Virus record (IMG/VR): IMGVR_UViG_3300026549_000075 | Span: 6,350 to 70,349 of that record | DNA: 64,000 nucleotides | From: a virus | Taxonomy: Duplodnaviria > Caudoviricetes | Direction: 5' to 3' (one strand) | Part shown: one piece after another, positions 1-64,000 of the stretch | Numbering within the stretch: position 1 is the first letter of the stretch | How the letters are laid out: each line of letters opens with the position of its first letter | The notes under the pieces: generated by a model | What the model was told of the DNA's origin: nothing | What the model saw: only the letters and a program-made list of their open reading frames with translations | The model's database searches: none | Position numbers and translations under genes: made by a program

Positions 1-237
1 GGGGATCATAAGTACGTAGTTGGCATTTGTACAGATAACCGTGAATGTTCTAGGACTCATAGTGAAGCAAAGGATATGGGAGCAGCTGCAGGTATTTGTG
101 AACAGCAATATTCTTATCAAAACTTATATGTTGTAGGTTGTATTAAAGAATCTGGAGTATTGGTTAATAATATTGATGATGCTATTAAGTTCATGAAAGA
201 AAAGGCACCAGAATTTATGCAGGAGTTTGTTGATTAA
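1..237 (+). CDS. Partial (5'-truncated) nucleoside 2-deoxyribosyltransferase-family protein, C-terminus
   Basis: Frame 1 is open from base 1 to TAA 235-237: GDHKYVVGICTDNRE...NLYVVGCIKESGVLVNNIDDAIKF. This resembles the G-x-x-TD-x-R and NLYVxG motifs at the C-terminus of NDT-family proteins. Confidence 0.6.
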   Translation, partial: GDHKYVVGICTDNRECSRTHSEAKDMGAAAGICEQQYSYQNLYVVGCIKESGVLVNNIDDAIKFMKEKAPEFMQEFVD

Positions 238-620
238 TGAATATCTACGAATTAAGACAGCATGAACGTATGCTTAAGAAGATTGATAGGTTTAAAGAAA
301 TTACATCTCAAATGGCTGATTTGTATGCAAAGAAGAACAAGAACTATGGAGATAGCTTTGGTAAGTTATATAGAGACCTAGGTCCTACGTCTGGTTTAGT
401 ACCTTTACATAATAAATTGGATAGAGCCACAAACCTTCTTAAAGGCGACAAGAATCATTTTGAATCAATTAAAGATACATTAATCGATTTGGCAAACTAC
501 TCAATCATGCTTTACATTGAACTTGAAAATGATCCTGACTTTGTAGATGAAGCTGAGTGTATTAAGAATCCAGATATGAATAAAGATGAAGAGGAGGTAG
601 AGTATAGCTGTGAACACTAA
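237..620 (+). CDS. DUF1599 / nucleotide-modification-associated domain protein (MazG-like helical fold)
   Basis: KKNKNYGDSF...KLDR...ESIKDTLIDLANYSIM motif; TAATG overlap with the upstream gene. Confidence 0.7.
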   Translation: MNIYELRQHERMLKKIDRFKEITSQMADLYAKKNKNYGDSFGKLYRDLGPTSGLVPLHNKLDRATNLLKGDKNHFESIKDTLIDLANYSIMLYIELENDPDFVDEAECIKNPDMNKDEEEVEYSCEH

Positions 621-1905
621 TTTAAAATACGGTATCTCAGATACTCCTAAAAATATAAAAGAATTGTTACTATACGGTTTACAAAATATGTTGTCAATTC
701 TTACGGCAACAATTCTTATTAGTACAATTTGTGGAACTAATATTGCTGCTGGTCTTGTTGCAGGTGGTATGGCAACAATTACATTCCTTTGTCTTACAGG
801 ATTCAGAGTTCCATTATTCTTCTCAAATAGTGGAGCAACTGTAAGTGCTGTATTAGGAGCATATGCGTTATCAAGTTCTGTAGAAGAAAATTGTACAGCA
901 GTTGTATTAGGTGGATTGACAATCTGTATTATGAACTTTATCTTATCAAGAATTATAAAGAAGTTAGGAGCAGATTGGATTAAGAAAGTATTCCCTGATA
1001 TTTTAGTTGGTACTATTATCTTGGCAATAGGAATCAATCTTATGAAGTTTATTCCTACATATTTACAGATTAATGGTTCATATAGTTTAATTGGTATTGG
1101 ATTTGGTTTATTTACCATGTTCATTACAGCATTATTTAATCACTATGGAAAAGGATTAATTCCTACTTTGTCATTTCTCATAGGATTATTTGTATCTTAT
1201 TTAGTGGCCATTCTTATTTCATTAGTAGGAATTTACCCACTTGTAGATTTATCCCAATTCCATATTGCAGGATTGTTTAGTGTACCTGACTTCAGTTTCT
1301 TACATTTAGACTTTGTACATTTTAATTGGATGTTATTACCTCAGATAATTATCTTATTCGCATGTGTAAATGTAGGTGCTGTAGTAGAATCTATTGGAGA
1401 TATTCTTACTTGTTCTCAGATCACTGAAACAGATTTAGTATCAACAGTAGGTGTACATAAAACAATGTTAGCTGATGGTGTAGCTGATTTGGTTGGTTGT
1501 TTGATTGGATCTCAACCTACAACAACTTATGGTGAATCTTTAGCAACAATGGCAGTGAGTAGAGTTGCTTCAACAAAAGTCATTTTTACTGCAGCTGTTA
1601 TGACTTGCTTATTAGGATTTATTCAACCATTCAATGCTGCAATCATCAATATGCCATCATTCTTATTCGGTGGTATATCAATACTAGCATATTCATTTAT
1701 CTCCTTAAGCGGAATAAAGGTATTGGCTAACAGTAATATTGACTTTGATAATTCCAAGAATATAATCATTTTCGCTGTTGCATTAGCATTAAGTGTTAGT
1801 GGATTATCAATTGATATCGGCACCTTCAACTTAAGTGGTGTATCGATTGGAGTTATCACTGGTATGATTATGAATTTAATTTTGAAAGAAGGAGAAAAAT
1901 GTTAG
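610..1905 (+). CDS. NCS2-family uracil/xanthine permease (UraA/PyrP-like)
   Basis: 431 aa, many hydrophobic helices, GLQNMLS near the N-terminus, ESIGD and PTTTYGESLATMAVSRVAS signature. Confidence 0.85.
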   Translation: MNTNLKYGISDTPKNIKELLLYGLQNMLSILTATILISTICGTNIAAGLVAGGMATITFLCLTGFRVPLFFSNSGATVSAVLGAYALSSSVEENCTAVVLGGLTICIMNFILSRIIKKLGADWIKKVFPDILVGTIILAIGINLMKFIPTYLQINGSYSLIGIGFGLFTMFITALFNHYGKGLIPTLSFLIGLFVSYLVAILISLVGIYPLVDLSQFHIAGLFSVPDFSFLHLDFVHFNWMLLPQIIILFACVNVGAVVESIGDILTCSQITETDLVSTVGVHKTMLADGVADLVGCLIGSQPTTTYGESLATMAVSRVASTKVIFTAAVMTCLLGFIQPFNAAIINMPSFLFGGISILAYSFISLSGIKVLANSNIDFDNSKNIIIFAVALALSVSGLSIDIGTFNLSGVSIGVITGMIMNLILKEGEKC

Positions 1906-3254
1906 AGAAATTATTTCATCTAAAGGAGAACAACACAAAGCTCTCAACTGAGGTAATCGCTGGTTTGACCACTTTCGCTGCTATGGCGTATATTATTGTA
2001 GTTAATCCAGCAACGTTAACAGGATTCGGTGAACCAGGAGCAATGTTTATTGCTACAATTCTTGCTTCAGCAATAAGTACAGCATTATTAGGTTTAATTG
2101 CTAATATTCCTTATGCAGCTGCACCAGGATTAGGTCTTAATAATACTGCTGCTAATATCTTGGCAGGTTACACAGCTTATCTTGTAGGATTAAGTCCTGA
2201 AGGTATTATTGCAGTTGTATTAATGTCTGGTATTATTAATGTATTGATTACAGTTACAAATATTCGTAAATATATTATTAAAGCAATTCCAGAATCTTTA
2301 CAGAATGCTATTGGTGCAGGTATTGGTATGTTCATTATCTATATTGCATTATGTAATGTAGGTTTAGTTCATTTCACATTTGGTATCCCTGCAATTCAAA
2401 CAGCAATTGATCTTAAAGTATTAGCAGTATTTGTATTTGGTTTATTATTGACTGTATTCTTACTTTTAAAGAATGTAAATGGAGCAATCTTAATTGGTAT
2501 TGTAGCTACTACATTATTAGGTATTCCTCTTGGAGTAACAAACTTTGGAATGGGCTACAGTTTAGGTGAAGCATTTACAGCGTATGGTAATTGGTTTGGT
2601 ACGCCAATTACGAAAGGTATTCCTGAATTATTCAGTAACTTTAGAAATTTAATTCCTACATTAATTGGTATCCTTTCTTTCTCATTATCTGACATCTTTG
2701 ATACTATCGGTACATTTATTGGTACTGGTAAAGTTTCAGGTATCTTTAATGATTCTGATTTGGAAGATATGGAAACAGGATCAGGTTTTGATTCCAAGAT
2801 GGATAAAGCATTATTCGCAGATGCTATTGCTACCCCAATTGGAGCATTATTAGGTACATCAAGTACTACTACTTATGTTGAATCTGCAGCTGGTATTGGT
2901 GCTGGTGGTAGAACAGGTTTAACTTCTGTAGTTGTAGCATTATGTTTCTTATTAGCATTACCATTTGCAGGATTTGTTAGTGGTATTCCATCAGCTGCCA
3001 CTGCTCCAGCATTGATTGTTGTGGGTGTAATGATGATGGCGTCTTTAAAGGAAATCAATTGGAATGATTTAGATGAAGCTATTCCTGCTATGTGCGCTAG
3101 TGTACCTATGGCATTAACTTATGGTATTACCAATGGTATTATGTTAGGCTTCTGGTCATATACATTTGTAATGCTTTGTAAAGGAAAAGTAAAAGAAGTA
3201 CATCCAATTATTTTAGTTAGTGATATTTTATTTATTCTTAATTATTTAATTTAG
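1899..3254 (+). CDS. NCS2-family purine permease (AzgA/PbuG-like)
   Basis: MLEKLFHLKENNT..TEVIAGLTTFAAMAYIIVVNP, APGLGLN, DIFDTIGT and TTTYVESAAGIGAGGRTGLT motifs. Confidence 0.9.
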   Translation: MLEKLFHLKENNTKLSTEVIAGLTTFAAMAYIIVVNPATLTGFGEPGAMFIATILASAISTALLGLIANIPYAAAPGLGLNNTAANILAGYTAYLVGLSPEGIIAVVLMSGIINVLITVTNIRKYIIKAIPESLQNAIGAGIGMFIIYIALCNVGLVHFTFGIPAIQTAIDLKVLAVFVFGLLLTVFLLLKNVNGAILIGIVATTLLGIPLGVTNFGMGYSLGEAFTAYGNWFGTPITKGIPELFSNFRNLIPTLIGILSFSLSDIFDTIGTFIGTGKVSGIFNDSDLEDMETGSGFDSKMDKALFADAIATPIGALLGTSSTTTYVESAAGIGAGGRTGLTSVVVALCFLLALPFAGFVSGIPSAATAPALIVVGVMMMASLKEINWNDLDEAIPAMCASVPMALTYGITNGIMLGFWSYTFVMLCKGKVKEVHPIILVSDILFILNYLI

Positions 3255-3280
3255 TGTATAATATTATTAAAGGATTAGAA

Positions 3281-3355
3281 ATGAGATTATATTTAATTAC
3301 AACATCATTAATAAGTAATCAATCCTCATTACAGGGTATTTTAATGATGAAATAA
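3281..3355 (+). CDS. Possible 24-aa leader peptide (MRLYLITTSLISNQSSLQGILMMK)
   Basis: AAAGGA RBS upstream; TAA lies just before an antiterminator-like segment. Confidence 0.3.
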   Translation: MRLYLITTSLISNQSSLQGILMMK

Positions 3356-3391
3356 TATAGCTCCTCCTTTAATATAATCGATCTTTTTCAT

Positions 3392-3426
3392 AAATAAAGA
3401 GGGGAGCAATCCTCTCTTTATTTTTT
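3392..3426 (+). terminator. Rho-independent terminator
   Basis: AAATAAAGAGGGGA-GCAA-TCCTCTCTTTATTT hairpin followed by a T-run. Confidence 0.8.
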
Positions 3427-3460
3427 AGTTTACTTATAGTTAATTATTTGTTATTATAAT
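3426..3460 (+). promoter_or_regulatory. Sigma70-like promoter (AGTTTACW class) for the tRNA array
   Basis: TAGTTTACT-N17-TATTAT/TATAAT about 15 nt upstream of the first tRNA. Confidence 0.6.
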
Positions 3461-3475
3461 AATGTATTAAATATT

Positions 3476-3551
3476 GCTACTGTAGCACAATAAGTAGTGC
3501 AATTGTTCCGTAAACAATAGGTTGTGGGGGCAGATCCTACCAGTAGCACCA
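3476..3551 (+). tRNA. tRNA-Thr(CGT), atypical
   Basis: GCTACTG/CAGTAGC acceptor stem, encoded CCA, ATTGT/ACAAT stem with loop TC-CGT-AA. C33 and a GGCAGAT T-loop are non-canonical. Confidence 0.7.
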
Positions 3552-3572
3552 TTTTGATACATATATGTAAAT

Positions 3573-3648
3573 GCCAGATTAACTCAATTGGTAGAGTAAT
3601 TCATTTGTACTGAAAAGGTTATGGGTTCGAGTCCTATATCTGGCACCA
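3573..3648 (+). tRNA. tRNA-Thr(TGT)
   Basis: GCCAGAT/ATCTGGC acceptor stem, loop TT-TGT-AC, TTCGAGT T-loop, CCA. Confidence 0.9.
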
Positions 3649-3649
3649 T

Positions 3650-3799
3650 CCTGATTCATACATTGCAGGAAGAGGTGAATCAATGATTGGCAGCTGCAAC
3701 TGCACGAATCATAGGTTAGGTTGGGGTTAGTGGTGATCCCGTAAAGATACCTACTGAAGATACCTGAGTGTTTGCCGAAAGGAACCAAAAGTCTTCAAT
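3650..3799 (+). ncRNA. Structured ~150-nt intergenic RNA candidate
   Basis: Consecutive hairpins TGATTCA/TGAATCA, ATGATT/AATCAT, TAGGT/ACCTA and TGAAGAT/GTCTTCA (the last with a CC-GAAA-GG tip) between two tRNAs. Confidence 0.4.
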
Positions 3800-3887
3800 G
3801 CTCTCGTGGCGGAATTGGTAGACGCATAGCACTTAAAATGCTACACTAGTAAATAGTATGTCAGTTCAAGTCTGACCGGGAGCACCA
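3800..3887 (+). tRNA. tRNA-Leu(TAA)
   Basis: GCTCTCG/CGGGAGC acceptor stem, TAGCA-CTTAAAA-TGCTA anticodon arm, long variable arm, CCA. Confidence 0.92.
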
Positions 3888-3890
3888 AAT

Positions 3891-3967
3891 GGGAAATTAG
3901 CTCAGCTGGTAGTAGCGCGCGGCTGTTAACCGCTAGGTCGTGGGTTCAAGTCCCTCATTTCCCGCCA
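3891..3967 (+). tRNA. tRNA-Asn(GTT)
   Basis: GGGAAAT/ATTTCCC acceptor stem, GCGG-CTGTTAA-CCGC anticodon arm, CCA. Confidence 0.92.
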
Positions 3968-3970
3968 TGT

Positions 3971-4045
3971 GCGAATGTAGTTCAATGGTTAGAGCTCCAG
4001 CCCTCCAAGCTGGTAATACGGGTTCGATTCCCGCCATTCGCTCCA
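3971..4045 (+). tRNA. tRNA-Gly(TCC)
   Basis: GCGAATG/CATTCGC acceptor stem, CCAGC-CCTCCAA-GCTGG anticodon arm (C at position 33), TCCA end. Confidence 0.88.
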
Positions 4046-4047
4046 TT

Positions 4048-4136
4048 GGTAAGTTGGTAGAGTTGGTCGATTACGCCTGTCTTGAAAACAGGAGATGTGA
4101 AAGCATCCGTGGGTTCAAATCCTACAGTGAGCGCCA
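4048..4136 (+). tRNA. tRNA-Ser(TGA) with a mismatched acceptor stem (possible pseudo or chimeric tRNA)
   Basis: CCTGT-CTTGAAA-ACAGG arm, long variable arm, T-arm and CCA are intact, but GGTAAGT/AGTGAGC forms only about 4 of 7 pairs. Confidence 0.7.
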
Positions 4137-4138
4137 GT

Positions 4139-4330
4139 AATGATCAGTAGACAAGAATTAAAAGTCACCAAGACAATAGGAGTCCCATAAAATGGAACAC
4201 TTGGAGGACCAACTCCATAATAAAGGGTGTGAAATCCATTGGGAATGCATGTGATTGAGAATATCCAAATATCGAAATTAATTTCTGGACAGCCCTTTTC
4301 GAGGCATATTCAATTGCACATCTGATCATT
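4139..4330 (+). ncRNA. Structured ~190-nt RNA candidate
   Basis: Perfect terminal helix AATGATCAG (4139)/CTGATCATT (4322-4330); internal GTGATTGAGAATAT/ATATTCAATTGCAC pairing; no ORF. Confidence 0.45.
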
Positions 4331-4486
4331 TAGGAGCATACACCTTAAAAGTATGTGGTCATTTATCCGTTCTATATCCTTAATCAAACGGATGACTCAT
4401 GACATGGATGATCCCATATCCGTCTGTAACAAAATGGATATTCTGTGTTGATGGTATCCAGAATTAAAACTAAAGACCATCTAAAT

Positions 4487-4520
4487 TAGTTTACATTATA
4501 TTTAAAAATGATATAATATA
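4487..4520 (+). promoter_or_regulatory. AGTTTACA-class promoter
   Basis: TTAGTTTACA-N17/18-TATAAT. Confidence 0.6.
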
Positions 4521-4539
4521 ATTATAGTTAACCAATTAG

Positions 4540-4704
4540 TAACCCTTATGCCGGCTATATAAAAATAAGGGAGAGCTAACCTTACGAACAAGGGGTAACA
4601 AATTAAGATTACATACAACACTACCTGGAAGGAAGTCATGATCCTCACAATTGCGACTGAGACATAAAGGAATGAAACAGGGATCTCCGGAAAGAGCAAA
4701 GGTT
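4540..4704 (+). ncRNA. Independently transcribed ~160-nt RNA candidate
   Basis: Lies between two AGTTTACA promoters, has no sensible + strand ORF, and contains CCCTTAT/ATAAGGG and AACCTT/AAAGGTT helices. Confidence 0.35.
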
Positions 4705-4706
4705 AA

Positions 4707-4740
4707 TTAGTTTACAACTATATCATAATATGATATAATG
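4707..4740 (+). promoter_or_regulatory. AGTTTACA-class promoter
   Basis: TTAGTTTACA-N17-TATAAT, exact sigma70 spacing. Confidence 0.7.
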
Positions 4741-4774
4741 AATACGTAAGATAAATAAAGATATTATCTTACAA

Positions 4775-4908
4775 AAATATAGAATTGGTGCAGTGGTAGG
4801 GATACCGTAGGCAGCAAGTATGAGAAACTCCCTGATTATTGGTCCGGACTCCGATAATTAAAGCCTCTAACCCCGGAGACACAGGTTCGATTCCTGTATT
4901 CTATATTT
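4775..4908 (+). ncRNA. tRNA-like RNA with an expanded anticodon region
   Basis: 11-bp AAATATAGAAT/ATTCTATATTT terminal stem, D-loop-like CAGTGGTAG, perfect T-arm ACAGG-TTCGATT-CCTGT, about 55 extra nt in the middle, no CCA. Confidence 0.55.
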
Positions 4909-4952
4909 AATAAGAATTTAATAAGAGATCACTTACCGAAATGTTGAAAAAT

Positions 4953-5065
4953 TAGTGTTGTCATAAAATTAGCGCAGTGGTTAAACTTATTAAAATCAAT
5001 AATAGGTAAAAGATGAGGTAACCTGGCACTGCCATATGGGTAAAGGGTTCAAATCCCTTCACAGA
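4953..5065 (+). pseudogene. Degenerate tRNA-like element
   Basis: D-loop-like TAGCGCAGTGGTTAA, CTTATTA/TAATAGG stem, T-arm AAGGG-TTCAAAT-CCCTT; acceptor stem poor. Confidence 0.35.
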
Positions 5066-5094
5066 CGTGTGTAAAATTCTTTTATCTATTTTAT

Positions 5095-5169
5095 CCTCCT
5101 GTAGTTCAATGGTTAAAACGGGCGACTTATAATCGTCAATTCCAAGTTCAACTCTTGGTGGGAGGACCA
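5095..5169 (+). tRNA. tRNA-Ile(TAT)
   Basis: CCTCCTG/TGGGAGG acceptor stem, GGCGA-CTTATAA-TCGTC anticodon arm, A73 discriminator, CCA. Confidence 0.88.
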
Positions 5170-5189
5170 TTTATTTGAAAGGATTAAAA

Positions 5190-5465
5190 ATGAAAGTACT
5201 TGCTGTAATTGATGTTATTGATTTTCCGGAAACATGTAAGCAATGTAGATTTAAACAAGGAGCACTAAATCCGGCAGATGAATTAGAGTGATTATGTGAA
5301 TTAAATGATGAGCATATTGAGCTCCATGAAGCAAGTGAGTGGTGTCCATTAAGAAAAATACCTCAGAAAGAAAGTGAAAAACATAGAGAGGAAATTGAAG
5401 ATTGGACAGGACTTGCTTATTCACAAGGTTGGAATGATTGTATTGATGAAATTATAAAGGAGTAA
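5190..5465 (+). CDS. Conserved small phage hypothetical protein (CxxC...WCPLRKIP...GWNDCIDEI); one in-frame TGA read as Trp
   Basis: AAAGGA RBS; the frame is open to TAA when TGA=W; resembles a common Firmicutes-phage family. Confidence 0.7.
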
Positions 5466-5467
5466 AG

Positions 5468-5704
5468 ATGGGAGCTTGTTATTGTTCATTAGCAGGTACA
5501 ACCGCGTGTAAAAATTGCCCTAATAATTACAGTAATAGTATAGATGATATTCATCCTAAATGGTGATCTAATTATATTTATGATAATATGCTTTCTCTGT
5601 ATCGTTCAACTAAGGAGCAGCTTGACTCTATAACTATAAAAGAAGATGAATGGGAAATTCCATCTTTTATGCTTAAAGGAGATGAATATGATAGGAAATC
5701 CTAA
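5468..5704 (+). CDS. Hypothetical protein (N-terminal CxC..CxxC); one TGA read as Trp
   Basis: Starts 2 nt after the previous stop; 78 aa to TAA under code 4. Confidence 0.55.
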
Positions 5705-5843
5705 ATACAATTATAACGATGTAGTTTCATTTAAAATTAAAGATTATAATGATGAAGAGCGTATACTTATAGGAAGTGTGTATATTTTCAAATTAGATTT
5801 AATTACCGATTCGTACACTGGACAAATAAACAAAGGGTTGTAA
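5688..5843 (+). pseudogene. Short, probably truncated hypothetical gene (MIGNPKYNYNDVVSFKI...)
   Basis: AAAGGA RBS; the 3' third of the ORF overlaps the start of the structured RNA region. Confidence 0.35.
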
Positions 5844-6914
5844 CTGCTCAGCCGTCGGTATTAAATAAAAATTGACTTTATTGCTGATAAATATCCTGGC
5901 CTAAAAGTGTACACAAGCCACGGGAGGCGAGTAGTAAAGTCATATTCCACCATCAAGTACTGAATGTTATTCAGCAGTAATGAAATATCAATATAGGATA
6001 AAGTAGTGAGACTGAGTCAGTGGACTTAATGAAGCTTGGGAACTCCAGACAAAGTAGTCTGCAAGTAGAGGTTGAGCTCTACAAATATTCGCTTCACTTA
6101 ACGCGAACAAATAAACAAAAAGGGCATAAGTGAATTAACACTGGGTGACGATAGTCTGCCGGCGGATACGATAAATGTTGTTGCTATTCGATATGCAATT
6201 AAAATAAGGTCGAGTTTATAAGAGATGCCTAAGTTGCTCATCACGTAGAGGACGAAACACAAGGACAAGAAGTCGCCCAGCCCGAGGCAGAGTCATGTGT
6301 AATATCGGGTAAAGGCGTGATTAAGGTTAATACTATACCTCTAATTAGGCCATAATGTCTCCCACGAAAGTGGTTATAAGAATCCTAGTGAGAAAAGTAT
6401 TCGTTAGTTGGCTGACGTTATATTAGGTTTGGAAGTAAGAACCCGTGCCAGAAAAAACTTCAAGTCCACTATGACTATAAACTGGATGTAACAAGGCTAC
6501 AGGTTGGAGGTAAATAGCTTATCCTGTGGAGGAGACACTCCAGAAATATACGAAATAAAACCTCATAAAATATGCCGTGTACAGAACTTGGCTGTGCGAA
6601 ATCATAATATGTGTGATTAGGTGGATTCGCCAATTGGCACCATATTGATACTGGTCACCTAATGTATCAACACACAAAATAGTCATATGTACCGTGGACT
6701 ATAACTACGGGGTTCGGTTCACGATAAACCTTACACTACAACCACGGCAGTAATGAAATATCATTATATGATAAAGTAATGAGACTAATGGTACATCGTT
6801 GTAAAAATAGTAGCGGGTCCACCTTGTAAGTTCGTGAGGACCTAAAACAGGAACTTTCAAATCCTCAAGTGGTTGTTGTAGGGCGGTTTGATGCCACCTT
6901 AGAACGTAAAGGTT
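5800..6914 (+). ncRNA. Large (~1.1 kb) ORF-free, highly structured RNA region, possibly several RNAs
   Basis: Higher GC than its flanks. Long-range helices AGTGGACTT..GAAG/CTTCAAGTCCACT, CTGGGTGAC/GTCGCCCAG, TCTGCC/GGCAGA, CTACAACCAC/GTGGTTGTTGTAG; a CCAC-GAAA-GTGG tetraloop hairpin; a duplicated 40-nt module. Confidence 0.65.
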
Positions 6915-6930
6915 ACCCACTTTTCCACAT

Positions 6931-7005
6931 CGCAGGTTAACTGGATCGGTTCCAGCTCGGGCTCATAATCCGATTAGAGAGGTTCAACTCCTCTACCTGC
7001 AACCA
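6931..7005 (+). tRNA. tRNA-Met(CAT), initiator-like
   Basis: C1:A72 mismatch, TCGGG-CTCATAA-TCCGA anticodon arm, ACCA end. Confidence 0.88.
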
Positions 7006-7043
7006 TTTGTCATTGTTAGTTTTCTTACCTCAGGATTGTAACT

Positions 7044-7080
7044 AGTTTACAATCCTCTTTTTATTTGTTACTATAATAAT
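7044..7080 (+). promoter_or_regulatory. AGTTTACA-class promoter
   Basis: CTAGTTTACA...TACTATAAT upstream of a GAGGT RBS. Confidence 0.5.
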
Positions 7081-7092
7081 AGAGGTAAAGAT

Positions 7093-7371
7093 ATGAAGAC
7101 GATTAACCTATATCCAGAAGAAAGAGAAGCATTATATAAAGATTATGAACAAGGATACTTTATTAATACTTGTAATAATTGGTTATGTCCTTTTAATAAT
7201 GATGGTATTTGTGTAATTCAAAGATCAACTGATTGCATTGATGATCCTGAATTAGATAAAGACATCGATATTTTATATGAACTGTCCAGCAGTTTGGATG
7301 AAAATGAAGTTAATTTTGCTTTTGAAGCCTGGAGAGATTTAATTATTGAGAGGTACGGGTATAATGTCTAA
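7093..7371 (+). CDS. Hypothetical protein (Cys cluster CNNWLCPF..GIC..C)
   Basis: ORF track plus GAGGT RBS. Confidence 0.7.
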   Translation: MKTINLYPEEREALYKDYEQGYFINTCNNWLCPFNNDGICVIQRSTDCIDDPELDKDIDILYELSSSLDENEVNFAFEAWRDLIIERYGYNV

Positions 7372-7657
7372 ATTAAATATTATGAATTTTAAAGGTGATT
7401 CTAAGGATCTTGATATAGATATTTATGATAAAGGTATTTCATTTATAGGAGTAACTTCAATTACAGGAGATGAACAGATAAGAGTTATTCTTAATGGTGT
7501 AAGTAAGATATATGATGCTTCACTTGAAATAGGACCATCAAGATGTACTGATTACTATGAAGGTTTTTATGATGTGTATAATATTCTTACAGGTACAGAT
7601 ATTAGAAAACAATTCCTAAAAAGAAAATGTACTGATGGAGTTTATATAGATGAGTAA
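7364..7657 (+). CDS. Hypothetical protein
   Basis: ATG at 7364 with a GAGAGG RBS, overlapping the previous stop. Confidence 0.65.
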   Translation: MSKLNIMNFKGDSKDLDIDIYDKGISFIGVTSITGDEQIRVILNGVSKIYDASLEIGPSRCTDYYEGFYDVYNILTGTDIRKQFLKRKCTDGVYIDE

Positions 7658-7701
7658 TAATTAATAATTAATTGAATACCCAAAAAGATGTTTGGTTATT
7701 C

Positions 7702-7712
7702 TGCTAAATTTA
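7702..7712 (+). promoter_or_regulatory. TGCTAAATTTA putative late promoter
   Basis: Motif recurs in intergenic DNA upstream of structural genes. Confidence 0.6.
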
Positions 7713-7730
7713 ATATAGAGGAAGATAAAT

Positions 7731-8645
7731 ATGTTAAATTATAGTGATTTAAAATTAAAATTAATTAATACTGGATATTTTATTGATAATGATTATCTTG
7801 ATAAATATTTAAATTTAATCATTAAAAATAAAGACACTTTAAAAACTTTTGGATATGAAACTCATCATATATTACAGAGAAAATATTTTAAAATTATTAA
7901 TGCTGATATAGATGAAACAGAATCTAATAAAGTTAATTTACTTTATAAAGATCATATTTTAGCTCATTATTACTTATCATTATGTACAATTAATGATTTA
8001 AAAATATCAAATATACAATGTTTTTTAATGATGACATTTTATAAAAATAAGCTAACAGATGATGAGAAAGATATTTATAGGTCATTAGATGAATATCAAA
8101 CATTATATGAAAAATGAATAATGTGACTATCAGAAAATGGTCCTAAAAGATATTCTGATGATTGATCTGAGTATAGTAGAAATCTTATAAGTAAAATGTT
8201 TAAAGGTAAACCAAAATCCGATGAACATAAAAAGCATTTAAAAGAAGCAAGAGATTATCATTCAACTACTAAAGGTAAAAAATCAATATATAATATAAAA
8301 TTAAATAAAGTTAAATTTGTATTTCCTGATGAAATAAATAAATATTTAATGACAGGAGATTGAATTATTGGTGGTAAACCTTTAAGTGATGAACAGAAAA
8401 ATAAAATATCAAATAGTAATAGTAAATCACTAAAAGGTAAAAAATCAAAAGGTTTAAATAAAGGTTTAACTCCATGAAAAGTTAAGTGTATTGATACTGG
8501 AGAAATATTTGACAGTATAAAAGATGCGTCAAATTGAATGGTAAATAATGGTTATGGATCTGGTGGTCACATAAGAGAATGTTGTGATGGTAGTAGAGAA
8601 TCCACATTTAATTTACATTGAGAATGAGTTGATAAAAATGAATAA
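7731..8645 (+). CDS. Free-standing HNH homing endonuclease with NUMOD3/NUMOD1-type DNA-binding repeats (304 aa, code 4)
   Basis: ETHHILQRK..ESNKVNLLYKDHILAHYYL; GKPKSDEHKKHL; KCIDTGEIFDSIKDA..IRECC. Eight in-frame TGA, ends at TAA 8645. Confidence 0.8.
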
Positions 8646-8662
8646 GGAGGAAAATAAAGTCA

Positions 8663-10523
8663 ATGTCAAAAGATGATAAGTTTTGTCTTATGATAGTTGA
8701 AAGTCCCTAACAAGGTTCGTACTATTTCACAGTTCCTACCACCTAATATTAAGGTTAAGGCTTCAGTAGGTCATATAGCAAAAATAAAAGATAGTGGATT
8801 ATATAATCTTGGAATTGATGTCAAAGGAAATTTTGATATTGATTTTGTAATAGATGACAAGAAAAAGGAAACAGTCAAGGAACTTAAAGAATTAGTTTCA
8901 AGAGCTGATACAGTATATGTAGCAACTGATCCTGATAGAGAAGGAGAAGCAATAGCATATCATCTTAAGAATTTCCTTAATATTCCTGTAAAGAAGTTTA
9001 AAAGAGTTACGTACCATGAAGTAACAAAGAAAGCTGTACTTGAAGCTATTGATCATCCTGGTAAATTGGATGAAAACCTGGCTGATGCTGCTTTAGCAAG
9101 AGCTTCATTAGATAAAATAGTAGGTTATAGATTAAGTCCTATAGCAAGAAATAAAGTAGGATGTAGATCAGTTGGTAGATGTCAATCTCCAGCATTAAAA
9201 CTTATTGTTGAAAGAGAAGAGGAAATAGTTAACTTTAAGTCAAAAAAGTACTATGAAATATGGTTACCATTTACAAAAAATAAACTAGAATACAAAGCTC
9301 AATTTAAAGGACTTATTAAGGAAACAAAAAATAAACCTACAATTGAAGATAAAGAATTTGCTGAAAAAGTTGTATCAGATTGTAAAGGATATCCTTATAT
9401 AGTTTATGATATTCAAAGTAATGACAGAAAGGTATCACCTAAACCACCTTTTACAACTTCAACATTTCAACAGGAAGTATCAAGTAAATTAGGGTACTCA
9501 GTTAAAGCAGCTATGACTTATGCTCAACATTTATTTGAAGGTATCAATATAGGTGGACAGCATGTAGCACTAGTTACATATTTAAGAACTGATTCAACTG
9601 AAATGGATCCTGAATTTAAAGAAACATTAAAGACCTTTATTAAAGAAAATTATGGTAAGGAATATCTCTCAGGAGATACTAAAAAGGCAAAGAAATCAAA
9701 AAATGCACAAGATGGTCATGAATGTTTTAGAGTTATTGATTTAACAATGACTCCTGAAAGATTATCAAGTTATATAGCTGATCAACAGATGATTAAGGTA
9801 TATACATTAATCTATAACAGAACTGTTGCCTCGATGATGTCAGAAGCAATCATAACAGATGTAGATTTTATTATTAAGAATGGAGCATACAAGTTTGTAT
9901 ATTCTGAACACTCCATTAAGTTTCCAGGATTCTACAAAGTGTATGATTTAGAAGAAGATATTGTACAAGGTTTAGATATTTGTGTATTAGAAAAACTTGA
10001 TGCTAAAGAACTTGAATTAAAAGAAAAGAAGACATCTCCACCTAAAAGATATTCAGAAGCAACATTAGTTAAGAAGTTGGAAGATTTAGGTATAGGTAGA
10101 CCATCAACTTTTGCAACTATTATAGGTACACTACTTGATCCTACAAGAGGATATTGTGAAGAACAAGGTAAAGCATTAGCACCTACTGAAAAAGGAATTA
10201 AATTATCACACTTCCTTGATCAAGCATTCCCTGATATAGTTAATTATGATTATTCAGCTAAAATGGAAGAATCACTTGATAAAATATCTAAAGGTGATTT
10301 AGGTAGAGTTGATTATTTAAAAGACTTTTACTCTGACCTTGAAAATCAAATTAAAGGATCTAAAGGAGTGGAGGGAGAAAAACCACAGGCAGAAATGACC
10401 GATAAAGTATGTCCTCAATGCGGAAAGCCTTTGGTAAAAAGATATGGAAGATTTGGACCATTTCTAGCATGTTCAGGTTGGAAATTTGGTAGTAAAGGAT
10501 GTAATTATACTCAAAAACTTTAG
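8663..10523 (+). CDS. topA: DNA topoisomerase I (type IA); N-terminus joined by a +1 frameshift at CCC-TAA (8705-8710)
   Basis: TOPRIM motifs IVES-P-NK, ASVGHI, ATDPDREGEAIA, GRCQSPAL, catalytic TYLRTDS, GIGRPSTFA, C-terminal zinc ribbon. The RBS/ATG frame stops after IVESP. Confidence 0.9.
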
Positions 10524-10610
10524 TGTATATTATATTAAGAACTGGAATAACTAGCACTGGTAATGGTCGACCTACTAGTTATCAGTGCTAGAAAGGAAGG
10601 TTCTTTTTTA

Positions 10611-11567
10611 ATGGAACAAAATTATATAGGGTATATTTATATTACAACAAATCTTATTAATAACAAAAAGTATATAGGACAGCATAAATCAAAATCATTT
10701 GATTTAAATTATTTAGGTTCAGGTAAATTAATAGTTGAAGCAATAAAAAAGTATGGTAAGGATAATTTTAAAACTGAAGTAATTGAATGATGTACATCAG
10801 CTGAAGAGTTAAATAATAGAGAAATATATTGAATACAATATTATAATGCTGTAAATGATAATAATTATTATAACCTACATGATGGTGGTGGAAGTGGCTG
10901 AGATTATGTAAATAGATGCTGAGCTGATGGTGTATTTACAAGAAAACCTTTATCTGAAGAAGCTAAAGAACATATGAGACATCCTCATGTTGTTACTGAA
11001 AAGGGATTGAAAACATGAGGTAATAAAGGTAAACATCTAAAAGACGAGACAAAAAAGAAATTGAGTGATAAATTAAAAGTAGCTCGTGTTACATATGCTC
11101 CAATATGAAATAAAGGTATCCCTCAAACAGAAGAAGCTAAGCGAAAAATGCTTAAAACCAGAGAAGAAAATTGTATCGGTTGTGTAGCTGTGAGATGTGT
11201 TGAAACTGGTTATATATTTAAAAGTGAAAATGATGCATTAGAGTGACTTGGTGCTAAAGCAAACAAGATATCTGAATGTTTAAGTGGTAGTAGAGAAATG
11301 ACATATGGATATCATTGAGAAGTGGTTGATAATGTTGATCTAAACTCTATAGATTATTCGATATATGATAAACCAAGTATAAAATGAAATAGCATAAGAA
11401 ATAAAGTTTATTTGTGTATAACAACTAATAAAGAATATAAAAATTGAAATGAAATTAAAATGGATTTTAAATATACACGTAGTAATTGTGAAAAAATAAA
11501 AAGTTTATGTGATAATAATGATGAAAGTGAATATTTAGGATACAAATGAAGATATAAGATTGTATAA
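10611..11567 (+). CDS. Free-standing GIY-YIG homing endonuclease (Seg-like) with NUMOD repeats (318 aa, code 4)
   Basis: GYIYITTNLINNKKYIGQH..YLGSG..YGKDNF..EIYWI..YNLHDGG; 11 in-frame TGA; ends at TAA 11567. Confidence 0.85.
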
Positions 11568-11658
11568 TATATAAGTTACTCTACACCTCAAGTAATTGTT
11601 ATATAAATTCGTAAATAGGATTACGAAAAGAATTTAATTTCATAAGGAGGAAATTTAA

Positions 11659-11946
11659 ATGAAAACAATTTACAAGTCAGAAGTATTAAACAAAGAGTTT
11701 GAAACAGAAGAAGAATGCCTTACAGCTGAAAAGAAGTATGAAGAGGAACATGCTAAAGAGTTAGCTGAAAAGGAAGAAAGAGCAAAACGCGCTAAAGAAG
11801 TCAATGAAGCGTATAAGAAGTATATTGAATTAAGAGAAAAATTTATTGAAGATTACGGATCATATCACGTTACATTGACGGAAAAGGATTTGCCAGCATT
11901 AAATAAGATTAACCTTTGGGATTTATTTGATAAATTTTGGTTTTAA
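11659..11946 (+). CDS. Hypothetical coiled-coil protein
   Basis: Strong AAGGAGG RBS; 95 aa. Confidence 0.8.
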   Translation: MKTIYKSEVLNKEFETEEECLTAEKKYEEEHAKELAEKEERAKRAKEVNEAYKKYIELREKFIEDYGSYHVTLTEKDLPALNKINLWDLFDKFWF

Positions 11947-11974
11947 AATTTAATAAATAGTTATGAGGTGAATT

Positions 11975-12004
11975 GAGGGTAATGAAAGTTACCCTTTTAT
12001 TTTT
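11975..12004 (+). terminator. Rho-independent terminator
   Basis: GAGGGTAAT-GAAA-GTTACCCTT followed by a T-run. Confidence 0.8.
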
Positions 12005-12006
12005 AC

Positions 12007-12018
12007 TGCTAAAATTTA
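12007..12018 (+). promoter_or_regulatory. Putative late promoter variant TGCTAAAATTTA
   Basis: Lies directly after the terminator, ~37 nt before the ATG at 12044. Confidence 0.55.
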
Positions 12019-12043
12019 TATATTATATATTAGAGGTATAAGT

Positions 12044-12232
12044 ATGAAAGTATTAAGAGAAGCTGGACAAGTAAAATCATTTAAGCAATTAGTTAAAGTT
12101 ATTTCTGAAATAAATTCAGAAGATTCTTTTAATGCAGCTTGTGGTGATATTGATATATCTTTTCAACATGATAAGATTAATTGGGATGATCATGAATTGT
12201 TATATAAACTTGTAAGTAAGGTAAAATATTAA
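12044..12232 (+). CDS. Small hypothetical protein (N-terminal MKVLRE|A)
   Basis: GAGGT RBS, 62 aa. Confidence 0.65.
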   Translation: MKVLREAGQVKSFKQLVKVISEINSEDSFNAACGDIDISFQHDKINWDDHELLYKLVSKVKY

Positions 12233-12233
12233 T

Positions 12234-15200
12234 ATGAAAGTTATTAAAGAAACAAGAATGAATACTCATCAAACTCATTTAGAAGATTTAGTTCTTTTAG
12301 GCAAGGATGGATTCAATGAACTTAATGATAAGATAGATAAATTTTTAAGAAGATTTGATAACAGTAATAAAGAATTAAATTTAACTCAAAAAGTAGATGG
12401 GTCACCCGCTTTATTTGTATGGCATAAATTTTCAGGATATCCAGATAATTCAATAGCATTAAAAGGATTTACATCTGGTCCAAATACAGCTATGTCATCT
12501 GAAGAACAAATTGATGCAAAATATGCTGATAGACCTGGAATGGCTGAGAAACTCAAACTTGGTCTTCAACTTGCTAAATATATTCCAGAAGGTGAATGTT
12601 GGCAGGGTGACTATTTATTTTCACATGATGATATAAGAGAAGAAGAGATAAATGGAAAGAATTATTTAACTTTTCAGCCAAATAAAATTGTTTATGCTTT
12701 TTCTGAAGAAAATGCTGATTATGATAAAGTAGCTAATTCCGATTTCGGAATTTGTTTTCATACAATATATAAAGATGCAGGTGACGGAAATAAAAGTCAA
12801 TCATTTGATGTTGATCCTACAAGAATAAATGCACCAAATAATTTTTATATCATGTCTCCCGCTATAAATGTATCTTCTAATAAAGCTGATTATGATACAG
12901 ATTCTATTGAAAAAGAATATGAAAAGCTTAAAACTGTAGAAAATAAATTATTAAATGATTCTGCTTATGAAGATTTAATAAATAATCAGGTATTCATGAA
13001 TTATTGGAATACATTTGAAAATGCAAGCTTAGCTGATAAGAAGCAAGTTAATTTGAATGCTTCAACAGTTATAAATGATTTAAAGTCTTATGTAAGAGAT
13101 AAACAAGAAAAAGAATATGATAAAAAGATTGGATCTCTTAAGACAGATGTTGGCAAACAAAAGGCTACAGATAAATTTAATAGAGATGTACAAGAACTTA
13201 CAGATTTAATAGATAATAATAAGTCAACTATAACTAATATAGTAGAAGCAATTAATCTCGCTGCTAATATTAAAATGTCAATGTGGGCAGGATTAAAACA
13301 GGCAAAGAATGATTATTCAACATTCTATAGATCGAGAACAAAAGGATATTTCCCAGCTGAAGGCGAAGGAATCGCCATGTCAGATATGAATGGTAATATT
13401 GTTAAAATTGTAGATAGAAGTTCATTTAGTTCATACAACAGAGACCCAGATATTATGTCAGGTTTTGAGCATGTTGGAGAAGATCTTAATGAAGATATTG
13501 GTGATATTCAGCTTGATAGTAAACTTGAAAAATTATTAGGCAACAATAAACAGAAATTTATTGATAAAGTAATTGAAATGATTTTAGATAAATCATATCT
13601 TGATTATTTCACTTATGGTTTATATCATGATGATGGAAATAAAAAACATAAAGCTGTTCATGATTTTTGGTTAAATAATTTTGGATTAGATACTTCCTTA
13701 AGAGGAGTTGGATCAAAAATCAATTCAGCAATATTAAGTATTGAATCAAGTATTGAAGATACTGATGAATATAAAGATTCACTTGACTGGGATGATACAA
13801 AGAGACTTTCAAAAGATGAACAATTCAAGATGAACTTATTCTATGAATGGGATGCTATAAGGAAAGATCCTTTTGGAGATTATAGTGATGATGATCCTAG
13901 AAAGAGTATGTCATTCAGGGAATTTTTACAAGATAAGTTGAATTCAGGTGATTATGAAGATGATTACGAGAAACAACTCCTTATAAAAACTATTGAAGAA
14001 GTTAAAGGTGGATCAGGTTATTTTAGAGAAATGTTAGCAACTCAAAGAGGTGATATGGGATCGTTTAATAAATTTTCTAAAAAGCTTGTACTTGATGAAG
14101 ATGGAAGCAATAAAGTAGCTGTGATGGCTTTCGGCAGATTGAATCCTCCTTCAATTGGTCATAGAAAATTAGCGAAGAAAATGGCTTCTTTAGCTAAAGA
14201 TGAAAAACCAAAGTTATATTTAAGTCATAAAATAGATTCATCTACTGATCCATTGTCATACGGAAGTAAAGTTAAATGAGCTGAAAAAGAGCTTGGTGAT
14301 TTAGTCGATGTAGTTGAATCAGATGCTAAGAATGTATTCCAAGCTTTACATGAATTATATGATCAAGGATATACTGATATTATCTACGTTGGTGGAGACG
14401 ATAGAATAGGTGGAAGTGGTGATTATAGTCAGCAAATTCTTAACTACAATGGTAAAACAGATAAGAATGGAAATTTAGTTTATAAATTTAACTCAATTAC
14501 TCCTGTAATCGCCGGAGAAAGAAATGTTAATTCAAATAATCCTGAAGAAAAAGCTTCTGCTTCATTGTTAAGAAAATTAGTTGTAGAAGATAACTTCGAT
14601 GAATTTAAAAAGTTTGTTTACTTAAATGATTCTGATGCTTATAGATTATTTAAAGAACTTAAATATGCCATGAAGGGTAAAGAAGAATCATTCTTAGAGG
14701 CTGCAAATAATAGAATATTTGAATTAAGAGAAGCTTCACGATTAACAAAAAGTAAATATACACCAGAAGTACAAGATGCTTTAGATAAAGAATTAGATAA
14801 AATAGATACAAGACTTAATGCTCCTGATAGAAATAAAGGTGCTGAAGAATATAAAAATGATATCGATAACTACACTGGATTATTTGTTAAACAATCATCT
14901 GATGCAGGTGTAGTTTATAGTGAAAAAGATATCAATAAATTATTCCCTAATGGTGATAAAATAAATGATGCTTTAGCAGAACTTGAGATATCAGTTAATG
15001 GAAATGATTATAAGTTGTCTTCAACAGGTTCAGCAGTTTTAGGAGAAGATAATTTTAGTTCTGAAGAAACAACAATATACCAAGAAGCTATATCAGGTTT
15101 AATTCTTGCTGGAAGAATTGAAGCACCAGATGTTAAAAAATATTTAAAGGAATCTGATGATATTTTTAATTATATCAATGTAAATGGAAAAGATTCTTCT

Positions 15201-16028
15201 AAGTTTAAAAGTAAATGGTCTAATTTTGTAAACAAATGAGGATCTACGTTCAATATTGAACAAGCTCAAAAATCTACTTTCATTAATAAAGCAAATTCAA
15301 TTCTAAAAGGAGATGTTACTAATGCAGATATACTTCATCCAGGAGTAAAATCTCCTTATTCAGCTAAAGCTGGAATTCTTCTTTCTGGCGCTGATACATT
15401 TGATAAATCAGATGTTTACTATTGTACAGGTGATACTGAAAAGATTCTTGATGCAATGATAGCATTTAGAAAGAATAAAGATATTAAAGGTTATGTACAA
15501 TTTATGGTAGATAACTCAAGTAATATAATTGGTGTCTCTTTGAAGAAGGTATCTAAGACATTAAGAGCTGAATGAGATATTCCTCCTAAAGATGCAAGTG
15601 ATTTTACAAAAGTTTACTGGCCTAAAACAGATGCATTAACCCAAGGACTTGTGTTTGATGTAGGAGATAATTCATATCTATTAGCAATTCGTCCTAACTC
15701 CAAAAAGGCTGGAGATAAAGGAACACTTGAGTGGAAAGAAGTTGGTGGATCAGCTCAAATGGGTAAAGCAGTTACTCCAGTTAGAAAGCATTTAGGAGAT
15801 GAATTCTTCTCCGCTTTAAGTAGAGTTATGGTTGAAAAGAATTATATTCAAGCTTGTAAGATGCTACTTAAAGTTCTTACAGGCAAGAATGCTGAACAAG
15901 GTGAAGTTTATAACCTCACAGATGAAGGAAAGAATATTATCTCAAAGATCTTTAATGACGGTTGTGGATTCAATTCGACAGATGAATCTGGAACAAGAAT
16001 GTCTGCTCCATATATTAAAGTTTATTAG
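12234..16028 (+). CDS. 1264-aa multidomain protein: DUF6267/ligase-like N-domain + HxGH cytidylyltransferase-like domain + C-terminal possible nuclease-like domain (3 TGA=W)
   Basis: Track ORFs 12234, 14565 and 15651 share one frame with only TGA between them. Motifs: THLEDL, QKVDGSP, QGDYLF, EGEGIAM..IVKIVDR; FGRLNPPSIGHRKL..VGGDDR..SASLLRK; DKSDVY..IGVSLKK. Confidence 0.75.
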
Positions 16029-16060
16029 TTTACTTTTAGTCTAATATATGGTATATAATA
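16027..16060 (+). promoter_or_regulatory. AGTTTACT-class promoter
   Basis: TTAGTTTACT-N17-TATATAAT. Confidence 0.6.
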
Positions 16061-16065
16061 ATTAT

Positions 16066-16344
16066 ATGGAAAAGCCTGGGTGTGTTCAATTAGCTGAAAT
16101 GCAAATGTTTTCTACTTATATGTTAGATTTAGATGTTATATTACTTGGACTTGATCTTGCTATAGCAGATTTAAGAGGCTATGTTACAGGGTCAAGGTAT
16201 CCAGAGGCAGCAGGAGAAACGAATCAAAAACAAAATATAAATATACCTCCTAAGAAAACACCTTTTGGATCTGATTGGTTTGATGATTATATCTGGGGAT
16301 ATAATGATTGCATAGACGATATTAAAAGAATGAATGGCATGTAA
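16066..16344 (+). CDS. Hypothetical protein; C-terminal GYNDCIDDI motif shared with the 5190 ORF
   Basis: ORF track; likely start at 16066 with no obvious RBS. Confidence 0.6.
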   Translation: MEKPGCVQLAEMQMFSTYMLDLDVILLGLDLAIADLRGYVTGSRYPEAAGETNQKQNINIPPKKTPFGSDWFDDYIWGYNDCIDDIKRMNGM

Positions 16345-16380
16345 ATTTAGTTTACATGCCTTTTATTATGTGATAATATA
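16341..16380 (+). promoter_or_regulatory. Promoter with a GTAAAT-TTA-GTTTAC palindrome over the -35 element
   Basis: The same 15-mer occurs again at 16781. Confidence 0.65.
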
Positions 16381-16408
16381 GTATATGTAAATGAAAGAGG
16401 TAAGAAAA

Positions 16409-16774
16409 ATGTTTAAAATTTCAAGCAAAATTGATAAGATGTATGTAATTAGAGGTGAAAGAAGAGTTTTTGGTAAAAAGGTTTACAAGCATATCCAGTT
16501 TAATCCATGGTCAGGTAATCCTATTATTCAGACAGATATTGCATATAGAGCTCATAATGTTGTTGCTTTTACAAATAAAGATGAAGCTAGAACATTCATG
16601 AAGAATTTCTTCCAGACAAGAATTGAACAGCTTATTGGTGATACTGCTTGGAAAATTGCAGAATATAAGCCAGCTTGCAATGATGATTATATATTAACTT
16701 TTAAAAAAGTTAATACTATTTATGGTTCATGCTACACAATTGAAGACATTAAATATATTAAAAACATTTATTAA
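16409..16774 (+). CDS. Hypothetical protein, paralog of 17035
   Basis: GAGGT RBS; GKKxY..IQFN..NPII.TD..Y.A.N.V.FTNK shared with 17035. Confidence 0.75.
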   Translation: MFKISSKIDKMYVIRGERRVFGKKVYKHIQFNPWSGNPIIQTDIAYRAHNVVAFTNKDEARTFMKNFFQTRIEQLIGDTAWKIAEYKPACNDDYILTFKKVNTIYGSCYTIEDIKYIKNIY

Positions 16775-16780
16775 AGCAGG

Positions 16781-16822
16781 TAAATTTAGTTTACTTGCTT
16801 TTTTGTTTATGATAATATAATA
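16781..16822 (+). promoter_or_regulatory. Promoter with a GTAAAT-TTA-GTTTAC palindrome
   Basis: TTTACT-N17-TAATAT. Confidence 0.65.
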
Positions 16823-16846
16823 ATGTAAAGGAAAGAGGTAAAAGAT

Positions 16847-17023
16847 ATGTGGAGATATGAAGTTAGTTACAGAGACAATGGTATTCTTAAGGGTAAAGGA
16901 TTTGGTTATAGAGATAAGTTTGAGAAGTTCGTTACAAAACTTCTTAAGAATCCATTAAGATATACTGAAGTCAGAGTATTCGATGGAGATATACCTTACA
17001 GCACTTTTGTAGAAATTAGATAG
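16847..17023 (+). CDS. Small hypothetical protein (58 aa, below the track cutoff)
   Basis: GAGGT RBS; MWRYEVSYRDNG... to TAG. Confidence 0.65.
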   Translation: MWRYEVSYRDNGILKGKGFGYRDKFEKFVTKLLKNPLRYTEVRVFDGDIPYSTFVEIR

Positions 17024-17034
17024 GAGAAAGTAAG

Positions 17035-17400
17035 ATGAAATACACAGTCAAGACAGAAGAAACAGGAAACACTTTATACACTTTCAGAAAACCAAGACAG
17101 GTGCATGGAAAGAAATACTACTCCTATATTCAATTCAATACAAGGTCAGTTGAAAAGAATCCTATCATTGTAACTGACTTGCAATATCAAGCATTCAATT
17201 CAGTCTTATTCACAAATAAAAAAGATATGTTCGATTTCAGTATTAAGTTCTTTATGAACAGACATGAAGATTCCTGGCGTGATTGGGAATTCGTGGAATA
17301 TAAACCAGTAAATTCAAAAGAAATTACAAATATTAATGTCAGAAAAGTATATACAAAGTATGGTCCTTGCTATAGAGTTTCATCAATCAACTGGAGGTAA
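17035..17400 (+). CDS. Hypothetical protein, paralog of 16409
   Basis: ORF track; AGGAG RBS. Confidence 0.75.
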   Translation: MKYTVKTEETGNTLYTFRKPRQVHGKKYYSYIQFNTRSVEKNPIIVTDLQYQAFNSVLFTNKKDMFDFSIKFFMNRHEDSWRDWEFVEYKPVNSKEITNINVRKVYTKYGPCYRVSSINWR

Positions 17401-17888
17401 TGAGAATGAGTAAGTGGTATGGAAATTTAATAAATAGATTGGAAGAAGGAAGATCAGTTCCAGATATTAAGCCTGGGACAGACATAACTATGTATTACTG
17501 GTCAGACAGAACTTGCTATTATGTAGTAGATGTAGAAAATCAGAAGAGGATCAAAGTTAGACAGTATCATGTATGTGCAGATCATGATAAACCAGGCGGA
17601 ATGGGTCATCAAAATTGGATGTATTTTAAAACAGCTGATGAAATGAATGACTACTTAAGAAAATATTTCCCTGATACATATAGAGAACATGAAGAAGAAC
17701 CAGAGCCTGAAACTTGGGTATATAGATATAATAAATGGAAGCAGGAAGTTACATATACAAAGGAAAACTACTGCACCGCTAAAGAGTTGAAATCACTAAA
17801 AGAAAAAGGTTATTATAAAAGATACTTTGATTTAAGTGGTAAAATTAGTTTTGGAGTAAGAAGCTACCATTACGACTGGTCGTTTTAA
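17400..17888 (+). CDS. Conserved phage hypothetical protein (WYGNLINRLEE..YYWSDR)
   Basis: ORF track; TAATG overlap; GGAGG RBS. Confidence 0.75.
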   Translation: MRMSKWYGNLINRLEEGRSVPDIKPGTDITMYYWSDRTCYYVVDVENQKRIKVRQYHVCADHDKPGGMGHQNWMYFKTADEMNDYLRKYFPDTYREHEEEPEPETWVYRYNKWKQEVTYTKENYCTAKELKSLKEKGYYKRYFDLSGKISFGVRSYHYDWSF

Positions 17889-17900
17889 TTGGAGGTAAGC

Positions 17901-18185
17901 ATGACAAACGTAGAATATTATGGTGTTAAAAATCTCAAATATGTAAATAAAATGATGCGTCCTGGAATTCAATCTTCAACTGTATATTATATTCCAAGAC
18001 ATGTAAATAAGCCTATTAGGTTGAAAAGATTTGTTGGATCAAGAGATAGAGTATTAAGAAACAAGACTTTATGGCTTCTTGAAACTCCAAAGTTTCCAAT
18101 GAATGATTATGGAGAATATGTTTTCTTAGATATTGATAATTGTTATAGCATTTATAAGATGCGTCATTTTAAAGGAGTTAAATAA
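17901..18185 (+). CDS. Hypothetical protein
   Basis: GGAGGT RBS before the ATG at 17901. Confidence 0.7.
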   Translation: MTNVEYYGVKNLKYVNKMMRPGIQSSTVYYIPRHVNKPIRLKRFVGSRDRVLRNKTLWLLETPKFPMNDYGEYVFLDIDNCYSIYKMRHFKGVK

Positions 18186-18445
18186 TGATAGAGCCTTTTA
18201 GATCTATTTTATGGGCACTTGGTGTATGTACAATAATGCTTTCAAGTGTTATTGTAATTGTATTTCTTGTGTGGGTAGTTAAACTTGAATTTAGTTGGTT
18301 TTTTGGTACAGATATATTTAAATGGTTCCAGAACTTAGGTCGCAAGACTAAAGTTTGGCTTGTAAGAAACTTAATTAAGATTAGAAATAAAACAGATAAA
18401 GCTAATAATAAAAAGCAGATATTACTTGAAGATTTAAAAAATTAG
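18185..18445 (+). CDS. Small membrane protein (single N-terminal TM helix)
   Basis: ILWALGVCTIMLSSVIVIVFLVWVV hydrophobic stretch. Confidence 0.7.
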   Translation: MIEPFRSILWALGVCTIMLSSVIVIVFLVWVVKLEFSWFFGTDIFKWFQNLGRKTKVWLVRNLIKIRNKTDKANNKKQILLEDLKN

Positions 18446-18475
18446 TTTACATGTACATGACATATGATATAATTA
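18443..18475 (+). promoter_or_regulatory. AGTTTACA-class promoter
   Basis: TTAGTTTACA-N16-TATAAT. Confidence 0.6.
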
Positions 18476-18499
18476 AACCATAAATGGAGGTAAGATTAA

Positions 18500-18847
18500 A
18501 TGTTCAACATTAAATTTAAAGATTCTGGTGCTATTATGACTGCTGAGTTCGAGAATTATCTCGATCTTCTGTACTTCGTCGCTGATAAGAAGATTAAGGA
18601 TGAAGATTTTGTTTCAATCAACCTTGGTGATTCTGACATTGAAGGAATTGATGGTCTCTGTGCTTATACCAAAGCAATGGTAACCGAAGTTAAAGCAGCT
18701 CAGAAAGCAGCTGAAGAAGCTATGAATGCTGAATATCAGGAAGAAGATGGTGAAGAATTTGTCTTCGATGATGAAGAGGAAGAAGATGAATTCGATGAAA
18801 TTGAAGAATGATTCAATGAAGTAAATCTTCTTATTAGGAATATTTAA
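18500..18847 (+). CDS. Acidic hypothetical protein; ends at TGA 18811 (code 11) or TAA 18847 (code 4)
   Basis: GGAGGT RBS; D/E-rich tail; the read-through product ends in a TAATG overlap with the next gene. Confidence 0.7.
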
Positions 18848-19191
18848 TGTCCGGAAAGAAAGATAAGATAAAAGACAAGGACAGGTTTTCTGTCCTTGTT
18901 CCTGTTTTAGATAGATGCAGTATATGTGGCTCTACTGATAGAGTTGCTATTCATGAAGTATTTTTTGGTGCTGCTAATAGAAAGAAATCTAAAGAAGATG
19001 GTATGATAGTTCCTCTTTGTTACAATCATCATTTAGGAAATCAAGGAGTTCATACTGTCAAGAAATTAGATCTAATAATTAAGCAGAATGCTGAAAAAGT
19101 GTGGATAGAAAAGTACACTGATAAAAATATATCTTATAATGACAGGATACAACTATTTATAGATAGATATGGAAAGAATTATTTAGATTAA
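18847..19191 (+). CDS. Small HNH-like zinc-finger nuclease
   Basis: CSICG...IHEVFFG..RKKS....IVPLCYNHH pattern. Confidence 0.7.
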   Translation: MSGKKDKIKDKDRFSVLVPVLDRCSICGSTDRVAIHEVFFGAANRKKSKEDGMIVPLCYNHHLGNQGVHTVKKLDLIIKQNAEKVWIEKYTDKNISYNDRIQLFIDRYGKNYLD

Positions 19192-19279
19192 CGCAGGAGA
19201 ATGATTCTAAAAACTAATATAATTATTCATTATATTATGAAACTAATGTCTTGCGTCACTTGTGTAAACGAGGTGATAA

Positions 19280-19651
19280 ATGGTTAAATTTAAAATTAAT
19301 AGACATGAATGGGAAATCGATTTTATGAATGAAGATAATGTAGAAGGAGATGATATTTATCAGACTACATGTGGATTAACTAACTATATTGGTAATACAA
19401 TTGTTATTAATCCAATGATGAATGAATATCAAACAAAAACAACAATCATTCATGAAATTACACATGCGTTTAGATGGTCTTATGGATTTGTAAATGATGT
19501 TGAACCTGTAAAGATAACTGTCGCAGAATTAGATGAGATGATCTCTAACTTTATGGAAAGTTTTGGTGAACAAATTATCGAATTATCTGACAGTTTATTT
19601 AATAGATTAATGAAGGAGAAAAATGGCAACAGAACTTCCAAAAAATCTTAA
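19280..19651 (+). CDS. HExxH metallopeptidase-like protein
   Basis: CGLT...IVIN...TIIHEITHAF. Confidence 0.7.
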   Translation: MVKFKINRHEWEIDFMNEDNVEGDDIYQTTCGLTNYIGNTIVINPMMNEYQTKTTIIHEITHAFRWSYGFVNDVEPVKITVAELDEMISNFMESFGEQIIELSDSLFNRLMKEKNGNRTSKKS

Positions 19652-20666
19652 AGATGTGCTACAAAAAATAAATAAGACATATGGAGCTGGAACTATTCAA
19701 ACATTAGGAGATACTCAGCCTATTAGTCATAATCTTCTTTCGTCTGGTAGCTTATTAATAGATAAGATACTTGGAGGAGGAATTGGCTACGGAAGAATTT
19801 CTGAAATATACGGTGCAGAGTCTTCAGGTAAAACAACTTTATGTTTACAGTTTGCAGCTCAATGCCAGAAAAATGGTGGAAGAGTAGCATATGTAGATGT
19901 TGAAAATGCTCTAGATGTTAATTATGCCAGACATTTAGGAGTAAATACTGATGATTTAATTTTTACACAGCCATCTTCAGGTGAACAAGCGCTTGAAATT
20001 GTTGATGCACTAGCAAAATCTGGTGAAGTAAATCTTATTATTGTTGACTCTGTAGCGGCTCTTACACCTCAAGCAGAATTAGATGGTGAGATGGGAGATC
20101 AGAACATTGGTTTATTAGCTAGACTTATGTCGAAGGCTATGAGAAAACTTACTGGTACATTAAATGAAAAGAATTGTGCAGTAATATTCATTAACCAGAT
20201 TCGTATGAAGATCAATACTGGGTTTATGATGGGAAATCCAGAAACAACAACTGGAGGTAATGCTTTAAAATTTTATGCCTCTCAAAGAATTGAATTAAAG
20301 AAAACTACTTCAATTAAATCTGGTGATGAAGTTATTGGGACTCATGTTAAAGTAAAATGCGTTAAAAATAAAATTGCTACTCCAATGAAAGTATGCGAAG
20401 CTACAATGATTTTTGGAGATGGATTCTCCGCTAAAGGTGAAGCAATTGATTTAGCAGTTGAGTATGGATTTATTGAAAAATCTGGAGCATGGATGACTAC
20501 TCATGATGGTCAGAGATTCCAGGGTTTAAAAAAAGTACAAGAATACTATGAAAATAATACAAATGCGTTGGAAGAATTAACCCAAATGGTTAAAAATAAA
20601 TTGATGGGAATTGAATTAGAACCAGTTTATGAAATTAATGAGGAAACGGGCGAAATTATAGAATAG
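19623..20666 (+). CDS. recA: RecA/UvsX recombinase
   Basis: GRISEIYGAESSGKTT Walker A, IIVDSVAAL, IFINQIR, PETTTGGNALKFYASQR, KSGAW. Confidence 0.96.
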   Translation: MATELPKNLKDVLQKINKTYGAGTIQTLGDTQPISHNLLSSGSLLIDKILGGGIGYGRISEIYGAESSGKTTLCLQFAAQCQKNGGRVAYVDVENALDVNYARHLGVNTDDLIFTQPSSGEQALEIVDALAKSGEVNLIIVDSVAALTPQAELDGEMGDQNIGLLARLMSKAMRKLTGTLNEKNCAVIFINQIRMKINTGFMMGNPETTTGGNALKFYASQRIELKKTTSIKSGDEVIGTHVKVKCVKNKIATPMKVCEATMIFGDGFSAKGEAIDLAVEYGFIEKSGAWMTTHDGQRFQGLKKVQEYYENNTNALEELTQMVKNKLMGIELEPVYEINEETGEIIE

Positions 20667-20676
20667 GAAGACAGAT

Positions 20677-20883
20677 ATGAATTTACAAAAGGTAGACAGT
20701 TCAAATATAGATAGGATAGGTTATCAAGATAGAAAGTTAATTGTAGAATATAAATCTGGATTAATGTATGCTTATAATGATGTTCCAGAACATGTTTGGA
20801 ATGAATTTAAAATAGCAGAATCAAAAGGTAGATTTATGAATTCTGAAATCAAAAATAAGTACTTATTTAAGAGACTTAATTAG
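20677..20883 (+). CDS. KTSC-domain protein
   Basis: VDSSNIDRIGY..LIVEYKSG..YAYNDVP..AESKGRFMNSEIKNKY. Confidence 0.85.
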   Translation: MNLQKVDSSNIDRIGYQDRKLIVEYKSGLMYAYNDVPEHVWNEFKIAESKGRFMNSEIKNKYLFKRLN

Positions 20884-20911
20884 ACTGGGTTAATTTAAAC
20901 TCAGTCTTTTT
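20882..20911 (+). terminator. Rho-independent terminator
   Basis: AGACTGGGTT-AATTTA-AACTCAGTCT followed by TTTT. Confidence 0.75.
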
Positions 20912-20913
20912 AT

Positions 20914-21005
20914 GTAAACTCTGTTTACTAGCGTGTAAACTTTGTTTACAGAATAATATATTATAATATAGATATTATAATTATAATAATATAATAGATA
21001 TATAA
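20914..21005. promoter_or_regulatory. Tandem palindromes GTAAAC-N3-GTTTAC (20914 and 20935) plus a very AT-rich tract
   Basis: Seen directly in the sequence, at the boundary between the early block and the structural block. Confidence 0.6.
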
Positions 21006-21054
21006 GTGCAGTTTACATGAAATCTTCAAATTTAAATCTCATAAGTTTATTTAA

Positions 21055-21067
21055 TGCCAAAATTATA
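21055..21067 (+). promoter_or_regulatory. Putative late promoter variant TGCCAAAATTATA
   Basis: 38 nt upstream of the ATG at 21093; the motif is a degenerate match. Confidence 0.4.
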
Positions 21068-21092
21068 TATAATATAAATAGATAGGAGCACT

Positions 21093-24000
21093 ATGACATA
21101 TAAAGAATTGTTTAATGATTTAAAAGACTTCTCTGAAAATTTTACATTGTCAGAAGGAGTTTATAGAGTAGTAGATAAATCTGATGTTGAAGTTGCTTCT
21201 AGCATTTTAAAACATTATTATCTAGATGTTAATGAAAAGAATCTAGATTATCAGAATAATTCTCCAGATGGAATTAATTATTTGATAAGATTTAGTAAAC
21301 CAATTGAGGATAACAGGATGAATGAAGATTTAATCACTAAAAGAGATTTAGAAGCTGCTAGGTTGATACTTAAACATGACACTGATCCTAGACATATTAA
21401 GAAGGCTCAAGATGTTATTAAAAAGTATAAAGAACAAAATAAAGCTGATGTAGATGAAGCAATTGAAAAACATGATACTCTTAATCCTAAACTTTGGGAT
21501 GAAAACAATGAATTAAAACCTGAAGTTAGAAAAAAGATTGAAGAGATTGTACAGAAGTTTGATGATAACCTTAAAGAAAATGATGTAGAATTGAATGTTA
21601 AGGATATCGCAATTATTGGAAGTAATGCAAATTACAATTACTCTCCTGATTCAGATGTTGATATTCATATTATAGCTGATACTTCAGTTTATCCTGATCA
21701 AAAAGATTTAGCAATGAAGGTTTATTTAGCATATAAATCTTTATTTAATAATAAATATGATCCTACTTTAAATGGTGTTGAAGCTGAGATTTATGTAGAA
21801 CCAGACGAAGTTCATGCAAATTCTAATGGAGTATATTCACTTAAAGATGGTTGGTTAAAAGAACCTGAGCAAGTGGATGTTCCTGATATTGATCCTGAAC
21901 ATGTACAAGAATTAATTCAACCATTTGAAGATAGATATAATGAGTTAATTAATTCTGATCCTTCTGTAAGTGATGTTGATAAATTAATTGATGATATTTA
22001 TTTGCAGAGGCAGCAGTCTATTTTAAAAGATGGGGAATTTGGCGATGGTAACATTTGTTTTAAAGAATTTAGAAACAGAGGTTATTTGCAGAATTTAAGA
22101 GATTTAAAGGTTGAGTTGGAGAATAAAGAGATGAGTTTAAATGATATGAATGAGCAATTCTTATATTTAAATAATCTAAATGAAGATTGTGAAGAAATTA
22201 ATGAGCAATTAGTTTCAGATGATTTATTTGTTGGTGCAGAATTTGTTGAGCCAGATACAGGTTCTAGAATTGTAATAACAAGTATTGAAGATGATTTAGT
22301 AACATATGATGAGACTCTTGATGGAGGTGAATCAGTTACTATTACTGATCCTATTAGTTATTTCGTTTCAACACTTAATGAATATGATTATGTTTTAGAT
22401 GAGAATTGTAAAAAAGATCTTAAGGAAGAAGTTTTTGAAAATGAAAATGGTATGGAAATCAGTTTCCCTGATCCTCGTGATACATTAGCAGTATTCCTTG
22501 AGTGGGAAGGTATAATTGGCTATACTGATGAAATTTATGATGTTGCTCAAGAAGGTTATGACGCGTTAGATGAATTCCTTGAATATGAAGGTATTCTTGG
22601 ATACACAAGTAAGATTTATGAAATCGTAAATACAGGATCTGCTTGGTGCAGTCAGATGGAAATGGAAGACTTCCTTTCTGTTTGTAAATCATTGTATCTT
22701 GATTATACATTAGCTATTGATGATGACGATATAGATGAAAAGTTAGAAGAGTCTGGTGATCTTTATCTTGGTTCAAAGTGGAATAATAAATATGATAGGG
22801 ATAGATATTTTAGAACAGTTCCTAAATATAGAATAAAGGATAAACGTACTAATAAATCATTTACAGCTCAGTGTGGCAACTGGGATTCAATAGATGATGT
22901 TAAGAAAGAATATCCTGAAGATAAGTACGAAGTTAAGTTAGTTGAAGCTACAAAAGTTGGATTAGTATCTGCAGCAAAAAGTGCATTAAATAAATATTGC
23001 GATAAATTAAAAGATGCTTCAGCTGAAGAAATTTATGATAGAGCTTTAAAACATGCAAGTAGATCAGAATATCCATTTGTTAAGGATAATTTAATTGCTA
23101 AAAAAGATATTGCTATTGATTATATTAATAAACGTAAAGAAGCAATGTCTACTGATGATTTAGATGAAGATTTTGTAATAGATGATAAACCAGGTACAAA
23201 GTATAGAAATAAAAATGGTATCATCCTTAAGATGGAAGAACCTACTGAAGATGGTGAAATTCAGTTTGCTATTATAGATAATGGTGAAATAATTGATCAT
23301 CGTAAAATGTCTGATTTAAAATCATTTGCTAGAATGGTTGATGCTAATGGTTATGAAAAATTAACTGAAGACACTATTAAACAAGGTGATAAATGAGTTA
23401 ATAAGGGTAAAGAAGGAACACACGGAAAGTTTAAGACCAAAAAGGATGCAGATGATCAACGTAAAGCGATGTTCGCTAATGGATACCACGAATCATTAGA
23501 TGAAGGTACAGCATTTGATGGAATGCCTGGTTATATGACTCCTGAAGAAATTAGAGCAAAGAAACTTGCTGATAAGGAGAAGTTAGATGCTGAAAAAGAG
23601 CAAGTTAAAGCTCAGAAGGCTGCTGAAAGAAAAGAAAAAGCAAAAGCTGAAAGAGCAAGACAGAAAAGAATTGATCAAAGAGCGAAGGTTAACAGTTTAA
23701 GCTATGATTCATTAGCTGATATGGCAGGTCTTCCTGAAGATAATAATGATTTAACAAAAGATGAGTTATTAGCAGTACTCCGTGCTAGTATGAGTGATGA
23801 AGAGATTCTTAAGTTACATAAAAAGATGTTCGAAAGTTTAAATGAATCTCATAAAGGATATGATTTAATTTTTGATAGAGATACTGGTGATCGTCAAGTT
23901 GAGTATGGAATTAATTGGATTCAGTTCACAACAGATAATTATGATGATGCTGTTAGATGGGCTAGACAGTTAGATGCTGCCATGGCTGGTGATATTGATG

Positions 24001-24701
24001 AGTATGGTGAACCATCTGATGATTCTAAATATTATGATCCTGAGAATTATCCTAAAGATATTCAAGAAGTTGGAGATGGAAAATTTAACTTCAGAAGAAG
24101 AAGAGATATTTTAGATAGCATTGAAAAGGTTGATTTTGTAGATGCTGATGATATTCATGATCTTGATGAAGCTATTGATGATTCAGATGCCGCAGGAAAG
24201 GCTTTAGCAAATTATTTAGATATTCCATTAGAAGATTTAGATTATGTCGGAGATGACATCTACGAAACTCAGGACACATCTTACATTGTGTGTGATGAGG
24301 ATGAAGCTTATAAAAAAGCTGTAGATGAAATTAAGATGTTAGTAGATGACATGGGCCTTGATGCTTTTACTCCTCATTTTAAAGATTGGATTATAGATAA
24401 TGCAATTGATGAAGATGCAATTGATGATATCATTGAACAGGAAATCGAGTACTTTGAAGATGATGAAGATAATCCAGATATGTTAACTTATCTTAGAGGA
24501 TTAAATACTTTAGATGATAAAGTTAATTATATAAAAGATTTATATGGTGATTCATTAGCAATTTGGGCAAAGGATTATATCGATGTAGATAAAGTTGCTG
24601 AAGAAGCAATTAAAGAAGATGGAGTTGCTCATTTCATTGCTCAATATGATGGAGAAGAAGTAGATTTAGGCAATAATTTATTTGCTTATAGAATATATTA
24701 G
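21093..24701 (+). CDS. 1202-aa acidic multidomain protein with a Pol-beta-type nucleotidyltransferase domain (1 TGA=W)
   Basis: HDTLNPKLW..IAIIGSNANYNYSPDSDVDIHII (GS..DxD). The TGA at 23394 sits in DK-W-VNKGKEGTHGKFKTKKDADDQRKAM and joins in frame to the 23469 ORF. Confidence 0.75.
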
Positions 24702-24709
24702 GAGATCTC

Positions 24710-25762
24710 ATGGAAAGACTTTTAGAGTATAACAGAAAAGATTTAAGGAACTGAGCAGGTGAAGAATTAGCTGCAAAGTTCTTTGAAACAAGATCTAAGT
24801 ATCCAGCTCCATATAACAACTTAGATTATTGGATTAATAATGGTACACCTGAAGAGTTATCTACATATATGAATAACTATAAATCCAATAATCAAAAGAG
24901 AAAAGAAGTTGTAGTTGAAGGTGCGGAAAAGATCTACGATGATGGAAGATGAACAGTAGTTCTTTGTAAGACTTATCCAGCTATGGCATTATATGGTAAA
25001 GGAACTAGATGATGTATAGCAGGAAATTATCCAGGTCATGAAGGTAGAGGCCAAGAATATTTTGATAGCTATAAACAAAGCAGATATACTAATTATTATG
25101 TATATATTGATAAGGAAGCACCAGAAGGAAACAATAAATGGTGTGTATGTCCATTAAAGTCCAATCCACTTGATGAATGTGATATTTGGAATGCACCTGA
25201 TAGAACTGTTCCGTGTATTCCTAATGCACCTACACTTCCTAACATGCCTCCAGTCTCCAATATTGTTATTTTAGATAATGTTTTACTTAAGTTAAAGCAA
25301 GCTGATGATAATAGTACAGTATTCAATGTTCCAGAAGGTGTTGAAGCAATAGGAAGAAAAGCATTTGTTGATTTAAGAAATTTAGATGAAGTTAAGATTC
25401 CTAATAGTGTTAAGTCTATTGGTTCTGGTGCATTTGCTTCTTCTTCAATAAAAACAGCTGTTATTCCTGATAGTGTTACACAAATTGGAACTGCATTATT
25501 TGGTTTATGTGAAATATTAAAAACTGTATCTCTTGGAACAGGCATAACATCAATTAATAAAAATATGTTTGCATTCTGCTCAGGTTTAGATTCAGTTATA
25601 GTAAATGGTATTATTGAAAATATTGGACAAACGCCATTTGATGGTGTAAATAAAAATTGCACATTCTATGTACGTAATCCATATAGAAATAGAAAATTAG
25701 TTGATTATTTAAATGATCAAGGATTCACTGTTGTAGATGCAAGTACCAGTGAAGTTATTTAG
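24710..25762 (+). CDS. 350-aa protein: YGKGTRWCI domain + BspA-type leucine-rich repeats (3 TGA=W)
   Basis: AGGAG RBS; VPEGVEAIGRKAF/IPNSVKSIGSGAF/IPDSVTQIGTALF repeats. Confidence 0.75.
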
Positions 25763-25774
25763 AGAGGTTAGATA

Positions 25775-27919
25775 ATGATTAAAGTTATTTGAAGTTCAAA
25801 CGGTGAATTGGATGATTTACTTCAGATGCCAGCAGATCAGAAGAGACTTGAACTTACCAATTGGTATGACAAAGAAATGGTTGATCAATTAGCTGATGAT
25901 GAATTGGATAAGATTATAGGAGATAATGTTGATATCTTCTATAATGAAGCAATGGAAGATTTTGAATATAACATTGTTCCTATGATTTCAAATCAGTTCC
26001 TTGGTGGCTTTGTTTTAGATGAAAATTTTAATGTAGTTGATCCTGGTGTCCTTTTAAGTGATGCTAGAGAAACTTGTGAAATTTATGAAGATGATAATGG
26101 AGACCTTTACTGGAAAGAGGAAGGTAGAAAAGCAATTCCATTATTAGGTTTTGATGAAGATCAAGATAAATTTATCGATCAGCTTGATCAGTTAGATATT
26201 TTAAGTACGATGCATAATCTTTATCCTGATCAAGATGATGAAGATATTGAAATTTATGACATTGCTGATTTAATTCCTTTTGATTGGACATTACTTGGAA
26301 ATGTTTTAAATCACGCTGTTAATAATTTAGATGTTGTTGAAGAGTTAACAGAAGCGAAAGCAAAGAATCCTAATAAATTATCTAATGAATTAGCAGAAGT
26401 TGTTGATCTTGCTGATGAGTATGGATATGAATACTTTACTCAGATGCCATTTACATCATACGATGATGATCCTATTGCAATTGAAACACAGTATCCAGAG
26501 TTGTTTAGAGTTATTAAGTCATTCTTTAAAGAGATGGAATTGCTTGATGATGCAACAAAAGAAGATTATATAAATGATAGGTATCCTCATGGGGATGCTC
26601 CTATTACAAAAGATGATGTTACATTGGATAATCCAGATGTATTAGATTATTTATGAGATTTAGAGGATCAGCTATCAACAACTAGTCCATCTGATTTTAA
26701 ACATGATTGGGATGTTATTATTAGATCATGTGAGAAGTTAGCAAATGGTAAAGGTGTTCAGTTCGAAAAAGAATATAAGACTGGATATAATTCAGCATTA
26801 GATGATGATGAGATCATTGCTAGTAGAGAGCAGGAAGAATCATTAAAAGAAGATTTTATTGAAGTAACAACATATGATCAAGCTAAAGATTTAGGTTCTG
26901 GTACTAAATGGATTTGATCAGGTAATTATCCTGGACATGAAGATGAGGGTGAATATTATTTTAATAAATATAAAAATTTAGGTAAAATGTTTATTGATCC
27001 TGAAAATAAGTTATGTAAAATTGTTACTGACAATAGAACATTTATTTATGATAAAGATGATAAAGTACTTAAAGAATCATTAAATGAATCTGTTGAAATT
27101 CATATGGAAGGTACATATGACATGGCAGATTTATTAGATGCATATGATGAGAAAACTGGTAAAGTTCATGACAATCTTGAATTTATTAAAGATTTAGATA
27201 AAAATAAACATCTTTATAAGGATGATGAAGGAATTGAATTTATTGTAACTGATGAAGGTGTTTACGATGATTTAGATGAAAGTGCTGTTACTGATAAAGG
27301 CAGACACATTGCTCGTCAGGGTGCAGGATGGATTCATAATGAATTGTATAGATTATCAGATGCTGTTGATCAGTTAAATAAGAGAAAATCATTACATCCA
27401 GGTGAAAAAGAAGCAGCTAAAGCTATTATTGATGTGGCAAACGATATTCATAGAGATTTGATTGATGAAAGTCTTAATGAAGATGTAAGATTCTATGTTG
27501 ATGGTGGAGATGTTGTAGATTCACTTAAAGATGATAAAGCTATTGGAACTTTATATGATGATGGTACAGTAGAATTATTTGATGCTAAGAATGTTTCTAA
27601 AGCTGATAGAGAAAAAATTAAAAAGGATTTAAGTAATCATTATTATGTTTCATTTTTAGATGAAGACTGGATCAATCCTGAACTTTATAAACCTTTTGGT
27701 CATGATTCATATGATAGTGGATATGTTTATGAACCTAGAGATCCTGAAGAAGATGAGGCTAGAATTCTTCCACCTGATGCAGATGATGAAGATTGGGAAG
27801 ATGATCTCATTCTTGAAGATACAGTTACTTGGCCATGGGGTGATCCTGATGAGGAACTTCCTCAAAAAAAGTTACCAGATAAAACAAGTTCAGACAGCTT
27901 AGTGAATAAGTTAATTTAA
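25775..27919 (+). CDS. 714-aa acidic hypothetical protein, putative internal head protein (3 TGA=W)
   Basis: GAGAGG RBS; ORFs 25808 and 26987 are in frame with only TGA interruptions; repeated SLNE/LDE linkers. Confidence 0.7.
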
Positions 27920-27946
27920 AGGTACTTCGGTACCTTTTATTTTTAG
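27917..27946 (+). terminator. Rho-independent terminator
   Basis: AAAGGTAC-TTCG-GTACCTTT followed by a T-run. Confidence 0.85.
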
Positions 27947-27990
27947 TATATAATATTTTGAGATATAAAATAGTAATTATGTTTTTGTAA

Positions 27991-28001
27991 TGCTAAATTT
28001 A
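27991..28001 (+). promoter_or_regulatory. TGCTAAATTTA putative late promoter
   Basis: 36 nt upstream of the ATG at 28027. Confidence 0.65.
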
Positions 28002-28026
28002 GTATAATAAATGTGAGGAATTTAAT

Positions 28027-29550
28027 ATGAAGATTAATCTTTCAGAAGAATTAGTTATAAATGATGACATTTCTTTAGGTAATGATGAAGAAAAAGAGGC
28101 TAAAGAAATTGAGAAATCAGCTGAAGAACATGAAAAAGAAGTCAACAAAGAATTAGAAGATAAGGTTAAAGATGTTGAAGAAATTAATGAATTCGAGGCT
28201 AAGCCTATAGAAATTCATGATGCAGAAGATAAGAAGCTTAAAATTAAAGGCTTAACTGAAAAGTTAATTCTTGAAGAACCTTCTGATATTTTAACTGAAG
28301 CTAAGGATATTGATGATATTCTTTTTGAATTAAGAGATCAATGTGTAAGAGATGTTCATAATGAGCTTCATTCTTATTTAAAACATTGTGAATATGCAAA
28401 TATGGATTATCCTTATAATACAAAAGAGGCTGCAATTGATGCATTAGAGTCAATTTGTGAAGAAGCTATTTATCATATGGATGACATCCTTGATAATTCT
28501 GGAATGCTTACTGAAGAAGTACTTGATGAAAAGATTCCTCAAGATTTAGCTAAAGGTTACAAAGCTTGGAATTATAAAGGAGCTGGATCAGCTGCAGATT
28601 TAGAAAATGCTACTTATGATGCAGTAAGTCCAGAAGAAGGTTTTAAACTTTATAAAGAAGATCCTACACAAGTAAGATTATTAGTTAATGGTAAATTGAT
28701 AGATTTTAGATCTAATGGTAAACCTTCTGATCATCACAGAATTGATTGGTTAGATAATGATAAAGCTTTTAGAAATAGGAATGGAAAGATTGTAAGAGAT
28801 ACAATGTATATTCCTCCTAAAGAGCTCTTTAAATTAGCTGATAAAGTATATGTTACAAATGAAGCTAAACCTGAAGGACAAAAAGATCGTAATTTGTTAG
28901 CTACAAGATCACAAAATTATGAATCACCAAATTACTCTGGAAAAAGTTTGCCAACATATAATTTAACAGATCGCTGGTCAGGTGAAATAAGAGGCGATTC
29001 TGGTTCATTAGGTTCTATTAAAAGATTAGAACGCTATATAAAAAGAAACTTAGATTATGCTGCTGATGCAAGAAGAAACGCTGATTATTATAGAAATAAT
29101 GGCGATGAAGGTAATGCTGAGTATTATGAAAATAGAGCTAAGTCTTATGAAAAAGAAGCTGATCAATATAAAGCAAAGATTCAAGATATAAAGGCTCGTG
29201 CAAGATATGCAGATTCAGAAAAAGCTTTAGAGGCTCCATTTGAGAGATATAAGAATTTAAAAGAGAAAATCAGATACGCAAAGAGAGATGTTGAAAGATC
29301 TGAAGAAACATTAAATGATAGAAGAGCAAATGGTTCTCCTCAATCTAGAGATAATAGACAAAAATTACAAAATCTTCAAGATAGATTAGCTGATATTAAA
29401 AAGCAAATATTAATGGTTGAACTTGATCTTGAAGGTACTGATGAAGAAGATGCAAAAGCAATTACAGCAGCAGAAAATGAATTTAACAGTCGTAAAGCAG
29501 AGTATGATGCAATAAATGCTGAGTTAAATGCTTTATTAAGGAGGAGCTAA
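28027..29550 (+). CDS. 507-aa acidic/coiled-coil virion-type hypothetical protein
   Basis: ORF track; LxE motifs; C-terminal coiled coil. Confidence 0.75.
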   Translation: MKINLSEELVINDDISLGNDEEKEAKEIEKSAEEHEKEVNKELEDKVKDVEEINEFEAKPIEIHDAEDKKLKIKGLTEKLILEEPSDILTEAKDIDDILFELRDQCVRDVHNELHSYLKHCEYANMDYPYNTKEAAIDALESICEEAIYHMDDILDNSGMLTEEVLDEKIPQDLAKGYKAWNYKGAGSAADLENATYDAVSPEEGFKLYKEDPTQVRLLVNGKLIDFRSNGKPSDHHRIDWLDNDKAFRNRNGKIVRDTMYIPPKELFKLADKVYVTNEAKPEGQKDRNLLATRSQNYESPNYSGKSLPTYNLTDRWSGEIRGDSGSLGSIKRLERYIKRNLDYAADARRNADYYRNNGDEGNAEYYENRAKSYEKEADQYKAKIQDIKARARYADSEKALEAPFERYKNLKEKIRYAKRDVERSEETLNDRRANGSPQSRDNRQKLQNLQDRLADIKKQILMVELDLEGTDEEDAKAITAAENEFNSRKAEYDAINAELNALLRRS

Positions 29551-29882
29551 TGAGAAAATTAATTCTCGAAGAAGATGAAGTTGTTGAGCAGATTCCTCAA
29601 GATTTATCATCATCTAACTTAATTACTACATTAATCAAAAATGCTTGAGATTCTGTAGATTTATATAGCTCGGTATTAGTTACATTACAGCAGAATGGTG
29701 ATGATAACGTTACATCTATAATTGATGATATTATTAGTAGTTTGTATATTAATATTGGTCAATTAGAAAGTGCATTGCAGGAAGTAAATGATAAAGCTCA
29801 AATTATAGATGATGTAAAAGATGATTCCGAATTAGGTGAAGTTATAGTACCAAATGAGGATGTTCAGGTAGATATTAGTTAA
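29550..29882 (+). CDS. 110-aa acidic hypothetical protein (1 TGA=W)
   Basis: TAATG overlap, AGGAGG RBS, MRKLILEE... to TAA. Confidence 0.7.
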
Positions 29883-29892
29883 GGAGAAGCAT

Positions 29893-30330
29893 ATGGAGTT
29901 CTTAAATCAATCCTGAGGTTATATTGTAGGTGCAATCGGTGTTATAACTTTATTATGAAACTTTAAAAAGTTAGTTAAAGATATTAAGACAGATATCTCT
30001 AAACCATTCACAGATATGAATACAAAGATTGATAATTTATCTAAAGATTTAAATGAAAAGGTTGATAAGTTATCTGATAAGATAGATGTAGTTCAAGATA
30101 ATGATGCTATGACACGTAGAGCACTGTTGACTATGCAGAGAAATTCTTTATTGAGATCGTGTGAGGATTTTATAGGAAGAGGCTTTGCGACAATAAACGA
30201 AAAAGAAACAATTAGTAGTCAGTATGAATCATATCATGAATTAGGAGGAGATTCCTTTGTCACTGATTTGGTTAATCAAGTAATCGATTTACCTCTTAAA
30301 AAACAAATAACTGCTGATACTAATAAGTAA
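29893..30330 (+). CDS. Holin-like membrane protein (N-terminal TM + coiled coil + YHELGGDS..LP domain); 2 TGA=W flanking the TM helix
   Basis: AAGGAG RBS; MEFLNQS-W-GYIVGAIGVITLL-W-NFKK joins the track ORF at 30016. The C-terminus resembles small proteins found next to Firmicutes phage lysis genes. Confidence 0.55.
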
Positions 30331-30344
30331 GGAAGGAGAATTTA

Positions 30345-31286
30345 ATGTCAGATAATTTTGAAAGATTAAAACAATTATTATCTGGTGGAGTGACTCCTGA
30401 TGAATGTCTATTTTGTGATGGCAATGATGATAATTTATTAATTATAGGTGGAACTAAGTCTCAGACATTTAATTTACCATTTGAATATAGCTGTATTAAA
30501 AAGCTAGTAATAGTTTATGTTCAGAATGACAACATAGTTTTAAAGAAGGTTCTTGATGATACTTATGTTTCATCATTTGATGATTCATTATTATATTTTA
30601 CTTTAAGTGAAAAAGAGACTTATTTATTTGAGAAAGGTCCTATTCAATCTCAAATGAAAGTTGAATTACTTAATGGAAGTATAATTGTATCTGATATATT
30701 TAATTTATTTGCAGTTGATACTTTAGATAAAGCTTATTTTGTTGATGATGAATTGGAGTTATGTCCAGTTCAAGTTGAAGTATCAAGACAAAATGTTAAA
30801 GCTAAAGAGAATTCAATTGTAGTTGCTGGAAGTGAAGAATTATATAAGTGTAAATTTGAATTTGATTCTTCATGAGATAAATTTTCAAAAATAGCATTTT
30901 TTAAAGACGAGTATAATCATATTATAGGTAGTCTAATTGATAATAAGACTTGCATTATACCAGTTGATGTACTAGGTGGTCCTGGTAGATTATATGTTGG
31001 TGTATTAGGCGAGTATAATGGAAAAATAAGTAAACCGACTGAATGATCAAATTCAGTTAGAATAAATAATAGTACTAACCTTATTAATCCTTCAAATTCT
31101 ATTATAAGTTTACCACAAGCAACTGAAACAACTCCTGGTATTATGAAGTTGTATCAAGAGTTTGGTGATAATACTGATGGGGCTGTAAGCCAGAAGGTTG
31201 TTACCGGTGGACTTAAAGCTATTAAGTTTAGTGTTCTTGAAGATGATGATAAGTGTTTAGTTTTAGATTCAATTTGGAGTGAATAG
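30345..31286 (+). CDS. Baseplate/tail accessory protein (BppU-like), 313 aa (2 TGA=W)
   Basis: KCKFEFDSS-W-DKFSKIAFF..TCIIPVDVL..RLYVGVLG; LPQATETTPGIMKLY..GDNTDGAVSQK. Confidence 0.6.
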
Positions 31287-31296
31287 GAGACATTTA

Positions 31297-32121
31297 ATGC
31301 CAGTAAGAAGAGACATAAATTTTAACGCGGGTTTCACTGGTTGTGAAGACAGAATGGCTATTCTTAGGAATGCAACTGTACCACGTAAATTAGACGATTT
31401 TACTGAAATAGAACCAGCTGAGATTGACACAAATATGTATGTGTATGTTGATAATGCTGGTAAAGGTGAAAAAATAAAATTAGGAAACATTATAGATACA
31501 TCTGCTTCTCAACCTGATTGAGATGAAGATGACGAAGCAAGTTATTCTTATATTAGAAATAAACCAGACTTATATTTAAAAGAAGATTTAATATCTCTTT
31601 ATAATGTAGGTGGTGTTAAAGCTGGAGATATTTTTGAAAAGGGTACTTCTTTGTATGATATTATAAGGTCTATATTATCAGCTATTGAACCTACTGAAGG
31701 AATTAGATTTGGTGTAATTAATGAAATTCCAGAGTGGTCTGGTGAATTTATTACTAACAATTTAATTTCTATAGAGGAATATTTAGGAATTGATTCTGGA
31801 ATTGGTCTTTCAAGATTGCTTGGTGAAGGTTTATCTTTAAATTTTAAAGCTTCAAATCAATTTTATGTATTAGCAGTTCCTTCTAATGCTGGTATAGAAG
31901 TTAGTGAAGTACTTCAGGAAGGCCTTAAACTTAATTTTGTTTATCTTAAAGGTGTAGTTAAAGCTGAAAATGCCTACGGTAATATTGTAAATATTTGGGA
32001 TGTTTGCTTACCAACTGTAGAGACGTTCCCAGATCAAGATCCTGAGTATGCAAGAACAACAACTCCATCTAATGGATACACAATTACATATAGATTTAAA
32101 GAGGTTAAGGAGTCCAACTAG
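31297..32121 (+). CDS. Tail-associated protein (1 TGA=W)
   Basis: SQPD-W-DEDDEASYSYIRNKP fibre-type motif joins the track ORFs 31279 and 31651. Confidence 0.65.
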
Positions 32122-32123
32122 TT

Positions 32124-34961
32124 ATGATTAATTTAATACAAGGATTTAATATAAGTTCTCCACTTCCAATTGATGGTAGAATATTATTGTCTAGAGCTGA
32201 AATGGCTTCTATTGATGATAATGTTATGCCTGATAGATATTTTTGTATCTGTGAAGAAGATGGTCTTTTATATTTATATGATAAAACAGCTGAAGTCAGT
32301 GAATTAGGTAGATTCCATAAAGCAGTTCCTGAAAAGACTAGCCAGATAGAGAATGATGGAAATGGTGATTTAGATTCTGAGGGTAACGCTGATAAGTTTG
32401 ACACTGTATCAAGTGTTGATTCTAAGATAGCTACTTTAGATAAAAAAGTTAGTGATAACTTCATCGATAATAATGAGTTAGTTACTGCTTTAGAACCATA
32501 CTCATTAAAAGTTGCTACTGGTAGATCTCTTAAATTAGAATCAGATACATCAACTCATACATATACAATTAAATTATTAAATGATGCTGGAACAGTTTTA
32601 GGTGATCCTGTTGTTATTGATTTACCTGTTGAGTCATTAGTTATGAATGTTGCATATGATTCAGCAACTCAATCAATTATTATTACTCTTGAAAATGGTA
32701 CTCAAACATCTGTACCAATTGGTTCATTAATTAGTGGTCTTGTAAATGAAAGCACATTTAATGCCCATACAGGAAATACAACAGTTCATACAAATTCTGC
32801 AGAAAAAAGTAGCTGGAATGCTAAATATGATAAGCCATCAAGTGGAATTCCTTTAAATGATTTATCATTAGGAGTTAAAAATTCTTTATCAAAAGCAGAT
32901 GAATCAATTTCTGCTAATTATTTAGGTTCTCATAGATATATTAATACATTTGATTTTCCTAATTATGTTGTAGCTGGTGAGAATGTATTTATTGATCAAG
33001 AAAATGGTAAGAATATAATTAGTGCTAAAGATACAACATATATGGCCGGTAGAGGTATTCGTATTTCATCTGGTTCAGATGGTGGAGAAGATTCGCATAG
33101 TGCAGTAATGTATATTAGTACAAATACTGCTAATCCTACATGGGTAGATATTGATAGTGAAACTGGCAAAGAGCCAATGGATAATGAAGCTCTTGCAGCT
33201 TTATTTAATGCTAAACAAGATAAGATAAGCGATGGTACTACAATTAGTGCTGATAGTGTTGTCGATACAAATTCAACACATAAATTTGTAACAACTGCTG
33301 AAAAGAATACATGAAATGCTAAGCAGAATGCAATTTCAGCTTCTAATAAGATAAGTGCTGATCATGTTGACGATACTTCAACAACTCATAAGTTTGTCTC
33401 TGCTTCTGAAAAGACAACTTGGAATGGTAAACAAAATAAGATTACTTCTACTAATTTATTATCTTATTCATTAGTTGAAGGTTTATCTACAGTTGCTCAT
33501 TCAGGCTCTTATACAGACTTATCTGATAAGCCAACTCTTTCAACAGTTGCAGCTACAGGAGCTTATTCTGATTTAACTGGTAAACCAGCAATTAATAATG
33601 GTACATTAACAATTGGTGTTTCATTAGGTGCTCCAGAAGCTATTTCAACTGGCAATACATTTACAGCTAACCAAAGTGGAAATACAACATTAAATATTAA
33701 GGTTCCTAATAATACTAACCAGTTAACAAATGGTGCTAATTTCCAGAGCGCAACTCAAGTATCATCTGCAATTAGTACGCATAACTCAAGTTCAACTGCA
33801 CACAGTGATATTCGTGCATTAATTACAGGAACTGATGGAGCTAATGCTAAGATTTCAGCTATTGAAGGTAAAATTCCATCTGCTGCAAGTACAACAAATC
33901 AGTTAGCAGATAAACAATTTGTTAATGATTCTATTTCAACTTCAACAGCAACATTTAGAGGAACAGTTACAGCAACTGCTGATACAGAAGCTGCTGCACA
34001 GACAGCTTTAAGTAGCATTACAACAAAAGATGCTAATGATTATGCTTTTGTTCAGTGCACAGATTCCGCTGGTAATACTAAGTATAAGAGATATAAATAT
34101 AATAGTTCAGCTTGGGTATTTGAATATGCATTGAATAATAGTTCATTTACAGCTGCGCAGTGAAGTACTATTAATTCAGGTGTTACATCTGCAATGCTTC
34201 CAACAGGTTCTGCAGCACCTTCTTCTACTAATAAGCTAGCAACTGCAACTGATATTTCAACTCTTAATACAGCGATCAATGGAAAACAAGCCACTCTTGT
34301 TGCTGGTACGAATATTAAGACAATAAATAGTTCAAGTATTTTAGGTAGTGGTAATTTGGATGTTGGTAAAGTTACAGAGGTGTCTGTTGTAGGTACAACT
34401 CCTATAATTGTTGGGCAAGCTTCTGGTCATACTGCAATAACTCCTAAATACTCAATTACACATGCTACATCTCTTTCGAGTGCGCAAGGATTTGGTCCAT
34501 CAGCTGATGCTACATTAGCTCCTGGTTCTTCATTTAATGTTCCTAATGTAACATTTAATACATATGGTCATGCTACAGCAGGTGCAAATAGATCTATTAC
34601 TATACCTGGTATAGCAACAGACAGAGGCTTAGCCGTAATAAGTGATAATAATGTAGGAATTAAAACAGTGCAAATAACAATACCAGCAAATGCTACATGA
34701 ACAGCTGCGTCTGGATCTGCTGGTCAGATCGGTTATTACTACACTTATTCTACAAATGCAAGTGGAGTTCTTGCACATATAACAACTAATAGCCAGCCAG
34801 TTTTAGGTGTTGATATGTCATCTGTAGCAAATGCGAGTGAAATTGATGCTGTAAATGAAGCATGGAGTAAGATATACAGAGCTGTTACACAAACTAGAGG
34901 CATAAGATTCTATTCTACGGAGAAGCTTACAACAGCATTAACAATTAACGTGAAAGGTTAA
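32124..34961 (+). CDS. Tail fibre-like protein, 945 aa (3 TGA=W)
   Basis: One frame under code 4; DTxSTHKFV..EK.TWN.KQ repeat; VA.SGSYTDLSDKP / VA.TGAYSDLTGKP repeats. Confidence 0.75.
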
Positions 34962-34974
34962 TAGGTAATATAAT

Positions 34975-37900
34975 ATGGCAGATACTATAAAAACAGTAAA
35001 TAAAACACGATTAAGCAACGGAGAAATAAGGTATTATGAAGATTCATTTGCCCGTGAAAACATTGCTGAATTAAATACTACAGTTAACGATATATCTGTC
35101 GAAGTTGATACAAAGCAAAATAAACTGATTGCTGGGGATAACATCTTGATTGAAGGGGATGTTATCTCCGCTTCAGCTACTTCAGATTATAACAAATTAG
35201 AAAATAAGCCTACTCTTAATGGAAAAGAAATTGTAGGAGATTTATCAACAAATGATTTAGATATTAAAACCTCAGAATTGATAAATGATGAGGGTTTTTT
35301 AGTAAGTGAGAATGTTACACCTGGTGATGGAATTAATGTTGAGACAGATTCTGAAGGAAATGTCGTAATTTCTAATACAAATTTCTCTGCTGTATGAGGA
35401 AATATTAGAGGAAATATAGATGATCAACAAGATCTTCAAAATGAATTTGCAACAAAACAACATGTTCTTACAGCAGGTGATTATATAACTATTGAAGATG
35501 ATAGTGAAGGGAATACTGTCATTTCTACTCCTGGTGGAGATTATAATAAATTAGATAATAAGCCAACTATTGATGGACATACTATTCAAGGTGACATGAG
35601 TGCCTCTGAATTGATTAATTTTGGCAGTATTGGTGTATCATCATTTATTAATGATGCTAAATATGTCACTGTTACAGGTCCAACTGATAGTTTACAGGCA
35701 CATAATCAAGACCAAGGAGCTCATGCTGATATCCGTCAAGCAATAAATACTGAAGTTGGTAATAGAGAATCAGCAGATATAAATTTACAAGAGCAGATTG
35801 ATGCATTATCAAGTTCATCAGATGTCATAGACATTTTAGGTTCATATGCAGAACTTCAAAGATATGACACATCTCATGTAAAAGAGAATGATATAATTAA
35901 AGTTATTCAAGATGAAACTAGAGAAAATGCTGTAGTTTATTATAGATGAGTATTAGATTTAGATTCTGAAGGTAATCCAGAATATGATTCAGAGGGAAAT
36001 AGAATTGGTCACTGGGAATTTATTGGTGAACAAGGTCCATATTATACTTCATCTCAAGTTGACGATAAGTTTGTTCCTCAGTTAAGAAAGATTAATAATA
36101 AACCATTAAATCAGGATATAACTTTACATTATAGCGATTTAGGTCAGATTCCTGATGATGCTATACTTTCAGATGCTAAAGTAATATTTAAAGTAAATGC
36201 TGATGAAGTTGTGGTTGGTACTGATTCTAATGGTAATCCTATAATTCAACCAGATGCTAATTCAGGCGAAACTGTTGGTATCATTACACTGAACCAATCA
36301 GGTGATGGGGTTATTAATTATAAGATTCCTAAGAATGTTAATGAATTAACAGGTTATGATACATTAGCTCTCAAGGATAATTATTATACAAAGTCAGAAA
36401 CTGATTTAGCTTTATCTGCTAAGCAGAATAATTTAATAGCTGGAAACAGGATTAATATTACTAATGATACAGTTTCATTTGAAGACTATGCAGCTGGAAC
36501 TGGCATTAATATTATCAATGGTACTGTATCAGTAGATCAAAGTGTTATACCATCTCAAACAGAGTTAGATAATGAATTAGCTAAAAAGCAAGATCTTTTA
36601 ACTGCTGGAATTGGAATAAATATTGAAGAAACATCTGAAGGTTCAGTTGTTATTTCAAATACTAATAGATCTGCAGAATGAGGTAATGTTTCTGGTACAT
36701 TAAGTGATCAGATAGATTTACAGAATGCTTTAAATGCAAAGCAAAATAACCTCACAGCTGGAGAGAATATATCAATAGTTAATGATACAATATCAGCTAC
36801 AGATACTACTTACACAGCTGGAAATGGTTTATCATTAACAGGAACTGAATTTAGTATAGATGATACTGTTACAGCAACTAAAACTGATCTTAATTCAAAA
36901 CAAAATGTTCTTACAGCTGGTACAAATATAGAGATAGCTAATGATGTTATAAGTTTTAAGAATTCAGATGGTTATATTTCAAGTGTTTCATGGGGAGATA
37001 TCAAGGGCACTCTTGCAAACCAAAATGATTTGAATATAGCCTTATTAGGAAAACAGGATGCTATTTCAGATCTGTCTCAAATTAGATCTGGTGCAGCTTT
37101 AGGTGCAACATCAGTACAACCTGAAGATTTAATACAAGGTTCAGGTATATCTATTACAAAAGATACAAGTACTGGTAGTATAACAATTGCCAATACCCAA
37201 ACATCTGCAGAATGAGGTAATATCCAAGGAAATATTTCTAGTCAAATTGATTTACAGGATGCTTTGGATGATAAAGTTGATAAAGTAACTGGTATGGGAT
37301 TATCTCAAAACAGTTATACAACAATTGAAAAGGATAAATTAGCAGGAATTGATAGTGGTGCCCAAGTAAACGTAATTGAATCTATTTCAAAGAATGGTAC
37401 AGCACTTGCAATATCTAATAAGAATGTAGATATAACAGTTCCTACAAAAACCTCTGATTTAACAAATGATGGTAATGGAGCAACTCCTTCTGATCCATTT
37501 GCTACAGAGTCGGATGTTAATGCTGTAGATACAAAATTAACAAATCTTGAAACAATAGTTGATGATATTATATCAACTGGTGGTGAACCAAATACAATTA
37601 ATCACATTCAAAAGAATGGTGTTGAGTTACCTATAACTAATAAGACTGTTAATGTAACAGTTCCTACAAAAGTTAGTGATCTTACAAACGATACTGGTTT
37701 CGGTACAATTACTGAAGTTACAGCAGGTTCTGGTCTCACTGGTGGTGGTACAACTGGATCGATCAGTTTAGGTCATAGTAATTCAATAACAGCTCAAACA
37801 ACTTCAGGATTATATCCTATTAAGATAGATGCCCAAGGTCATATTACAGAGTATGGTGAAGCCCTTGATCTTCATGAAATGGTAATATTAAGATATGGCA

Positions 37901-40455
37901 TTAGTACATGAAGTGACTTTATTGATGCTTATAGACATAATGCTATTGTGTACTGTCGTGCCAGCTCTAATTTAAATCCAGCCTCAGGATCTCAGACTCG
38001 TATGGCATTTATGGCATACGTAAATAATGCTGATAATCCAACTAACGTTGAGTTCCAATACTATAGATCAATGTCTAGTCATACATTTGCTTCACAGGGT
38101 GACGAAGTCTATGTCTATAAACTGGAAAGTAATAATAACTGAAGTGTAACTGTAAGAAAAGCTTATTCGAAAGTTGATACTGAAAAGGGTTTAGCATACA
38201 CATTTTCTGGCGGGACTTCTTCAGAAGTTAAATTAAAAGCAAATTTACAATCTGAAACAAAATTGTCAAATGATTCAGCAGCTGCAACAGAAGTTTCAGG
38301 TAGAGTTTATCCAGTTGCACTTGACAAGTCTGGTTATTTAGCAGTTAATGTTCCATGAACAGATTCAGTAAATGATGTAAAGGTCAATGGTACATCTATA
38401 TTATCATCTGGAGTTGCTGATTTAATTACTAACACAGCATACGATTCCACAGATAATAAGATAGCAACAATGTCAGATGTATCATCTATGGGTACTGTAA
38501 AGAGCGTACAAGTAGCTGCAACAGGACCTATTCAATCAAGTCAAAATACATCTCAAACTGAAACACTAAGTACAACAATATCATTAGCAGATGCCTATGG
38601 TGATACAAAGAATCCTTATGGATCGAAGACAAAGAATTTTATATTAGCAGCTCCAAGTAATGCTAATGGTACTCCTTCATTTAGAGCATTAACAACTGCT
38701 GATATTCCTAATATAACTGTCTCAAAGATCAGTGATTTTCCAACTATTCCTGATAAGACATCTGATCTAACAAATGATTCTGATTTTATTTCAGATTCTT
38801 CATACGTACATACAGATAATAATTTTACAACAGTATTAAAGAATAAATTAGATGGAATAGCAGCTGGTGCAGAAGTTAACGTTAAAGCTGATTGAAATGA
38901 AACGGATTCAACATCGGATGCATATATTAAAAATAAACCATCTATTCCTGAAGGTGCTTCAGCAGGTACTACAGTTACAGCAGTTGGTACTACAGCTGTA
39001 GTAGGTACTAGTACAAGCTTTGCTAGAGAGGATCATGTTCATAATATAACTTCTTCTACTATAACAAGCGCATTAGGATTTACTCCTTATAATAGCACTA
39101 ATCCTAATGGATATCAAACATCTTCACAAGTAAGTACTGCTGTTTCAGGTGAAGCAACATTAAGAACAAACGCTGATGCAGATTTGCAATCTCAGATTGA
39201 TGCATTAAGTGCTTCGTCAGACGTTGTAGATGTTGTTGGAACATACGCTGATTTACAGGATTATGATACCACAACATTGCATAATAATGCTATTATAAAA
39301 GTATTAAATGACAGTACCCATGATAACTCAATAGGATATTTTAGATGAGTTATTACCAGTGGTACTGGATCATGGAGTTATATAGGTGCTGAAGGACCTT
39401 ATTACACTGTATCAGAAACAGATGCTTTATTGGATGATTATGTACCAACATCCAGAAAAGTTGGAGCAGTAGATTTAAGTGCAAATGTAACGTTATCTGG
39501 TTCATTCAGTGGAACTTCTAAATCAATTTCAGTATCAGGTACTCCTACAGGTAATATTACAATAAGTAAAGGTACTGGTACTGCAAATTATACTCCATCC
39601 GGTAGTAATGCAAAATCAGCAGTTACAATAAGTCCTAAAACAACTAGTGTATATTCTATTACTAGTGTAGGTTCTAAAACAAATGGTACAGCTGCTTCAT
39701 TTAAACAAGGAACTGATACTTTTACTGCTAATACTCCTACAGTTATAGATACTTCTAAATTTAGTGGAGGATCATTTACAAGAGGATCATTCTCTGGTGG
39801 ATCATTCACTCAAGGAACAGACAGTTTTACTGCTAATGTTCCTACGAAGATAGATACTTCTAAATTTAGTGGTGGCTCATTTACTAGAGGTTCATTTAGT
39901 GGAGGTTCATTTACACAAGGAACAGATAATTTTACTGCTCCAGTGTTAACATTTACACCTAATAGTTCAACCGGTAATTTGACTATATCTTGATCAGCTG
40001 GTTCATTTGTACAAGGATCAGATTCTTATACAGCTGCAACACATGATGCGGATTCATTTACAGCAGCGTCACTAGGTACAGGATTCTATACTGTTGGTTC
40101 GGCAGCTAAATTCACTCAAGGTTCAGATTCATTTACTGCTGCAACTCATGGTAATGACAGCTTCACTGCTGCTAAATTAAATTCTGGTTTCTATACTGCT
40201 GGTTCCGCTGCTAGTTTCTCACAAGGTGAAGATGAGTTTACTGCGAATACTCCTACTTCCGTTACATTACCTGAAAGATCACAAGTTACTGGATTATGGA
40301 ATGGTTACAATACAGGCGCAGATAATACATATGCTGCTGCACAGACTTTCACTGGAGATGGAGCAGAATTAAAGGGTACATTCTCTGGAACTTCATTCAC
40401 TTCCACAGGAACCTACAAACCAGAAGGATCTGTAACAGTTACAGCTAGTCATTAA
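34975..40455 (+). CDS. Giant tail fibre/adhesin-like protein, 1826 aa (many TGA=W)
   Basis: Eight track ORFs lie in one frame and the gaps were translated by hand with no TAA/TAG. Repeats WG.I.G....Q.DLQ, KQ..L.AG..I.I and VP.KTSDLTND. Confidence 0.8.
39706..39940 (+). repeat. 105-bp (35-aa) tandem repeat, ~2.3 copies (QGTDxFTANxPTxIDTSKFSGGSFTRGSFSGGSFT)
   Basis: Units start at 39706, 39811 and 39916. Confidence 0.85.
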
Positions 40456-40465
40456 GGAGATTTAA

Positions 40466-41398
40466 ATGGCAACATATAATCAAAGTCAAATGACACTCCC
40501 TTCAGGAGATGTAGTAAAATTTATAGATAATACAAGTGGTTACACCAAAAATACAGGTACTATCACCGGAGTTACTGCTGGTACAGGACTTTCCGGTGGT
40601 GGTACCTCTGGTGCTGTCACTTTAAATCATAGCAACAGTGTAACTGCTCAGAATACACAGGCTGTCTATCCTATTAAAATAGATGCTCAAGGACATATCA
40701 GTGCATATGGTAGTGCTGTTACAATTCCATCAGCAGTTACTGAATCAACTGTAAGTGGTTGAGGATTTACTAAAAATACAGGTACAATAACAGGCGTAAC
40801 AGGAAGTAATGGTCTTACAGGTTCAGGAACTTCTGGATCAGTTACTATTTCACATGCTGCTCCTTCAACATCTCCTGCAAAAACAACATCTGCAGTATAT
40901 CCTATTACAATAGATAAGTATGGACATATATTGACTGCAGGATCAGCAGTTACAATTCCTGCTGCTGTAGCAGTTAAAGGTAATGCTGAAACATCATATA
41001 GAACAGGAAATGTTAACTTAACACCTGCTAATATCGGTGCTGCTACAAGTGATCATACTCATACAACTTCATTAGCAACATCGACAGGTACAAGTACTAT
41101 AACATTGGCGCACGGCAGTAAGTATCAATTAACTGCTGGTGGTACTAGTGTTATATTTACTATGCCAGCAGATTCAAATACAGATACTAAGGTAACAAAT
41201 ACATTAGCAACTACAACAAAGTATTATGTTACAGGTACAACTTCATCAAGTACGAATACAGGAACACAATCATTTGACTCTGGAATCTATTCAACAACAA
41301 CAGCAGGTCAATTAAATGCTACAACTTATCTTGTTAATGAAAAGGTAAGATTAGAATATAATTCAACAACAAAAAGTTTAGATTTCATATTTGTTTAG
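40466..41398 (+). CDS. Tail fibre-related protein, 310 aa (1 TGA=W)
   Basis: Two copies of GTITGVT.S.GL.G.GTSG.VT..H...YPI.ID..GHI, also present in the 34975 protein. Confidence 0.75.
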
Positions 41399-41411
41399 GA
41401 GGTAGTTAGAT

Positions 41412-43706
41412 ATGGCATTGAGAGTTTGATTGCCTCTTAATGGATCAGTTGAAAATAAAGGAATTAGCAATACTACAATGTCAGGAAGTCCTGCTTCTTG
41501 AGGTAATGGTAAGATAGGTAAGTGTGCAACGTTTACAGGTAATGTAGGTAATGTAATTTATAATAATACAACTGATTATAATTATACTGATAAATTTAGT
41601 TGAGCAGTATGAATTAATACTAATTTTACAGGTACAACTTCCCAATTCGCTTTTACAAATGGTAGAGCTGATGCTGGTGGATACGGTTATGGTTTACAAT
41701 GTTCAAATGCTACAACGTGTAATATTAGATTTGGAAGTCAAAGTTTTGGAGTTGCTGTAACTGGTGGTGAGTGAACTCATTTAGCATTTACTAAAAGTGG
41801 AACGTCTATAAAAGTTTATAAAAATGGTTCTATTGTAACTGATACTACATTTTCAGGAACTTTACCTACATATAGTGATGGTAATGGATTAGGTTTAGGA
41901 TGTTTTCATTATTCAGGAAATATTTATCCATTTTATGGTTCATTAAATGATTTTAGAATATATGATCACTGCTTATCTCCAAAAGAAGTTAAAGAGATTT
42001 CGCAAGGCTTGGTACTTCATTATAAATTAGACGGATGGAGCGGTGGCGCTGGGGAGAATTTATTAAGTAAATATGTTACTCCAGGTCAACAAAATCCAGG
42101 GGCAACTTCTAGTGCCGGAAGAACTAATTATTATGGAGATTATGGAATTATAATTCCAGCAACTGAAAACGCAGATACTTATTTTAGATTATTTACTAAT
42201 ACACAATTACAGCAAAACGCTCAATACACAATTAGTTGTGAAGCTTCAGGTTTATCTTCTGGAACATATTATAATTTTCCACTGTATGCTCAAAATAATA
42301 CTTCAATGGGTGTTTTAAGAATAGACCATAATGGTATATGTTCTTTAACTTTTACTATGACTTATGCTACTCAGACAGCTATGACAGTTGATGGTAAAAC
42401 AGTTTATTTATGTTTTATGGATGATTCAGCAAGAACATTGGCAAGTGGTCAAGGAGCAATTACTATTAAAAATTTTAAAATAGAAAAAGGCTCAAAAGCA
42501 ACACAATGATCACCTGCTCCACAGGATTTAGGCATAGATACTACAAAAATAACTGATTCATCTGGTTATGGAAATGATGGTACGATAATAGGAACCTTAA
42601 GTACTGAAAGTGATTCTGATAGGTATGAAATAAGTACTCATTATCCAGGTTCATCTTACACTGACACTGGATCTGGAACATTTAATTGATTTGATTTTTC
42701 TCAATGTACATTATCAGCTTGAATAAAACCAACTGCTTCAGTTTCTGGTTGAAGTGGATCAATAGGTGTTCAACATAATCAAAATGCAGGCCATAAAGGA
42801 TTTACAATAACAGATTATGCTAATAATTTTAGAGTAGTTACTGTTAATGGTTCTTATACTACAATAGATTCAGGAAAACAACTTACAGTTGGTGAATGAC
42901 ATCATTGTGCTGCAGTACTAAATGGTACTAATTTAAAAATGTACTATGATGGCGCTATGGTGAAGGAATCAACAGTATCATGAGGATCTGCTGCTATAGC
43001 TACTGACATGAGATTTGCAACTGGGGTTGATTTTCCAGGAAGTGATGAAATGTTTACTGGAAATTATTCTGATATAAGAATGTATTGTACAGCTCTTTCT
43101 GCTGAAGATATTTTAGATTTATATCATACTTCAGCTAATATAGATGATCTATATAATATTCATTCTTTTGAGTATAATGAAATTTTTACATCAAATTTAT
43201 ATGATTTTTCTGCTCCGTGGACTTATGAAAATTTAACTGGCTCTACTGTTGATACAGATATGGGGCAGGCAATAAAGTTAGTTACATCAAGTACAAATCA
43301 AAGAGCATACAAGAATGTTAGTAATATATGAACAACTAGTGGTAAACAATTTGTAGTTTCTTTTATCGCAAAATCAGATATTGAAGGAATTACTTGTGAT
43401 ATGTCAAGATCAATAGCTGATTTTACAGATAAATTTACTCTTTCAACTAAATGAAAGAGATACACTGGTACAATAACTGTTACGTCTACAAGTACAGGTG
43501 GAACACTTAGTTTTAGAATAAATCAGTCTGGAGCAACTGTATATATACTCGGCGTAAAGTTGGAGGAAGCTAATAAGAATTTAATATCAGCTACAAAACA
43601 AGGTGAGCTTTTAGAAAATAATATAGATGAAATTGAGTATTTAACAATAAGTAAATTTAAGAAAGAATCAAGTAATATTATTGCTAAAGATTTTATAGAG
43701 AAGTAA
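41412..43706 (+). CDS. LamG/concanavalin-A-like receptor-binding tail protein, 764 aa (13 TGA=W)
   Basis: RV-W-LPLNG; GE-W-THLAFT..IKVYKNG..GSLNDFRIYDHCLS; second LamG domain W-HHCAAVLNG..YYDG..YSDIRMYCTALS. Confidence 0.8.
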
Positions 43707-43723
43707 GGAGTGTATAATATATT

Positions 43724-44677
43724 ATGGCTCAATTAAAAGACAGTCTCGTAACTGGAGATTTACGAGTTACAGGTAAAATATATGGAACTGCTACTAATTC
43801 AGATAAGGTTAACAATCTTACTGTTTTAACTGCGGTTCCAGCAAATGCAAAATTTACTGATACTACTTACTCTTCTAAAACCGCTGCTTCAGGAGGTACT
43901 GAAGTATCACTTGTTACTACAGGTGAAAAATACACTTGAAATAATAAGTCTAATTTAGCAATTGGTACAACGGCTTCAACTGCTGCTGCTGGTAATCATA
44001 CTCATTCATTATCAATAGCAACAAGTACTGGCACTAGTGCTATAACATTAGAAGCAAGTAAAAAATATCAACTTACAGCTGGTGGATCAACTTATATATT
44101 TACGACTCCACCTAATACTACATATTCAAGTAAAACAGCAGCCAGTGGCGGTACAGATGTTTCTCTTGTAACAACTGGAGAGAAGTACACTTGAAATAGT
44201 AAAACATCAAACACTGGTACAGTAACATCTATAACAGTTAAAACAACATCTCCAATTTCAGGCGGAAGTGATACAGCTGTAACAGGCACAGGTACATGAA
44301 CAATATCACATGCTAATTCAGGAGTTACTGCTGGTACTTATGGTAGTGCTACAGCAGTTCCTAAAATTACAGTAGATGCTACAGGTCATGTAACTAGTGT
44401 TACAGATACAACTATTACAGCTTCAGCTGCTACAAAGTATACAACATGTACATTACCTGTGTTTACTAAAGCTGGATCAAAAGCTGTTACAGTATCAGGT
44501 GTTACAGCAAACAGTCACCCTGTATTGGATGTTTATATATCATCTGCAGAAAATGTAGTTGATTGTACAGAATCATGATCACATATTTATAGAGCTGATA
44601 CTGCAGCGAATAAAATTACATTTTATAGTGATGCAGCTACTTCAACACAATTAACTGTTATGGTAAAGGATTATTAA
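43724..44677 (+). CDS. Tail fibre-like protein, 317 aa (4 TGA=W)
   Basis: MAQLKDSLVTGDLRVTGKIYG; duplicated TTYSSKTAASGGT.VSLVTTGEKYT-W-N unit. Confidence 0.75.
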
Positions 44678-44694
44678 TTTAATCCTTTTTTTAT
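44666..44694 (+). terminator. Probable terminator
   Basis: AAGGATTA..TAATCCTT followed by TTTTT. Confidence 0.5.
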
Positions 44695-44704
44695 ATATTA
44701 TTAT

Positions 44705-45337
44705 ATGAAGATATGTATAGGTATCATTAGCTATTTTCCAGATGATGATAAAAGAGAAATCAGAATCGAGAGAGCAAAGAAAGTCATAGAAGACTGCAAT
44801 AAACTTTTTGATTTGCCAATTATAATAGTAGCTCAAAACTGAAAAGGTTTAATGTTATATGATGATAATTTGCATATTCATAGATATGATAAACTTGGTA
44901 TAACAGGCGCCAGAAAAGAATTACGTAAACTATTTTTAGATTCTGATTATGATTATATGATTATGCTTGATGATGATGCGAAATTAGTTGGTACTAAAGA
45001 TGACGCAAGAGAATACCTGAGGACGATAGAGAATCATCCTGGAGCTAGATATGGAATATATAAGACTTATCTTTTAAAGCTTTTCGCGATCTCTAAAGAG
45101 ATGTTTAAGGAAATAGATTATCCTGATGGTGAAGCTTCTAATGGTGACTTTTTTGAAGATATGTATTTAATAATGGCCCTTGAAAAGAAGTGACCATCTA
45201 GAAAATTTTTATTTGCAAGAAAGACACTTAATGATACTTCAGATTCAGCACATGATCCTGATTCTACATGATATCATGAGCAGTTTAATAAGCATAAGAT
45301 TGGTGACAGAACAAGAGCAATGATAAAGGAGCTGTAG
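44705..45337 (+). CDS. GT-A-like glycosyltransferase (paralog A), 210 aa (3 TGA=W)
   Basis: LGITGARKELR..SDYDYMIMLDDD..FED. Confidence 0.7.
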
Positions 45338-45922
45338 ATGATAAAGGTAAGTATATTAATACCCGCATATAACCAGCAGGAATTAATTGTTAGATGTCTT
45401 GACTCTATACCTGATAGGGATGATGTTGAAGTTATTGTAACAGATGATGGAAGTACTGATGATACATTAAGGGTAATAAGTAGTTATGATAGATTAAAAA
45501 ATCTTAAAATATTTTCAACAGTTAATCATGGTGTTCCAGGCCCAGCTACAAATATATGCATAGATAATTCATCAGGTGAATACATAATGTATGTCGATGA
45601 TGATGATTATATTTATACTGATGTATTTATAGATATATTAGACAATATAAGTAAGTATAATTATTATGATATTATAAAGACTCTTCAAGAGAAAAATAAT
45701 GGTGAAAAGTGAATATCTAAATGAACTTATAGAGGGTGTTTAATAAAGAGATCTTTTCTTGGTGATTTACGGCATAATAATAGCGAAAGTCATGATACAG
45801 CTATCATGAGAGAGTTAGAAAAGAAAAACCCGAAAATAATTGTTTTTGATAAAAGTGCATTATATCATTACAATTATCCTAGGGAAGGAAGCATTATGTG
45901 AAATAGAGGATTTAGAGGTTAA
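45338..45922 (+). CDS. GT2 glycosyltransferase (paralog B), 194 aa (3 TGA=W)
   Basis: VSILIPAYN..VIVTDDGSTD..YIMYVDDDD..YHYNYPREGS. Confidence 0.85.
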
Positions 45923-45929
45923 TTTAGTT

Positions 45930-46844
45930 ATGTATGACAATGTAGACTTGGTTGTAACTTGAATGCAACCCACAAAAAGAGAAATTGAAACACGTAATAA
46001 GCAGAGAGCTATTGAAACTGGTGCAGAGCCGGCAGCATTTGAAGAAATAAGATACAGAGATTGAGATGTATTTAATTATTGATTTAGAAGCATGGAGAAA
46101 TTTGTGCCATGATTTAATAAAATATTTTTAGTGATAGGTCATGAAGATCAAATTCCATTATGATTAAATACTAATCATTCAAAATTAAGGATAATTTATC
46201 AAGATGACATTATACCAAAAGAATTAGTACCTACTTATAATGGTGCTCTTATAGAAATGTTTTTGAGTAATATAGAAGAATTATCTGAACATTTTATTTA
46301 TTTTTGTGATGATTATCTTTTTATTAAACATTTAGATAAAGAGTTTTTTGTAAAAAATAATCTTCCAAATGTAGGTGGCAATATTGTTGAAAATAAACCA
46401 TTGCCTCCAATTGACATGTATTATAACATGTTAAATAATAATTTAAAGTTTGAAAATAAAATTTTTCCTAAGTTAGATCATTGATATACACAGCCGCATT
46501 TTCCTACTGTGCATAGCAAATCATTTGAACAAGAAATCATAAATAAATATTATGATGATATAGTAAATCATTTTAAAATGAGTCGTTTTAAGAATAAAGG
46601 AAATTTACTTAATTCACTTTTTAATGATTTAATAAAATTAATGAATAGATGCAATTACGTTCCTGATATGTATAATGTTGCTGAATTTAGACACTTAAGG
46701 GATAATTGTAATTTTAATTTTAAGGATAAAACAAGTATCATTTGTATTAATGATCAAGTATGTAATGACTTTAAAGGGTTACAAAAAAGATTAAAACAAT
46801 ATTTAAATAGTGTTATGCCGGAGAAATGTTCATTTGAGTTATAA
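45930..46844 (+). CDS. Stealth-family sugar-1-phosphate transferase, 304 aa (6 TGA=W)
   Basis: DLVVT-W (CR1); RYRD-W..FRSMEKFVP-W-FNKIFLV..QIPL-W-LN..LVPTYNGALIE..IEELSEHFIYFCDD (CR2). Confidence 0.8.
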
Positions 46845-47457
46845 ATTAAGTATAATTATACCAGTATACAATCAGGAAGAATTAGTTATAAGATGTTTGA
46901 ATTCAATTCCTAAAAGAAAAGATATAGAACTAATTATTACTGATGATTGTAGTACAGATAAATCAAAGGAAAATATAATTGATTGAATTAATACAAATCA
47001 ATATTTTGGTGTTATACATTTTAAGTTGAATGATACTAATATGGGTGTTGGATATACTAAAAGTAAAATGTATGACATGGCTACAGGTGAATACATAACA
47101 ACAATAGATAGTGATGATTATGTTCTTACTGATAATTATTCTAAAATAATTGATGAATTATATAAGAATCATAAAGATAATGAAATACTTATTTTAGATC
47201 ATGAAGATAATAAAGGTAACATAACTAGATCAAATTCATGTAATGCAACATGAAGATATTTTATAAAGTTAAAGTATTTAAGAGATAATAATTTAAAAAT
47301 TAATCCTGTTTATAGGAGAGCTGAGGATTGATTTTTAATGAGGGAAGTTGAGAAGTTTAAGCCAAAATTTACAAGACTTGGTATATTAGCGTATCATTAT
47401 AATTATCCACGAGAGGGAAGTTTAAGTTGAAATTGAGATCATTATAAGAAGGTGTAG
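46834..47457 (+). CDS. GT2 glycosyltransferase (paralog B'), 207 aa, TTG start (5 TGA=W)
   Basis: LSIIIPVYNQEELVIRCLNSIP..IITDDCSTD..TTIDSDDY..YHYNYPREGS. Confidence 0.85.
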
Positions 47458-47458
47458 T

Positions 47459-48127
47459 ATGAAAATTTGTATAGGAATTATAAGTTACTTTCCTGATGAT
47501 GAAAAAAGGAGAGTAAGAATTGATAGATTTAGATCTTTACTTAGTCAACTTAATAGTCATTTTAAACTTCCTATAATTATTGTTGCACAAAATTGAAAAG
47601 ATTTTAGAGTTGAAGAAGGTAATGTTGCAATATTTAGTTATAATAAGCTTGGAATAACTAGAGCAAGATCAACTCTTAGAAAACATTTTATCAATTCAAC
47701 TTACGATTACATGATAATGCTAGACGATGATATGGAGTTATCTGATAATCAAGTAGATTATGACTTATACTTAAGAGCAATAGAATCAAATAAAAAAGAA
47801 TATTATTATGTTCGTAATTATTTAAATAATTTCAGCTGTATTTCAAAATATGGAATTCAAAAAGTAGATTATGATTTATCTATTGATCCAGAACAAGGCA
47901 CTGGATTTGAAGATTGAATATTTCACACAAAATGTAAAAAAGTATTAGACAGTATGGAATTAGATACTGCACTTCCAGCTCATGATAGAACTTATTTTTT
48001 AAATGATCAGTTCTCAACATGAAATACTGGTAATGAGAAACTATCTAAATCAAATAATGCAGTGTCACTTGGAATAATAAGAAAGTTAAGAGGAAATGAC
48101 TTTGATTCAGGTAGAAATTGATTTTAA
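47459..48127 (+). CDS. GT-A-like glycosyltransferase (paralog A'), 222 aa (4 TGA=W)
   Basis: MKICIGIISYFPDD..IVAQN-W-K..KLGITRAR..YDYMIMLDDD..FED. Confidence 0.7.
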
Positions 48128-48138
48128 TGCTAAATTTA
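48128..48138 (+). promoter_or_regulatory. TGCTAAATTTA putative late promoter
   Basis: 30 nt upstream of the ATG at 48158. Confidence 0.65.
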
Positions 48139-48157
48139 TTATATGAGGTAAACAACT

Positions 48158-48532
48158 ATGAGTTTGTATTTAATAAAAAAGAATAAGGTTATAACTATGA
48201 CTAGAGGTGATTACCTCAGTTTAGAAATTGAGTTAAAGTCTGGACAATTTCCTAATGAAACTAAATATAATTTAGGTGAAGGAGATTATTTATTCTTTGG
48301 TTTAATGGAACCTAATCAGCCATTTGAGAAAGCAATTCTTAAGAAAGAACTTGCTTATGATGATTATGATATAGAAAATGGCACACTAAGAATAAAGATT
48401 AAGCCAGATGATACATTAATGTTAATGCCTGGCACATATTATTATCAAATTAAAGTATTATATAAAGATGAAGCTGGAGATACTCATATCGATACAGCGG
48501 TTCAGAAAACAAAATTTATTATTGTAGACTAG
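48158..48532 (+). CDS. BppU-like/Ig-fold virion accessory protein
   Basis: ITMTRGD..LFFGL..IKIKPDDT..GTYYYQIK. Confidence 0.6.
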   Translation: MSLYLIKKNKVITMTRGDYLSLEIELKSGQFPNETKYNLGEGDYLFFGLMEPNQPFEKAILKKELAYDDYDIENGTLRIKIKPDDTLMLMPGTYYYQIKVLYKDEAGDTHIDTAVQKTKFIIVD

Positions 48533-48543
48533 AGGAGTTAAAA

Positions 48544-49644
48544 ATGACTGAAGTTAAAAATACAAAAGTTACAGCTAATGTTACTTCAACCAGTGACAGC
48601 GAGCAAGTTGAATATGTTACTTTTTGGGGACAACTAAAAGGTGACTTAGAAAAACAAACTGATTTATCGAAAGTACTTAGTTCTATTAAAAGGTCTGTTA
48701 GCGATTTAAGTACAAAGTATCTTCGTAAGCAAGATAAGTTAACTCCTGGTGATAATATAGTAATTGAAAAGAATAGTGAAGATGATTTAATTATAAGTGG
48801 TCCTACTCATACTTCTCAATTAGTCAATGATGGAAATGGTGATGCTAGTAGTGAAGGATTATTTATTCCTTTTACAACTTTACCAGAAGTAGAAGAAGTG
48901 TTAGAGCCTATTAAAACTGATATTAGTGCATTAGAAGAATCAGACGCTATTATAAATGAAACTCTTGAAACAAAACAAAATAATTTAATTGCTGGTGATG
49001 GTATTGAGTTAGTTGATGACACAATTTCTGTTAAGTTAGGTTCTGTACCCGGTGATGGAAATTTAACTATCAAAAAGAATGGCGTGGCTATTGGTACATT
49101 TAATGCAAATCAAGTTACTGATACTGAAGTAAATATTGAAGTTAAAGAGCTTCCTAATATTGAGTCTCAGTATGACGGCAAAGTCTTAGGTGTTAAAAAT
49201 CAGACTTGAACTATGATGAACATAGATAATCCAGTTCCAGAATTTAATACTCAAGACAACGGTAAGGTATTAGCTGTTAAAGATGATCAGCTTGTATGAG
49301 ATACATTAAGTGATAATGTATTATATGTTAATGCAACTCTTACAAATGAAGCGCCAGAAATTGACAAAGACTTTTTTGAAATTTCAAATGCTATTGATAA
49401 TGGTAAGATAGTCATTATAAAATTAACTCAGACAAATGAGTACATGTATTTAAGTAAGAGTAGATCATTTACTGAAAATGATGACATGAAGTTAGAATTT
49501 ACATTTAGTAACTTAGAATTTAACAATAATTCTGACAACTCATTAATTGCTGATTATATTACATTAATTATAGGCTGGAGTTACACACCTGGTACAATGT
49601 ATAGTTCATTTACTAGAACACCATTATCTATTCCAAAAAGGTAA
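48544..49644 (+). CDS. Tail fibre-related protein, 366 aa (2 TGA=W)
   Basis: WGQLKGDLEKQTDL, KQ..L.AG..I, GDGNLTIKKNG..GTFNANQ, and DGKVLGVK..W / NGKVLAVK..W repeats. Confidence 0.7.
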
Positions 49645-49667
49645 TATTTAAAAATTAAAAGTAGATT

Positions 49668-52600
49668 ATGTCTAATTTAGAAAATTTAACACAACAAGAA
49701 AAGGAAGCAGTCCTTAAAATATTAAATGAGATGTCCAGTGATGGTACTTCAAGTACAATGGATAGTATTTTAAATGAGGACTGAAAAGAAATTCCTGTAG
49801 ATATAGAAATATTTATCCACGATCCATATTATTTAGGTCGTGGATTGATGAATGCTGAAGGTAAATTTACATTATTCCCTTACTGGGAAGAGTTACTTAA
49901 AAAGATTTATCCTGATCCTTTACAACCAGCAGTGTGTAATACATTAGCATTAACAGGTGCAATTGGTATAGGTAAATCTACAGAAGCAGTTATCATAGGT
50001 CTTTATGAACTATATAGAATGTTATGTTTAAAAAATCCTGCAGTTTATTATGGAATAATGTCAACTGATGTTATTTCATTTGCTGTTATTAATATAACAA
50101 TAGATGCTGCTCAAGGTGTAGCATGAAGTAAATTGCAAAATATGATTCAGGAATCAGAGTGGTTTATGCACCACGGTACGATTACAAAGTCAAATAATCC
50201 TGAATGATATCCAAATCCTGATAGCAATATAGAATTAATATGTGGTTCACAACCTAGACACTTTATAGGTAGAGCTCTCTTCTGAGCATTCTTTGATGAA
50301 ATTTCATTTATTCCTAATCAAGATGTAGAAAGACAGAAGCAAAAAGCAACTGAATTAGTTTCATCAGCTACTGCTCGTATGCAATCTCGTTTTATGAGAG
50401 GTACTTCAAACCCTACAATTCTTGTTTTAGCGTCATCAAAGAGAACTGAGCAATCATTCTTGGAAACATGAATAGAAAATAAGAAGAGGAATGAAAGTAA
50501 GACAACTATTATTATAGATGAACCTCAATGGGTTATTAGAACAGATAAAGCTTCTGATAGAACATTTAAAATAGCAATTGGTAATAAATTTTTGCCTTCA
50601 GAAGTGTTACCTCCAGATGTAACTGAAGATGAATGTCAACACTATATTGAAAGAGGGTTTAGGCTACTTGATGTACCTATAGGGTATTATGAAAATTTCC
50701 TTGATGATATAGATATAGCTTTAACAGATATTGCAGGTATATCAACATCAAGTACTAGTAATTATATTTCAGGTGAAAAGATAACTCAGTGCAAAACAGA
50801 TTCATTTATTAATCCTTTTACTAAGGAGATAGTTGAATTAGGTACAAATGATCAAGAAGAATTATATGATTTCTTTGATATAGATAAGATACCTGAATCA
50901 GTTAGAAATAAACCACTATTTATCCACCTTGATATGTCATTAACTGGAGATAAAACTGGAATAGGTGGTATATTTATAGATGGAATGAAACTACAAGGTA
51001 GTGAAAGTAGTGAAGAAACAGCAAAAGTTCAACCAGAGATGTATTTTCAACTTGGATTTGTTGTTTCTATAAAAGCTCCTAGAGGTCAGCAAGTAAGTTT
51101 TGAGAAAACAAGAAATTTTATTTATTGACTTAAGGAACAAGGATTAAAAATTAAAGGTATAACATCAGATACATTTGCACGATCAGGTGTTGAACAAGAC
51201 CTTTTAGCAAAAGGATATAATTATAGTATATTATCAGTAGATAGAACAAATAATGGTGTATGTGAACCATATGCATTTTTAAAGAATTGCATATATGAAA
51301 AAAGATTAAAATTGCCACGTAAAGGTGTCAACTTATTAACAGAAGAACTTGTAGGATTAAAGAGAAATAACAACAATGGTAAAGTTGATCATGATCCTTC
51401 AGGAATAAACTGTTTTACAGGTGATACAAAGATTAAAATGCTTGATGGATCTGATAAGACAATTCTTGAGTTATTGGATGATTATAATAATGGTATTACT
51501 AATTATGTATACTCATTTAATCATATAACTGAGAAAATAGAGCCGAAGAAAATACAAAATGTGTTTAAATCAGGAACAAATGCTTCTTTAGTTGAAGTGA
51601 CTCTTGATAATGGAGAAGTTATTCGTTGTACACCAGAGCATAGATTCATGATGAGACTAGGAGATTATAAAGAAGCATTAGAATTAAGTCCAGGTGATTC
51701 ATTAATGCCATTATATACAAAGTATCCTGAAAAAGGTTTATCTAATTATAGGATGTATTATGAACCTATGGAAGATAAGTGGCATTATGAACATAGGCAA
51801 TTTGCAGATGAGATTTATGATGAGAGATACTTAGTTCATCACAAAGACTGCAATCCTAGAAATAACAGACCTGATAATTTAATTTGAATGTCGAAAAGTG
51901 CTCATATTCTTGAACATGCAAGGCTTCAAACAGGAGCTCAAAGTGAGACTGCTAAAAAGAAGAGAGCAGAAAGTGTTAAGTTATCTCACAAAAATGTTGA
52001 GAACACGAAGAATGGCTTTTTAAGATATTATAAAGGGTCACTTGAAGAGAGGAAGATAAAAAAAGAAAAACATGATCAGTATCTTCAAGAGAAAAAAGAT
52101 TTTCACAATGAATTATCTAGATTATTTAATATTGATTTTGATGCAGCTAATTCTGAAGTAAAGAGAAGATGTCTTGCGATATATGCTAACTACAAAGCAG
52201 GTCACAATGTATCATTTGATTTGAATAGATTATCATCAGCAGAACTGAAGGCTGTTAAAAAACAAGTACAGATTGATGCTTGTAATTACTTCAAAGTAGA
52301 TATAAATGAACTTAGTAGATATGAAATTCATGGATTAATTCTAAAATATTATTACGAAACTATTCCTGGTTATAAAGAACACATTGCTTCAGAAATTTCT
52401 AAAAATCATGTTGCTGGTAAATATCAAAAAGCAGAATCAGCAATATCTAATAGAATTTGATGGACAAATGGTCTTCCAGGTAAAGAAAATAATCTTTATA
52501 TTAAATGTGATGAAGATCCACCTGAAGGTTTCTGAAGAGGTAGAACTCTTAAAAATCATAAGGTTGTATCAGTAAAGGTACTAGAATACACTGAAGACGT

Positions 52601-52925
52601 ATATGATATAACAGTTGAAGATAATCCTAATTTTGCTTTATCTGCAGGTGTATTTGTGCATAATAGTAAAGACTCTGCCGATGGAGTTTGTGGAGCACTG
52701 TATAATGCTTCACTTCATGCTGAAGAGTTTTCATATGATTATGGTGAATCTCTTGAAACATTAGTAGATTTTAATGATCAAAAAGATGTAGCTGATGATC
52801 ATATTAAAAATTTTGAAGAGGCTTTAAAGCAAAAACCTCGATACTTAAAAGATGAAAACGTATTTGATTTATTTGAAGATGATAGCGTTTCATTTGATAT
52901 TTATAATGGAATATTAAATTGATAA
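49668..52925 (+). CDS. Terminase large subunit containing an intein, 1085 aa precursor (9 internal TGA=W; ends TGA-TAA)
   Basis: Walker A TGAIGIGKST, Walker B W-AFFDE, nuclease HLDMSLTGDKTGI and KVDH..|SKDSADG. Five track ORFs lie in one frame and the gaps were checked. Confidence 0.9.
51411..52664 (+). mobile_element. Intein (418 aa) with an HNH homing endonuclease
   Basis: N-terminal CFTGDTKI, block B CTPEHRF, HHKDCNPRNNRPDNLI-W..H, C-terminal VYDITVEDNPNFALSAGVFVHN followed by Ser+1. Confidence 0.92.
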
Positions 52926-52934
52926 GGAGAAAGT

Positions 52935-54824
52935 ATGGCTGATCAAGAAGTATTTAAAAATATTGATTATGTAAATAAAGCGATACCCTCACCATTACCT
53001 GATAAAATAAATGATATAGATACTGACAATCATATTTATGATAATATAATAGATTCTCAGGAAAGAGGTACATTAGACGTATCTTCACTTAACTCATTTA
53101 CTGGTATATCTAGATCAAGAGATGAAGTTTATTCTTTACTTGACTTAATGGCTGAAGATCCAATTATATCTACAGCTCTTGAGATTTATACTGCAGATTC
53201 TACTGAGCCTAATGAACAAGGTAAAGTTATGTGGTGTGAATCAAATGATGAAAAAATTACAGGCGCTGTAACACAAATTCTTGATGCTATGAACATTGAT
53301 AAAAATGCTTATAGCCACATGTATGCATTATATAAATATGGAGATATTTATTTAAAGTTATATAGAAAGTCAGAATTTGATTTTGAAAAATTAAAAGAAA
53401 AAAGAGATAAGTCTCAGCTTAATGAATCAGCAGACGTTAATGAAGATTTAATATTAAAAATTTATTCAAAGAATGATAGATATGCTGAATATGCTGAGTT
53501 AGTTAAGAATCCTGCAGATGTATTTGATTTAGTTAAGTTTGGTAAAACTTGTGCTTATATTAGAACACATGTAGGAGTACTTAATAACTATAATAAAGAT
53601 AATAAAGTTCCTCTTACAAGCAATCAATATTTTTATAGATTTACAAATAATGATGTTGATATTTATGGTGCTACTGACTTTGTACATGCTTCATTAGAAG
53701 ATAATTCTGATAGAACTGTTGAAGAAGTTAGTTTATCTACTGATGGTGAAGATGCAAATACAGATTTACTTACATTTAATGTAAAAAGAGGACAATCATT
53801 ACTTTATAATTCATTTAAAGTATGAAGAGAATTATCACTTCTTGAAAATTCAGTGCTTTTAAATAGATTAACAAAATCATCTATTATTAGAACAGTAAAT
53901 GTTGAAGTAGGTGATATGGGTAAGAATGAAGTTCAAACATTGCTTAGAAGAATTAAGTCTATGATTGAACAAAAGTCATCTTATAATCTTGGTACTTCAA
54001 TGACTGATTATACAAGTACAGGACCTGTTGAGAATGTATTGTACTTCCCAGTTCATGAAGGTAAGGGTAGAGTAGAGACGTCACAAATAGGCGGTGATGT
54101 TAATGTAGGTGATTTAATTGACCTTGATTATTGGAAGAATAAATTATTTGGATCATTAGGTATTCCTAAGCAATATCTTGGTGATACTGATGATGCTGCT
54201 GGTTTTAATGGTGGCACTTCATTATCATTAATTTCAAGTAATTATGCGAAGAGAGTTAAGAGAGGTCAGAATGCTTACATTCAGATGATTACTGATGCAG
54301 TTAATCTTATATTATTAGAAAGAGGACTTACTAATTATATAAATAAATTTACTCTTCACATGCAGTCTCCTACAACTCAAGAAGAAAAAGATCGTAAGGA
54401 AAATATGTCACAGTCTATTAATAATATTCGTGAAATAATGGGTTTATTAGACGAGATTGAAGATAGACAAACAAAACTTGAAATTCTCAAATCATTATTA
54501 TCTAATGCTATTACAAATACAGAAGTAATTGGATTTATTCAAGATGAGATAGATAAGTTGAATACAACTGAAGAAGAGGAAGAATCCACAGGATCAGATG
54601 AACTTGATTTAGGCGATGATGACTTTGGTGGAGATTTTGGAGGAGAAGATCTTCCTAGTCCAGGAGATTTAGGAGGTGGAGAAGAACTTGAATCAGAACC
54701 ACTTGAAATTCCAGAAGCTCCTGAAGAAAGTTTCTATACTGGAACAGGTGATTTATTAAATGAACAGAATGATTTACCTAGTTTTGATCAATTAGGTGTT
54801 TCATTTAATAATGTTATTAAATAA
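52935..54824 (+). CDS. Portal protein (T4 gp20-like), 629 aa (1 TGA=W)
   Basis: Follows terminase; DPIISTALEIY..YKYGD..LLNRLTKSSIIR.V.VEVGDM..YWKNKLFGSLGIPK..Y.KRVKR.Q. Confidence 0.85.
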
Positions 54825-54856
54825 TCTTTAGTTGATTTTATCAAGAAAGGAATGAC

Positions 54857-55312
54857 ATGATAGCTAGATCAGATGTAATATTACTTCTCACAGAGTTGCA
54901 GAATAAAGGTATTGATGTTAAAGAGGAGATGAATATTGTTTTAAGATCATCTTCAATTCCTCTTGAAGCATTAAAAAAGATTAATGATAATAGATCTTTA
55001 GATATTTTAAAATTTTATGAGAAGCTAAGATGATCTTATAATAATAAAAGAAGTAAATTGTACATTAATATAATGAAGGCAGATGAAAATATATTGAAAG
55101 ATCCTAAAACAATAGTTACTACTTTATCTGCTTTATTAAATCAAATTTTACAATACAAGCCTGAAGATCAAACACTTTTTTACAAGCATGCAAGAGCAGA
55201 TGAGATTGTAAAATGTTTAAGTATATATTTTAATACGTACAATTTAGAACCTTGTAGAAAATTACTTGAAATTACAAAAGCAGATGTTAAGTGTCTACAA
55301 ATGATAAAGTAA
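54857..55312 (+). CDS. Hypothetical protein, 151 aa (1 TGA=W)
   Basis: GAAAGGA RBS; joins the track ORF at 55058. Confidence 0.7.
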
Positions 55313-55332
55313 TGAAAAAGTTTCAAATTAAT

Positions 55333-55343
55333 TGCTAAATTTA
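55333..55343 (+). promoter_or_regulatory. TGCTAAATTTA putative late promoter
   Basis: 38 nt upstream of the ATG at 55371. Confidence 0.65.
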
Positions 55344-55370
55344 TATAAAGGACCGGGAGGTTACTAGTAA

Positions 55371-57785
55371 ATGATTAAAAAATTAAATGAAGATACTTCA
55401 TTAAAATTTAAAAATATTTCTCCTGAGGAGAAGACCGCAAAGGGAATATTAGGACGTCTTTACGGTCCAGTTGCAAGCTTTGCAGCTCCTACCAGAAATG
55501 GTCGTCACTATGGCCAAGATTTGTGGGAAAAATTATTTAATTCAGATTTAATTAAAGAGCGTTTTAAAAACGGTGGAATATTTGGTGAATTGTGTCATCC
55601 TGATTATGAAGATGTTAACATGGAGAAAATTGCAATTGTTATGCCAGAACCTCCAGTTAAAGATAATAAAGGTGATTTAATTGCATACGTTGATATAGTG
55701 GATACTCCTTGTGGAAGAATTGCATATCAGTTAGCAAAATATGGATATAAATTCGGTATTTCAAGTAGAGGTACTGGAGACATTATAGAAGATTATGATG
55801 GCAATGAAGAAGTTGATCCGGATACTTACCAATTAAACGCTTTCGATTTGGTAGAAATTCCTGCTGTAGAAAATGCGAGATTATCATTTGTAGAATCATT
55901 AGATTCAAAAAAGAAATATGGAAAAACTCTTAAAGAGAAACTTACTGAAGAGTTAAATAAAGCTTCTGAAGCAGATAAGAAAATCATGAATGAGACTCTT
56001 AATAATTTAGATATCAATTTAAATGAGTCTGATGAGTATGTTGCTTCAGTATGTGGTTGTAAGATTTATAAAGATGGTAATACATATAAAACATCTTGTG
56101 ATGGTAAAGAATTAAAATCTGATGATTTTGATAGATTAGTTAATTTATTAAAAGGTAGAAATATGAATGAATCTAATACTAAGCACTATATGTGTGATGA
56201 ATGTGGCTATGAAGCAGATTTAACAGATGATGAATATACTGGAAAGTGTCCAAATTGTGGAAGTCATCATGGTTTTTATGCTGAAGGTCTTAATGAAAAA
56301 TTAGTTGAACCTTCTGAAGAAGATTTAAAGCCTATTGAAGATAAATTTGCTGAATTAGGTTTAGAAGTTGAAAGAAAAGGTAAGACATTATTTGGTAATG
56401 TTCATTATCAATTAAGAAAAGAACTTGATCATAAAGTCACAAAAGATGATTTAGGTCCTATCTTTGATGAATTATGTGATTTAGATACAAGAGAGATGCC
56501 AACTGTTTGTAACGTAGGTGTTCATAGAGATGGTGATAATATTATCTCTGCTTCATTAGATGTTTTAGAAAAACAAGTAAATGAAGAACTTAAGCATGAA
56601 GATTGTTGGGGAGATCATATTCAAGGTCAATTAGAGCAAACATTTGGAAATCTTGAAGATTTAATGTATGAAGTCAGAAATGCAGTAAGAGGTTCTTATG
56701 CAGTTAATGGTGATACAGTTCAAGATTTAATTGGTGAATTAAGAGATTTAGCAGATCAATTATCAATGAATGCTGATGACTTGGAGTTTGATCAGGATAA
56801 GTTAAATGAAGATATTCCTACTGATCCTGATAAGCAAAGAGAATTAATGGGAATTTTATCCAGAATTAATGCTATGACTGGTCGTATCTTGGAATATGAT
56901 AAGCAATATGATTATAATTCAGAAAAAGATAAGATGACTAAGGCTTTCTTAAATGATGATTTAAATAAAATTCAAAAAGCATGTGAAGAGCTTGCTAAAT
57001 TTAATAAAGAATCAGTCAGCGAAGATGGCTGTTCAGATAAAGAAGATCAAGTAGTTGAAGAAGATGCAGGTAATACCGGGGAAGATTTGATGAAAGAACT
57101 TCAAGAAGCACTCTCCAGAAATGGAGAATTAGAGAAAGATAATTTGTCACTTCAAGAAAAATTATCAGTTTGCAGTGCAAAAGAAATTAAGTTAAATGAA
57201 GAATTGAAGCGTTATAAACAAGCTTCATCTAGTTTAAGTTCAACTTCTAAAAAGGTTAAAGATCTTGAGGAAGAGCTTGAAAAAGCAAATAAGAAACTTG
57301 ACTATAAAGACAAATTAATTGAATCTAAGAATGAAAGATTAAGTAATTTAATTTCATTCAAAAAAGACAACATTTCAAAACTTACTGAATCAGATAGTAA
57401 AATTTCTGATTTAGAGAATCAAATTAAGGTATTAAAAGAAAGTGTAGAAAAGTCTGATAAGAAATTATCTGATATGACTACATTAGCTAAGAAATACCAA
57501 AGAGCATTAAAAGAATCAAAACAAAGATATCTTAATGTTAAAGCTGATGCTTGTGGATTATCTGTTGATTCTGTAAAAGCTCAGTTGAGTGAATCATACA
57601 ACTATAAAGAAATTGATTCAGTATGCGATAAGTTAGTTGAAGAGAAGTTAAATATGAGTAAGCTTCCATTTAGATTAAATGAAAATACTCAATTTAAAGT
57701 TAAGTCATCTCAGAATGAGTATATTAAAGGCTCTAAAAATTCTGATGATGAAGTATCTGACTACTTATTAAGCATGATTAAATAA
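55371..57785 (+). CDS. Prohead protease (T4 gp21-like) fused to a scaffold-like coiled coil
   Basis: TRNGRHY..GELCHP..VDTPCGRI..FGISSRGTG..AFDLVEIPAV; central CxxC..CxxC; C-terminal coiled coil. Confidence 0.85.
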   Translation: MIKKLNEDTSLKFKNISPEEKTAKGILGRLYGPVASFAAPTRNGRHYGQDLWEKLFNSDLIKERFKNGGIFGELCHPDYEDVNMEKIAIVMPEPPVKDNKGDLIAYVDIVDTPCGRIAYQLAKYGYKFGISSRGTGDIIEDYDGNEEVDPDTYQLNAFDLVEIPAVENARLSFVESLDSKKKYGKTLKEKLTEELNKASEADKKIMNETLNNLDINLNESDEYVASVCGCKIYKDGNTYKTSCDGKELKSDDFDRLVNLLKGRNMNESNTKHYMCDECGYEADLTDDEYTGKCPNCGSHHGFYAEGLNEKLVEPSEEDLKPIEDKFAELGLEVERKGKTLFGNVHYQLRKELDHKVTKDDLGPIFDELCDLDTREMPTVCNVGVHRDGDNIISASLDVLEKQVNEELKHEDCWGDHIQGQLEQTFGNLEDLMYEVRNAVRGSYAVNGDTVQDLIGELRDLADQLSMNADDLEFDQDKLNEDIPTDPDKQRELMGILSRINAMTGRILEYDKQYDYNSEKDKMTKAFLNDDLNKIQKACEELAKFNKESVSEDGCSDKEDQVVEEDAGNTGEDLMKELQEALSRNGELEKDNLSLQEKLSVCSAKEIKLNEELKRYKQASSSLSSTSKKVKDLEEELEKANKKLDYKDKLIESKNERLSNLISFKKDNISKLTESDSKISDLENQIKVLKESVEKSDKKLSDMTTLAKKYQRALKESKQRYLNVKADACGLSVDSVKAQLSESYNYKEIDSVCDKLVEEKLNMSKLPFRLNENTQFKVKSSQNEYIKGSKNSDDEVSDYLLSMIK

Positions 57786-57801
57786 TTTGAAAGGAAATAA
57801 A

Positions 57802-59199
57802 ATGAATTTATTAGAATCTTATAAGGGTAGACTTGCTATTAGTGAAAAGTACTACGCTCAGAAGAATTCTGGCGAAAAGATGAGCAACAGCAAGAAGATG
57901 TTAACTGCTCAGTGCTTACACAATACTGCTACTTATTTAAACGAAGCATTTAAGGTTGCTGCTGGAACTCAGAGAGCTGACCTTGGCATGTACAAGAAAT
58001 TCTGTATGGATATCACTGCTTTAGCAGTTCCTAATTTCATCGTCAATGATATCTTCATGGTTGCTCCAATGAGCTCCTTCAGTGGTTATATCACTTATAT
58101 GGAATATGCTCTTGGTGAGCCTAAAGGTGGTGCTGGTGGCAAATTAGAAGATGTTCCATTCACCTCTGCTATGAAGGCATATGATCAGTCAATTTGGGAA
58201 GTTAAGAATAAGATTAATAGCCCATTCGAAGGCTTTGGTGAAATGACTGAAGACAGAGCTCGTTACTCTGGTCAGGCTGTTGTTGAAACAGTTGATTCTG
58301 CATTACAGTTATCTTGGACTCCTGTTCTTAGAGCTGAAAATGTAAGTCAGTTAGATTCAGAAGGTAACCCTACTCCTGTTACTGTTGATGCTACTGGTAA
58401 GATTACTGCTGGTGCGTCTGCTAATGATAAGATTAGATATATCTATGACAATCAGTATATTCCTCAGGACAAGTTACCATCTGTTGTTGCTAGAATGAAT
58501 GGTATTGCTTTAACTGCTAAGGCTCGTAGACTTGCTGTTGAATATTCTCAGTTCGCTGCTTTCCAGGCTAAGCAAGACTATGGTATGGACTTCGAAGCTA
58601 CAATTGCTCAACAGGCTCAGGCTGAATTAGAGTATGAAATTGATAGTGAAGCTGTTCTTTTAGTTAAGGAAACTGCTGATGCTCTTGGAGCTGATCATAA
58701 GTTTGAATGGGTTGATGAAGAACTCGACACTGTTTCTTACTCCATGAAGGCTGAAGGTTTCGCTCGTAAGTTAGAGCAGGCTAAGGCTGCTGTCTACAAG
58801 GCAACTGGTAGATTTATGCCTAACTGGATGTTAGTTTCTCCAGATGTTATGCCAATTTTAACATTTGTTAAGGGCTTCAATGCTTCTAACAATACTGTTG
58901 CTAATGGTCCATATGTTGCTGGTACTGTTGCTGGTATGAAGGTTATCGTTTCTCCAATGCTTACAAAGGCTTGCTACCTTGGTGTTTTAGGTGCTGATGG
59001 CAAGACTGCTGTTGGTGTTTACGCTCCTTATATGCCAATTGTTCCTACTCAGTTACTCGGTTTCGCTGATGGTAGAATGAGCCAAGGCTTCTCTACTCTC
59101 TACGATATGCAGATTATTAACCCATTATTACTCAGCAAGATCGAAATCAAGGAAGGCGATAACAGATTCCTTGGCAACGTTAAAGTTGTTACTGACTAG
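57802..59199 (+). CDS. Major capsid protein (T4 gp23-like)
   Basis: VAPMSSFSGYITY..LTAKARRLAVEYS..DYGMDFEA..ELEYEID..APYMP; strong codon bias; GAAAGGA RBS before the ATG at 57802. Confidence 0.88.
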   Translation: MNLLESYKGRLAISEKYYAQKNSGEKMSNSKKMLTAQCLHNTATYLNEAFKVAAGTQRADLGMYKKFCMDITALAVPNFIVNDIFMVAPMSSFSGYITYMEYALGEPKGGAGGKLEDVPFTSAMKAYDQSIWEVKNKINSPFEGFGEMTEDRARYSGQAVVETVDSALQLSWTPVLRAENVSQLDSEGNPTPVTVDATGKITAGASANDKIRYIYDNQYIPQDKLPSVVARMNGIALTAKARRLAVEYSQFAAFQAKQDYGMDFEATIAQQAQAELEYEIDSEAVLLVKETADALGADHKFEWVDEELDTVSYSMKAEGFARKLEQAKAAVYKATGRFMPNWMLVSPDVMPILTFVKGFNASNNTVANGPYVAGTVAGMKVIVSPMLTKACYLGVLGADGKTAVGVYAPYMPIVPTQLLGFADGRMSQGFSTLYDMQIINPLLLSKIEIKEGDNRFLGNVKVVTD

Positions 59200-59221
59200 T
59201 AATTAAACAATCGTTATAATT

Positions 59222-59249
59222 TAAAGAGGATCGAAAGATCCTCTTTTTT
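59222..59249 (+). terminator. Rho-independent terminator
   Basis: AAAGAGGATC-GAAA-GATCCTCTTT followed by TTT. Confidence 0.9.
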
Positions 59250-59250
59250 A

Positions 59251-59283
59251 AGTTTACTTTTATATTTATGTTTGATATATTAA
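59251..59283 (+). promoter_or_regulatory. AGTTTACT-class promoter
   Basis: AAGTTTACT-N17-TATATT. Confidence 0.55.
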
Positions 59284-59298
59284 TATAGAGGTAAAAAT

Positions 59299-59853
59299 AT
59301 GAGGAAAAGCATTCAAACAAAATTAATTGATTATTTAAAACTTTATGATTGGCAAACAATGGGAAATGATTTTGATTGGGAAGTAATTAAGGTTATTACA
59401 AAGTTTTTAGAATCTAAAGGATTAAAAGAAGGAACTAATTTTAATGTTTATCATGAACCTAACGGTGGTCATTCTTATCCTGATATTCAATTAGATTTAA
59501 ATGGTAAAAGTTTTTATTTTGAATGTAAAACAGGCAAAAATGATTCAAGTATAATGCATAATAATACAATCCCAGGTGATGATGGAGTTATTTATTTAAT
59601 TCGTACATATGGACCTAAATCAAAAGATTTTACATTCATGCTTGATAAAGATATGCTTTCTAAAAGTGAAAGATCTAGTTTGCAATTGCAAAAGCACTAT
59701 ATAGATATGATTAATACAAATAATAGCTATGATCATTGTTTTGTGTATGCAAGGACAATGATTTATATTCCAACTTCTGTAACTAAATATACAAAAGATT
59801 ATAGAAGACTTAAAAGAGAATCTAATGTATATGAGTTTATAAATAAGGATTAA
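59299..59853 (+). CDS. PD-(D/E)xK restriction-endonuclease-like protein
   Basis: EPNGGHSYPDIQL....FYFECKT. Confidence 0.6.
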   Translation: MRKSIQTKLIDYLKLYDWQTMGNDFDWEVIKVITKFLESKGLKEGTNFNVYHEPNGGHSYPDIQLDLNGKSFYFECKTGKNDSSIMHNNTIPGDDGVIYLIRTYGPKSKDFTFMLDKDMLSKSERSSLQLQKHYIDMINTNNSYDHCFVYARTMIYIPTSVTKYTKDYRRLKRESNVYEFINKD

Positions 59854-59874
59854 AATTTTATTGTATTCTATATT

Positions 59875-60270
59875 ATGAGATATGTTAGAGTAGATGAAGA
59901 GCAAACTACACCAATGTTTGTTGAATATTATTTATATCCTATATTTTCAGATAGTGATGAACCTGACACTTCTCTTACAGGATTATTTAGTATGCAATTT
60001 CAATCATATGATGATGCAGCAGCATATGGAATGTTTGTTATGAAGTATCCTAATCAAGCTGCAGCTGTTTATAATAGTAAAAATATTTTAGATCCTTTAA
60101 GCAATGAATATGTAAATAGATTAGGTGAAATAGATGAGATTCTTATCTATCAAGAACTTACAATGTATGATAAAGATTGAAATTATGTAGAATGTCCAGA
60201 GGAATGCATTAAGTTTGTTGGAAGATTAGTAAAAGAATATGATGAAATAGATAAAAGTATGATGTCATAA
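59875..60270 (+). CDS. Hypothetical protein, 131 aa (1 TGA=W)
   Basis: Read-through of the TGA at 60178 reaches a TAA 3 nt before the next late motif. Confidence 0.6.
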
Positions 60271-60273
60271 CAC

Positions 60274-60284
60274 TGCTAAATTTA
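60274..60284 (+). promoter_or_regulatory. TGCTAAATTTA putative late promoter
   Basis: 29 nt upstream of the ATG at 60303. Confidence 0.6.
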
Positions 60285-60302
60285 TTATTGGAGGACTTAA
60301 TA

Positions 60303-60470
60303 ATGAATAAGGCAATTATAAAAGCAGTCCAAGATTTGGAGGCAAAGCTTTTAGCTGGAGTTATTAGTGAACAATTTTATCAAAAAGAACTTGATAATTT
60401 ACTTTCAATTGTAGAAGATGACATAGATACAGCTAATTATATTAGATTACATAAGGATAGGGACATTTAG
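60303..60470 (+). CDS. Small hypothetical protein
   Basis: GGAGG RBS before the ATG at 60303. Confidence 0.6.
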   Translation: MNKAIIKAVQDLEAKLLAGVISEQFYQKELDNLLSIVEDDIDTANYIRLHKDRDI

Positions 60471-60506
60471 TCCCTTTTAATTTGTATATTATAATTGAGA
60501 AGGAAC

Positions 60507-60517
60507 TGCTAAATTTA
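60507..60517 (+). promoter_or_regulatory. TGCTAAATTTA putative late promoter (nearly leaderless)
   Basis: Only 4 nt separate the end of the motif from the ATG at 60522. Confidence 0.55.
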
Positions 60518-60521
60518 ATAT

Positions 60522-61283
60522 ATGAAAAGAATAGATGAAGCTACTAGACATCAGCTTTTAAATAAAAGTAAAGATGCTGAAGTTACAAAATCATATGGAA
60601 CTACAAGATATGAAAGACGCAATCTTCAGCATATTTATAATTCAGTAAGTGCATTTAATAAAATTGATATGAATGCATGTTTTAAAGCGAATTTACTTTC
60701 CTTCTTTGTTCCTGTTCAAGGAGAACATGACAATTATGAAGTAGAAGTTCTTTTTGATGGAATATTAGATTCTATAAATAGGGAACTTAAAAATAATTCA
60801 TGGACATTTGAATATAAAGTAGTTTATAGAGCAATTATTGATGCAATAAATAAGCAAGATATTTATATAAGCTGTACATGTCCTGATTGAAAATATCGCA
60901 TGGCTTACTGGTCATCTAAAGGTAGATATAATTCAGGTCATCCTCAAGTAGTTCCTGCAAGAATTACAAATCCTAATGATTCTCAAGGAGCTGGATGCAA
61001 GCATGTAATGAAAGTATTAGCTGATTTAGATTGAGCTCTTAAATTAGCTTCATGTATTACAAATTATGTAACATACATGGAAGATCATTATCCTGATAAA
61101 TATTTTGATATCATATTTCCAGCTTTATATGGAATGAAGTATATTGATGCAATTAATCAAGGCATTATAGAGCCTCCTGAAGATGAATTAGATGATGCTG
61201 AAGATATTCCTATTGAAGAACCAGAAAATGATGAGGAAGATGAAGAAATACCTGAGGAAGAGCCTGAGGAGGAAGTTGAGTAA
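60522..61283 (+). CDS. SWIM zinc-finger protein, 253 aa (2 TGA=W)
   Basis: YISCTCPD-W-KYR...GAGCKHV (CxC-n-CxH). Confidence 0.75.
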
Positions 61284-61993
61284 TGGAAGTTAAAGACTAT
61301 ATAGATAAAATAAAGTTTCAATTAACTGGTGGCGTAATAGACTGCGAACTTGATGATAAAGGCGTTGAGAAAGTAATTAATATGTCATTAGAAGAAATGA
61401 ACAGATATTATAATGTTACAAATTTTATTCAAGTACCAGCTTCAAGTTGTATTGACGTTGTTGAGTATCCTCAGATTGAATCAATTGTAGGAGTTCATAG
61501 AATATCTGGTACAAGCTCATCATCTACAGATAGTACTACATCAACAGATCCCGCATACATTTCTCAATTACAGATGTATAATATATCATCGAACTATTAT
61601 ACAAATGATTGAGTATATAGAATGCTTAATTGGTCTACAGCTCAACAAATAGCAAATACTACTTCAACAGATTTAGATTTTAGATATGATGAAATTAATA
61701 AGAAGTTATATGTAAATTATTCTCAAGGAAAACCTGCTGAAGTTGTTATAGAGTTTGTTCCTAGATTACATGATGCTTCTGAAGTTGTTACTAACTTCTG
61801 ACAAGATATATTATTAAAACTTTCATTAGCTCACGCTAAAATAATTTTAGGAAGAATTAGAACGAGATACACTCAATCAAATGCATTATGAGCAGATGAT
61901 GGAGCCACTTTACTTGAAGAAGGTAATAGTGAATTAACTACATTAAGAGAACAGTTAAGAGTTGCAACTGATTTAGTTTTGCCTCTTGATTAG
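61283..61993 (+). CDS. Neck/head-completion protein (T4 gp13-like), 236 aa (3 TGA=W)
   Basis: IKFQLTGGVIDCELDD..W-QDILLKLSLAHAKIILGRIR..DGATLLEEG..EL..LREQL. Confidence 0.7.
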
Positions 61994-62031
61994 TTTTCTG
62001 AAAATTTTTACATAATTTAGCAATTTTAAGT

Positions 62032-62042
62032 TGCTAAATTTA
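62032..62042 (+). promoter_or_regulatory. TGCTAAATTTA putative late promoter
   Basis: 45 nt upstream of the ATG at 62077. Confidence 0.65.
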
Positions 62043-62076
62043 TTATAATAAATAAAATTACGGAGGAATAAAAGTA

Positions 62077-63885
62077 ATGGAATTTTACCTTAAAGAAGCA
62101 TTCCAAAGTTTGAAATTATTAGAAGATGATTTTAACTTGACTGCCGATCAGGGTGTTATAGATGAATTACAGAGCTTTGTAGCTGATGACATCGAAGCGC
62201 CTACTGAAGAGGAAATTATTGATGTAGAGGCTGACGAAGTTGAAGACCTCCAAGATAATTATATTGGTAAAGTCATCCTTGAGTGTGACAGTTGTCATAC
62301 AAGAATCTACAAGGACATTGCTGATGTCATTATTGATGAAGATTCTGGCTTAGCAAATATTGATGAAGAATGCCCAGTTTGTAGCAATGCATTTGGTTGG
62401 AATGTAATTGGAAAAATTGAGAAGTTTGATGCTGCCGCTTTTGAAGAAGAACCAAAAGATGAAAAGGACACTGAAGTAGAAGAAGAACCAGAAATTTCTG
62501 ATGAAGAAATTGGTGAAGCTTTGAAAGAAGCTCTTAACACCGATGAACAACGTGAACTTAATGGAATTGTTTATAATCATTTAGCAGATGCTGCTTATGA
62601 GGCTGAAGTTGATCATGGTTTAAATGCTTATAGATCTGATATGGAAAAAGCTCAGAAAGCATTTAATGACGATTTCTATTTTGGATCAGTTGACGAAGAC
62701 ATTGATGTACATGTTGATCAACCTGAAGAAAGTGATGATGTAGTCATTAATGTTGATGCTGACGATGAACTTCATGAGGAATTTGAAAATCCTGAAGATG
62801 TTGGTGTCAATCCTGAAACAGCTTCTGAACATGCTGAAATTTTAGAAGAACCAATGGAAAATCCTGTAACAGAAATTCCAGACAAGTTGGTTGTAAATGA
62901 ATCTGTTTTAACAGAAGATGCTAATTCAGTTAAGAATCTTGTTATTTCTTATTTACAAGATAGTTTAGTTGATTTTAATGACAACTTAGCTTATACTGTT
63001 CATGATGCTATTCCAGAATATGATGTTGATTGGTGTGATGATGACGGTATGAGTGAATTTGCTGATAGAGCAAATATGACTCAGGATGAATATGTTGATG
63101 CTATTGCTAATTTATTATTTGCACATGCTCCTACTCAAGAATCTTTAGGTGAAGACATTGAGGATGTTCAGTCTGAAGATGCTGAAAAGTTAATTGATCC
63201 TGATGAAGAACCAGTTAAAGATTTAAATGAAGATCTCAACGAAGTTGAAGTTCATACAAATGAGCAAGATATTGAAGTTAAGACTGAAGATGGTAAAGTA
63301 GTTGTTGAAGTTGGTAATCCTGAAACTGAAGAAGTTCCAGCTGAAGACGAAATGATTGCTCCATTAGATGCTGAAGAAATTACAGACATTGAAAATAACG
63401 AAGAACAATCTGCTCAAGAAGTAGCTATGGAAAATGAATTAGGTGCTGAAGAAGAGTCACCTGCTGAAGAAGAACAAGCTAAAGATGAATTAGATATTGA
63501 TGAATTTGATGAAGAATCATTTGATGAAATTGGTGAATCATATCTTCATAGAGTTTATGAAAATGTAAATTCTTTTAAAACTACAAATGTTAACTACGGA
63601 AAAGGAAGATTAGTTGTTGAAGGATTAATTAAATTTAATTCTGGTAAAGAAAAGAAGACTTCATTTGTATTTGAAAATTTAAAAAAGACTAAAAGAGGTA
63701 AAATTGTTTCTGAAGGATTAAATGAAACATTCTCTAAATCTTCCAAAGCATTTATGTTAAAAGGTTCTTTAGTAAATAAAAAGTTTGTTAGTGAAAGTTT
63801 AATTTACAATTACACTGCAAAGACAATTAATGAATCTAATGAATCTGAAGTAACTAGAGTTTACGGAAGAGCTGTAAGAAAATAG
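62077..63885 (+). CDS. 602-aa highly acidic protein with an N-terminal zinc ribbon (putative prohead core/internal protein)
   Basis: CDSC..CPVC; D/E-rich; multiple LxE sites. Confidence 0.75.
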   Translation: MEFYLKEAFQSLKLLEDDFNLTADQGVIDELQSFVADDIEAPTEEEIIDVEADEVEDLQDNYIGKVILECDSCHTRIYKDIADVIIDEDSGLANIDEECPVCSNAFGWNVIGKIEKFDAAAFEEEPKDEKDTEVEEEPEISDEEIGEALKEALNTDEQRELNGIVYNHLADAAYEAEVDHGLNAYRSDMEKAQKAFNDDFYFGSVDEDIDVHVDQPEESDDVVINVDADDELHEEFENPEDVGVNPETASEHAEILEEPMENPVTEIPDKLVVNESVLTEDANSVKNLVISYLQDSLVDFNDNLAYTVHDAIPEYDVDWCDDDGMSEFADRANMTQDEYVDAIANLLFAHAPTQESLGEDIEDVQSEDAEKLIDPDEEPVKDLNEDLNEVEVHTNEQDIEVKTEDGKVVVEVGNPETEEVPAEDEMIAPLDAEEITDIENNEEQSAQEVAMENELGAEEESPAEEEQAKDELDIDEFDEESFDEIGESYLHRVYENVNSFKTTNVNYGKGRLVVEGLIKFNSGKEKKTSFVFENLKKTKRGKIVSEGLNETFSKSSKAFMLKGSLVNKKFVSESLIYNYTAKTINESNESEVTRVYGRAVRK

Positions 63886-63893
63886 GAGTTATT

Positions 63894-64000
63894 ATGGAGA
63901 AGGACTACGGAAGATTAGTACAACCTAATGTTCAACTTCAAAGAAGATACTTCAATGAAATGGTAACATTAAGGGGTGTATTTTGTGAATACCAATATCC
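63894..64000 (+). CDS. Partial CDS (3'-truncated), possible head-tail connector protein
   Basis: AGGAG RBS; MEKDYGRLVQPNVQLQRRYFNEMVTLRGVFCEYQY, open to the window end. Confidence 0.55.
   Translation, partial: MEKDYGRLVQPNVQLQRRYFNEMVTLRGVFCEYQY

Follow-up and report, generated by a model that had tools for sequence, protein, structure and literature searches.

The tRNA cluster of phage T4 hosts a homing-endonuclease gene as well as two stable non-tRNA RNAs, C and D (species 1 and 2), which derive from the tRNA precursor and are excised by tRNA-processing enzymes, with no function assigned to them. To our knowledge, neither has been described as a double pseudoknot. Together with GOLLD and ROOL, they make up a set of non-tRNA stable RNAs of phage tRNA clusters that have gone for decades without an assigned function. 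ROOL (RF03087) and GOLLD are large, pseudoknot-rich, apparently protein-free RNAs that often lie beside phage or prophage tRNA genes, with ROOL first found in rumen samples; they are characterized by homo-oligomeric assembly from RNA alone, as studied by cryo-EM (PMC12286853). HDV-like theta ribozymes are known beside tRNAs in recoded gut phages (PMC10879173), and approximately 8,500 candidate RNAs from IMG/VR have been catalogued (PMC10690425).

A non-tRNA block in a phage tRNA cluster

In the window (the whole stretch of DNA that was analyzed, 64,000 nt), the sequence-only reading had placed a large ornate noncoding RNA at 5800-6560, inside a tRNA array. These boundaries had to be redrawn, since the structured, conserved, and ORF-free block covers approximately 5822-6930, and its best conserved element, an ~110-nt core (block B) that is the only part conserved in all relatives, straddles and exceeds the reported end (Table 1). 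The position in the array holds, with the block lying between tRNA-Ile (5095-5169) and tRNA-Met and with small ORFs occupying 5175-5843; one of these, a truncated ORF at 5646-5843, has its stop codon inside the loop of the leader hairpin. The lack of ORFs and the higher GC content claimed for the region are also borne out, with no ORF longer than 44 aa on the + strand of 5850-6930 under three codes (code 11, code 4, and TAG read as Q) and a GC content of 0.37-0.46 over 5800-7000 versus 0.16-0.30 in the flanks, and all of the motifs that had been listed were found where they had been placed. The fold of 5880-6560 is modestly better than that of shuffled sequences (z = -2.0 for the + strand and -0.8 for the - strand). 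At its 5' side, the leader carries an A-rich motif with only two occurrences in the window (5822 and 6107) and a hairpin (5836-5853) in which a T-A pair is changed to C-G in relatives L029 and L024. An intrinsic terminator directly 3' of tRNA-Met, the last tRNA, closes the transcription unit, with the two together spanning 6931-7065. On balance, we consider 5822-6930 to be probably the non-tRNA part of a phage tRNA operon, encoding one or more modular, stable, structured RNAs of a family that is not in Rfam.

TABLE 1 Features of the tRNA-linked block, its core, and its 3' boundary (positions in the window)
Feature	Position	Strand	Elements and basis
5' leader of the RNA block	5822-5870	+	A-rich motif ACAAATAAACAAA 5822-5834; hairpin GGTTG 5836-5840 / CAGCC 5849-5853
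Module M1, long local hairpin	5873-5942	+	13-bp stem GACTTTATTGCTG / CGAGTAGTAAAGTC; fold z = -2.2
Lineage-specific insert	5946-6064	+	40-nt repeat copy 1 5974-6013; strand AGTGGACTT 6019-6027; hairpin CAGAC/GTCTG 6046-6061
Hairpin GTAGAG-GTTGAG-CTCTAC	6065-6082	+	kept in L029 as GTAGAG-GTTGAA-CTCTAC, directly after M1
Block A, hairpin-type pseudoknot	6088-6134	+	stem TTCGC 6088 / GCGAA 6103
Lineage-specific long hairpin domain	6141-6292	+	CTGGGTGAC 6141 / GTCGCCCAG 6272; TCTGCC 6155 / GGCAGA 6286
Module M3	6321-6487	+	hairpin CCAC-GAAA-GTGG 6362-6373 (CCACGAAAGTGG at 6362); hairpin GGTT..AACC ~6426-6444; strand CTTCAAGTCCACT 6458-6470
Block B, universal core	6488-6601	+	models R1 and R2; covariation counts
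Core segment UAACAAG	6489-6495	+	
Core helix S1	6499-6503 / 6523-6527	+	
Core helix S2 (pseudoknot)	6507-6511 / 6560-6564	+	GAGGU / ACCUC
Core hairpin H, variable	6528-6541	+	followed by AAAUAUGCC
Core terminal hairpin	6578-6584 / 6592-6598	+	loop AACUUGG 6585-6591
Module M5, long hairpin	6607-6680	+	GTGTGATTAGGTG...CACCTAAT..CACAC; computed fold
Blocks C/D	6690-6810	+	hairpin CCGTGG 6692-6697 - ACTATAA - CTACGG 6705-6710; GGTTCACGATA; 40-nt repeat copy 2 6747-6786; GGTACATCGTTGTAAAAA
3' structured module up to tRNA-Met	6811-6930	+	common to L024, L029, and G001
tRNA-Met	6931-7005	+	ARAGORN and Rfam
Intrinsic terminator	stem 7032-7056	+	10-bp stem, then T-run CTTTTTATTT; terminator scan

With respect to described RNA classes, Rfam 15 contains no family that matches the block, with GOLLD, ROOL, group I, RNase P, tmRNA, and HDV all included in the comparison. 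Scans with cmscan covered the whole window at gathering thresholds (tRNAs only), 5300-7300 and the 291-nt compact form at E <= 10, and four relatives at E <= 1. These all-Rfam scans cover GOLLD, and they gave no non-tRNA hit; as judged by the models of these families, the block is neither GOLLD nor ROOL, in agreement with the earlier suggestion that it may be a new class. At E <= 10, the sole tRNA hit in 5300-7300 is tRNA-Met at 6932, with no sub-threshold tRNA hit in 5300-6930. A separate search of the phage's own genome with RF03087 gave no hit and is uninformative alone, the control being equally silent, and a search with RF01998 (group-II-D1D4-1) returned noise only. No tmRNA was found in the window by ARAGORN or matched in Rfam. 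As far as sequence comparison goes, the core marks out a family of RNAs that Rfam does not contain, novelty being stated relative to that database.

Two further candidates were tried and set aside. The segment ACAGAACUUGGCU resembles CR-V of bacterial RNase P RNA; this reading was dropped because the segment (ACAGAAC..GGCU) is a covarying local hairpin, and no RNase P model gave a hit. A decayed tRNA copy was likewise rejected, as no tRNA model scores the block or a tRNA look-alike found in L029.

The conserved core and its relatives

We recovered relatives at 13 loci, 11 of them distinct, on rumen and gut phage contigs from metagenomes, IMG/VR, and one MAG contig. At all 12 loci that were checked, the element lies within a tRNA cluster and on the tRNA strand. 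Models R1 and R2 give 60-145 bits on 11 of 11 distinct relatives, with a single copy per record, including G000, G001, and the complete 175-kb G003. The core was not found in 105 further genomes of the taxonomic order to which the single MAG with the element belongs, and blastn of 5700-7100 against 50,697 GenBank phage records returned no match. In IMG/VR, the patterns for blocks A and B found only G003 and G001, and an exact pattern for the 40-nt repeat found nothing. The loci that share the neighbouring tail gene (L002-L006) have that gene alone in common with the window and no RNA homolog, and a third pattern, in which S1 and S2 were left free, picked up four loci that we regard as chance hits, since none was scored by model R2. 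The T4 RNAs C and D resemble the element in that they are non-tRNA RNAs encoded among phage tRNA genes; however, they measure 120-140 nt, and the GenBank phage records, which we assume to include T4, show no similarity to it.

Among the relatives, compensatory changes with both sides changed occur in 7 of 18 core pairs, all of them in S1 and the terminal hairpin. Core pair cells are paired in 95.4% of cases, compared with 31-52% when the partners are slid, and the covariation score of the core, computed on 11 distinct sequences of which several are closely related, was reached by none of 500 shuffles. Covariation in homologs from related phages had been proposed as a check on the RNA, and the core shows it. 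S1 has 5 bp, with a first pair that varies among A-U, U-A, G-C, and G-U, and the stem of the terminal hairpin covaries as GUACAG/CUGUAC, GUGCGG/CCGCAC, and GCAGAG/CUCUGC. The G.U pairs in the core helices indicate that the + strand is the folding strand. The single-stranded segments UAACAAG, RAAUAGCU, and AAAUAUGCC and the loop AACUUGG are invariant, part of the invariance in S2 and the loops being imposed by the search patterns; S2 and the loops never vary and so are without proof by covariation. UAACAAG was not demanded by the first search pattern, yet it is invariant among its hits, and AACUUGG was not demanded by the second, yet it is found in L033.

The strand order of the core, S1-S2-S1'-H-S2', is that of P1-P2-P1'-P4-P2' in HDV-like ribozymes and also that of P3-P7-P3'-P8-P7' in group I introns, so that a catalytic or mobile RNA has to be considered, either an HDV-like self-cleaving core that cuts the precursor or an intron-like RNA that owes its spread to a homing endonuclease. 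We regard this as very unlikely, with zero hits to any Rfam ribozyme or intron model, the HDV family included. The likeness to HDV-like ribozymes comprises the nested double-pseudoknot order, the location next to tRNAs, where theta ribozymes also occur in recoded gut phages (PMC10879173), and host phages that apparently use an alternative genetic code. The strand order fits, and neither a 3-bp P3/L3 nor a P1.1 could be assigned consistently to the 8-12 nt that separate S2 from S1'. However, the core does not have the defining P1 geometry (an S1 of only 5 bp whose first pair varies versus a 6-7-bp P1 starting with G.U), the catalytic C (no invariant C before S2'), or the short J4/2 (the joiner before ACCUC being 13-19 nt long and A/U-rich). 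Furthermore, HDV-like ribozymes have no need of an upstream UAACAAG, which the core conserves.

In the specific case of group I introns (RF00028), the P3-P7-like pseudoknot order is accompanied by a hairpin between the 3' strands and by an HNH-type ORF in one relative. This ORF (197 aa, L028 1708-2298) is inserted inside the RNA, between the 5' domain and the core; its matches to HNH_3 (E = 8e-5) and HNH (E = 9e-4) are both below the curated Pfam cut-offs and come from that one relative only, and tRNA clusters also acquire HNH genes that stand alone. The P4-P6 domain is missing between the 5' strands of S1 and S2, which are 2-3 nt apart, and there is no RF00028 hit. In L025 and L030, the compact form (283 nt and 270 nt, respectively) takes up the interval from one complete tRNA to the next, which means that no exon is interrupted.

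The constant location within tRNA operons is also what a cis-acting element would show, one whose pseudoknots and hairpins block exonucleases or position RNase cuts, so that it serves the processing or stability of the polycistronic precursor of the tRNAs and has no function in trans. Such an element would fit the three compact loci in which 5-7 nt separate the end of the terminal hairpin from the tRNA-Tyr downstream, as well as an AAAUAUG segment that resembles the spacer after tRNA 3' ends in L027. We nevertheless consider it improbable, given that the distance from the core to the next tRNA varies from 81 nt (L023) to ~125 nt (L033), ~330 nt (window), and ~375 nt (L022), that the downstream tRNA differs between loci (Tyr, Ser, Met, or Asn), and that there is one copy per genome despite the many tRNAs per cluster. 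In addition, loops that do not vary point to a specific ligand and not to a roadblock of a general kind.

Modules around the core and the question of a single giant RNA

Judging from the alignments of close relatives, 5870-6487 and 6600-6930 consist, block A apart, of lineage-specific modules, which are gained, lost, or exchanged from one relative to another. L029 replaces 5946-6320, and L024 gains 277 nt at 6321, the point at which modules meet in both of these relatives; in G003, ~100 nt stand in for 6168-6484. On the 5' side, M1 is 94-97% conserved in L024 and L029, with G5883>A in L024 changing a G.U pair to A-U. The insert at 5946-6064 is present in L024 and missing from L029 and G003, and the hairpin domain at 6141-6292 is restricted to the window and L024, G003 having ~100 nt of structured but unrelated sequence instead. 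In L024, a change in this domain (6289 A>G) retains the pair as G.U, with zero double compensatory changes; the helices proposed by the sequence-only reading within 5946-6320 are common to L024 only, at 97% identity. M3 is 85-93% conserved in L024, L029, and G001 and missing from G003. The GAAA tetraloop noted within it, CCAC-GAAA-GTGG, is present in the window but reads AAAT in L029.

On the 3' side, M5 occurs in L024, L029, and G001 and is missing from G003, as is the last module (6811-6930), with tRNA-Ser coming after block D in G003. Blocks C/D are conserved in G003, L029, and G001, with a T-A pair changed to C-G in G003. Of the two copies of the 40-nt repeat, the first belongs to repeat family D3 and the second is missing from L024, L029, G001, and G003.

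Block A forms a hairpin-loop pseudoknot, in which the loop TTCACTTA (6093) pairs with TAAGTGAA (6127) across the A-rich linker CAAATAAACAAAAAGGGCA. This proposal of the sequence-only reading stands, the pseudoknot being kept in two lineages (G003 and L024) and having an equivalent in the compact ~270-nt forms (GCACTT...A-rich...AAGTGC, with T-A changed to G-C). Block A is unchanged in G003 and L024 although its flanks diverge (93% over 6087-6167), with 36 nt of identity between the window and G003 amid replaced neighbouring sequence.

One closed, giant GOLLD/ROOL-like RNA had been envisaged, with 5939-6470 closed by GTCATA (5939)/TATGAC (6470) and by a long-range helix AGTGGACTT..GAAG/CTTCAAGTCCACT. 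The 9+4-bp complementarity between 6019-6034 and 6458-6470 does exist, is employed by the MFE fold, and is retained in L024; compact relatives also carry a long-range xACTT...AAGTx helix just upstream of the core, and the setting in rumen phage tRNA clusters resembles that of ROOL and GOLLD (PMC12286853). Still, we hold this to be an unlikely architecture. GTCA at 5939-5942 is taken up by the better local 13-bp hairpin of M1, the 3' strand of the long-range helix is unchanged in L029 and G001 although both lack its 5' strand, and G003 has neither. The 277 extra nt of L024 fall within the supposed closure, none of the 14 differences between the window and L024 is doubly compensatory, and two of them disrupt pairs in the long-range helix of the MFE fold. 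Within 680 nt, chance alone should produce about one perfect 9-bp match (~0.9 expected by our estimate), and neither ROOL nor any other Rfam model gave a hit. The module swapping argues for separable units within 5822-6930. What is supported of the large ornate RNA is a structured, conserved + strand RNA and not a single closed 760-nt molecule, since its inner parts are swapped and compact relatives have ~270 nt. The element is like ROOL and GOLLD in lying within phage tRNA clusters and in having variable regions that tolerate insertions, but it differs in that its conserved core is ~110 nt (~270 nt in the compact form) and its size in the window is due to lineage-specific modules.

Both L029 and G003 carry a cloverleaf-like tRNA look-alike that is uncalled by ARAGORN and Rfam, with the L029 copy folding as a four-way junction, and 6635-6649 of the window looks like the 3' ends of tRNAs together with their trailer (family D8). 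Parts of the block look tRNA-derived and could be decaying remnants. That the block as a whole is non-functional debris of decayed tRNA genes and recombination scars, its GC content and stems inherited from tRNAs, would fit these similarities and the high fluidity of the modules. This seems to us extremely unlikely, as phages with no detectable similarity in their flanks share a conserved core that carries compensatory changes, block A keeps its identity with G003 while its neighbours are replaced, and even sub-threshold tRNA hits are lacking in 5300-6930.

Proposed role and occurrence in RNA libraries

In our preferred reading of a modular RNA within the tRNA operon, the block would be co-transcribed with the tRNAs; RNases that process the adjacent tRNAs and tRNA-like modules would then release it from the precursor, and the freed block would persist as a stable RNA. 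Its rigid pseudoknot core may then present the invariant loops to a conserved partner from among the tRNAs or the translation machinery during infection, with the peripheral modules presumably being dispensable, lineage-specific additions. More tentatively, and with clearly less confidence, the core and block A might be the heart of an undescribed phage RNA class with its own activity or a dedicated protein partner, the swappable modules (including the HNH gene and the tRNA look-alikes) being functional cargo on a common scaffold. One might think of a new ribozyme, or of an RNP that targets tRNAs or ribosomes while large code-switching rumen phages take over the cell. The host phages are large rumen phages that seemingly switch their genetic code, and tRNA-linked RNAs (suppressor tRNAs and theta ribozymes) have already been implicated in the control of the code switch in such phages. 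With its compact, alignable ~110 nt, clear covariation, and invariant loops, the core is a tractable object for probing and structure work, and a natural "deletion series" from ~270 nt to >1 kb indicates which parts are dispensable.

Three studies provided RNA libraries with contigs that span the block, which places it in RNA libraries and is not proof of transcription; for example, X3 record 18 covers 5956-7027 without differences, and X10 record 11 covers 5810-6589. The four RNA runs are represented by Logan contigs, from which starts, ends, strand, and level are unreadable. In X1 and X3, word depth is 1727-2207 for the contigs at 4158-4913 and 5956-7027 versus 53-220 for flanking genes, a contig depth that cannot rank genes and that we do not use as evidence. 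Most of 7040-10500 is uncovered in X6 and X10, and uncovered parts prove nothing. Finally, we observe contig joints at 6576>6714 and 6743>6790, whose short sides of 26-30 nt make them weak alone and which agree with indels in the relatives.

An ORF-free stretch in the tRNA cluster

The 70-kb IMG/VR phage record, of which the window covers 64 kb, has a completeness estimate of 35%; tRNA-Ile (5095-5169) and tRNA-Met (6931-7005) bracket the RNA stretch within a cluster of eight or more + strand tRNAs. No + strand ORF longer than 44 aa occurs in 5850-6930 under codes 11, 4 or TAG=Q, and GC is 0.37-0.46 versus 0.16-0.30 in the flanks, so the sequence-only reading described the stretch accurately as ORF-free and GC-rich; the helix strands it quoted are all found where it placed them. 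Thermodynamic folding of 5880-6560 taken alone is only weakly above chance (+ strand -169 kcal/mol, z = -2.0; - strand z = -0.8).

At gathering thresholds, cmscan with the complete Rfam 15 set (4227 families) returned tRNAs only; relaxing to E <= 10 gave no credible match in 5300-7300, in the relative locus L029 or in a compact relative of 291 nt, nor did E <= 1 in four relatives. GOLLD, ROOL, OLE, RNase P, tmRNA, group I/II, HDV-like and small ribozymes are thus unmatched, and a catalytic or intron-like nature stands as a rival reading. ARAGORN finds no tmRNA in the window, and GenBank phages contain nothing similar to the stretch. Phage tRNA clusters are known to harbour structured non-tRNA RNAs whose function is unknown; this family is without a match in Rfam 15 and GenBank phages, beyond which a published catalogue lists ~8,500 candidate IMG/VR RNAs (PMC10690425).

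Rfam detects two tRNAs that ARAGORN does not report (3476-3548 and 4048-4133; 52.9 and 35.8 bits). A second stretch of ~960 nt without a called tRNA (4134-5094) carries T-arm-like motifs of repeat family D2 (4881-4894, 5043-5056), and RNA-library contigs cover 4158-4913. In the cluster of the relative locus L024, ARAGORN calls a tmRNA whose tag peptide is unusual (8921-9273, - strand). L024 also carries a tRNA called SeC; its anticodon, TCA, would read TGA and fits suspected TGA recoding.

A conserved core with covarying helices

Relatives were sought in whole records of phages with common neighbouring genes, giving partial matches in two IMG/VR records: G003, a complete 175-kb genome (L010:1082-1782, followed by tRNA-Ser), and G001, where a contig end interrupts the copy. 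The alignment has four conserved blocks, A (6087-6167), B (6485-6600), C (6690-6740) and D (6787-6810), with the intervening sequence replaced. A degenerate pattern from block B, its terminal stem unconstrained, retrieved 12 metagenome loci, and a second, drawn from other invariant parts, retrieved one more, on an 8.9-kb contig binned in a 1.7-Mb Bacilli MAG. The element is absent from the 105 other genomes of that MAG's order and is therefore a phage element. At each of the 12 loci checked it is surrounded by clustered tRNAs and shares their strand, and it is single-copy in G000, G001 and G003.

Elements of the block B core (window 6488-6601), in order
Element	Feature	Strand
1	UAACAAG	+
2	S1 5' strand (5 nt), then UU	+
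3	GAGGU (S2 5' strand), then RAAUAGCU	+
4	S1 3' strand	+
5	Hairpin H, variable in sequence and length	+
6	A/U-rich joiner	+
7	ACCUC (S2 3' strand), then AUWAAAUAUGCC	+
8	7-bp terminal hairpin, loop AACUUGG	+

GAGGU/ACCUC crosses S1, which makes the core an H-type pseudoknot with a hairpin in the third loop. In an 11-sequence alignment fitted to a covariance model, standard pairs fill 95.4% of cells (31-52% with 3' partners slid), and both sides change in 7 of 18 core pairs. Position 3 of S1 is A-U, G-C, C-G or G-U, and positions of the terminal hairpin alternate A-U/G-C; none of 500 shuffles reached the observed covariation score. G.U pairs identify the + strand as the one that folds. S2 never varies across the 11 sequences, so its pairing is compatible with the data but unproven. 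UAACAAG, outside the first pattern, is invariant in that pattern's matches, as is AACUUGG, outside the second, in its match; CAAG and CUUG, both in invariant segments, could form a further tertiary pairing. Pure tRNA debris is an unlikely reading, because the core covaries across phages without flank similarity.

The hairpin-loop pseudoknot noticed at the outset lies in block A, where the loop TTCACTTA of stem TTCGC/GCGAA pairs with TAAGTGAA over the linker CAAAUAAACAAAAAGGGCA. G003 and L024 have this pseudoknot unchanged despite divergent surroundings, and four compact relatives have an equivalent with one pair changed (U-A to G-C). The compact copies span ~270-360 nt in all and are flanked by an intact tRNA on either side, with tRNA-Tyr downstream (5-7 nt away in three loci, 81 nt in L023); in their 5' domain GCACUU pairs with AAGUGC past an A-rich run, 7-60 nt upstream of UAACAAG. 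As L029/G001, L022 and L027 have no recognisable block A, it is an accessory domain and not a universal one.

L022 also carries a mini CRISPR-like array (2020-2252; four 36-nt direct repeats, GTGCTGGAGATATCCTGTTTTACACAGGTACCAAAC, 65-66-nt period, unrelated 30-nt spacers), ~120 nt downstream of the core and upstream of tRNA-Asn; the region recurs on a 351-kb contig (L021).

Exchangeable modules and the proposed long-range pairing

Among close relatives, entire modules differ. L024 matches the window at 97% identity over 5871-6320 and ~85% over 6322-7080, with 277 additional nt exactly at 6321, part of which is the segment between blocks A and B in G003. L029 retains 5782-5945 and 6321-7400, with 5946-6320 swapped for 154 nt in which the GTAGAG hairpin is accompanied by a cloverleaf-like tRNA look-alike, the latter also in G003, which is without 6168-6484, 6600-6690 and 6811-6930. 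The 40-nt repeat (5974-6013, 6747-6786) varies in position, its second copy missing in L024, L029, G001 and G003. An ORF of 197 aa in L028 (1708-2298), inserted within the RNA between 5' domain and core, encodes the HNH motif HHIDGD...CPNCH, and its matches to Pfam HNH_3 and HNH are below cut-off. Several modules show small signs of structure of their own: the M1 hairpin (5873-5942; z = -2.2; G.U to A-U in L024), hairpin 5836-5853 (T-A in the window, C-G in L029 and L024), CCGTGG/CTACGG (T-A in the window, C-G in G003) and the M3 hairpin GGTT/AACC.

The look-alike (L029:1296-1388, L010:1169-1262), scored by neither ARAGORN nor Rfam, has an acceptor stem of 7 bp (GATTTAG/CTAAATC); its D arm is of class-II type (GCGAAATAGGTAGACGC) and its T arm has the loop TGCAAAT, but the anticodon region is aberrant. 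The loop motif GACUAUAA(A)C occurs in hairpins both upstream of the core (6473-6483) and in block C (6698-6706), and in L024 a copy of the pre-core hairpin replaces that of block C. At 5786-5790 the window is missing ~190 nt relative to L029 and a co-occurring strain (a loose end in RNA-library run X1), so that the small ORF at 5646-5843 is truncated and joined to the leader of the RNA.

A single giant fold stands as a rival reading, with two long-range helices as its proposed closure. In GTCATA/TATGAC, the strand GTCATA (5939) is taken up locally, as the 3' end of hairpin M1. The 9+4-bp match AGTGGACTT..GAAG / CTTCAAGTCCACT is retained in L024; L029/G001 have the 3' strand unchanged but no 5' strand, and both strands are missing in G003. 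The 14 differences between the window and L024 include no double compensatory change, and two of them break neighbouring pairs in the long-range MFE helix; by our estimate, chance would give ~0.9 such perfect 9-mers in a 680-nt sequence. On present evidence a single closed 530-nt fold is unsupported. In the compact forms a helix of similar sequence (xACUU/AAGUx) has the same position relative to the core, so such closure may still form.

Proposed transcription unit and role

Directly after tRNA-Met, a 10-bp G+C-containing hairpin precedes CTTTTTATTT (7032-7065), and this terminator is followed by a promoter-like repeat of the sequence upstream of the first tRNA. The ~33-nt common sequence (TTTAC..17..TAYTAT; 3407-3463, 7050-7082) probably marks the promoters of the operon and of the next unit. 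Block-spanning contigs occur in bovine-rumen RNA libraries from three studies (for example 5956-7027 without differences); being assembled, they indicate presence in the libraries, not RNA ends, strand or level.

The evidence is best explained by one or a few stable, structured RNAs made from the tRNA operon, in which a rigid pseudoknot core would be under selection and peripheral modules free to vary. Position, strand and terminator suggest that it would be co-transcribed with the tRNAs and released by tRNA-processing RNases. Its single copy, its invariant loops and its variable spacing from the tRNAs suggest a binding role in trans, the rival being a cis-acting role in processing.

One RNA-library contig (run X3) joins 6850 back to 4148; the sides of the joint are alike (family D17: 4085-4107, 6844-6866), which suggests either that the cluster is rearranged in a co-occurring strain or that the assembly skipped across a repeat.

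Follow-up and report, generated by a model that had tools for sequence, protein, structure and literature searches.

A probable +1 ribosomal frameshift at CCC_UAA_C in the topoisomerase I gene of a rumen phage, next to a homing endonuclease gene

To our knowledge, it is rare in bacteria and phages for an essential enzyme to be rescued by an obligatory +1 frameshift, and the paradigm is prfB, the gene for RF2. At its CUU_UGA_C site, which lies early in the gene, the stop codon in the A site is followed by C, the P-site tRNA re-pairs in the +1 frame, and functional protein requires the shift. Sites at which CCC precedes the stop codon are also described: the Listeria phages PSA, A118 and A500 use CCC_UGA for +1 shifting in their tsh genes, and in E. 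coli pheL it gives a 15% shift (PMC5009743). In a further class, known as savior indels, an insertion or deletion is compensated by frameshifting, as in the G-run mutants of herpes simplex thymidine kinase (PMC5009743). Finally, gene 60 of phage T4 carries a 50-nt insert that is bypassed in translation and that protects against nicking by MobA (bioRxiv 10.1101/2022.08.31.505936).

The site studied here, CCC_UAA_C in the topoisomerase I gene (topA) of a rumen phage, resembles prfB in its early position, in its A-site stop followed by C, in the proposed P-site re-pairing in the +1 frame, and in that functional protein would depend on the shift. prfB differs in its strong Shine-Dalgarno stimulator, placed 3 nt upstream, in being conserved throughout bacteria and in its clear feedback logic, none of which the topA site shows. 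With the Listeria tsh and pheL sites (PMC5009743) it shares a P-site CCC followed by a stop, the (here proposed) re-pairing by tRNAPro in the +1 frame, and the rarity of CCC in a low-GC genome. The stop is UAA here, however, and UGA at those sites; and whereas the Listeria phages gain from the shift an additional structural protein with an extended C terminus, made alongside the main product, in topA the shifted product alone would be functional and the unshifted one would be a useless 15-mer. As with savior indels, an indel whose benefit lies in the DNA itself would be tolerated since some ribosomes restore the frame, but we have a shifty stop instead of the long homopolymer of the thymidine kinase mutants, and the advantage that we infer is escape from an endonuclease.

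The T4 mobA/gene 39/gene 60 region (Manning & Atkins, bioRxiv 10.1101/2022.08.31.505936; PMC5009743) offers the nearest parallel in arrangement. In both cases a free-standing HNH-type endonuclease gene lies beside a topoisomerase gene, a non-coding insertion that begins with a stop codon directly after the take-off codon interrupts highly conserved coding DNA and has to be undone in translation, and the unit appears to spread horizontally, with some copies free of the endonuclease gene ("hit and run"). Unlike gene 60, which encodes a type II subunit, the gene here is for a type IA TopA; its insert of 1 nt would call for overlapping +1 re-pairing from CCC to CCU and not for a 50-nt hop between matched GGA codons; and the site has no take-off stem-loop, gap Shine-Dalgarno sequence or known nascent-peptide signal. 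In addition, topA is unsplit, and its likeness to the T4 cassette is one of arrangement. The gap of ~50 nt, the matched take-off and landing codons and the take-off stem-loop that define the mobA/gene 60 class are all absent from topA, and the site shares the principle of that type of cassette without being a member of it.

The two reading frames of topA and the proposed shift

The window analysed is a 64,000-nt stretch of a record of ~70 kb from a rumen phage (~35% complete); all positions refer to the window and all features lie on its + strand. The topA gene is preceded by a Shine-Dalgarno sequence, AAGGAGG (8644–8650), 12 nt before ATG 8663, and this start codon opens a frame-0 segment of 15 codons (MSKDDKFCLMIVESP) that ends in TAA (8663–8710). 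The proposed shift site occupies positions 8705–8711 and consists of CCC (8705–8707), TAA (8708–8710) and the following C. The ribosome binding site, start codon, CCC and TAA had been given in the initial annotation, and every coordinate was found to be right. From CCT (8706) the +1 frame reads PNKVRTI... and is free of stops up to 10523. This topA body (8706–10523; 605 codons plus stop) encodes the rest of the Toprim domain (DPDREGE), Topoisom_bac and a C4 zinc ribbon, and the Pfam matches obtained for the gene were Toprim (1.4e-15), Topoisom_bac (6.2e-105) and Zn_ribbon_Top1 (2.9e-08). Both Trp codons in the body are TGG, and there is no in-frame TGA.

The one-base insertion sits just past the codon for the catalytic Glu of TOPRIM, and the two frames overlap by only four codons (V-E-S-P), from a TAG in the +1 frame at 8694 to the TAA at 8708. 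Reading CCCT in one step gives a TopA of 619 aa that is colinear with a solved TopA structure (PDB 6ozw) from residue 6 onward, and the shifted junction, IVESP/NKVRTI, aligns without gaps to lvIVESPaKakTI of that protein. The initial proposal that a one-base slip onto CCT restores the IVESPNK motif is supported by the recurrence of the allele in many independent assemblies, by strong purifying selection on the gene body in the presence of the shift, by the rarity of the CCC codon and by the stop followed by C. The translation also contains ATDPDREGE and LVTYLRTDS, that is, the DxD motif and the catalytic Tyr region that characterize the type IA core; the Glu of the (I/V)VESPxK motif, which likewise marks a type IA TopA, is joined to them only after the +1 shift. 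Also in agreement with the annotation, the alternative start TTG 8697, located directly after TGA-TAG in the body frame, would give a product (MKVPNK...) without this Glu, and it has no Shine-Dalgarno sequence. A second topA gene was not present within the 70-kb record, itself ~35% complete.

We consider it probable, at roughly 0.68 by our estimate, that full-length TopA is produced by +1 ribosomal frameshifting at CCC_UAA_C (8705–8711). Of 557 Pro codons just 8 (1.4%) are CCC, fewer than for any other Pro codon, and none of the 27 in the topA body is CCC; a C after a true stop is uncommon as well (2 of 42). The site has the make-up of a shifty stop, with a P-site codon that can re-pair with the +1 codon CCU and a stop in the A site. 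In the mechanism that we propose, translation would begin at ATG 8663 and would bring the rare CCC into the P site and UAA, in the weak termination context of a following C, into the A site. The C-terminal proline before the stop would slow termination and cause a pause, and peptidyl-tRNAPro, most likely the phage-encoded UGG isoacceptor, would shift its pairing from CCC onto the overlapping CCU. With AAC (Asn) as the next codon, the product would be ...IVESPNKVRTI... without any amino acid change, and terminating ribosomes would release the useless 15-residue peptide.

No Shine-Dalgarno-like stimulator was found 3–6 nt upstream of the shift site or within 10 nt of it, and predicted folds of 8692–8735 and 8708–8790 were no better than those of shuffled sequences (z between -0.5 and +0.3). 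A hairpin at 8660–8701 (z -2.0) was rejected as a stimulator; it covers the start codon and would lie within the ribosome during the shift. Stimulatory elements are not obligatory for CCC_stop sites. Because none was found, the efficiency of the inferred slip would probably be in the range of a few percent to tens of percent. The phage tRNAPro(UGG) (L021:5880-5956), which like a tRNAAsn(GUU) is encoded nearby, has a normal 7-nt anticodon loop (UUUGGGA), and this rules out quadruplet decoding by that tRNA. Reading of TAA as sense was also ruled out: past the TAA, frame 0 does not code for TopA and meets further stops. Transcriptional slippage was rejected too: the run of three Cs is too short, and contigs from RNA libraries, which do not in themselves prove transcription, carry CCC.

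The extra C is a true allele of a constrained gene

The sequence GTTGAAAGTCCCTAAC is identical in L008, L009, L010, L011, L012 and L013, six other ENA or Logan assemblies, so that the shift site is the same in seven assemblies, the window included, obtained in different studies and with different assemblers. In addition, contigs from runs X1, X2 and X3 span 8705–8710 with zero differences and zero gaps (the evidence from runs consists of assembled contigs, with depths up to 220). Two-C contigs, which a miscounted homopolymer with AGTCCTAAC as the true sequence would predict, do occur in runs X3 and X4. They carry other linked differences, however, with a 5′ end of the L002 type, and therefore derive from another strain; moreover, a run of three Cs is not error-prone on Illumina data. 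The possibility of a homopolymer error, raised by the initial annotation, is thereby effectively refuted, and the extra C is a true and widespread allele. The same rumen samples also contain an uninterrupted CCT-AAY (plain) allele, which belongs to a separate linked haplotype. Related topA genes keep CCC-TAA in part: several close relatives have the identical site, which disposes of the idea that all of them are uninterrupted, but the plain alleles L002, L022 and L023, also among the closest relatives, lack it. Plain, frameshift and endonuclease-plus-frameshift alleles all coexist in rumen samples, and frameshift alleles were more abundant than plain ones in runs X3 and X4.

The topA body is under strong purifying selection while it carries the shift. 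The window and L011, which are sisters in the tree of topA bodies and both have the endonuclease gene as well as the shift, differ in their bodies by 50 synonymous and 6 non-synonymous changes (dN/dS 0.029; p ~1e-27 against neutrality), and neither stops nor indels are found over 550 codons. Their endonuclease genes have diverged to a similar degree (dS 0.147, compared with 0.161 for the topA bodies). Four distinct frameshift topA bodies are all intact (603–606 codons), with dN/dS of 0.07–0.15. The 5′ block described below would move by recombination, and some of the selection signal seen across backgrounds may therefore be older than the block's presence there; the comparison of the window with L011 reduces this worry without removing it. 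The site is unlikely to have arisen by chance: when 5,527 distinct one-base insertions into a plain allele were considered, only 15 (0.27%) created a CCC_stop at which a +1 slip restores the wild-type protein.

Endonuclease genes, the 5′ block and other readings of the site

A gene for a free-standing HNH-type homing endonuclease of 304 aa (7731–8645; phrog_655, 1.4e-16; HNH phrog_12434) ends 62 nt upstream of the shift site. Its frame includes eight TGA codons and can be read only if these are sense; its one database match was weak and came from a Vibrio phage. The gene is flanked by a 9-nt near-repeat. The left copy, GATGAGTAA (7649–7657), lies at the end of an upstream gene of 103 aa (7346–7657), whose stop overlaps the topA start (ATGA) in the plain alleles L002, L022 and L023, and the right copy, AATGAATAA (8637–8645), includes the endonuclease stop codon. 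The endonuclease gene is 97% identical in L011 and absent from L002, L008 and L013; homologues lie directly upstream of topA in L015 and L024. The window, L011 and L012 have the endonuclease-plus-frameshift arrangement, and the other four of the seven loci recovered with the shift have the 5′ block but not this gene. As the endonuclease-free frameshift alleles of L008 and L013 join exactly repeat to repeat, they look like products of repeat-to-repeat loss. A second free-standing homing endonuclease gene, of the GIY-YIG type (334 aa; 10563–11567; 11 in-frame TGA), lies just downstream of topA and is absent at that position in L002 and L008.

The endonuclease gene adjoins the recoded site and appears to move with it. 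Frameshift alleles differ by 0–3 per 100 nt in the 5′ block and by 5–10% in their topA bodies, and the segment from AAGGAGG to ATG is shared by all of them and missing from plain alleles. In nucleotide trees of the body only, frameshift alleles are not monophyletic, and the block is found on at least three topA backgrounds; a protein tree that united them all was set aside, being partly an artefact of a shared false N-terminus. These patterns suggest that the block may have moved between topA backgrounds, a view that we hold, for the mobile block and the proposed immunity taken as a whole, at somewhat less than even odds. The one-base insertion would then belong to a mobile unit of HNH endonuclease gene (in some copies), new ribosome binding site, new start and shift site, and it may disrupt a putative endonuclease target in the conserved DNA coding for IVESPNK. 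That the indel is a savior indel against endonuclease cutting, rescued by compensatory +1 frameshifting, is a tentative reading held with similar reserve; the indel is not required for immunity, since the endonuclease-bearing L024 keeps an uninterrupted topA.

Youth and mobility of the block, coexistence of plain alleles in the same samples and the lack of a stimulator would also suit an insertion that inactivates a dispensable topA and persists by linkage to the endonuclease cassette or the recombining block. We consider this unlikely given the dN/dS of 0.029 between two endonuclease-plus-frameshift lineages whose endonuclease genes are equally diverged, the four intact bodies, the position of the indel among the 0.27% that are self-correctable, the conservation of ribosome binding site, ATG and 15 N-terminal codons, and the excess of frameshift over plain alleles in runs X3 and X4. 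The same constraint bears on a truncated TopA made from TTG 8697, either after termination at TAA 8708 or independently, that would lack the first 14 residues and the TOPRIM Glu and be selected for a non-catalytic or altered role. With this start, the body frame is entered 11 nt ahead of the stop, which would allow termination-reinitiation, and gene callers picked this TTG in all frameshift alleles; nevertheless it has no Shine-Dalgarno sequence, and strong constraint on the DxD motif, the catalytic Tyr region and the remaining fold makes sense only for an active enzyme. Type IA enzymes require the Glu of IVESP for DNA cleavage and religation, and the truncated form would be without it. Relatives with a 6-nt insert, furthermore, have no start codon for ~70 codons past the stop, so reinitiation cannot be the general solution, and we regard a truncated product as very improbable.

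A real +1 shift could also act as a sensor: slow termination at UAA would raise its efficiency, so that the dosage of TopA would follow release-factor activity while the phage switches TGA to sense, as in prfB autoregulation. Many genes of the phage do use TGA as a sense codon, a tRNA with anticodon UCA is encoded, topA itself uses TGG only, and sites with an A-site stop respond to release-factor level in prfB, as is generally known (PMC5009743). On the other hand, the site is missing from plain alleles within the same phage group, so that it is no conserved regulatory design; UAA is recognised by both RF1 and RF2; no release-factor gene is present within the 70-kb record (~35% complete); and the distribution of the site tracks the 5′ block and not the phage lineage. 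A regulatory role is accordingly quite unlikely in our judgement, and the data point to another reason for the site, namely that it is part of a mobile 5′ block, in which an HNH homing endonuclease gene is often present.

Inserts in related topA genes and implications

The shift site is confined to one young, near-identical 5′ block, and deeper relatives have other inserts or none. More distant relatives carry either a 6-nt insert at the same topA codon or a 4-nt insert at the DxD motif. The former consists of TAA or TAG followed by CTT and forms a hairpin with the downstream K-V-K codons; in L015 it occurs in a topA gene abutted by the endonuclease homologue. The latter follows the Asp of DxD (GAY-N-GAC) and would be an Asp-to-Asp hop or an out-of-frame A-site read. 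Pattern scans of IMG/VR for further 4-nt DxD inserts gave 25 matches, all due to chance and outside TOPRIM genes, and a 6-nt pattern match in L052 was a chance match as well. L003 and L015 are more alike in nucleotide sequence close to the 6-nt insert, but this is confounded by conservation of the motif and was not taken as evidence, and L020 (P0047) was uninformative, being interrupted by an assembly gap of Ns. Close cultured relatives were not found (no megablast match; tblastn identities of 39% or less). It may be, though we put it at less than even odds, that these inserts (1, 4 and 6 nt), all in codons of the TOPRIM catalytic motifs of phage type IA topoisomerase genes, make up a family of minimal recoding elements that move horizontally and provide immunity against HNH homing endonucleases homing to the topA 5′ end.

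No earlier report of an obligatory +1 frameshift in a topoisomerase I gene was found in the literature examined. Gene callers start frameshift topA genes at the false TTG or split them in two; consequently such genes are recorded as truncated and the recoding is overlooked. If the proposal is right, a one-base indel at a shifty stop can let a mobile element alter the DNA of a catalytic motif while the protein stays unchanged, and the solution found in T4 gene 60 would be one end of a range of insert sizes and no unique oddity. If the inserts do form a family, the gene 60/MobA principle would extend to another enzyme class with the smallest possible inserts, and the 6-nt form would be the first natural in-frame "stop-hop" or hairpin-linked readthrough. 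The alleles that coexist in the rumen are a natural setting in which the cost and the gain of such an indel can be measured.

Reading frames and candidate shift site of topA

When the window sequence was re-read, the initial description of the topA 5′ end matched at every coordinate. A Shine-Dalgarno sequence AAGGAGG (8644-8650, + strand) precedes an ATG start codon at 8663 (+ strand), from which frame 0 runs for 15 codons, MSKDDKFCLMIVESP, the last being CCC (8705-8707), and ends at TAA (8708-8710). The +1 frame is open from CCT at 8706 to 10523 (605 codons), and profile searches matched this ORF to Toprim (from profile position 8), Topoisom_bac (6e-105) and the TopA zinc ribbon. Because TTG 8697 is immediately preceded by TGA-TAG in the +1 frame, the stretch open in both frames is just four codons long (V-E-S-P), and a productive shift must be confined to it. 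Taking CCCT as one step gives a 619-residue protein that aligns with solved TopA structures without gaps from residue 6, across lvIVESPaKakTI. After the proposed shift tRNAPro(UGG) would occupy the P site on CCU and tRNAAsn(GUU) the A site on AAC; both tRNAs are phage-encoded (L021:5880-5956, in the window's parent record, and window 3891-3967).

Listeria phages PSA, A118 and A500 are documented to use CCC followed by UGA as a +1 site in their tsh genes, and in E. coli pheL this site gives 15% shifting even without selection for shifting (PMC5009743). A search of the window shift site for a stimulatory Shine-Dalgarno sequence or RNA structure found none, and the anticodon loop of the phage tRNAPro(UGG) is ordinary; the efficiency of the shift may therefore be modest. 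A hairpin at window 8660-8701 (z -2.0), in which the start codon region pairs with codons 5-13, is wrongly positioned for stimulating the shift and may limit topA initiation.

Occurrence and probable use of the frameshift allele

A protein search returned five clusters of near-identical TopA, all called from a false start (MKVPNK...), and the DNA behind them comprises six assemblies from different ENA and Logan samples (L008-L013), in all of which GTTGAAAGTCCCTAAC is identical. Contigs of three sequencing runs (X1, X2 and X3; depths 220, 53 and 10) cross the site without difference or gap. Samples X3 and X4 additionally contain an uninterrupted topA allele, which has several further linked differences within the 30 nt before the site and therefore belongs to a co-resident strain. 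The extra C is thus a genuine allele and not an error, found in independent assemblies and gap-free run contigs. The uninterrupted (plain) allele, represented by L002, L022 and L023, reads ...GTT GAA AGT CCT AAY AAG..., and L022, with CCT AAC, is exactly the frameshift allele less one C.

Since a genuine allele can nonetheless be non-functional, the central issue is whether the shifted gene remains in use. In trees of the +1-frame body only, the window has L011 as its sister, and both have the shift as well as the HNH endonuclease gene. Identity is 96.5% between the two endonuclease genes (dS 0.147) and 96.6% between the topA bodies (dS 0.161, first 550 codons), similar divergences which indicate that the whole locus diverged jointly since one ancestor. 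Most parsimoniously, that ancestor would already have had the shift. Between the two topA genes there are 50 synonymous and 6 non-synonymous changes (dN/dS 0.029, p ~1e-27 against neutrality), with zero stops and zero indels, and each of the four distinct frameshift bodies is intact (pairwise dN/dS 0.07-0.15). The indel stands at a place from which a slip can undo it: a plain allele admits 5,527 distinct one-base insertions, and only 15 of them (0.27%) yield CCC_stop together with the wild-type protein once a +1 slip occurs. No proline codon of the phage is rarer than CCC (8/557 overall, 0/27 in the topA body), and C directly after a true stop codon is rare (2/42).

Together, the population and selection evidence supports well the initial claim that topA would need a +1 shift to regain its TOPRIM Glu. 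We put the probability that ribosomes correct the frame and so yield active TopA at roughly two in three, judging from sequence comparisons. The accompanying proposal that TopA output is tied to release-factor supply is a guess.

Inserts in other topA lineages

Four more distant topA genes, 50-79% identical to plain L002 TopA and belonging to separate lineages, carry an in-frame 6-nt insert immediately 3′ of the same IVESP Pro codon: CCG TAA CTT in L003 (2990-3001) and L016 (about 1583-1594), CCT TAG CTT in L015 (about 2400-2412) and CCT TAA CTT in L018 (1717-1728, - strand). Read in frame, their product is IVESP-stop-L-NKVKTI, and in L003 there is no start codon in the ~70 codons after the insert stop. 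In L003 and L015 the six inserted bases pair with AAGTTA, which lies downstream in the K-V-K codons; the match is perfect in L003, that of L015 includes one G-U pair, and the L018 stem is CUUAA/UUAAG. These hairpins beat shuffled sequences (z -2.5, -3.5 and -2.45 in L003, L015 and L018), and the L016 insert has no such fold. Either readthrough or a +6 hop could decode this class. For a hop, the inserts lack a matched landing codon, CUU being merely near-cognate for tRNAPro(UGG), and no natural in-frame stop-hops were on record when PMC5009743 appeared.

In two other lineages a 4-nt insert lies directly 3′ of the second Asp of the TOPRIM DxD motif: GAC|TGAC|AGA, a tandem duplication, in L014 (about 1520-1540), and GAT|CGAC|CGT in L019 (about 380-400), whose protein cluster has 107 member sequences. 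Gene callers break both genes in two. Both inserts have the form GAY-N-GAC, so that tRNAAsp could re-pair 4 nt downstream. In the window and the 6-nt relatives (IVESP site) and in L014 (DxD site), the departure codon is followed by a stop and then C; unlike these, L019 has CGA after the departure codon.

Endonuclease genes and a mobile 5′ block

The 70-kb IMG/VR parent record is estimated to be ~35% complete; GC content is 31%, and the stretch occurs in sequencing runs of bovine and other animal gut metagenomes. With TGA read as sense, long ORFs cover twice the length. A 96-nt tRNA with anticodon UCA and a long variable arm, labelled 'SeC' by ARAGORN (L021:4611-4706, upstream of the window), presumably acts as the TGA suppressor; its structure, resembling a Ser/Sec tRNA, is compatible with more than one candidate amino acid. 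topA has zero in-frame TGA, with Trp written TGG, and sits between two free-standing homing endonuclease genes, HNH-type (7731-8645; 8 in-frame TGA; phrog_655, 1.4e-16) and GIY-YIG (10563-11567; 11 in-frame TGA). Both are readable only with TGA as sense, and given their many TGA codons these selfish genes would be translatable only after TGA becomes sense.

Frameshift alleles have a common 5′ block consisting of a new RBS, a new ATG and 15 codons. Within it they differ at 0-3 positions per 100 nt, and their bodies differ by 5-10%. Body trees place them on three backgrounds (L013 with plain alleles, L008 with the endonuclease-bearing L024, and the window with L011), and three backgrounds under one near-uniform block indicate that the block moved by recombination. 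On this sequence comparison, the frameshift site belongs to a 5′ block that appears to act as a unit. The HNH endonuclease gene lies inside the block in the window, L011 and L012. In L008, L009, L010 and L013 it is gone precisely between two 9-nt near-repeats, (G/A)ATGA(G/A)TAA, and the former topA start persists as a six-codon mini-ORF. This mini-ORF, ATG AGT AAA GGA GGA AAA TAA in L008 and L013, begins within the 30 nt before the topA RBS and spans the new Shine-Dalgarno. Both the endonuclease gene and the new RBS are absent from plain alleles.

Homologous endonuclease genes adjoin topA in L015 (32% identity, E 5e-24) and L024 (48% identity over the HNH domain), and thus the topA 5′ end is a homing site of this endonuclease family. 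The L024 gene (L024:1546-2532; also in L025 and L026) lies upstream of a topA that has no interruption and encodes a third HNH variant, 328 aa long, whose C-terminal domain is different. The endonuclease ORF extends over the first 11 codons of topA, through IVESPNK, ending within the N-K codons. In L024-type TopA the first ~40 residues are replaced by diverged sequence.

In T4 mobA/gene 60 an insert in conserved topoisomerase-coding DNA, which the ribosome undoes, keeps the cassette's own endonuclease from nicking, and 'hit and run' loss of the endonuclease is known (bioRxiv 10.1101/2022.08.31.505936). The window topA fits this logic, with an endonuclease neighbour, an insert in conserved topoisomerase codons and endonuclease-free copies among the other frameshift alleles; protection from cutting is here putative. 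L024 bears an endonuclease with an uninterrupted topA, so the indel is not obligatory for carriage, and that the indel provides endonuclease immunity is a tentative reading, somewhat short of an even chance. For cases of this kind Atkins et al. use the name 'savior indels', with compensatory frameshifting (PMC5009743). As to the origin of the shift site, the data favour a mobile element.

What the first reader, a model, noticed from the sequence alone, without database searches (positions are those of the whole stretch)
16048..48127. TGA use is switch-like: absent from early genes, exclusive in glycosylation and endonuclease genes
Hand counts. The block 16048-20883, behind sigma70-like promoters, has 25 Trp codons, all TGG. 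The two permeases (5) and topA (2) are also all TGG. By contrast the five glycosyl genes use 21 TGA and 0 TGG, the two free-standing endonucleases 19 TGA and 0 TGG, and the LamG gene 13 TGA and 2 TGG. The major capsid, protease/scaffold, 28027 and 62077 genes again use only TGG. Inference: the host reads code 11, the phage switches code mid-infection, TGA gates late or toxic functions, and the most abundant head proteins avoid an inefficiently decoded codon. Exceptions: the 5190 and 5468 ORFs each carry one TGA behind an early-type promoter.
Basis: partly seen in the sequence, partly recalled or inferred. Interest (0 to 1): 0.8.

Follow-up and report, generated by a model that had tools for sequence, protein, structure and literature searches.

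The report
Recoded rumen phage: uneven TGA-tryptophan use
This cattle-gut phage reads the stop codon TGA as tryptophan, keeps it out of its early genes and its most abundant head proteins, and lets it take over low-copy late genes; the pattern is real but has already been published for related gut phages.

Summary
The contig has 121 TGA and 133 TGG. Their spread over genes is far from random (X2 150 on 61 df, permutation p<5e-5). Third-position A/G content does not explain it (r=0.08).

TGA means Trp. At orthologous sites in 14 related contigs it aligns with TGA (83), TGG (64), TAT (14) and TTT (13).

Two promoter classes separate the genes. Genes behind the sigma70-like class hold 7 TGA and 54 TGG. 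Genes behind the strand-specific motif TGCTAAATTTA hold 88 and 37 (Fisher 7e-15). Relatives G001 and G002 repeat this.

The pattern is graded, not a switch. Many large genes are mixed. The TGA-only genes sit near the neutral expectation of 0.81-0.89, so selection for a TGA gate is not shown. What is shown is selection against TGA in early genes and in the capsid and protease genes.

A 96-nt tRNA(UCA) lies 1.7 kb upstream of the window, behind early-type promoters. Its extra arm looks like a Trp anticodon loop.

Host evidence is indirect and points to Erysipelotrichaceae, which have RF2 and use the standard code.

This matches Borges et al. (TGA-recoded 'Agate' phages). The scan has already noted both the pattern and the tRNA on other DNA.

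The parts
610..3254 (+). Two xanthine/uracil-family permease genes, downstream of the early-type promoter found 350 bases upstream of the window start; 0 TGA, 5 TGG
   Evidence: Pfam PF00860, E 8e-49 and 5e-44; tally; promoter scan
7702..8645 (+). Late motif TGCTAAATTTA (7702-7712) and homing endonuclease gene 7731-8645; 8 TGA, 0 TGG. It sits between early-class genes
   Evidence: PHROG 655 homing endonuclease, E 1e-16; motif; tally
8697..10523 (+). Topoisomerase I gene; 0 TGA, 2 TGG
   Evidence: Pfam Topoisom_bac E 6e-105, Toprim, Zn ribbon; tally
10563..11567 (+). GIY-YIG homing endonuclease gene; 11 TGA, 0 TGG
   Evidence: Pfam SegE_GIY-YIG, GIY-YIG, NUMOD-like; tally
12234..16028 (+). 1264-aa DUF6267/cytidylyltransferase-like gene with mixed use: 3 TGA, 10 TGG. 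Promoter class unassigned
16028..20883 (+). Early block of 12 small genes plus RecA (19623-20666), behind GTTTAC-N17-TG-TATAAT promoters at 16028, 16350, 16789 and 18445; 25 TGG and 1 TGA (codon 104 of ORF 18500-18847)
   Evidence: promoter scan; tally; RecA Pfam E 2e-106; G001 orthologs have 0 TGA
21093..27919 (+). Three large genes (nucleotidyltransferase-domain, 1202 aa; BspA-type LRR; 714 aa) with mixed use: 7 TGA, 23 TGG. The upstream gap holds GTTTAC boxes and a TATAAATA-like box, so the class is ambiguous
27991..43706 (+). Late motif at 27991, then the late tail/fibre operon. The first gene, 28027-29550, has 0 TGA and 3 TGG. Genes 29550-43706 have 33 TGA and 14 TGG, including the LamG gene 41412-43706 with 13 and 2
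   Evidence: motif; tallies; PHROG tail hits and Pfam Laminin_G_3
43724..48127 (+).
   Evidence: Pfam Glycos_transf_2, Stealth_CR2; tally; the TGA codons are kept as TGA in G001 orthologs
48128..55312 (+). Late motif at 48128 and packaging genes: terminase with intein and HNH (49668-52925; 10 TGA, 5 TGG) and T4-type portal (52935-54824; 1 and 2). Genes 48544-55312 together: 14 TGA, 9 TGG
   Evidence: Pfam Intein_splicing, HNH_3, Portal_T4
55333..59199 (+). Late motif at 55333, prohead protease/scaffold gene 55371-57785 (0 TGA, 2 TGG), a second late motif inside it at 56993, and the major capsid gene 57787-59199 (0 TGA, 4 TGG; GC3 0.32 against about 0.15 elsewhere). A terminator-like hairpin follows
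   Evidence: Pfam Peptidase_S77, Gp23; motifs; the hairpin with T run is read directly from the gap sequence; MCP orthologs have 3 TGA and 51 TGG
59252..59853 (+). Early-type promoter inside the late region and gene 59299-59853; 0 TGA, 2 TGG
60274..63885 (+). Late motifs at 60274, 60507 and 62032. Genes 60522-61283 (2 TGA, 2 TGG), head-tail adaptor-like 61283-61993 (3 and 1), and the acidic zinc-ribbon protein 62077-63885 (0 and 2)

Best explanation
The window is most of a 70-kb fragment of a large T4-like phage from the cattle and goat gut. The phage reads TGA as tryptophan while infecting a host that most likely reads TGA as stop.

The phage carries its own UGA-reading tRNA. The gene lies 1.7 kb upstream of the window, downstream of host-type (sigma70-like) promoters, so it is probably made from the start of infection.

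Genes translated before enough of this tRNA has built up cannot tolerate TGA. These are the genes behind GTTTAC-N17-TATAAT promoters, and they keep TGG. Genes behind the phage's own late promoter motif TGCTAAATTTA are translated after the change and can use TGA.

In this AT-rich genome mutation pushes TGG towards TGA; other A/G third positions are 83% A. Low-copy late genes, such as the glycosyltransferases, fibre genes and homing endonucleases, therefore drift to all or nearly all TGA. Proteins made in bulk, such as the capsid protein and the protease/scaffold, keep TGG, because reading a stop codon in competition with release factor 2 is slower or leakier.

The pattern is thus a graded depletion of TGA, set by timing and by expression level. 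It is not an on/off gate.

Shown here: the code, the tRNA, the two promoter motifs, the correlation, and its conservation in relatives. Inferred: the timing of the two promoter classes, the host's code, and the cost of TGA decoding.
For: TGA = Trp. In 14 related contigs, G000 TGA codons align with TGA 83, TGG 64, TAT 14 and TTT 13. That is the same spectrum as for TGG codons. ORF cover rises from 0.72 under code 11 to 0.90 under code 4.

Suppressor tRNA. A tRNA with anticodon UCA lies at L003:4611-4706. Five further distinct family members were found in four other viral contigs and relative G002. Across the six, 93% of cells are paired and 16 pairs carry compensatory changes. Early-type promoters lie at L003 3872 and 4108, with no terminator-like site before the tRNA.

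Promoters. There are 12 GTTTAC-N17-extended -10 sites, 11 of them intergenic. The motif TGCTAAATTTA occurs 9 times exactly on the coding strand and never on the other, against 0.1 expected. Eight of the nine lie 14-45 nt upstream of a start codon. The motif is kept in G001 (8 copies), G002 (4) and G004 (2).

Correlation with promoter class. Early-class genes have 7 TGA and 54 TGG, late-class genes 88 and 37 (Fisher 6.6e-15), with equal A3 of 0.82 and 0.84. An automatic nearest-promoter rule repeats this in G001 (p=2.5e-7) and G002 (p=3.7e-6).

Depletion rather than enrichment. Against each group's own A3: early block p=4e-17, MCP plus protease p=1e-4, endonucleases p=0.26, glycosyl genes p=0.009.

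Conservation. MCP orthologs have 3 TGA and 51 TGG. Terminase orthologs have 32 and 35, and the two genes at 60522-61993 have 26 and 27.

Host. The nearest RecA relatives are Erysipelotrichaceae MAGs. All five genomes checked have prfA and prfB, and the RecA loci are dense under code 11.

Published model. Borges et al. describe the same model.
Against: The host is not identified. RecA identity is only 52-55%. A phage contig in a genome bin is weak evidence. No CRISPR spacer was found.

Seven TGA codons sit in genes assigned to the early class. Five of them lie upstream of the window.

Several genes directly behind late motifs are TGA-free and several are TGA-rich, so timing alone does not explain the pattern.

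The class of 12234-16028 and 21093-27919 (10 TGA, 33 TGG) is unassigned.

No timing data exist. 'Early' and 'late' rest on promoter resemblance and on gene function.

The base after TGA shows no bias of the kind expected if release factor competition shaped codon context.
Confidence: 0.72

Rival explanations
1. Adaptive gate (the first reader's reading; also proposed by Borges et al. for lysis genes and an intron endonuclease). TGA is positively selected in homing endonuclease and glycosylation genes so that these proteins cannot be made before the code change.
For: There are 44 TGA among 44 Trp codons in these genes. The six glycosyl-block genes exceed their own A3 expectation slightly (p=0.009). 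Endonuclease 7731 has its own late motif although it sits among early genes. In G002, which is TGA-poor overall (18% TGA), a GIY-YIG gene has 3 TGA and 0 TGG, and the ortholog of 7731 has 2 and 1. Borges et al. report the same enrichment.
Against: All-TGA is close to what mutation pressure alone gives (A3 0.81-0.89), and the endonucleases do not differ from it (p=0.26). The glycosyl genes lie at the far end of a 20-kb late operon along which TGA rises smoothly (r=0.51), which fits relaxed selection with falling expression. Nothing suggests that glycosyltransferases are toxic early. A late promoter already delays these genes.
Confidence: 0.2
2. Import. The TGA-only genes are recent arrivals from more heavily recoded phages or from code-4 organisms, and the TGG-only genes are the old core.
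For: Homing endonucleases are mobile. The 46-48 kb stretch is the most AT-rich in the window (GC 0.25). A short GT2 stretch shows 73-74% DNA identity to several Erysipelotrichaceae genomes.
Against: The glycosyl genes have orthologs in G001 at 67-93% identity with TGA at the same sites, so they are not recent. In TGA-poor G002 their homologs are mixed (1/1 and 2/2), which fits drift inside the lineage. The bacterial GT2 homologs are only 34-38% identical at protein level and have L or Y, not W, at the one aligned TGA site. Import would not explain why early genes and the capsid gene resist a strong mutation bias.
Confidence: 0.06
3. The host itself uses code 4, and the uneven TGA use reflects ordinary codon bias.
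For: Low GC (31%). The nearest cultured phage relatives infect Bacillota, the wider group that contains the Mycoplasma lineage.
Against: In a code-4 host TGA would be neutral in early genes, yet the early block has 1 of 26 against 0.81 expected (p=4e-17), and this holds in G001. The phage carries its own UGA reader. The candidate host family has prfB and is dense under code 11.
Confidence: 0.05
4. Local base composition alone explains the TGA/TGG ratio.
For: The genome is AT-rich, and the TGA-rich block is the most AT-rich part.
Against: Gene-level A3 does not predict TGA use (r=0.08, p=0.19). Heterogeneity is unchanged after fitting it (X2 150, against a simulated mean of 62 and maximum of 98).
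Confidence: 0.01

Closest known systems
TGA-recoded 'Agate' and other gemstone-clade gut phages (Borges et al., bioRxiv 10.1101/2021.08.26.457843; published in Nat Microbiol 2022, from my own knowledge)
   Same: A large phage of the animal gut with TGA read as Trp and a phage-borne tRNA(UCA). TGA is present in structural genes and absent from replication and early genes. A homing endonuclease next to early genes is strongly TGA-biased. The host is predicted to use the standard code. The model is a code change part-way through infection.
   Different: Clade membership was not tested; no terminase tree was built. Additions here: two explicit promoter motifs that sort the genes, a rising TGA share along one late operon, TGG kept in capsid and protease genes across relatives, and an all-TGA glycosylation block. 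No RF1 or TrpRS 'code-change module' was found, unlike in the Jade phages.
crAss-like and Lak phages with TAG or TGA reassigned in late genes (named in the Borges et al. preprint and among the titles listed; primary papers not read here)
   Same: Block-wise use of a reassigned stop codon in late genes, together with a suppressor tRNA.
   Different: Those are mostly TAG to Gln in Bacteroidota phages of a different virion lineage. This phage has a T4-type head (gp20, gp21, gp23).
Code 4 of Mycoplasma and Spiroplasma
   Same: UGA is read as Trp by a tRNA with anticodon UCA, in an AT-rich genome where TGA outnumbers TGG.
   Different: There the whole cell is recoded and RF2 is lost, so TGA is neutral in every gene. 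Here TGA is strongly avoided in a defined gene set. The tRNA is a 96-nt molecule with an extra arm, not a normal 75-nt tRNA-Trp.
T4 early and late transcription programme (host sigma70 promoters, then late promoter TATAAATA; own knowledge)
   Same: Two promoter classes. One is host-like with -35 and -10 boxes. The other is a single short AT-rich box about 15-45 nt upstream of late gene starts.
   Different: The late box here is TGCTAAATTTA. No gp55/gp33-like factors were looked for, and timing has not been measured.

Membership tests
Stop-codon-recoded (TGA to Trp) phage of a standard-code host | In-frame TGA in conserved genes at positions where relatives have Trp | tested here: met
   TGA aligns with TGA 83, TGG 64, TAT 14 and TTT 13 in 14 related contigs
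Stop-codon-recoded (TGA to Trp) phage of a standard-code host | Coding density restored when TGA is read through | tested here: met
   ORF cover is 0.72 under code 11, 0.90 under code 4 and 0.76 under code 15; total ORF length
Stop-codon-recoded (TGA to Trp) phage of a standard-code host | Phage-encoded suppressor tRNA with anticodon UCA | tested here: met
   L003:4611-4706, found by ARAGORN; covariation across six members
Stop-codon-recoded (TGA to Trp) phage of a standard-code host | Recoded codon concentrated in late and structural genes and spared in early genes | tested here: met
   Early class 7 TGA and 54 TGG, late class 88 and 37, Fisher 6.6e-15; repeated in G001 and G002
Stop-codon-recoded (TGA to Trp) phage of a standard-code host | Host uses the standard code (has RF2, no UGA-reading tRNA-Trp) | tested here: inconclusive
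   The host is not identified. The candidate family Erysipelotrichaceae has prfA and prfB and is dense under code 11. No spacer match was found in the 401-genome samples drawn for two 20-kb queries
Stop-codon-recoded (TGA to Trp) phage of a standard-code host | Decoding of TGA changes during infection | not testable with these tools
   Needs a time course in a cultured host
'Agate' clade of Borges et al. | Placement in the clade on a terminase tree or by ANI | not tested
Habitat, TGA code and genome size (relative G002 is 140 kb at an estimated 83% completeness) are compatible
T4-like head module | gp20 portal, gp21-type prohead protease and gp23 capsid protein, in that order | tested here: met
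   Pfam Portal_T4 E 2e-44, Peptidase_S77 E 2e-6, Gp23 E 1e-28
tRNA-Sec (Rfam RF01852) | Score over the gathering threshold, and an 8/5 acceptor/T-stem geometry | tested here: not met
   40.1 bits against a threshold of 47. The stems are 7 and 5 pairs. TGA sites behave as Trp, not Sec, Cys or Ser

The most novel reading that the evidence does not exclude
The code change may depend on an unusual 'two-headed' tRNA. The 96-nt tRNA(UCA) upstream of the window has a normal decoding arm (loop CUUCAAA). It also has a conserved 7-8-pair extra arm whose loop always contains UCCA. That loop resembles the anticodon loop CUCCAAA of ordinary tRNA-Trp.

A differently built tRNA(UCA) in relative G003 and in nine other viral contigs carries an extra arm with loop CUUCCAAAA on covarying stems.

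The extra arm could be the handle by which the host's unmodified TrpRS, which normally reads the CCA anticodon, still charges the suppressor with Trp.

If that is so, TGA density per gene would act as a quantitative throttle set by the supply of this one tRNA. The scan has noted this tRNA type before on other phage DNA. I reached it independently before looking those notes up.
Probability: 0.4. Interest if true: 0.75.

Novelty: new member of a known kind. Interest (0 to 1): 0.3.

Why it matters
The window gives a clean, countable example of a phage that runs two genetic codes in one infection. It adds some detail to the published picture. Explicit early and late promoter motifs sort the genes. 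The composition control shows that the signal is avoidance of TGA in early and bulk-protein genes, not enrichment elsewhere. The capsid gene keeps its TGG across relatives. For annotation, the window must be called under code 4, or about a fifth of its coding sequence is lost. The more interesting lead is the suppressor tRNA with a second, Trp-like anticodon loop, which could explain how a phage recodes a standard-code cell without bringing its own synthetase.

Tried and rejected
- **CRISPR host link.** Two 20-kb pieces of the window (24001-44000 and 44001-64000) were each compared with a 401-genome sample of the Erysipelotrichaceae-labelled family. The short matches (27-38 nt, 91-100% identical) are not flanked by repeats, so no spacer was found. 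This is a sample, not proof of absence.
- **Code-change proteins.** No RF1 domain (PF00472) or class-Ib synthetase domain (PF00579) was found in G000-G004. All of these are incomplete genomes.
- **Context of TGA.** The base after TGA does not differ from the base after TGG (p=0.51 in G000; p=0.19 pooled over 627 TGA).
- **Terminase intein.** TGA and TGG are mixed in both extein and intein, so there is no mobile-element partition inside this gene.
- **RNA editing of TGA.** Contigs of two RNA libraries from one sample lie on the TGA-rich stretches 41000-44142, 44767-45578 and 49428-53514 with no differing letters, so there is no sign of editing. These are contigs and may include DNA carry-over. 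Their depths are high over the capsid gene and low over the glycosyl block, while a DNA run is flat. By the tool's own rules these depths cannot be used to rank expression, and I do not count them as evidence.
- **Identity of 28027-29550 and 62077-63885.** No Pfam, PHROG or PDB sequence match was found. The second is an acidic protein with an N-terminal zinc ribbon. Whether these are abundant virion proteins stays open.
- **The tRNA as selenocysteine tRNA.** Rejected; see the membership test.
They lie in a stretch dense with tRNA and other RNA genes. They may not be genes.

Full report
**What the window is.** The window is bases 6350-70349 of a 70,349-base IMG/VR virus contig estimated to be about 35% complete. 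All credible genes lie on the + strand. Pfam finds a T4-type head module:
- portal 52935-54824;
- prohead protease 55371-57785;
- gp23-type capsid protein 57787-59199;
- a terminase-position gene with an intein and HNH domain, 49668-52925.

Pfam also finds RecA, topoisomerase I, two nucleobase permeases, GT2 and Stealth glycosyl genes, and a LamG protein. PHROGs adds homing endonuclease and tail hits. The nearest cultured capsid relatives are Bacillus, Listeria and Streptococcus myoviruses at 26-30% identity. Near-identical DNA occurs in cattle and goat gut runs from many studies.

**Checking the counts.** I called ORFs under code 4 and counted TGA and TGG per gene. One in-frame TGA in the 'all-TGG' block was missed: codon 104 of 115 in ORF 18500-18847. 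It may be that early gene's true stop or a Trp, and the G001 ortholog diverges there.

The contig holds 121 TGA and 133 TGG. The heterogeneity among genes is X2 150 on 61 df, and no shuffle out of 20,000 came above 100.

The share of A among A/G-ending codons of other amino acids, gene by gene, does not predict TGA use (r=0.08, p=0.19), and fitting it leaves the heterogeneity unchanged.

**What TGA means.** I compared all proteins with 14 related viral contigs. The TGA codons of this phage align with TGA 83 times, TGG 64, TAT 14 and TTT 13. TGG codons show the same spectrum (TGG 167, TGA 26, TAT 18). TGA is therefore Trp, not Gly, Ser, Cys or Sec. Relatives differ in how far recoding has gone: G001 has 49% TGA, G002 18%, and G003 and G004 about 29% each.

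**The decoder.** ARAGORN finds a 96-nt tRNA with anticodon UCA at bases 4611-4706 of the contig, 1.7 kb upstream of the window. Rfam's tRNA-Sec model scores it at 40.1 bits, under the threshold of 47, and the general tRNA model misses it at gathering level.

Pattern scans of viral contigs and a covariance model gave six distinct members of this family. Across them, 93% of cells are paired and 16 of 30 pairs carry compensatory changes, and no shuffle or slid register came near. Shared features:
- a 7-pair acceptor stem and a 5-pair T stem;
- discriminator G in all six, and A1-U72 in four of six;
- a long D stem with a tiny loop;
- anticodon loop CUUCAAA;
- an extra 7-8-pair arm whose loop always holds UCCA.

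Relative G003 has a differently built 99-nt tRNA(UCA). Its D arm resembles that of the phage's ordinary tRNA-Trp(CCA), and its extra arm has loop CUUCCAAAA. Nine more contigs carry such tRNAs, with different, complementary stems. The ordinary tRNA-Trp anticodon loop in these phages is CUCCAAA.

No paper in the searched library describes this. Earlier notes of this scan do, on other genomes.

The tRNA gene lies downstream of two early-type promoters with no terminator-like site between them, and a late motif follows it. No RF1 or TrpRS gene is present in the five largest fragments.

**Two promoter classes.** The intergenic gaps show two recurring boxes.
- The first is GTTTAC, about 17 bases, then TG-n-TATAAT or a close variant. 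There are 12 sites, 11 of them intergenic, each 20-60 nt before a gene or a tRNA array.
- The second is TGCTAAATTTA. It occurs nine times exactly on the coding strand and never on the other, with 0.1 expected. Eight of the nine lie 14-45 nt before a start codon, and one lies inside the protease gene, 794 nt before the capsid gene. It is kept on the coding strand of G001 (8), G002 (4) and G004 (2).

The gene content behind the two boxes fits early and late classes. Small unknown genes, RecA and the permeases lie behind the first. Tail, packaging and head genes lie behind the second. The timing itself is inferred.

**TGA by class.** Genes assigned by hand give 7 TGA and 54 TGG for the early class and 88 and 37 for the late class (Fisher 6.6e-15). 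Background A3 is 0.82 and 0.84. Unassigned genes have 26 and 42. An automatic nearest-promoter rule gives the same direction in G000, G001 (p=2.5e-7) and G002 (p=3.7e-6). The result is not significant in G004.

Against each group's own A3:

| Group | TGA / TGG | p |
|---|---|---|
| Early block | 1 / 25 | 4e-17 |
| Permeases, topA, RecA | 0 / 8 | 2e-7 |
| Protease and capsid | 0 / 6 | 1e-4 |
| Unassigned large genes | 10 / 33 | 1.5e-18 |
| Tail and fibre genes | 33 / 14 | 0.012 (mildly depleted) |
| Packaging genes | 14 / 9 | 0.011 (mildly depleted) |
| Endonucleases | 19 / 0 | 0.26 |
| Glycosyl block | 25 / 0 | 0.009 |

The strong, repeatable signal is thus removal of TGA from some genes. The all-TGA genes are roughly where mutation pressure would leave them. 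Along the late operon from 27991 to 48127 the TGA share climbs with distance from the promoter (r=0.51, p=3e-6).

**Conservation.** Across relatives the capsid orthologs hold 3 TGA and 51 TGG. At this phage's four capsid Trp sites, relatives have TGG 50 times and never TGA. Terminase orthologs hold 32 and 35, and the two genes after the capsid operon hold 26 and 27. The capsid gene also has a distinct codon usage (GC3 0.32; A share of Lys/Glu/Gln codons 0.42 against about 0.7). That fits selection for efficient translation. The early block of G001 has no TGA.

**Host.** A scan of one genome per species with the phage RecA returned only Erysipelotrichaceae and other Bacillota MAGs from ruminant and other guts, at 52-55% identity. 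Their RecA loci are already densely coding under code 11. All five genomes tested have both prfA and prfB. One bin of that family holds a 21-kb contig of a related TGA-recoded phage, syntenic from terminase to capsid and the adaptor-like gene, with ORF cover of 0.74 under code 11 and 0.95 under code 4. This is suggestive, not proof. Two spacer hunts found nothing. The strongest argument for a standard-code host remains internal: a code-4 host gives no reason for early genes to resist an 83% A bias.

**What is known.** Borges et al. surveyed recoded gut phages. For TGA-recoded 'Agate' phages of cattle, pig and tortoise guts they describe:
- suppressor tRNAs, detected in only 35% of code-4 genomes, with the remark that non-canonical tRNAs may escape detection;
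- a homing endonuclease next to early genes among the three most TGA-biased families;
- the model of a switch from the standard to the alternative code during infection.

Earlier notes of this scan report the same capsid avoidance and early/late split in other recoded phages. I treat those notes as leads only; the tests above were done here.

**Verdict.** The words 'switch-like' and 'gates toxic functions' go beyond the data. The pattern is graded, and the TGA-only genes do not clearly exceed neutral expectation. This is a new member of a known kind. The most interesting item is the two-armed suppressor tRNA just outside the window.

Noticed in passing
L003:4611-4706 (contig bases 4611-4706, 1.7 kb upstream of window base 1): A 96-nt tRNA(UCA) with a Sec-like long D stem and a 7-pair extra arm. 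The loop of that arm (UUCCAAC) resembles a tRNA-Trp anticodon loop. Six family members covary, and a second architecture with loop CUUCCAAAA occurs in G003 and nine other viral contigs.
   Followed up: partly
L003:4415-4612: A GC-richer, ORF-free leader of about 190 nt directly upstream of the tRNA(UCA). It folds better than all 200 shuffles (z = -2.9) and has no Rfam match.
   Followed up: partly
window 3476-3548 and 4048-4133: Two more tRNA genes that Rfam finds and ARAGORN misses. One is tRNA-Thr(CGU) with C at position 33. The other is a long-arm tRNA-Ser(UGA) with three mismatched acceptor pairs. With these the contig carries 11 tRNA genes, nearly all for A- or U-ending codons.
   Followed up: no
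window 56993-57003: An exact copy of the late motif TGCTAAATTTA inside the protease/scaffold gene, 794 nt before the capsid gene start. It may be an extra promoter for the capsid gene.
   Followed up: no
window 49668-52925: The terminase-position gene carries an intein with an HNH endonuclease (residues about 591-999). In G001 and G002 the orthologs are about 660-670 aa, so they appear to lack the intein.
   Followed up: partly
window 8646-8720: The topoisomerase I frame opens with TTG at 8697 and its Toprim match starts at profile position 8, so the true start is unclear.
   Followed up: no
window 20884-21092: A 209-nt gap with three GTTTAC/GTAAAC boxes arranged as inverted repeats, long AT-rich runs, and a TATAAATA-like box before the 1202-aa gene. 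It may be a regulatory hub or a third (middle) promoter type.
   Followed up: no
L190 (G326:C32:1-20000): A 21-kb contig binned with an Erysipelotrichaceae-family MAG is a related TGA-recoded phage fragment. It is syntenic from terminase to capsid and the adaptor-like gene at 36-47% identity.
   Followed up: partly
G002 (L031:7366-7541): In relative G002 the long-arm tRNA(UCA) sits 7 nt upstream of an ordinary tRNA-Trp(CCA). This genome uses TGA for only 18% of its Trp codons.
   Followed up: partly
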